Source: Firmicutes bacterium TM09-10
GTDB lineage: Bacteria > Bacillota > Clostridia > Christensenellales > CAG-917
Length of the DNA stretch: 25,765 bases
Assembly (NCBI GenBank): GCA_963586735.1
Contig: CAVABL010000002.1
Span: 1-25,765, forward strand
Reading direction: 5' to 3'
Positions 1 to 25,765 of the stretch are shown here, one piece after another; the stretch's first letter is position 1; every line of letters begins with the position of its first letter. Below the pieces are notes generated by a model. The model was not told the DNA's origin and searched no databases. It saw nothing but the letters and a program-made list of their open reading frames with translations. The position numbers were made by a program, and so were the translations under genes.

Positions 1-200
1 AAAAAACAATGATTGTGACGAAAAAACAATGATTGTGACGAAAAAACAATGATTGCGACGAAAAAGCGATGATTGCGACTAAAAAGCGATGATTGCGACT
101 AAAAAGCGATGATTGTGACGGAAAATCGATGTCAAAGACGAAAAACCGATGATTGTGACGAAATAGCGCATTGTGTGGCGAAATGGCGGCGTGTGTGACG
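1..200. repeat. 20-bp non-coding tandem repeat array (consensus AAAAA[A/G]C[A/G]ATGATTG[T/C]GACG), ~8 good copies decaying to ~200-240; truncated by window start
   Basis: Units at 1, 21, 41, 61, 81, 101 and 141 are near-identical; 121, 161 and 181 are degenerate but in phase. The period of 20 is not a multiple of 3 and there are no spacers. Confidence 0.95.
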
Positions 201-280
201 AAACGGATGTCGATTTTGGCGAAAAAGCGTGTATTGCGGCGGAAAACGTCGAAAATTGCGTGGCGGCGTAAGCGGTAAGA

Positions 281-1336
281 TTAAAACCCGAAGTTGCCGG
301 GGGTGATGAAAAGTCCGCTTATGAGGCTCAAAATCGCCGCAAGAAGAATGACGTGAACGACGTAAACTATGAGGGCGTGTTTGCCGAAAAAGCAAACCGC
401 TTTTTCAATTGCTTTTGCAATTGCCGTCGTGACTTTGCCCGCGCCGAGCATAAAGGTGAGAGTGTTTGTCGAAAAGTCGCGAAGAGATTTCTTTTCGCTT
501 TCGACGTTGGCGTAAAGAGCGTCGCAAGTCTTTTTGTATAAATATCTGACAAGTTCAAAACGCACGAGGGAGAGTCGTTCGTAATAGAAAATTTGCCCTA
601 TAAGCACGCCGGCAAAATAGAACGCGGTGTAGGGGATGAGCGTGAATAAATCCCCGGGTGAAAAATCGTACTGCGAATAGAACAGGGACGCATTGCCTAA
701 AAAATCGTGAGGCGGAAACACGATTGCAAAGATTTTCGGGGTGGTCGCGGGCGGTGTGTAGCAAAAATAGAGGCATAGAGTGACTGTGATGAGCGCGACG
801 CTTGCAAGAATAATCGCAATGCGGTTGTCGCGCGTCACAAAGGATATGAGTGCGTAAATAAGCATCGATACCGCAAGGAAGTCAAGCACTCCGAAGGCAA
901 CGAAGACGCCGTCTATGCCCATTTGATACTGCGCAACGTACGAGCCGAGCGTGTAAACGAGCGCAACCGCAAGAAGTTGCAATCCCCGCTTTGCGTTGTT
1001 GCGCGAAAACGTGCACGAAATGCCCGAAATCGAGAAGAAAACGAACAAAACTATCGGGTGAATTACGTCACGAACGCCGCTTGCGCTGCCCGACACCCAA
1101 TTGTAGCAAAAAGTCGTGAAAGCGTCGCCGACGCCTCGTCTTGCAAAACCGTAACCGTACCATTGATTGCCAAAAAAACTGCCGAGCAACATTGCAAGGT
1201 GGTCGAGAATCATGAGGATGACGCACACGCCGCGGAGAAAGTCTATTTCCCAGATTCTGCCGCGCTTTTTGCGCGGCACGAGCGTGATTTGCGCATCGTC
1301 GCTTATCAACGGATTTTTTTCAACGGTTTTTTGCAT
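281..1336 (-). CDS. DUF1624 / heparan-alpha-glucosaminide N-acetyltransferase catalytic-domain-like integral membrane acyltransferase, 351 aa
   Basis: Family-typical motifs RIWEIDFLRG..LMILDH, F..ISGIS..FSRNN.KRG, FGVL, D.F.LIPY and FFGKHAL.VY..H, with multiple hydrophobic TM segments and stop TAA at 283-281. Confidence 0.85.
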   Translation of the reverse strand: MQKTVEKNPLISDDAQITLVPRKKRGRIWEIDFLRGVCVILMILDHLAMLLGSFFGNQWYGYGFARRGVGDAFTTFCYNWVSGSASGVRDVIHPIVLFVFFSISGISCTFSRNNAKRGLQLLAVALVYTLGSYVAQYQMGIDGVFVAFGVLDFLAVSMLIYALISFVTRDNRIAIILASVALITVTLCLYFCYTPPATTPKIFAIVFPPHDFLGNASLFYSQYDFSPGDLFTLIPYTAFYFAGVLIGQIFYYERLSLVRFELVRYLYKKTCDALYANVESEKKSLRDFSTNTLTFMLGAGKVTTAIAKAIEKAVCFFGKHALIVYVVHVILLAAILSLISGLFITPGNFGF

Positions 1337-1342
1337 AAAATG

Positions 1343-1371
1343 AATATAACACGATTGCCTCTCAAAGTCAA
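1343..1371 (-). promoter_or_regulatory. sigma70/sigmaA promoter for the DUF1624 gene, probably producing a leaderless mRNA
   Basis: The minus strand reads TTGACT (1371-1366), 17 bp ending in TGT, TATATT (1348-1343), CATTTT, ATG (1336). There is an extended -10 TGn and no SD. Confidence 0.7.
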
Positions 1372-1663
1372 ACCGTCGTTGCCGAGCAAAAATAAAAGAG
1401 AAAAAGCAAGCGTTCAGAATGTCGAAAAAAGCATATATACGGCGAAAATACGCAAAAAAAAGAGACGGGCGAAAAACGTTGCGGCGAAAACTTTTTTCGA
1501 GGAATCTAACCGTGGCAAAAACGGGGAAACGGCAAGAAAGGGAGTGTTAGAATGCCGAAAAAGCGAGAATAAGAGAAAAATTTCGCGCAAAACCGAGAAA
1601 AGAGAAAAAAACGAGAGTTTTGAGATTTTTTTGCGACGAGGGGCGCAAAAAAAACGACGTTTG

Positions 1664-1709
1664 CGCAACTTGTTGTGTCCAAAAGAGCGCGTCACCACAA
1701 CGTGTTGTT
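1664..1709. promoter_or_regulatory. Pair of imperfect 14-bp palindromes, candidate tandem operator
   Basis: CGCAACTTGTTGTG (1664-1677) and CACAACGTGTTGTT (1696-1709), 32 bp start-to-start, ending 25 bp upstream of the -35. Confidence 0.35.
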
Positions 1710-1734
1710 GCAATCGGCGCGCAAAGGTTGGGTA

Positions 1735-1763
1735 TTGACAAGGAACCGAAAAATTCGTATAAT
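1735..1763 (+). promoter_or_regulatory. Perfect-consensus sigma70/sigmaA promoter for the giant lipoprotein gene
   Basis: TTGACA (1735-1740), 17-bp spacer, TATAAT (1758-1763). Confidence 0.9.
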
Positions 1764-1782
1764 TGACTTGTATAATAATCTT

Positions 1783-1812
1783 ACGTATGCGCTACACGCG
1801 TGGGGCATGCGT
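1783..1812 (+). other. 5'-UTR stem-loop just upstream of the SD
   Basis: ACGUAUGC (1783-1790) pairs with GCAUGCGU (1805-1812) with one G-U; inner CUAC/GUGG closes an ACGC loop. Confidence 0.5.
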
Positions 1813-1815
1813 TTC

Positions 1816-1820
1816 GGAGG
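1816..1820 (+). promoter_or_regulatory. Shine-Dalgarno GGAGG
   Basis: GGAGG lies 5 nt before ATG 1826; there is an alternative in-frame ATG at 1832. Confidence 0.85.
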
Positions 1821-1825
1821 AGATT

Positions 1826-1900
1826 ATGAGAATGAGAAAGTTATCGCTCGTATTGTTGCTCGTGCTGGTAAGCGTTATGCTGTTCGGCATGGTCGCATGC
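1826..1900 (+). other. Lipoprotein (SPase II) signal peptide with lipobox; lipidated Cys25 at 1898-1900
   Basis: MRMRK (basic n-region), LSLVLLLVLVSVMLFG (h-region), MVA-C, followed by the disordered tether NPTTDGNKTNPVIPTPTPSPDDDDT. Confidence 0.9.
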
Positions 1901-4900
1901 AATCCGACAACGGACGGGAACAAGACGAATCCCGTCATCCCGACACCGACGCCGTCACCCGATGACGACGATACCGGCGAATACATAGGCTCGCAGCAAG
2001 CGTGGAATATATTCAAAGCGGCTGCGCTTGCGGAAGCCGGCGGTGAAAAGGACAAACGCTATATCAACGTCGACACGGCGTTTGTCATGGGATTTGCCAA
2101 AGACGCGTACGATTCGCTCATCGTTGCGCGTTTTGCAAGCAAGATAGACACGCAAGACGACGACGGAAGTCAGATTCTCATTGAATTCCGCAAACTTACG
2201 AACGCGGAAATCGCGGGAAGAAACACCGACTACGACTCCGTTTGCGAGATGGCGAAAAACGGTGAAGGCACTCTGCTTTTCGGCGCGTACTACTATGAAG
2301 GCAAACTCGTTGCCGATATGCGCGGAATCAAGAAGGGCGACGGCGTTCACGTGGTCTATACGGACACTATCGACATGACGAAATTCGTGTCGAAATTTTC
2401 CGACGCTCTTGACGAACTCAATCTCACATCGGTGCTTTACGACACACTCATGGGCTACGACATCGGCGGACTTGTCAACAGTCTCATCAAGATGGACATT
2501 GCCAAACTGACGGTCGAACAACTGCTCGTCAACATAATTTTCGGCGCAAGCAAGAGCACCCTCGTCGACTACGGCAACGGACGTCAAGTGCTTCGTATGC
2601 CGTGCGATCTCGGTCTTATCGTCAGTCTCATCCCGATCGTTCAGGGACTCATCCCCGAAAACATCATAGGGCTTGTCAAAGACGTGCTCGGGCTCGACCT
2701 CGGCAAACTCGGCGCATTGGCGGGCATGGCGCTCTATCTCGAAGCGGATATCGAACGAGGCTCGCTCAAGGGCGTCACGTTTGACATAGACGCAAATCTC
2801 AATTCTTATGGAATCGAAGGCTTGCAGGAAAAATACGGCACTTTCCAATCCGAATTCGGAATCACTCTCGGTCACGCAAAAACGACGTTTGCAGGCTTCC
2901 CCGACCTCGATGTCGTCGAAACTCTTAAAAATCGCGAAGGCGAAAACGGCAAAAACGTTTACGAAACGGTTGCCGAAGCTCAAAATAAATACTCCTTCCT
3001 TACGCTTGGCGGAGCAATAACTTTCTCTCTCGATTTCAACGAAAAAACGGTGTCGATTGACAATATCATCGGCTCTTTCGGCACTCTTTTGACAAATCTC
3101 CTCAATCAAAATCTCGACGCGAAGATGCTCGACGCGCTCAAACCGTTGTTTGCAAAAGAAATCAGTTTTGCCGACGGCACGGTGCAACTGACGATAAATC
3201 TTCAAGCGCATATCGACACTAAAAATTCAAAGAACACCAAATTCGCCGTTGAAATAATCGGTAACGGCGGTAAGAAACGCGTCACGGCGTACTACACGGG
3301 CGAGCGCAACGGCGTGTATATCGACGCAAGCGGTTTGCTCGGCTCAAACGGCACGAAGTTCAAGATTGACGACATCAACGTCAACGAATTGCTCTCGAGC
3401 CTCATCGACAAGGCGTTTGATGCAATCAAGGGCGCAATCGGCAATCTGCAAGGCGGAGCAACGACGCAAAACGTGCAACAAGCACTTGTCGACAGCGGCG
3501 AAATCGTCATCCAACACGGCGCGTATCAAGCGGCGGACGAAGAGGGCAGCGTCGACGTGTTGTCGCTTGTCAGCATGATTCTCGAGCATATTAACATCAA
3601 TAAGGACGAAAATATCTTCAACATCAAAGGCATCGAAGTGCAGTTGACGAGAGATTTGCTCGACACTATTTTCGACATGGTCTTCACGGGCGCAAACGCC
3701 GGCGCGGATATTCCGATTTCGGACGCGGCGCTCGTTTATACGAACTACGGCGCACAACAGGAAAAGACCCTCAATCTGACTGCCGACCTCGGCGTTTCGG
3801 GCGCAGAACCGCTCGTGAGCGTTGGACTCGGCGTTGAATTGTTGTTCGGAAAACTCGGCAACGAAAACGCGTTGCAAACCATTTTGAACAACCTCGACAG
3901 AGAACTCGAATCCAACCCGAAAGCGTATTTGCCCATCCTCAAAAACGGAAAATTCAACACCGATTTGTTGCACCTCAATCTGTCGACGGGACTCGTCATC
4001 GACGTGAATACTCTCGAGGGCGAACTTGCAAAACTCAACGTGAATTTGCCAAATCAGGACATCGGCTCGCTGTTCAAGGGCGTGCTCGTCAACGTCTTGC
4101 TCGAACTGGGCAACATTGACGGCGGACTTCAACTCGACGTCAACGCCGACCTCGACTTGACGCACGGCTTTAAGTCGGAAGATATTTTCGGCACGCTGCT
4201 TAAATCGTCGGCGAAAATCGTCGTTTCCAAACGCTCAAACGGCGAAGAAGTGCTGTCCGTCTACATGCAGGACGGCTATGCGTACATCAACGTTGACTTG
4301 CTTTGCGTAAACGTGAAGAAAGTCAAACTCGATTTGAGCGAGATTGCCGGATTGCTCGCAAGCGGCTCGGACGACGCGTCGGCACAGGCTCTCGTCGCGG
4401 GCGATACCACCGAAGAGGGCGGAACGGATATATCTCAAATCCTCGGTCTCGTGTCGGGACTTATCGACGGATTCAGCATCGGCAACCATGCAATCGAAAT
4501 CATGCTTGCGTCGAATTTGTTTGAAACCGTGCTCGGTATGCTCAATATCGAGGGCGTCGATATCCAATTTGCAAGCACGGAATTTGACGGCGGTATTCGC
4601 CTTGCCCTCAACGACGGAATCAATCTGTCGCAATTGCAACTCGGCGTTTTCGTGGCAATCGGCAACAACGTCAACTTCAACGTGTCTCTCAACGGCTTGT
4701 CGGCAGGCATGAACGACGTCGCAACTCCGTATTTCACGGACGACGGGCGCAACGCGAACGAATATACAGAGATTCTCGACTATCCGTTTGTGGCAATAGA
4801 TATGGCGCTCGGTCTCAGCGTCAACGCCGATCAAGGTAAGAGAGAACTCGTTTTCGGCGAAGGAACGCACTGGCTGAACGACGAGGGCGAATATATCGCT

Positions 4901-7900
4901 ATCGAAACTACGCCCGCTCCCGCCGACTACACGGGAAAATTCTACTATAAAGACATCAACGGCAACTTCAAGGTCGAAAACAAGACTACCGCAACGCTTG
5001 CGTTTGACGAGCAAATGGAAATCAACTACGAGTTGCGTATCGCAGGTCAACTCGACCTTTCGCCTATCATCGATTATGTGCTCGGCGCGGGACAGATTGA
5101 CACCGCAAACAACGTCAGCGAACTGCTCATCGAACTCACCGGCAGAAAATACGCCGAAGAGCGCAAAGTTTTGCTCGGCTTGTACTACACGGGGCGCGCA
5201 CTCTATATCGACGCGACCAATTTCGGACTCAATAAAGTCAAAACCGACATCGATTTGTACGAAGTCATATTGGCGTTGATTGCAAAAGATACCACGATTC
5301 AAATCAACGGCGTGTCTATTGCCGACGCTATGACAGCGGCAGAGGAAAGCGAGGACGCACAGGCTGCAAAGAGGGCTCTTGCGCTCGATATAATCGCGGT
5401 TTTGTCCTCGGATAACGTAAAAATCAAGATTGCGAAGGGCTTGACGGAAGTTTTGTATAACGTCATCGGCATCGACGCAAACGAAATCACCGCGTGGGCG
5501 CAAATCGCCTGGGCAAGCGTGCAGGATAAGTTTGACAATAAACCCGTCCGCATTGCAATCGACGTCAACAACGAGGCCGGCGCATCTGTCGGCGGTGCGG
5601 AAATCTACGTCGGCACGGTCCTCAGACGCCTCGACGAAAGCACCGGGACGTACGGCGACTATCTCGAAGCAATCAATTTCGCAATCGGCGGCGACGCAAT
5701 CGAACCGCTCAGAATCGTGCGCGAAAACCTCGACATCGCACTCACGGAGTACTTGCAAGACTCCAATAGAGGCACGTTCGATACAGTCGATCTCGTCAAC
5801 GAAAACGGCGACCTCACCATTCCGAGCATATACGCAGAACTCAAAGGTACGTTCAGCATCGGCGCGGAAGCGGGCAATCAGTCCTGGACGGTGGGCGAAT
5901 GGATCGCTCAATTCCTCGGCGACGACAATCCCGACATCAAATCGTTTGTAAATCAACTTCTCGTCACGTACAAAGTGCCCGTCGAAGCGGGAGCGGATAT
6001 AGGATTCCGCATTGCGCTCAACGCAAAACTCAATCCCGACGTTCCGATCGACCTCACGCAAAACGTGGCGTTCGTCAAATACGACAACTCGAGACTTGCC
6101 GAACTTGCAGACTATGCAGAAGTGTATAAACTCGTGAAGTCGAAATATACGCTCCTCACGGCAAGCGAGCGCGAAATCGGCGGAAAAGAGGCGTATACGG
6201 GCGACGTTTTCCTCAAACAGTATCTTGCGGACGGAATCGCTCTGAGTGAAGTCACCGACCTCGGCTACACGGGCGAGGGCTACGTCAAACTCAACGACAA
6301 CTACGTCAAAGTGAACGTAACCGAAGAAAACGCGGGCGCGTTCGGCACGATTTATACCGCGGCAAGTTTGCTCGATATAGGATATATCGCGGCGCACAGC
6401 GACATCGCAATCGAAATCTATAACAAAGCAATCGGCGATATCGACAGTATGTCGAATGCCGAAAAGAACGAACATATAATTCTCGCTCTGCGCTTGCAAA
6501 GCACGGGCGAAAACGTCGAGGGCAAGACGGTGAGCTCGGTCTATCTCGATCTCGGCACGGACTTCCATGTCGCACTTGCGAATCTCGATCTTGCGGCACT
6601 CATCGGCGGTCTTACGGACAAGAGCGGCGATTCAGGTGAAACGGCGTCTGCGGCGGCGGACGGCGGCATCGATATAATGAGTTTGCTCGGCTCGGTGCTC
6701 GGCGGCATAATCGGATATCTCGGCGTTGACTCGCAAGGCGTGAAAATCAACTTTGCCGAAGGTTTGGTCGTCACCCTCGTTCAAATGCTCGCAGGCAAGG
6801 AAATCAACCCCGAAAAGTTTGTCAAACTCAATTCGGACAGAAGTTATCTTGCGTTCCGCTGGAAGTATAATCTCGCGCTCGCGCTTCAGATCGATCCTGC
6901 AAAACTCAGCCTCGAACTGAGCGAAATAAATCTTGCGCTCGGAAAAGATACGGGTGTGTTGCCCGACGATTTCGACGATTCGATTTATACGACTATCGAC
7001 AACCTCGATACGCTTTCGGTCAATATCGAACTCGGTCTCGACCTCCAAATCAAGGGACAAGAAGAACAAGTGCGCCTTGAAAAATATATCGATTTGTTCC
7101 TCGCAGACCTCGGAATCACCCTCGGTCTCGATATGTTTGACGACATCGATTATCAAATCGGAATCAGCATCGGCGCAAACCTCGCTCTCAACGAACCGAA
7201 CGACAGTAATATCATTCTTGAAATAAAGAATAAGGTTACGGGTACAACTATACTTGCCGTCTACGTGGAAGGCGGAAATATCTATTTCGACTTCGGCATC
7301 CTCGGCAAAGAACCCTTCTATCTCGAACAAACGAACCTCTGCGAAACCGTTTGCGACGCTATCGTCAAGGCACTTGGCGACATAAGCAGCAGTGCAAGCG
7401 GCGACGCCGCAGTGGCGGCGGACGACTCGACGTCGAATCGCGCCGACGAACAAATGCAGGTCATATTTGACATCGCCGACGGCAAAATCGGCGTTCTCGT
7501 CATGCAAAACGTGCTCGTCGGACTTATTGCCGCGCTCACTTCAAACGGCAGCGGCAACCTCGACATCGCAGACATCGTCGAAAAACTCGACCTCGACATC
7601 ACCGTTGACGTCGATTTGCAACTCAAACCCGCAATCACGCTCGCCGTCAACCTCGACAGCAAACTTCTCGCGCTCGGCGTGAGCGTCGACAATATCGACC
7701 TTGCAACAGGCAAATACAGCGACGCGTATAAATCGGTTGCCGCAAAGGCAAAAGCGGGCATCCACGACGTCAACTACGTTGAAATCGCCGACGGCGAAGT
7801 CTACACCGACACGAGATACGCAAAGGACGAAAACGGCAACTTCGTTGAAGCGGAGGACGGAACGTATAAGAAGATTGCGTACTATGAAGAACTCAAAAAC

Positions 7901-10900
7901 GCGCATATCATCGCGCTCGATTTGAGCCTCATCCTCGACTACTATTCAAGCGCGACGTATACGCTCGTCACCGACGAAAAGGCACTCGAAGCCTTCTCGC
8001 CGCAGGATAGATATTCGCACAACGCTCACGACGGAAGATTCGTGCAAGACCCCGAAGGCACGTATATCCGCGACGGTTTTGCGTTTGACGAATTGCTCAA
8101 TATGATTTTGAGCAACGAAAGTTTGAAAGACGTGCTTTCAACCATGCTTCCGCAAATCAGAATCAACGTCGACGACGACGAATTCCATGCGGAATTGCAA
8201 AAAGATAAATTCAGTCTCGGCGACTTGCTCGAACGCGTCGGACTCAACCTCGTGCTGTTCGACCAGATTGACGACGGCATGAAAATCGACGTTCAGGCAA
8301 GACTCAATTTGCAAGAATTGGGCTTTGACGATATATCCAAAATCGACATCGACAATCTCAATCTTGACGTCGACACCATTCTGAAAGGGCTCGAAGCGTG
8401 CATAAGCGTCGATTTCGACTACGAAAATCGTCTTGACAAAGACGTCAAGATCAACGTGTATCTCATCAACGGCGTGCTGTATCTCGATCTCGAAGGCGTC
8501 GGCGGTCCGAAAGTGCAAGTCGACGTCATGGATTTGCTTGCGGATCTCGGCATCGAAATCGGCGGAAACTCCGACGCTAAAGTGGCGGCGGACGATACGA
8601 CGGAAGAGAGCGGTCTCAACGTTGCCGAACTTTTGAACATGATCGTTTCAAAACTCGTGCTTCAGGCAAGACCTTGGATCGAAACGGATACGACGAAGGG
8701 CAATCGCCTCGAATATCTCGGCGTGTTCGTCAAGGCAAACTTCATCAACGATTTGCTGTCAATGGTTTTCGGCACGAAGATGAATTCCAAAAATGTCATC
8801 GTCGACCCCGACCAAAGCGGAATTTATCTCTATCCGCAAACGGACAAATTCAAGCAATACGGCATGGACAACGCTCTGTCGTTGAGCCTCGAAGTCGCGC
8901 TTGCAAACAAGAAAGATCCTCTCAACAAGGACAAAAACGGCAACTTCAGACAATATACGTACGACATCGATCTTGCGCTTGACGCAACGATCGACCTCGA
9001 AAGCGTCGATACGAACGCCACGCTGCTCGATATGGATAAGAGAGTGGAGTTCATTTCGCTTGACGAGTACATCGAAAACATCGTCGCGCTCATCGGAGGA
9101 TTCAGAGGCGAAAACTATAAGAAAGAATCCAATCCCGCCGACAGCACGATTTACTACACCTTCAAAGAGGACGCAAACGGCGAATATTTGCTCAAAACGG
9201 GCATGTACCGCAAACCCAACTTCAACATTGACGCAAACGGCGCGTACGTGTTTGACGAAACGAGCGGAGAATACAGACTCGTCAACGACGGCGAAGTTCT
9301 CCCCGAAGGAACGAAACGATATAGTAAAGAAGACCTCGCGGGCGTGACAATGTATTCACGTGCGTATGCGATCGTGCGCACGAGCCCGGAAGACGGCAAG
9401 CAATACGCATATCACGTCACGTACGTTGCAGACGAGAACGGCGATTACGTTTACGACGCAGAAAAAGACGTTTACGTCAATCGTAACGACGAGGACGCAC
9501 CCGCAGGCGCAACGTATAAGAAAGTCGAAACCGCAATGACCGTCACCGAAAAAGACTCGGACGGCAAAGAAGTCACTCGCAACGCTCTTGCAAGCGACGT
9601 CAAACTGTACGAGAGATGCGACGTCGAATCCTATCAGGATCAAAACGTGTCTTTGAGCGTGAGCGGTTTGATTTACTTCAATTCGTCAAGTGCGGAAGTC
9701 GCCAACGCGGGCGGTTTGTTGCCGAACGCATTGCGCGATATGATAATCAATTTGCAGACTATGTCCGCATTCAACGCAGGCATCGGTCTCAGAGTGTCGG
9801 CGAACATCGACCTCGCCGCACTCGATTTGCAAGGACTTGCCTCGGGCGGAACGTTTGCGGAATTCATTGCGAACAGCGATATGAGCAAGGTTGAACTTGC
9901 AATCGAATTCGTTGACGTCAACGCGGACGGCTATTTTGCGAAATACGACACCGCAAAAGGCTCGAAAGACGGCAACGAAAAGGTGCTCGGCGGTTTGTAT
10001 TTGAGCGGCGGTACGCTTTATATCGACTTCACGGGCGTTGTCGGAACGGCTGAAAACTACTCGAAGATCGAAAACTTCATCAGTTTTGCAAAGAAAGTTG
10101 CAGACAAGATCGGAAGTCTCAACAATAAGGACGAACAGAACGGCGCAAGCACGGCAAGCGACGAAGTGCAGTCCACGGCGGAACGCGACGCACTCGTAAT
10201 GGTTGCGTACAGCGACGCAAGATTCCAAATTCAGCTCACCAGAGCGTTGATTGCGTTTGTGCTCGCATCGTTTATGCCCGACCTCGGCTCGCTCGAAGAC
10301 GTGTTTGACGTGTTTAACGTTTCGCTCGGCGTCGACCTCGGCGAACCCGTTTATAAGAAGATAAGCGAAGTTGCAGACGAAACGGAAAGAGCAAAATTCG
10401 ACAACGAATATAAGGAAGACAGATACAAATATTACGAGGAAGAAGAGTATTTTGACGCGACGCTTGACAACTATTATGTTGCGGGCGGTTCGTATTACGC
10501 CGCAAGCACCACAGACGTTTACGTGTTGAACGACAGCGGCGGAACGGTCGGCGAAAAAGACAGATACGACAAACTCGATTTGACGAACGGCAAGAAATAC
10601 GGCATTTACGGCGGAAACAGTCACGTGCAGATTACGGCGCAAGTGAACGGCAAATACGTCCACTCCAATTCCGATTACTACGCAAAGATTGACGAATCCG
10701 CAACGCCCGTCAGTTTGCGCAGTTACAGAATGTACAGAAACGGCACGAGCACGGTCACCGATACGTATATCGAAGGGCAAACCTACGTTATATTCAACGG
10801 CAGTCAGTGCCAGATAAAGAGTTTGCAAACTCGTAAATTCGGCTACGAGAAGGACACGGACGGCGAATATTATCGCACGGTCAATCTCTATACCGCAATC

Positions 10901-13900
10901 AACGAATACTATCTCGGACTCGACATAGCAATCGGTTGCATCAATATGGGTCTCAAACTCGGCGGAATCACGCTTGACTTCGGCGCGGGCGACGGCTTGC
11001 TCCCGACATATATCCGCGACGGCAAGGCGCACTCCGTCCTCGTTGAAGCAAACGACGGCACGAATAAGGAAATTGAATACACCGACGAAACGAAGGATTC
11101 ATACACCTTTGACGACGTGCCGACAAATATGTTCTACGACACAATCATCACGGTGGGCGTGTCCGTCGAATTTGAATTCGGTATGACGGAAGGCACGCTC
11201 GATTTCGGCACGATTTTGAGCGCAATCGTCGGCGACCTCACCGGCGTCGTGGTGGAAATGCCCACAACGACGAAGGGATATACGTCGGCGCACTTCAGAC
11301 TTGACGTTTCGCTCATGGTCGATATCTACGACCTCACGAAGTCCGAACTCAAAATCGAACTCATCAACGTCACAGAAACGGGATACGAGAGCGTGTGGCT
11401 TGGCGCATACTACGTCAACAACACCATTTACGTCAATCTCGAAGAGGCGTTCAACATCCAGAAATTCGCAATCGGCGGGCTGAATATCGCCGAAATGCTC
11501 AAAGACTACATCATCGACTTCGACGACGAAGAGATGTTCGTTGCAGGCTCGTCGTCAAAGGCGGTGTCGTCGGGCGACGCGTTCGTTGCAAGCAACGCAT
11601 TCCAAAGCGACGCACAGACGAGCGACGCTCAATCGAGCACGGTCAGCCTCAGCGACAAGGAACTTGCTCTTTCGGTGCTCATCGACAAAGACTTGCTCAC
11701 CTTGAAACTCGGCAACAAACTCTTTGACACTATCATCGAATATATCCCCGAAGATTTGCTCGGATTCGACATCAAAGACTTGTTCTATCAGGAAGTCAAC
11801 GGCGGCGTGCAGGTCGAACTCAATACGTCGGACAGTCTCAATCTCTCCGTCGGCGTTGCGCTCGGACTTGACGGCGACAGATACAACAAGGATTCGTCCT
11901 ACACGGGCACGGAAGCCGAAAAGACCGCTCTCATCGCAAAAGTCAAAGAAGAGACGAGCGCGTACTACGTGTTCAGACAAGACGACAACGGCTACTACAC
12001 GAAGGAAAGCAACGGCACGTATATCCGCGCAATCGCTCCCGATATGAGCGTTTTGGCGGCGGAACGTTACAGCAAATTCAGAATTTCGTACAGCACGGAA
12101 TCGAATAAACTCTATTTGAGACAGGTCGTCGACAACGGCAAGAGCGACGGAAGCGAAGTCTACAAGGAATACACCGACGCTGCCGGCAGCACGATTATCG
12201 GCGAGGACCTCACGGCAAGCGAAACATCTGCGGTCGATATCTACAAACTCACCGTCGGCGCGGTTGCGAACAAGTCGTTCGTGAAAGACGGCGCAAAATA
12301 CGACACCACGCTTTCACTGTCGCTTGCAATCAAGAATCTCAACGTCGCGTTCACCAACTCGCGCACGTACGTCCTCAGCGGCGACGAACTTGCAGAGTAT
12401 ACGAATATGGACGACGTCGACAGATTCACGCTCAGCGAAACAATCGACATCTCGACGCAATTCAAGACGGGCGACGGCAACGACATCGATTTGAGCGCAG
12501 TGCTTCAATCCTTCTTCCCGAGCCTTACGGACGACCAATTGCTCGTCATCAAGGCGCAGTCGGACACCAACGGCGACGTCGAACGCTCGCTGCAACTCGT
12601 CGTCGACGCGGATATCCAGATTGCCGCGTTGCTCAACTTCATGCGCACCGAACTCGTCAAATACGTTGGTGACAGCGACCAGTTTGACGGGGATATGGAC
12701 TTGTTCAGCGTTCTCGATTTGCTCAAACAAGTCATCGAACAACTCAAAAACAACACCGACCAACTCACGAGTCTCATCGCCGACATCGCAAGTTACGTCA
12801 ATCTCAGCGTCAGATTGCAAACGAAGGGCGGTAACGATACGGAATATCACGATATGCTCGGCGTGTATATGATCGGCGGCGAATTCTCGTTGCTCACCGA
12901 CGAAGAGAGAAACGATACGAACAGCGCAAACTACGTCGACCCGAGCGAGAGATACGACCACTACTTCGAGACGAAGGGAGGCAGTTATTATCTCGGCACG
13001 GACGGCAAATATCAATACATCACATCAAGCGAATACGCCGGCACGAGATATTCGTACGATTCGAGCTACTGCTACAAGAATACGAAGGGCAACTACAAGC
13101 GTACAAACGGCGGTTTGTTCGTCGATTTGAGCTACTTCAACCTGCCCTCGTTGCGCATAGACGCAAACGAAATTCGTTCGTTGGTGGGCAGTTTGCTCGC
13201 CTCTTCGAGCGCGTCCGACGCAATGGTTGCGGACGACACGACGTCGGATGACGAGGACGGCGGAATTTCCTTCCCGCTCGTCAAGGACGACAAGATTCTC
13301 GGCTATATAAGAACGTTTGCGTACGGCTTGCAAGTGACGTCGAGATACGTCAGAGTGCTTGCAAAAGCGGACTATCTCAACAGTATCCTCTCGCTCATCA
13401 TGGGTGAGAACGCAATCCAATTCGACGAGGACGGCTTTGTCAACAAACCAAACGTCACGCTCTATACCGACAACACGAGATATACATACGAAAACGTCGG
13501 CACGAAGATGTTTGACTTCATCGAAAAGGTCCATGCGCTCGATAAGACAGCGTCCGACTACAACGCACAAAAGAAGGCTCTCGTGAACGACTTCGAGCGC
13601 GTGCTCAATAAGTCGAAATATCTGTTTGACATAACGGAATACTACGGCGAGAACTATACGGAAGGCGTTTACTACAAGACGAGCGACGGCGCATTCGTTC
13701 AAAAGAACGATATGTCGACGACGGAACTTGCGGAGTATAACGCAAAAGTCAAGGCAAACGTCGACGGTAAGAACGAATATAAGTATTACTCAATCAAGAA
13801 GGTGGAATCCTACCTCAAGGTGACGAACGGAGGCACGACGAACTACGTCAAGTACTCGGAGGCAACGCAAGCGCAAATCAACAACTGCGCAAAGATCGAC

Positions 13901-16900
13901 GAGGTGACGGACGGGACGAATACGTACCATTTGCAAGAAATCTACGGACTCAGAGTGCCCGAACTTTACGAGTATAACGAAACCACGAAAGAATACTCCG
14001 TTGCGGATGCGAAATACTTTATCGTCGAACCGCTCAAAGCAAAGAACGAGTTCGTGTCAATCAACCTCTATTTGTGGAATCATAAAGTGTCGCTCGCAAT
14101 CAACGCGCCGATTGTTGGAGTGACGGAATTCGAGTACGTCACGGGCGAAGACGCAATGAACAACTACGATATTTCAAATATCGCGGCAGGCGCGCGCTAC
14201 GTCAACAAAAACGAGGATATTTACACGAGCGTCGACAAGGAAAGCGACGGAACGAGCAACTGGAAGTTTGACTACTACACCAACAGCAAGTTTGACTTCA
14301 ACAAGTACTTCACCGAGGACGGCACGAACTATCCGCGCTACTACGAATATAAGTCGCAATACATCGAAATCAACGAGAATACGCTGTACGTCAAGAAGGG
14401 CGCAAATACGTTTGAAAAGGCGGCAAACAGCAAAGCGGAATTCCCGAACTTCCTCGTCGAAATGGACACCGAGGGTACGGAATACTACGTCAAGACGGAC
14501 ACCGCGTACGTGTTGATGCAAAGAGTGTTTATCTATAGAAGATACACCTACAACACGCAAAAGAAAGTGCTTCTCGACGCAAACGATACGACTACGCCGA
14601 GCAACGAATACTGGGTGAAGGTGCAACAGACGAGTTCCGTCACGCAACCCGATTTCAGCAAGCCCGAGTATGACGATTATGCATACGACGAATACGTTGA
14701 CAGCGACGACCTCTATTTCCTCTCGCTCGCGTTGAGAGGCAGTCTGTTTGTTCAAGCAGGCAAGATTTACTTCGACTACGCAACGTATGAGGAAGTGTAC
14801 GAGAGCATCCACAAGACCGCTCTCACGACGGACGCGGTCAAAGACGCACTCTACAAGAAGTATCACGGCGACTATGTCAAACTCGCATCGACCGACGACG
14901 CGGATACACTCAAAGAAAACAACAACCTGTATGTGCTTGTCAACAGCACACTCGGCGACAAGTACGGCAAGGTGGACGAAGCGTTGGGCGACGTGCTGGG
15001 CGGCATCGTGGGCGCACTCACGGGCAAGTTCCAGATAACAGAAGATATGACGTTCAACGTCTACTTCTCGCTCCGCCTCAATCTCAGTTTCAAACTCTAC
15101 ATTCTTCCGTCGTTCGGAATCGACGTGCGCGACCTCGACGTTGCAATCGACGTGTGGGGCGAGCAGAACGACTTGATGACGAACGGCAACTACGTCACGA
15201 GCGTTGACAGAGATAACAACGACTACGATGGCAAACTCCTCGACGGCACGAAACCGCATATTCTCGGCATCTATTACGACAACGACAAAGATACCGGCAA
15301 GGCGGGCTTGTACGTCGACGCAGAGGCGTTGCTCGGCAAAGACGCAAAACTCTTTGTGGATATGAGCGAATATTCGCTCGAAGACGTCATCTCGGGGCTC
15401 GTTGCAAACATCGGCACGAGTTCTGCGGACGCAGCAGTCGCATCCGACTCGGTCACGGAAAAGAATCCCGACAAGCAAAGTGCGGACACGACGAGTTTGT
15501 TTGTCAACATATTCACCAACGCGCTTGCTCTCAATGTGACGTCGGGCTTTGCAAAAGTGCTCGTCAAAGAACTTTTGCCCGACAACGCAAGCATCGCGGA
15601 TTTGTTGCCGAACCTCAAAGTCTATCTCAAACAAAATCTCAATCCGTACGACATCACGATTGGCGCAATTCTCTTCAACGAGAAGGGCGATATTCCCGTG
15701 TTCAATCTCGGTCTTAATATCCAAGGTATGAACGGCACGGACGAATCGTCAAGCATAGCGTTCGGCAAGAAGGAGACCATCATTGCAATGCAACAAGGCT
15801 CGATGGATATCTTCTACTATGCAAACTTCTATCGCGACAACTCGAATAACGATTATAGCAACTACTACGGAAAGAACTTCAACGAGAAAGACTACGTCAA
15901 ACTCTTCAGAGATAAGGACGGAAACGACTATTATTTCAAGGGCGAAACATACGTTGAACTTGCCGAAGCAGAGAAAGAAACCTATACGGGCAAAATCTAT
16001 AAGCAAGTCAACAACGCATACGTTGAACTTGCCGAAACGGAAAAAGAAACCTACGACGGCAAACTTTTCAGAAAAGCCGACGGGTATACGCTTGAAACGT
16101 CCACGGACGGATTGTACGTCGCAACTGCCGAAGAGGGCGGCGGATATGCAATCTACAAGAGCAAAGACGGCAAGATTGCGGGCCCGGAAGACAGATATAT
16201 GAAAGCGGCGCCCGTCATGAGTCAATTGCTCGCGACAAGACAAACCGCTTATAACGATATCGTCTACACCGACGTTGACGGAATCTATATGCCCGTCCAC
16301 GAAAAACTCAACGACATTGCGGGCAACGACAACGTCACGGGAAGCAATTACAGATACCTCGTGGGCACGTCGCAATTTGCCGCATACACCGGCACGCTCT
16401 ATATCGTTGACGAAAACAGCAACTACGTGCGTACGAACAAGGACGAATTGCAAGGCTACACCGGAAGCGGTGCGTTGCAATACGCTTTGGCAAGCGATTA
16501 TACGAGTGCGTCCGAGAGCGAAATCGCAAGGAAAGTGACGTTCAACAAACAGGTTTACTATCCGATTGACACGAACAACGACGGTTGCACGGATATGGCG
16601 GAAGCAGACGCGTTCAAGGCGGCTTATCCGAGCGCGACGGTGTTCAAACAAGTCACCGATTTCACAAACTATACCAAAGCACTTTCGCTCAACCTCGGCG
16701 ATTTGCTCGGCGGTGCGGAATTCAACGTGGCAAGCATGCTCGCCGAACTTCAATGCATCGAACTCGGTTTGAATTTGAACATCGCGATGACACTCAACGA
16801 CGTCATCAACTGGACGTATCAACTCACGAGATTCATCGACAGCAAGGAAATCGCAGAATACGTTTACTTCATCGCAACGTCGTTGCAAAACAGCAAGGAA

Positions 16901-19900
16901 TTCCAAAGCCTTATCGGTTTTGACTTCGACGTCAAGGTTTACTTGCAGACGGCAAACCTCGTCAAGATGCTCGGCGGTGACACAAGCGTCGGCATTTTGC
17001 AGGTGCTCGAAGGCGCAAAGATTTACGTTGACTTGACGTATGAAACGAACTTCCACGGCGATAAGAAACCGCACGCTTATTTGTGGGTCGAAATCAAGAA
17101 CGGCAAACTCTATCTCAACATCGACGTGAGCGAAATCGGCGACATCGTCGGTTGGGGCGACTTCTTCTCGTACGGCGTTATCGAAGGGCTCGATTTGTCG
17201 AGCATCCTCGGCGGTGACGCATCGACGGCGTTTGCGCAAGCAAGCGTTGCGGCGGACGACGACGAAGTCAACACCGGTATTCTCCCCGCAAACATTTGGA
17301 ACATCATCGACGTCGTCGTTGGCAGATTGCTCTTCGCAAACGACTTCATCAACATCGGTTTGAACGAAACTCTCATCGCCGACCTCATCGGTATGCTTGC
17401 GGACAGCGATAACGAGATTTTGAGCGGCATAGGACAATTCCTGCCCAAACTCCGCACGACCGATACGAAGGACACCAGCGGCGTCACTATAAACTTCTAC
17501 GGCAACTCGCCCAGCATCGACATCAACCTCGGCTTCAAAGTCGGCACGCTCTTCTATGACACGGTTGCAGACTTCAACGCATACTACGGCGCAAGCGGCA
17601 AGTATACGCAGTCCGAAGATTGGACCGGCACGACGTTTGTCAAGGAAAGCGACGGAACTTACACCGAGGGCAAAGTCACCAACGAAGACGGAACGATTGA
17701 CAAAGACAACACTTATGTGTTGATGTCAACCGACGACTACGCTCTCGTTGCGTACGCATATCCCGCATGGGCAGGCGACACCTACGATTATGACGTCACG
17801 AACGACAAGTTCACAAAGAACGAGAACGGAAAAGGCGCATATCTCAAACAGGGCGACTTTGCAGTGGCGGTATCGCTCGGCAAAATCTACGCAAAAGTCA
17901 ACAAGGACTTCTCCGTTGACAAGGACAGCGTGTTTGCCGATAAGACGGCGGACGGCAAAGTCAACTACGAATACGTCGAATCCGAAAACGGCGAATTTGT
18001 CAAGGACGGCGAAACGTATCGCCTTGCAACGACTGCGGACACAGGCACTCGCTATGCGAGAAACGCAACATACGACAAATACGTCGCATTGCAAAACGCA
18101 ACCGCGCATCTTGAAATGTCAATCGAGATTTCGTTGTACGGCAGCGGTAATGCAGGCAACGCGAACGTCATCGATTTGAGTGAAATCCTCGATCTCGTGA
18201 TGGGACTCATCAATCCCGACAGCGCAATCAGCGGATCGCAACTCAAACTCAACATCGTCAACGAATTCGGCAACGATTCGGGCGCATATCTAATGCTCGA
18301 CCTCGTTGCGAACATCGACGTCGAAAACTTCAAAGTCGAACTCGGTTTGCAACTCAACAAGCACGCAAAAGGCTCGGTAAAGAAGACGCTCATCGGCATA
18401 TATCTCGTCGAAGACACGATTTATGTCGATTTGAGCGGTATTCTCGGCAATACGGCAAAGATTGCGGTCACCGACCTCAACCTCACGGGCTTGCTTGAAA
18501 GCACGCTCGGCAAGTTCCTTGCAACAGAGGAAGAGAACACCGCATCGGGCGCAAGCGTTGCAAGCAACGTCGATATTCAGACGATTGAAAACAACAAAGA
18601 TCATCTCAAAAACTACGCGTACTTCATGATCAACGTCACGCCGCAAAAGTTGTTGCTCCAACTCAATGCGGATCTTGTCAACGCAATCTATAAGAAGATA
18701 ATGCAGATTCGCGGTATGGAACAAAAGAATCTCATCCCCGACGTCGGCGACTTGCTCTTCAGAATGGACTCATCGACAACGGGCGCAAAGAAGTACGTCA
18801 AGTTTGCAAGCGAAGAGGAAAAGAACGAATATACGGGAACAACCTACAAAAAGGACGGCGTGAGATACGTTGAAGTGACGGACGGAACGAAGGGCGACTA
18901 CTATCAGAACGGCAACAAGACAACGTTCAGCCTCAACCTCAGATTCAGCGACGGCTTGTACTTCTGCCTCGATATTCCGTCAATGGATATATCCAAGAAC
19001 ATCGAGGGCAACTCGGTTGTGGATACGTTCAATCTCAATTGCACCGACAAGTACGTCGAAATCGCGACGGTCGCAACGTTCGAGGGACAAAAATATACGA
19101 AGAACTCCGACGGCACATACTCGGCGTTCAACGGCACGACCTCAACGGACACGACGTACTACAAGAGAGTGCTTGCTCCGTCGGGCTATTACGAGATTCT
19201 CTCGCTCGACCTCGAAGGCCTCATCGGCGGTACGACGACGTTTGACATCTCGAGCCTCAATCTGCCCACAATCGGACTTGCGGCTTCGCTCGAAGTCACT
19301 ATGACGTCAAAGAATCTCAAACCGGGCGATAACGGTTATGACGATTCGCTTGCGGGTTGGTTGATTGACTTGCTCGGCAACTTGCTCGGTGGACAATCGC
19401 TGTTCGGCAAGTTCGAAGCACTCACCGTCACAAACGGCAAACTTTACGACGGCACGACGGAATACACCGGCAAAGTGTACACAAAGAGCGGTGACACGTA
19501 CGAAGTGTACACGAGCAAGGATTATTCATCCGGCACATTCTATAAGTACACGATGGCGGACATCAACATCACGTTCGCAAGCGAGGCGGTCAACCTCACC
19601 ATCGACATCGCCGCAAACGTCAACCTTGCGCCTATCCTTGCCTACGGCATCGGCGGCATCCTGTTCAGCGATATCGCGGTCGACGTCAAGGCGGGCGATC
19701 CGATCAACTCGACGGTTCTCAGTCTCTACTACCTCGGCTCTTCAAGACTTATGAAACAGTCCGAGTCCGACGGCAAGTGGGAACTCGGCACGGCAACGCA
19801 GGCGGGTTATTCGAGCAACGCAATCTTCTCGGACGCTCTGTATATCGACGCGAGCGGTCTCGGCCTCGGCAAGATTAAGTTCCAAGGCATTGCGGGCTTG

Positions 19901-22900
19901 CTCGGCGCATCGCCGAATTACGCACAATCGGCAGACGCAACCGTAAGTTCGGACGCAACTACGTCGGACGCGGAAACGAGCGCAGAGGCAAAAGCGGCGG
20001 CGGCAAGCGCGCTGTATCTGGAAGTGGACATCGAAAACGGACGTCTCAGCGTGTCGTTTGACAGCGCCTTCATCTCAACGCTCATCGGCATGCTCAACAT
20101 CGATTTGGGCAGCATAGAACTTCCGCCAATCAAGTCGGTCAAACTTGACGTCAACCTCGACGAAAGCGGTTTCGACTCCGTCAACCTCAACGCTCAACTC
20201 GACAGCGTCGGCACGGGCGCGAATATCGCAGTCAAGAACGTCGACCTCGGTCTCGGCGAAAGCAAGGTTGACACCGAAAAACTCATCAACTCCGTCAAAA
20301 CGGGTTATGCGGGCTTGACCTACTCGAAGACGTCGGGCTTGATGTCGCTTGTGCAAAACGTCATCGACAACTTGAAACCGGGTCTCAATATCAACATCCA
20401 AAACAAGGTGTGGCAAGCAATCCTTAAGAGCGACACATACGGCTCGTACGACCATTCGAGCATCACTTTGTCGGGCAGAAAGGAATTCATCGCAACCAAC
20501 CTTGTCGACGGCAACGATACCGACAGAAGATACAACATCAGACTCGGACTTAAGAGCACACGCTCGGATGCAAAACTCAACGTCATCGTTGGCGGCAACA
20601 ACATCTTCCTCACGGATATCAGCCTTGAAGGTACGCTCATCGGTTGGGTTAAGAATCTCAGCAGCGTGCTTAACTGCATCGATTTGGGCAGCATGCTCGG
20701 CAGTTCACCGATGCTTGCGCTCGTCAGCGGAACGGACGGCGACGATGCGACGTACGAATATCCGACCGCAAAGACTGCGGCTGACATCATGACGACGGCG
20801 GCAGGTTGGCAATCGGACGGATCGTATTCATATCCCATCAAGACGGACAACCTCATCAAGAGCGTTGACGTCAATTTGTTCAACAGTTATGAATATTGGC
20901 CGTACTTTGACAACGCAACGGCGGTTTCAAGCGGCGCAGGCAAGATCTCTGCAAAGATCGAACTCAATAAAGACGCATACAACGAATTGATCATTGCGGT
21001 TTCGTGCATCGTCATGGGCTTGCTCAAAGACGGCATCGACGGCGATGACGGCGAACCGTATTTTGCAGACGTAACAAGAATCGGCAACTCAACGAACAAG
21101 TCGCTCAGCGACGTTATCATTCAAAACGCAGGCAAGAATAACACGGCAATCGGCAATACCGACGAAATCACGAAATTCTTCAACGGACTTGACACTCTCG
21201 TGAAAGCAAACGCTTCCACGCAAGACAAAGTCAACTATGTCGAACCGTTCATGCGTTCGATTCCGCTTACGCTCGTGAAGTGGATAATCAAGTGCGTTGC
21301 AGTGCCTGCAATCAACGTCAGCATTGCAAGCTGGTCAACAATTAAGAATTTGGCGGCATCATCGCTTGAAGACCTTGAAAAACTCATCGGCGGTATACTC
21401 CCGCTTCCGTTTGCAAGCGGCGTGATTAACCCGTCAATCAACATCTACATCGACCTCAATCCGAAGGCGAGCGAGTACGACTCCAAGACGACTTACACCG
21501 TCAAACCAGGAATTCAAGCCATTGAAATTATGGTCAACGGCAGAAAGAACGGCACGGGAACGTCAATGCTCTACAACAAGGCGCAATCGACGGACAAAGG
21601 CAGTATGAAGTTTATGATCAACGGCGGCGGCGCAGTGAGCGGAACTGTTGAAAACAGCACTACCACAACGACGTCAATCGGCGAGGCATGGGACTTCTTT
21701 ATGCTCCGCATAACGCCGTACAGCATCGGCAATACCGATTATACGACGGGATTGTTGCAATTTGACGATTCGGAAAGCGCAAGCAACATCGGCGTCGAAC
21801 CTCCGAAGGAAATCGTCATCGAAGATCCTGCAACGAGAAAGGGCTACGCTCTCTCGGGCGGCGCAAGAAAGGACTTTGAACTCAGAGACAGTTTCTTCTT
21901 CGATTCAACGCTCTTCCCGCAAAAAGCGCAGGTCAACTTCCCGATTTGGAGCGAAAGCGATCAAATGACCTCCTACAACGCAGGCAGTCAATATCAGGAC
22001 GCAACCGGTACGTTTATCGTTTGGGACGCGGCTTCCGTCGATTTGACGGCGGCAACTTCCGAAACGGTGGATCCGAACGGCAGACGGCTTGCGGGCTATG
22101 TTTACGGCTACGCGCTCAACACGGTGCTCTACGCAATCCCGGTTTACGTCACAAACGACAAAGAGTTGCAATCCGTCAAAGGCTTGTATAAGGACGCAGA
22201 CGGCAGTTTCAACGCAAAATCGCTCTCGCTCGACATCGACAGCACGAAGAACACGTATATGTCGGCACTGCCCGATCTCGTGAAGATTTCGTTTACGTCC
22301 GGATCGTATACGTTCGGCACGTATCTCACCGATTCGCTCGGCAATATGGCGTACGCGGTAATCGATCCGTTCGGCAGCGCGCCGTATCAGACGATTGACG
22401 GCAGCAAGTATCAAATCCTCACTCAACCCACCACTGAGGAAAAGAATAACGGAGCGGAGGACAATCTCAACTCCGACGGCAACAAATATCTGTTGATGCC
22501 GGCATACGTGGCGGGACTCGTCAAGGATAGCGACGGCAAATATAAGACGGTCAGCGTGGGAACGAAGACTTACTATGTGCTCAGTCGCGCCAACTTGCCG
22601 ACGGGCAAGCAATTCCCGGCGGGTACTATCGCGTGGGATACGGACGACTTCACGTACGATTGGCAAGGCTCGACAGATTGGAAGAGCGGCGATTCAACCA
22701 ACGTCGTCAAAGTCGGATTCACGTATCAATGGGGACTCGGCAAGGAAGTCAAGGACACGCTTGAACTCAATGCCAAGAACTACAAGATTTCAAGGCTCAC
22801 CACGATGGCGACGTCCGCTGCGGACACCTCGCCCGTGACGCTAAAGAGCGCGCGCGACAAGGACGGCAACTACACGACGTATCTCGAACTCGACTCGATT

Positions 22901-25765
22901 GCGCTTGACAAGAATACGTCGAAACTTGCGGATTATCTCAACAGTTTCACGGTCGTCAGCGGTAAGTTTGCAAACGAAAGCTCGATGAACAACTTCGACG
23001 TCGAGTGGGATTTGAGCGAACTCAACAAGGCGATTAACCAAATCACCTCAAACGGAACGGTCAACTTCTACAAAGGAATCGACGTGACGGTCAAGGCAAA
23101 AGTCGGCGGTCAAAAGTTCAGCATTTCGACTACGGTCACGAAGAAGACTATCGGCGACGACTCATACGGCTTTGTCGGCAAGAATGAAACGTTCAGCGGA
23201 TACCTCGCACAAGAAGTCAACGTGAGAATCGTCGTCAATCCGTACGTTTACGATTCGATGGTCAACGACGTGACGTTCGATCAATACAAGTATTCCGCAA
23301 TCACGGCGGACTCGCTCGGCTCTACGTTCAAACTCTACGTCAAGGACGCAAGCGGCAATAAGGTTCAAAAGACTTTGAACGTCGGTTCGGGACTCGAAGT
23401 TTCCGCGCCTTACGTCAAGATCGGCAACGGATATTTCGACGCATACAACAACTCCGTGCACAAACTGACGGCGGATGAAATCACCTACAACGGTTATAGC
23501 AACTCGACGCGCTATCCGCTCTATGCGAAATTCGTCATCGGCACGGAATTCAGCGGTAAACAGACGGTCTACGTGCCAATCAAGATAAACGAGCGCAAAG
23601 CGACGACGTTTGACGAAACCGTCGAGGCGGAAGACGTGTTCAACCCGACTTGGTTCAATACGGACGCACGCAAGAGTTATAGCGTGTCAATCGGCACGGG
23701 GCAATACACGATGTACCCCGATTGGAGCACGGTGAAGTATTACACCAACGCCGCATGCACAAAACTCAAAGCGGCGCAGAATATCTTTGACGGCGGCACG
23801 ATTTACGCACAGGTCGAGGCAAAGGTGCTTGACGAAAACGGCAACGCGCTTGCTCTCGTCAACACAGGAAACGTCGACGAGAACGGCGACAAGATCTACG
23901 AGGCGCAAAAGATAACTATCCGTCTCAACGTCGAAAAACAGACGATCACGTCGGTCAACTTCTTCTGTGACGAGGAGATCGGCGACGTTGCGGCATACGT
24001 AAGATCGCTTGAAATTCTCACCGAAGAGGATCGAAACGTCAAACTCGCCGCACTCAATGAAAAACTCAAAGATCAAAGCAAGTACACCGGCACGGTTTAC
24101 GAGCAAACGCATATCGTCACGCAAACAGACGAGGAAGGCAATATTGTCAAGACGACTGCGTACGGCATCGATCCTATCAACTTTGCAACCAACCCGACCG
24201 ACTACTTCAAGACGAGCGACTGGGGCGACGCAATCGGCGGAACATCCGTTTTGGTGAACTTGTCAAACGGCGAGAAGTATATTGCGTACATTGCGTCGTT
24301 CACAAGCGCATTGCCGACGTTGAGCGTAAACGGACTTGCGTACAGAGCGTATGCGACGATAGGCAATCAACGCGTCGCAATCAATATGAACATCCCGTCG
24401 TACAACTTCATAAACGGAGAATTCGAGGACGGAACGCTCACCGCAAAGGGCGGCAAGATAGCAGGCGAGGGCGACAAAGTGCTCGAACTCACGTATAACG
24501 TGTTCAACGCTTGGAACTTGCCTTCAAAGGCATCCGTAACGACGGCGCAAGGCAAGAGCGAACTCACGGTTGACGTCAAGTGGCTTGACAATTCCGCACC
24601 CGAAAAGGACGAAATCGTCACCGACGAGAACGGCGAAAAATACGTCGAACGCAAGTATGCGTTCTTTGACGAACTCTCGTTGCGCTATCCGCAAGAGGAC
24701 GGCTTCACGGCAAGAATCTATCTCGAAGGATTCAACGAAAAGGTCGATATCTCGTTCGCTGGAAAGGGCACGACTTACGATGTGTTTGACGAGTTTAAGT
24801 TTGCAACCACGGCAACCGTCACGACGGGCGGAGTCGCATACAACGACGTGCCGCTCCACTGGGTTGACGCGAGCATGCCCACACGCGATGAAGTCGCAAG
24901 CGGTTCGTTCACGCGCAAGGCGTATGTAATCGGCGAATTCGCAAACGGCGAAATCGTCGTTCAGGACTTCACGTTCAAGATCAACACCGACTTCACGCTC
25001 GACGGCATCAACGGATCGTACAAGGGCGGATTCAACGTCGAATTGAGCGCGGATAACTTCTATGCGGGCTTGCTCAAAGCAACGACGCTCAACGTGAACG
25101 ACAAACGAATCCCCGTCACGCTCGGCTGGAGCGACAACTACACCGCAACGGACGGCTACGACGGACTTATGACGCTTACGATAAAGAGCGAATATCTTGA
25201 AAGCGACGTCACCGCAACCGTCAAAGTCGCAAAGGCGGGCATCATCGCTCTCGCGGACGGCTCGGTTTACGATCTCGATCCCGTCGGAATCAAGAATACG
25301 CTCTTTGCAAACGGCGCGGACGTCAAGGTCAAAGTCAACGGCACGAACAAGGAACAAATCGTCAAGGCGTATTATGAATTTGACGACGCACAGTTCTATG
25401 CAACCGTCTCCGACTACTTCGGCAAGAAGTACACGGTCAAGGTGACGTATAGATACAACGCAGGCAAGGACTACAACGAGGAATACGGCGAAATCACGGT
25501 TTACGTTCTGAACAGAAAGATCGAATACGTCACAAACATTTCGGAACGCACGATCGTCATCGACACGTTCATCCACAAGGATTCGTCGCACCTTGCAAAC
25601 GTCGTGAACGTCACAACGATTGACGGCAATACGTTTGACGCATACTTCGATTGGTCCGACATCGACAGATTCATCAAGAACGCAAGAAGCAATAACTCCT
25701 ATATGGCAACGGCAATCTACGGCGTTGCAAGAGCGGACGGCGACTACGTGCTTGCAGACATCACC
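1826..25765 (+). CDS. Giant surface lipoprotein, at least 7,980 aa, 3'-truncated by the window; tandem LolA/LppX-like modules plus a C-terminal Ig-like array
   Basis: Hand translation of the frame with codon starts = 2 mod 3 gave no stop from MRMRKLSLV... to ...DYVLADIT. The ORF track lists no + ORF in this frame after 1738, as expected if it never closes. Codon bias is strong and uniform, and promoter, SD and signal peptide precede or start the frame. Confidence 0.95.
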   Translation, partial: MRMRKLSLVLLLVLVSVMLFGMVACNPTTDGNKTNPVIPTPTPSPDDDDTGEYIGSQQAWNIFKAAALAEAGGEKDKRYINVDTAFVMGFAKDAYDSLIVARFASKIDTQDDDGSQILIEFRKLTNAEIAGRNTDYDSVCEMAKNGEGTLLFGAYYYEGKLVADMRGIKKGDGVHVVYTDTIDMTKFVSKFSDALDELNLTSVLYDTLMGYDIGGLVNSLIKMDIAKLTVEQLLVNIIFGASKSTLVDYGNGRQVLRMPCDLGLIVSLIPIVQGLIPENIIGLVKDVLGLDLGKLGALAGMALYLEADIERGSLKGVTFDIDANLNSYGIEGLQEKYGTFQSEFGITLGHAKTTFAGFPDLDVVETLKNREGENGKNVYETVAEAQNKYSFLTLGGAITFSLDFNEKTVSIDNIIGSFGTLLTNLLNQNLDAKMLDALKPLFAKEISFADGTVQLTINLQAHIDTKNSKNTKFAVEIIGNGGKKRVTAYYTGERNGVYIDASGLLGSNGTKFKIDDINVNELLSSLIDKAFDAIKGAIGNLQGGATTQNVQQALVDSGEIVIQHGAYQAADEEGSVDVLSLVSMILEHININKDENIFNIKGIEVQLTRDLLDTIFDMVFTGANAGADIPISDAALVYTNYGAQQEKTLNLTADLGVSGAEPLVSVGLGVELLFGKLGNENALQTILNNLDRELESNPKAYLPILKNGKFNTDLLHLNLSTGLVIDVNTLEGELAKLNVNLPNQDIGSLFKGVLVNVLLELGNIDGGLQLDVNADLDLTHGFKSEDIFGTLLKSSAKIVVSKRSNGEEVLSVYMQDGYAYINVDLLCVNVKKVKLDLSEIAGLLASGSDDASAQALVAGDTTEEGGTDISQILGLVSGLIDGFSIGNHAIEIMLASNLFETVLGMLNIEGVDIQFASTEFDGGIRLALNDGINLSQLQLGVFVAIGNNVNFNVSLNGLSAGMNDVATPYFTDDGRNANEYTEILDYPFVAIDMALGLSVNADQGKRELVFGEGTHWLNDEGEYIAIETTPAPADYTGKFYYKDINGNFKVENKTTATLAFDEQMEINYELRIAGQLDLSPIIDYVLGAGQIDTANNVSELLIELTGRKYAEERKVLLGLYYTGRALYIDATNFGLNKVKTDIDLYEVILALIAKDTTIQINGVSIADAMTAAEESEDAQAAKRALALDIIAVLSSDNVKIKIAKGLTEVLYNVIGIDANEITAWAQIAWASVQDKFDNKPVRIAIDVNNEAGASVGGAEIYVGTVLRRLDESTGTYGDYLEAINFAIGGDAIEPLRIVRENLDIALTEYLQDSNRGTFDTVDLVNENGDLTIPSIYAELKGTFSIGAEAGNQSWTVGEWIAQFLGDDNPDIKSFVNQLLVTYKVPVEAGADIGFRIALNAKLNPDVPIDLTQNVAFVKYDNSRLAELADYAEVYKLVKSKYTLLTASEREIGGKEAYTGDVFLKQYLADGIALSEVTDLGYTGEGYVKLNDNYVKVNVTEENAGAFGTIYTAASLLDIGYIAAHSDIAIEIYNKAIGDIDSMSNAEKNEHIILALRLQSTGENVEGKTVSSVYLDLGTDFHVALANLDLAALIGGLTDKSGDSGETASAAADGGIDIMSLLGSVLGGIIGYLGVDSQGVKINFAEGLVVTLVQMLAGKEINPEKFVKLNSDRSYLAFRWKYNLALALQIDPAKLSLELSEINLALGKDTGVLPDDFDDSIYTTIDNLDTLSVNIELGLDLQIKGQEEQVRLEKYIDLFLADLGITLGLDMFDDIDYQIGISIGANLALNEPNDSNIILEIKNKVTGTTILAVYVEGGNIYFDFGILGKEPFYLEQTNLCETVCDAIVKALGDISSSASGDAAVAADDSTSNRADEQMQVIFDIADGKIGVLVMQNVLVGLIAALTSNGSGNLDIADIVEKLDLDITVDVDLQLKPAITLAVNLDSKLLALGVSVDNIDLATGKYSDAYKSVAAKAKAGIHDVNYVEIADGEVYTDTRYAKDENGNFVEAEDGTYKKIAYYEELKNAHIIALDLSLILDYYSSATYTLVTDEKALEAFSPQDRYSHNAHDGRFVQDPEGTYIRDGFAFDELLNMILSNESLKDVLSTMLPQIRINVDDDEFHAELQKDKFSLGDLLERVGLNLVLFDQIDDGMKIDVQARLNLQELGFDDISKIDIDNLNLDVDTILKGLEACISVDFDYENRLDKDVKINVYLINGVLYLDLEGVGGPKVQVDVMDLLADLGIEIGGNSDAKVAADDTTEESGLNVAELLNMIVSKLVLQARPWIETDTTKGNRLEYLGVFVKANFINDLLSMVFGTKMNSKNVIVDPDQSGIYLYPQTDKFKQYGMDNALSLSLEVALANKKDPLNKDKNGNFRQYTYDIDLALDATIDLESVDTNATLLDMDKRVEFISLDEYIENIVALIGGFRGENYKKESNPADSTIYYTFKEDANGEYLLKTGMYRKPNFNIDANGAYVFDETSGEYRLVNDGEVLPEGTKRYSKEDLAGVTMYSRAYAIVRTSPEDGKQYAYHVTYVADENGDYVYDAEKDVYVNRNDEDAPAGATYKKVETAMTVTEKDSDGKEVTRNALASDVKLYERCDVESYQDQNVSLSVSGLIYFNSSSAEVANAGGLLPNALRDMIINLQTMSAFNAGIGLRVSANIDLAALDLQGLASGGTFAEFIANSDMSKVELAIEFVDVNADGYFAKYDTAKGSKDGNEKVLGGLYLSGGTLYIDFTGVVGTAENYSKIENFISFAKKVADKIGSLNNKDEQNGASTASDEVQSTAERDALVMVAYSDARFQIQLTRALIAFVLASFMPDLGSLEDVFDVFNVSLGVDLGEPVYKKISEVADETERAKFDNEYKEDRYKYYEEEEYFDATLDNYYVAGGSYYAASTTDVYVLNDSGGTVGEKDRYDKLDLTNGKKYGIYGGNSHVQITAQVNGKYVHSNSDYYAKIDESATPVSLRSYRMYRNGTSTVTDTYIEGQTYVIFNGSQCQIKSLQTRKFGYEKDTDGEYYRTVNLYTAINEYYLGLDIAIGCINMGLKLGGITLDFGAGDGLLPTYIRDGKAHSVLVEANDGTNKEIEYTDETKDSYTFDDVPTNMFYDTIITVGVSVEFEFGMTEGTLDFGTILSAIVGDLTGVVVEMPTTTKGYTSAHFRLDVSLMVDIYDLTKSELKIELINVTETGYESVWLGAYYVNNTIYVNLEEAFNIQKFAIGGLNIAEMLKDYIIDFDDEEMFVAGSSSKAVSSGDAFVASNAFQSDAQTSDAQSSTVSLSDKELALSVLIDKDLLTLKLGNKLFDTIIEYIPEDLLGFDIKDLFYQEVNGGVQVELNTSDSLNLSVGVALGLDGDRYNKDSSYTGTEAEKTALIAKVKEETSAYYVFRQDDNGYYTKESNGTYIRAIAPDMSVLAAERYSKFRISYSTESNKLYLRQVVDNGKSDGSEVYKEYTDAAGSTIIGEDLTASETSAVDIYKLTVGAVANKSFVKDGAKYDTTLSLSLAIKNLNVAFTNSRTYVLSGDELAEYTNMDDVDRFTLSETIDISTQFKTGDGNDIDLSAVLQSFFPSLTDDQLLVIKAQSDTNGDVERSLQLVVDADIQIAALLNFMRTELVKYVGDSDQFDGDMDLFSVLDLLKQVIEQLKNNTDQLTSLIADIASYVNLSVRLQTKGGNDTEYHDMLGVYMIGGEFSLLTDEERNDTNSANYVDPSERYDHYFETKGGSYYLGTDGKYQYITSSEYAGTRYSYDSSYCYKNTKGNYKRTNGGLFVDLSYFNLPSLRIDANEIRSLVGSLLASSSASDAMVADDTTSDDEDGGISFPLVKDDKILGYIRTFAYGLQVTSRYVRVLAKADYLNSILSLIMGENAIQFDEDGFVNKPNVTLYTDNTRYTYENVGTKMFDFIEKVHALDKTASDYNAQKKALVNDFERVLNKSKYLFDITEYYGENYTEGVYYKTSDGAFVQKNDMSTTELAEYNAKVKANVDGKNEYKYYSIKKVESYLKVTNGGTTNYVKYSEATQAQINNCAKIDEVTDGTNTYHLQEIYGLRVPELYEYNETTKEYSVADAKYFIVEPLKAKNEFVSINLYLWNHKVSLAINAPIVGVTEFEYVTGEDAMNNYDISNIAAGARYVNKNEDIYTSVDKESDGTSNWKFDYYTNSKFDFNKYFTEDGTNYPRYYEYKSQYIEINENTLYVKKGANTFEKAANSKAEFPNFLVEMDTEGTEYYVKTDTAYVLMQRVFIYRRYTYNTQKKVLLDANDTTTPSNEYWVKVQQTSSVTQPDFSKPEYDDYAYDEYVDSDDLYFLSLALRGSLFVQAGKIYFDYATYEEVYESIHKTALTTDAVKDALYKKYHGDYVKLASTDDADTLKENNNLYVLVNSTLGDKYGKVDEALGDVLGGIVGALTGKFQITEDMTFNVYFSLRLNLSFKLYILPSFGIDVRDLDVAIDVWGEQNDLMTNGNYVTSVDRDNNDYDGKLLDGTKPHILGIYYDNDKDTGKAGLYVDAEALLGKDAKLFVDMSEYSLEDVISGLVANIGTSSADAAVASDSVTEKNPDKQSADTTSLFVNIFTNALALNVTSGFAKVLVKELLPDNASIADLLPNLKVYLKQNLNPYDITIGAILFNEKGDIPVFNLGLNIQGMNGTDESSSIAFGKKETIIAMQQGSMDIFYYANFYRDNSNNDYSNYYGKNFNEKDYVKLFRDKDGNDYYFKGETYVELAEAEKETYTGKIYKQVNNAYVELAETEKETYDGKLFRKADGYTLETSTDGLYVATAEEGGGYAIYKSKDGKIAGPEDRYMKAAPVMSQLLATRQTAYNDIVYTDVDGIYMPVHEKLNDIAGNDNVTGSNYRYLVGTSQFAAYTGTLYIVDENSNYVRTNKDELQGYTGSGALQYALASDYTSASESEIARKVTFNKQVYYPIDTNNDGCTDMAEADAFKAAYPSATVFKQVTDFTNYTKALSLNLGDLLGGAEFNVASMLAELQCIELGLNLNIAMTLNDVINWTYQLTRFIDSKEIAEYVYFIATSLQNSKEFQSLIGFDFDVKVYLQTANLVKMLGGDTSVGILQVLEGAKIYVDLTYETNFHGDKKPHAYLWVEIKNGKLYLNIDVSEIGDIVGWGDFFSYGVIEGLDLSSILGGDASTAFAQASVAADDDEVNTGILPANIWNIIDVVVGRLLFANDFINIGLNETLIADLIGMLADSDNEILSGIGQFLPKLRTTDTKDTSGVTINFYGNSPSIDINLGFKVGTLFYDTVADFNAYYGASGKYTQSEDWTGTTFVKESDGTYTEGKVTNEDGTIDKDNTYVLMSTDDYALVAYAYPAWAGDTYDYDVTNDKFTKNENGKGAYLKQGDFAVAVSLGKIYAKVNKDFSVDKDSVFADKTADGKVNYEYVESENGEFVKDGETYRLATTADTGTRYARNATYDKYVALQNATAHLEMSIEISLYGSGNAGNANVIDLSEILDLVMGLINPDSAISGSQLKLNIVNEFGNDSGAYLMLDLVANIDVENFKVELGLQLNKHAKGSVKKTLIGIYLVEDTIYVDLSGILGNTAKIAVTDLNLTGLLESTLGKFLATEEENTASGASVASNVDIQTIENNKDHLKNYAYFMINVTPQKLLLQLNADLVNAIYKKIMQIRGMEQKNLIPDVGDLLFRMDSSTTGAKKYVKFASEEEKNEYTGTTYKKDGVRYVEVTDGTKGDYYQNGNKTTFSLNLRFSDGLYFCLDIPSMDISKNIEGNSVVDTFNLNCTDKYVEIATVATFEGQKYTKNSDGTYSAFNGTTSTDTTYYKRVLAPSGYYEILSLDLEGLIGGTTTFDISSLNLPTIGLAASLEVTMTSKNLKPGDNGYDDSLAGWLIDLLGNLLGGQSLFGKFEALTVTNGKLYDGTTEYTGKVYTKSGDTYEVYTSKDYSSGTFYKYTMADINITFASEAVNLTIDIAANVNLAPILAYGIGGILFSDIAVDVKAGDPINSTVLSLYYLGSSRLMKQSESDGKWELGTATQAGYSSNAIFSDALYIDASGLGLGKIKFQGIAGLLGASPNYAQSADATVSSDATTSDAETSAEAKAAAASALYLEVDIENGRLSVSFDSAFISTLIGMLNIDLGSIELPPIKSVKLDVNLDESGFDSVNLNAQLDSVGTGANIAVKNVDLGLGESKVDTEKLINSVKTGYAGLTYSKTSGLMSLVQNVIDNLKPGLNINIQNKVWQAILKSDTYGSYDHSSITLSGRKEFIATNLVDGNDTDRRYNIRLGLKSTRSDAKLNVIVGGNNIFLTDISLEGTLIGWVKNLSSVLNCIDLGSMLGSSPMLALVSGTDGDDATYEYPTAKTAADIMTTAAGWQSDGSYSYPIKTDNLIKSVDVNLFNSYEYWPYFDNATAVSSGAGKISAKIELNKDAYNELIIAVSCIVMGLLKDGIDGDDGEPYFADVTRIGNSTNKSLSDVIIQNAGKNNTAIGNTDEITKFFNGLDTLVKANASTQDKVNYVEPFMRSIPLTLVKWIIKCVAVPAINVSIASWSTIKNLAASSLEDLEKLIGGILPLPFASGVINPSINIYIDLNPKASEYDSKTTYTVKPGIQAIEIMVNGRKNGTGTSMLYNKAQSTDKGSMKFMINGGGAVSGTVENSTTTTTSIGEAWDFFMLRITPYSIGNTDYTTGLLQFDDSESASNIGVEPPKEIVIEDPATRKGYALSGGARKDFELRDSFFFDSTLFPQKAQVNFPIWSESDQMTSYNAGSQYQDATGTFIVWDAASVDLTAATSETVDPNGRRLAGYVYGYALNTVLYAIPVYVTNDKELQSVKGLYKDADGSFNAKSLSLDIDSTKNTYMSALPDLVKISFTSGSYTFGTYLTDSLGNMAYAVIDPFGSAPYQTIDGSKYQILTQPTTEEKNNGAEDNLNSDGNKYLLMPAYVAGLVKDSDGKYKTVSVGTKTYYVLSRANLPTGKQFPAGTIAWDTDDFTYDWQGSTDWKSGDSTNVVKVGFTYQWGLGKEVKDTLELNAKNYKISRLTTMATSAADTSPVTLKSARDKDGNYTTYLELDSIALDKNTSKLADYLNSFTVVSGKFANESSMNNFDVEWDLSELNKAINQITSNGTVNFYKGIDVTVKAKVGGQKFSISTTVTKKTIGDDSYGFVGKNETFSGYLAQEVNVRIVVNPYVYDSMVNDVTFDQYKYSAITADSLGSTFKLYVKDASGNKVQKTLNVGSGLEVSAPYVKIGNGYFDAYNNSVHKLTADEITYNGYSNSTRYPLYAKFVIGTEFSGKQTVYVPIKINERKATTFDETVEAEDVFNPTWFNTDARKSYSVSIGTGQYTMYPDWSTVKYYTNAACTKLKAAQNIFDGGTIYAQVEAKVLDENGNALALVNTGNVDENGDKIYEAQKITIRLNVEKQTITSVNFFCDEEIGDVAAYVRSLEILTEEDRNVKLAALNEKLKDQSKYTGTVYEQTHIVTQTDEEGNIVKTTAYGIDPINFATNPTDYFKTSDWGDAIGGTSVLVNLSNGEKYIAYIASFTSALPTLSVNGLAYRAYATIGNQRVAINMNIPSYNFINGEFEDGTLTAKGGKIAGEGDKVLELTYNVFNAWNLPSKASVTTAQGKSELTVDVKWLDNSAPEKDEIVTDENGEKYVERKYAFFDELSLRYPQEDGFTARIYLEGFNEKVDISFAGKGTTYDVFDEFKFATTATVTTGGVAYNDVPLHWVDASMPTRDEVASGSFTRKAYVIGEFANGEIVVQDFTFKINTDFTLDGINGSYKGGFNVELSADNFYAGLLKATTLNVNDKRIPVTLGWSDNYTATDGYDGLMTLTIKSEYLESDVTATVKVAKAGIIALADGSVYDLDPVGIKNTLFANGADVKVKVNGTNKEQIVKAYYEFDDAQFYATVSDYFGKKYTVKVTYRYNAGKDYNEEYGEITVYVLNRKIEYVTNISERTIVIDTFIHKDSSHLANVVNVTTIDGNTFDAYFDWSDIDRFIKNARSNNSYMATAIYGVARADGDYVLADIT
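15948..16063 (+). repeat. Recent 69-bp (23-aa) in-frame tandem duplication
   Basis: CATACGTTGAACTTGCCGAA is identical at 15948 and 16017; protein YVELAEAEKETYTGK / YVELAETEKETYDGK. Confidence 0.9.
16568..16603 (+). other. EF-hand-like Ca2+-binding loop within the giant protein
   Basis: DTNNDGCTDMAE matches D1-x-N3-x-D5-G6-x-x-D9-x-x-E12 and is followed by helical ADAFKAAY. Confidence 0.5.
21790..25765 (+). repeat. Tandem divergent bacterial Ig-like (Big_4/PF07532-like) domains, ~11 in window, continuing beyond it
   Basis: Recurring pattern h-x-h-D-P/x...LP-x-x-h-x-V...V-x-W...G...h-x-h-x-V, e.g. FPQKAQVNF..IVWD, LPDLVKISF..IAWD, LPSKASVTT..VKW. Conserved Trp codons at 22022, 22634, 23006, 23723, 24581, 24860, 25127 and 25652. 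Confidence 0.65.

Follow-up and report, generated by a model that had tools for sequence, protein, structure and literature searches.

The window, by which is meant the whole 25,765-nucleotide stretch of DNA analysed, holds most of a gene for a giant lipoprotein of ∼1 MDa. The gene is real and represents a conserved, uncatalogued family. Much of the encoded protein is a tandem array of modules with a predicted fold resembling that of LolA/LppX-type carriers, and our preferred reading, which we rate slightly below an even chance, is that lipid auxotrophs use the array as a chain of lipid-binding pockets to bring external lipids to their membrane.

Translation of positions 1826-25765 on the forward strand gave 7,980 residues (∼875 kDa) with zero stops and a frame still open at the window edge, which bears out both the stop-free frame of 23,940 nt described in an earlier note on this DNA and its size estimate of roughly 0.85-0.9 MDa or more. 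The chance of a 7,980-codon stop-free run, calculated from base composition, is ∼1e-164, and GC content by codon position in the frame is 0.51/0.35/0.68. The window is the entire contig C2 of source genome G000, and truncation of the frame by the assembly likely explains why it was absent from the list of open reading frames. The stop codon that the earlier note sought by extending the contig was found elsewhere in the same genome. In blastp against orthologue G029, the window reaches residue 7975, and contig C136 carries a 927-residue open frame that matches residues 7981-8891 of G029 at 62% and then ends in a stop. A gap of roughly five codons separates C2 from C136, so the whole protein comprises ∼8,910 residues. 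The gene and its 5′ signals are as follows.

1735-1763, forward strand: sigma-70/sigma-A consensus promoter, TTGACA-17-TATAAT (12 of 12 consensus positions)
1816-1821, forward strand: Shine-Dalgarno sequence, GGAGGA (read from the sequence)
1826-1900, forward strand: lipoprotein signal peptide with lipobox MVA-C and Cys25 (translation; lipobox in family genes)
1826-25765, forward strand: 5′ part of the giant lipoprotein gene, 7,980 codons out of ∼8,910 (translation; C-terminal 927 codons on contig C136)

The fragmentation of the G000 assembly (1.35 Mb, 218 contigs, N50 8 kb, 83% complete) could speak for an artefact of assembly or prediction, but the probability of such an origin is negligible. 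Single blastp alignments covered residues 1-7980 against the full-length orthologues G016 (64%) and G029 (62%), and since these orthologues are complete and the alignments run along the whole length, the gene is not chimeric. Orthologues were found in 32 of 36 genomes of the same genus in a search with a 733-residue piece, and all 20 of the 20 same-genus genomes fetched contained collinear, closed frames of 8,506-9,521 residues ending in stop codons. Neither an in-frame stop nor a chimera, either of which would have contradicted the earlier note, was therefore encountered, and the promoter and lipobox are conserved across the family genes. In the one-contig genome G035, the gene lies in shorter frames of 1,085 and 2,645 residues (C1, 673281-675462), which are probably the product of sequencing frameshifts. 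Positions 1-170 of the window contain approximately seven imperfect head-to-tail 20-base units at the contig start; this repeat is probably non-coding, as the unit is not a multiple of three, and is the likely cause of the contig break.

Inspection of the 5′ region agreed with the earlier description of a perfect promoter and Shine-Dalgarno sequence preceding a lipobox signal peptide. Of 32 family genes, 31 are preceded by a promoter matching at least 10 of 12 consensus positions, a score reached by 27 of 640 shuffles, and this conserved consensus promoter points to vegetative expression. The N terminus consists of a basic MRMRK n-region and a hydrophobic h-region followed by MVA-C25, and each of the 32 family genes examined has a lipobox close to its start. 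As the lipobox is conserved and Lgt (PF01790) occurs in all five genomes tested, G000 included, Cys25 is presumably lipidated, and this residue is predicted to anchor the protein on the outer side of the cell membrane. A C-terminal LPXTG motif with a hydrophobic segment and basic tail was found in neither C136 nor 21 relatives, all of which end in a polar beta-type segment, in keeping with the earlier view that the LPXTG signature is missing.

NRPS and PKS are the commonest huge proteins of bacteria (PMC11573180, in part). Nine overlapping 1,000-residue slices of the window gave no Pfam or NCBIfam match over cut-off and 18 shorter slices gave no Pfam match over cut-off, and thus NRPS/PKS, RTX/T1SS and CDI signature domains were absent at these thresholds, as the earlier note had read by eye; one RTX_C row (E 0.02, 15 bits) fell below its cut-off of 30. 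Size, secretion and an Ig-like tail are shared with giant Gram-positive Big_4/Ig surface proteins and with the giant proteins of Clostridia. The latter have been described as RCC1, Listeria-Bacteroides or YG-repeat proteins (10.1101/2023.11.21.568195, in part), whereas the protein reported here is predicted to carry a lipid at its N terminus, and a new module makes up two thirds of its length. “Christensenell-” and “lipoprotein” are absent from the main text of that paper, although its supplement may list such proteins, and no description of the present family was found in the literature searched.

A module HMM, for which reversed sequences peaked at 10.5-11.6 bits, resolved residues ∼50-6150 into 14 diverged modules of ∼265 residues. 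Module 1 was related to module 2 by hhalign (probability 96.2, E 2e-9). Neither a blastp self-comparison nor a tblastn search of the protein against its own genome revealed a repeat or a paralogue, and the repeats surface with profiles only. The regions of the protein are as follows.

1967-2986, forward strand: module 1, with a LolA/LppX-like predicted fold (hhalign to module 2; model; structural matches)
2945-4720, forward strand: modules 2 and 3 (module HMM; model; structural matches)
4745-20275, forward strand: modules 4-14, separated and interrupted by Tyr-rich insertions (module HMM)
Residues ∼974-1258, 1318-1699, 1701-1964, 2126-2399, 2599-2837 and 3095-3351: modules 4-9 (module HMM)
Residues ∼3504-3882, 4356-4642, 4972-5247, 5415-5648 and 5911-6150: modules 10-14 (module HMM)
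20276-25765, forward strand: C-terminal tail in which Ig-like V-x-W-D units recur (motif reading; continues on C136)

The earlier inference of highly diverged modules from an uncharacterised family stands for these 14 modules, which have no Pfam or NCBIfam match, but not for the tail, in which a known domain was recognized. The tail occupies the last ∼2,750 residues, with V-x-W-D motifs at residues 6731, 6935, 7059, 7298, 7766 and 7941. Big_4 (PF07532) scored 26 bits against a cut-off of 22.1 on C136, and exceeded the cut-off only in this part of the tail and in orthologue G029.

Each module contains alternating hydrophobic strands, amphipathic helices, a hairpin of the form YY-x-G-x-LY-x-D and, in a flexible linker, the motif A-x-x-A-x-D. 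In a stack of 141 modules, 80 of 251 columns were at least 80% hydrophobic, 72% of the residues in those columns were Leu, Ile or Val, and hydrophobic positions alternated along the strands. These aliphatic, inward-facing columns could line a hydrophobic cavity in each module. Low-confidence linkers with A-x-x-A-x-D/E occur at residues ∼860, 1168, 1861, 2251, 2774, 3252, 4536 and 5139; the motif resembles a signal-peptidase cleavage pattern, and the linker might serve for processing or act as a lid or plug. Conservation is higher in the modules than in the insertions, and in the tail it does not exceed that of the modules; Tyr makes up 10% of residues between modules compared with 4% inside them. 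Tyr/Trp-rich repeats of ∼40 residues lie in the loops and differ between species. They occur in the window at residues 1017, 1438, 4699, 4729, 4833 and 5861, have no Pfam match, and were seen in the genus of the window only (one seed searched). In G003 (L032) and G009 (L025), they have grown to ∼240 residues after the module 3 helix; duplication of a module in these two genomes was considered and rejected in favour of this repeat expansion.

AlphaFold2 models of module 1 (pLDDT 69.1, pTM 0.59) and of modules 2 and 3 together (pLDDT 71.6, pTM 0.59) contained ∼11 strands plus helices per module, and the predicted fold is a curved sheet of ∼11 antiparallel strands with helices. A VIA-align search against 48,161 chains placed seven proteins at the top for module 1, with most of each target covered: SAOUHSC_02783 (Z 7.2, rmsd 4.9, 174/231 aligned), Thermus 2yzy (Z 6.9), a Bacteroides LolA-type chain (Z 6.8), LppX (Z 6.8, rmsd 4.7, 147/183 aligned), LprG (Z 6.8, rmsd 5.7, 159/205 aligned), EPD-BCP1 (Z 6.7) and LprF (Z 6.6). 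A barrel appeared at Z 6.5. Modules 2 and 3, when aligned separately, matched LolA-type chains with Z values of 6-7.7, and outer-membrane barrels scored equally well. All of these Z values are below 8, a range in which, according to the tool, a match may reflect a merely common arrangement, and rmsd values were 5-9 Å (4.7 being the lowest). Foldseek with the model of modules 2 and 3 gave its highest probabilities to LprF (0.89), LolB (0.84) and LprG (0.82), with LppX also listed, as local matches at E 0.004-0.01 with low TM-scores and rmsd of 12-14. Module 1 gave nothing at E 0.001 in Foldseek, its best probabilities being for Csa1B, lipovitellin and ApoB.

Sequence comparison provided no corresponding match. 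The A4 and A9 module profiles found nothing in a PDB sequence search, A1 found designed armadillo repeats only (E 0.007 or worse), and no Pfam family recurred consistently among 118 modules. Leads of low recognition in the ESM Atlas were unnamed Bacillota clusters (0.90-0.91), DUF4925 (0.89), DUF6612 (0.86) and DUF6583 (0.84). Kinship with DUF6612 found no support, as neither HMMER nor hhalign with a 7-sequence DUF6612 profile was significant (probability 0.15-1.6). Members of the LolA superfamily share little sequence identity (10.1101/2025.01.13.632879, in part), and the missing sequence match therefore weakens the case for membership rather than that for a working resemblance. The module is predicted from the models to work like a LolA/LppX-type domain, whereas membership of the superfamily stops short of sequence support.

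Carriers of the LolA/LppX/LprG type are defined by 10-11 antiparallel strands in an unclosed sheet, by a helical lid with a hydrophobic cavity beneath it, and by binding and transfer of lipid. Like the giant protein they are lipoproteins, and its modules are predicted to have a similar curved antiparallel sheet of ∼11 strands with helices. Known members are single domains of ∼200 residues, mostly exporting, in diderms or mycobacteria. The giant protein, by contrast, has 14 larger modules (2-23 in relatives) of ∼265 residues in one chain of a monoderm, with import proposed, and has no detectable sequence similarity to them. The staphylococcal Csa-type proteins (SAOUHSC_02783, Csa1B) are likewise Gram-positive lipoproteins, and SAOUHSC_02783 is the top structural row for module 1, but they are separate proteins of ∼230 residues with no sequence match to the modules.

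Great length, repeated amphipathic beta-sheets and a proposed role as a lipid conduit are also features of VPS13, ATG2 and the AsmA-like proteins TamB and YhdP. In these, an RBG unit of five strands plus a helix-loop (PMC7613979, in part) builds a continuous groove between two membranes, whereas the giant protein has a predicted unit of ∼11 strands and a predicted lipid anchor in a cell with one membrane. A continuous hydrophobic groove of this kind, through which bulk lipid would leave the membrane of a host or neighbouring cell, would account for the strict amphipathic alternation in the modules. It would also suit the hint of fixed packing in the equal pTM of the one- and two-module models and the several structural alignments that span both modules 2 and 3. 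We nevertheless consider such a groove very improbable, given that the repeat is not the RBG meander with its helix-loop (PMC7613979, in part), that most structural matches are confined to one module and that the later modules are separated by long insertions. VPS13, ATG2 and AsmA-like chains were absent from the 50 VIA-align matches listed for the modules, below which such chains may still rank.

The full-length homologue search proposed in the earlier note returned collinear orthologues within the genus and a family confined to one order in the draws examined. A first module profile matched 53 of 401 genomes of the order. The A9 profile, built from a stack of 118 modules and scored on the same 401 genomes, matched 88: f1 22/22, f11 15/21, f13 2/2, f16 1/6, f17 3/3, f23 5/5, f24 2/2 and f26 18/20, plus 20 f35 genomes. 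On these profile matches, the family covers eight families of one order. In a class-wide draw of 105 genomes scored, matches were confined to G000 and G072. Each genome has one giant locus. Close relatives have 12-14 module copies and distant ones up to 23 matches; ten distant loci encode lipobox-bearing proteins of 7,879 to >11,089 residues, and shorter forms occur in G123 (2,731 residues, 7 modules), G143 (3,175 residues, 7 modules) and G226 (1,661 residues, 2 modules). Among 8,000 candidates of 140-604 residues, two matched as stand-alone single-module proteins and are likely fragments. In an RpoB tree of 60 genomes chosen from the 401, genomes encoding the module (carriers) formed one clade of 39 rows (SH-aLRT 86, unstarred), which includes two non-carriers and leaves carrier G144 outside, suggesting that the family arose about once.

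Neighbouring genes vary between genomes, apart from the cases given here, and no transporter gene was conserved beside the giant gene across the loci examined. The divergent neighbour in the window is the following.

281-1336, reverse strand: HGSNAT_cat (acyltransferase-clan) membrane protein (Pfam PF07786, E 9e-24)

This gene is clustered upstream of the giant gene in 19 of 21 relatives and is not directly adjacent to it in distant families; it is kept in place and is at most a candidate part of the same system. In G048, the 8 kb preceding the giant gene include PlsY and two DegV genes, and an FGGY kinase lies directly upstream in G226. Another large secreted ORF directly follows the giant gene in 6 of 11 distant loci. 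Such second ORFs, of >1,194 to >4,734 residues, begin ∼30-750 bases after the giant gene in G048, G190, G059, G174 and G125 (L027:2-14203 and L142:1-11646, both reverse strand; L145:13660-19998; L129:12669-17999; L131:16418-19999), and secreted ORFs of 2,268 and 1,174 residues follow in G143 and G226. Three scanned pieces of the following ORFs had no Pfam match at E 0.001. Contigs C28, C51, C94 and C137 of G000 encode other large secreted proteins of 1,154-3,519 residues, several cut by contig ends, with Gly/Asn/Val-rich motifs that are presumably of the GLUG type.

The second ORF, together with the Big_4 tail, the Tyr/Trp-rich repeats that expand in loops, the range of module number (2 to 23) and length (1,661 to >11,000 residues) and the weak fold scores, would fit a structural fibre or adhesin stalk. 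The modules would then have packed cores and act as rigid spacers holding the Ig-like tail and Tyr-rich repeats outward, with the lipid-gene losses described below as unrelated traits of the clade. We regard a stalk as possible but doubtful. The modules are conserved above the insertions and no less than the tail, and lipid-carrier folds came first or tied first for three separately aligned modules. To our knowledge, the units of known stalks are Ig, G5/E or helical, and none of these resembles an open sheet that has one aliphatic face. The gene is also kept at ∼2% of a genome of 1.3-1.7 Mb.

The distribution of lipid genes bears on a role as a carrier chain. fabF exceeded the cut-off in 132 of the 401 order genomes and in 0 of the 88 carriers, two genomes (G312 and G397) giving sub-cut-off matches only. 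FabZ/FabA was found in 0 of 5 carriers, all of which contained PBPs. Another five carriers, overlapping the first five in part, had DegV, ACP, CdsA and PlsC-family proteins in 5 of 5 and PlsX in 4 of 5. Outside the clade, in f4, f8, f9 and f22, many genomes lack both fabF and the module. PlsY was found in 320 of the 401 genomes and was absent from 81. By hand cross-count, the module was present in 69 of the 81 PlsY-less genomes, leaving 12 with no module match, as against 19 of the 320 that have PlsY. In the PlsY-less family f23, which was outside profile building, the module was predicted beforehand and was found in 5 of 5 genomes. On the 60-genome RpoB tree, the PlsY state changes at least seven times, six of them inside the module clade. 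An independent-pairs test of module against PlsY gave p = 1, the lack of significance following from the near-single origin of the family, and the gene-loss link may reflect shared ancestry. The accompanying Fisher value (p 6e-47) is given no weight, since related genomes are not independent of one another.

FakA, a DAGK-family kinase and a CDP-alcohol transferase are present in G000, and GpsA was not found in this genome at its 83% completeness. The usual gene order around der and spoIVA leads plsY and gpsA to be expected there, and neither lies between der and the spoIVA-like gene of G000, which are on one contig. A second PlsC-family acyltransferase of ∼400 residues, which could replace PlsY, was found in carriers of four families (G000, G048, G061 and G341; L220:3353-4681, L222:2317-3564, L223:2607-3752 and L224:1546-2736, all reverse strand), three of the four having a zinc-ribbon-like segment. 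A further 480-residue frame in G000 (L219:2546-3985, forward strand; C64) has, by eye, a cytidylate-kinase-like N terminus fused to a PlsC domain. Loss of lipid pathways has been reported for the Christensenellales family UBA1242 (PMC12306168, in part) and for RF39, for which fatty acids were suggested as growth factors (PMC6784871, in part).

The LolA fold also serves other functions. GerS and SsdC are LolA-fold proteins of spore-forming monoderms with non-lipid roles (10.1101/2025.01.13.632879, in part); they belong to the superfamily that the giant modules are predicted to resemble in fold and, like these, come from Firmicutes, and GerS is a lipoprotein, but they are small, sporulation-specific and protein-binding, unlike tandem modules behind a vegetative promoter. 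With this precedent (10.1101/2025.01.13.632879, in part), the modules might form a scaffold with no membrane-lipid cargo, holding partner proteins (as in GerS-CwlD), acylated proteins, sterols, quinones, isoprenoids or bile acids, or serving in sporulation. The superfamily does take in the RseB/MucB, VioE and ependymin-like rows among the module 1 matches, and the spoIVA-like gene indicates sporulation genes in G000. The vegetative consensus of the conserved promoter tells against a scaffold, as do the losses of fabF and plsY, which it leaves unexplained, and we consider it improbable.

We return to the preferred reading of a lipid-carrier chain. As no fatty-acid synthesis gene was detected in carriers, the giant protein likely helps them to acquire preformed lipids from their surroundings. 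A precedent for binding and transfer of acyl lipids by such a domain is LprG, which binds triacylglyceride and carries it from one vesicle to another (PMC4709180, in part). The protein would be exported by Sec and then lipidated at Cys25, so that its 14 LolA/LppX-like modules could extend as hydrophobic pockets through and beyond the wall. The Ig-like tail, outermost, might reach or dock on a lipid source such as micelles, vesicles, debris or neighbouring cells. Ready-made acyl lipids would be relayed hand-to-hand inward toward the membrane, where the cargo could enter the retained route of FakA/FakB, diacylglycerol kinase, PlsC and CdsA. Our rating of this reading as just short of even takes into account the Z values below 8, the ties with barrels, the pLDDT of 69-72, the single origin, the possible second acyltransferase and the retention of PlsY in 19 carriers. 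The same rating allows for the non-lipid tasks that LolA folds perform in GerS and SsdC.

A bolder and more speculative proposal, which we hold only tentatively and think unlikely in full, is of a new envelope machine: a megadalton, lipid-anchored relay of 14-23 LolA/LppX-fold pockets that would import whole glycerolipids across the Gram-positive wall, and whose single origin would have let a clade of uncultured gut Christensenellales drop fatty-acid synthesis and then, repeatedly, PlsY. If true, bacteria with one membrane would possess a lipid bridge that runs inward, and the nutrient that the carrier lineages need in culture would be identified.

The question of how gut bacteria devoid of fatty-acid synthesis are supplied with membrane lipid has been raised for RF39 (PMC6784871, in part). 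The giant family is a testable candidate for that supply, and its single modules of ∼265 residues can be expressed and assayed. Even if the protein proves structural, its domain is uncatalogued, and its gene defines a clade and occupies ∼2% of a reduced genome. If it is a glycerolipid carrier, it would be a tandem form of the LolA/LppX fold with no precedent in the literature searched and a lipid-import conduit in monoderms, and it would offer a culturing hint for eight families of uncultured gut Clostridia.
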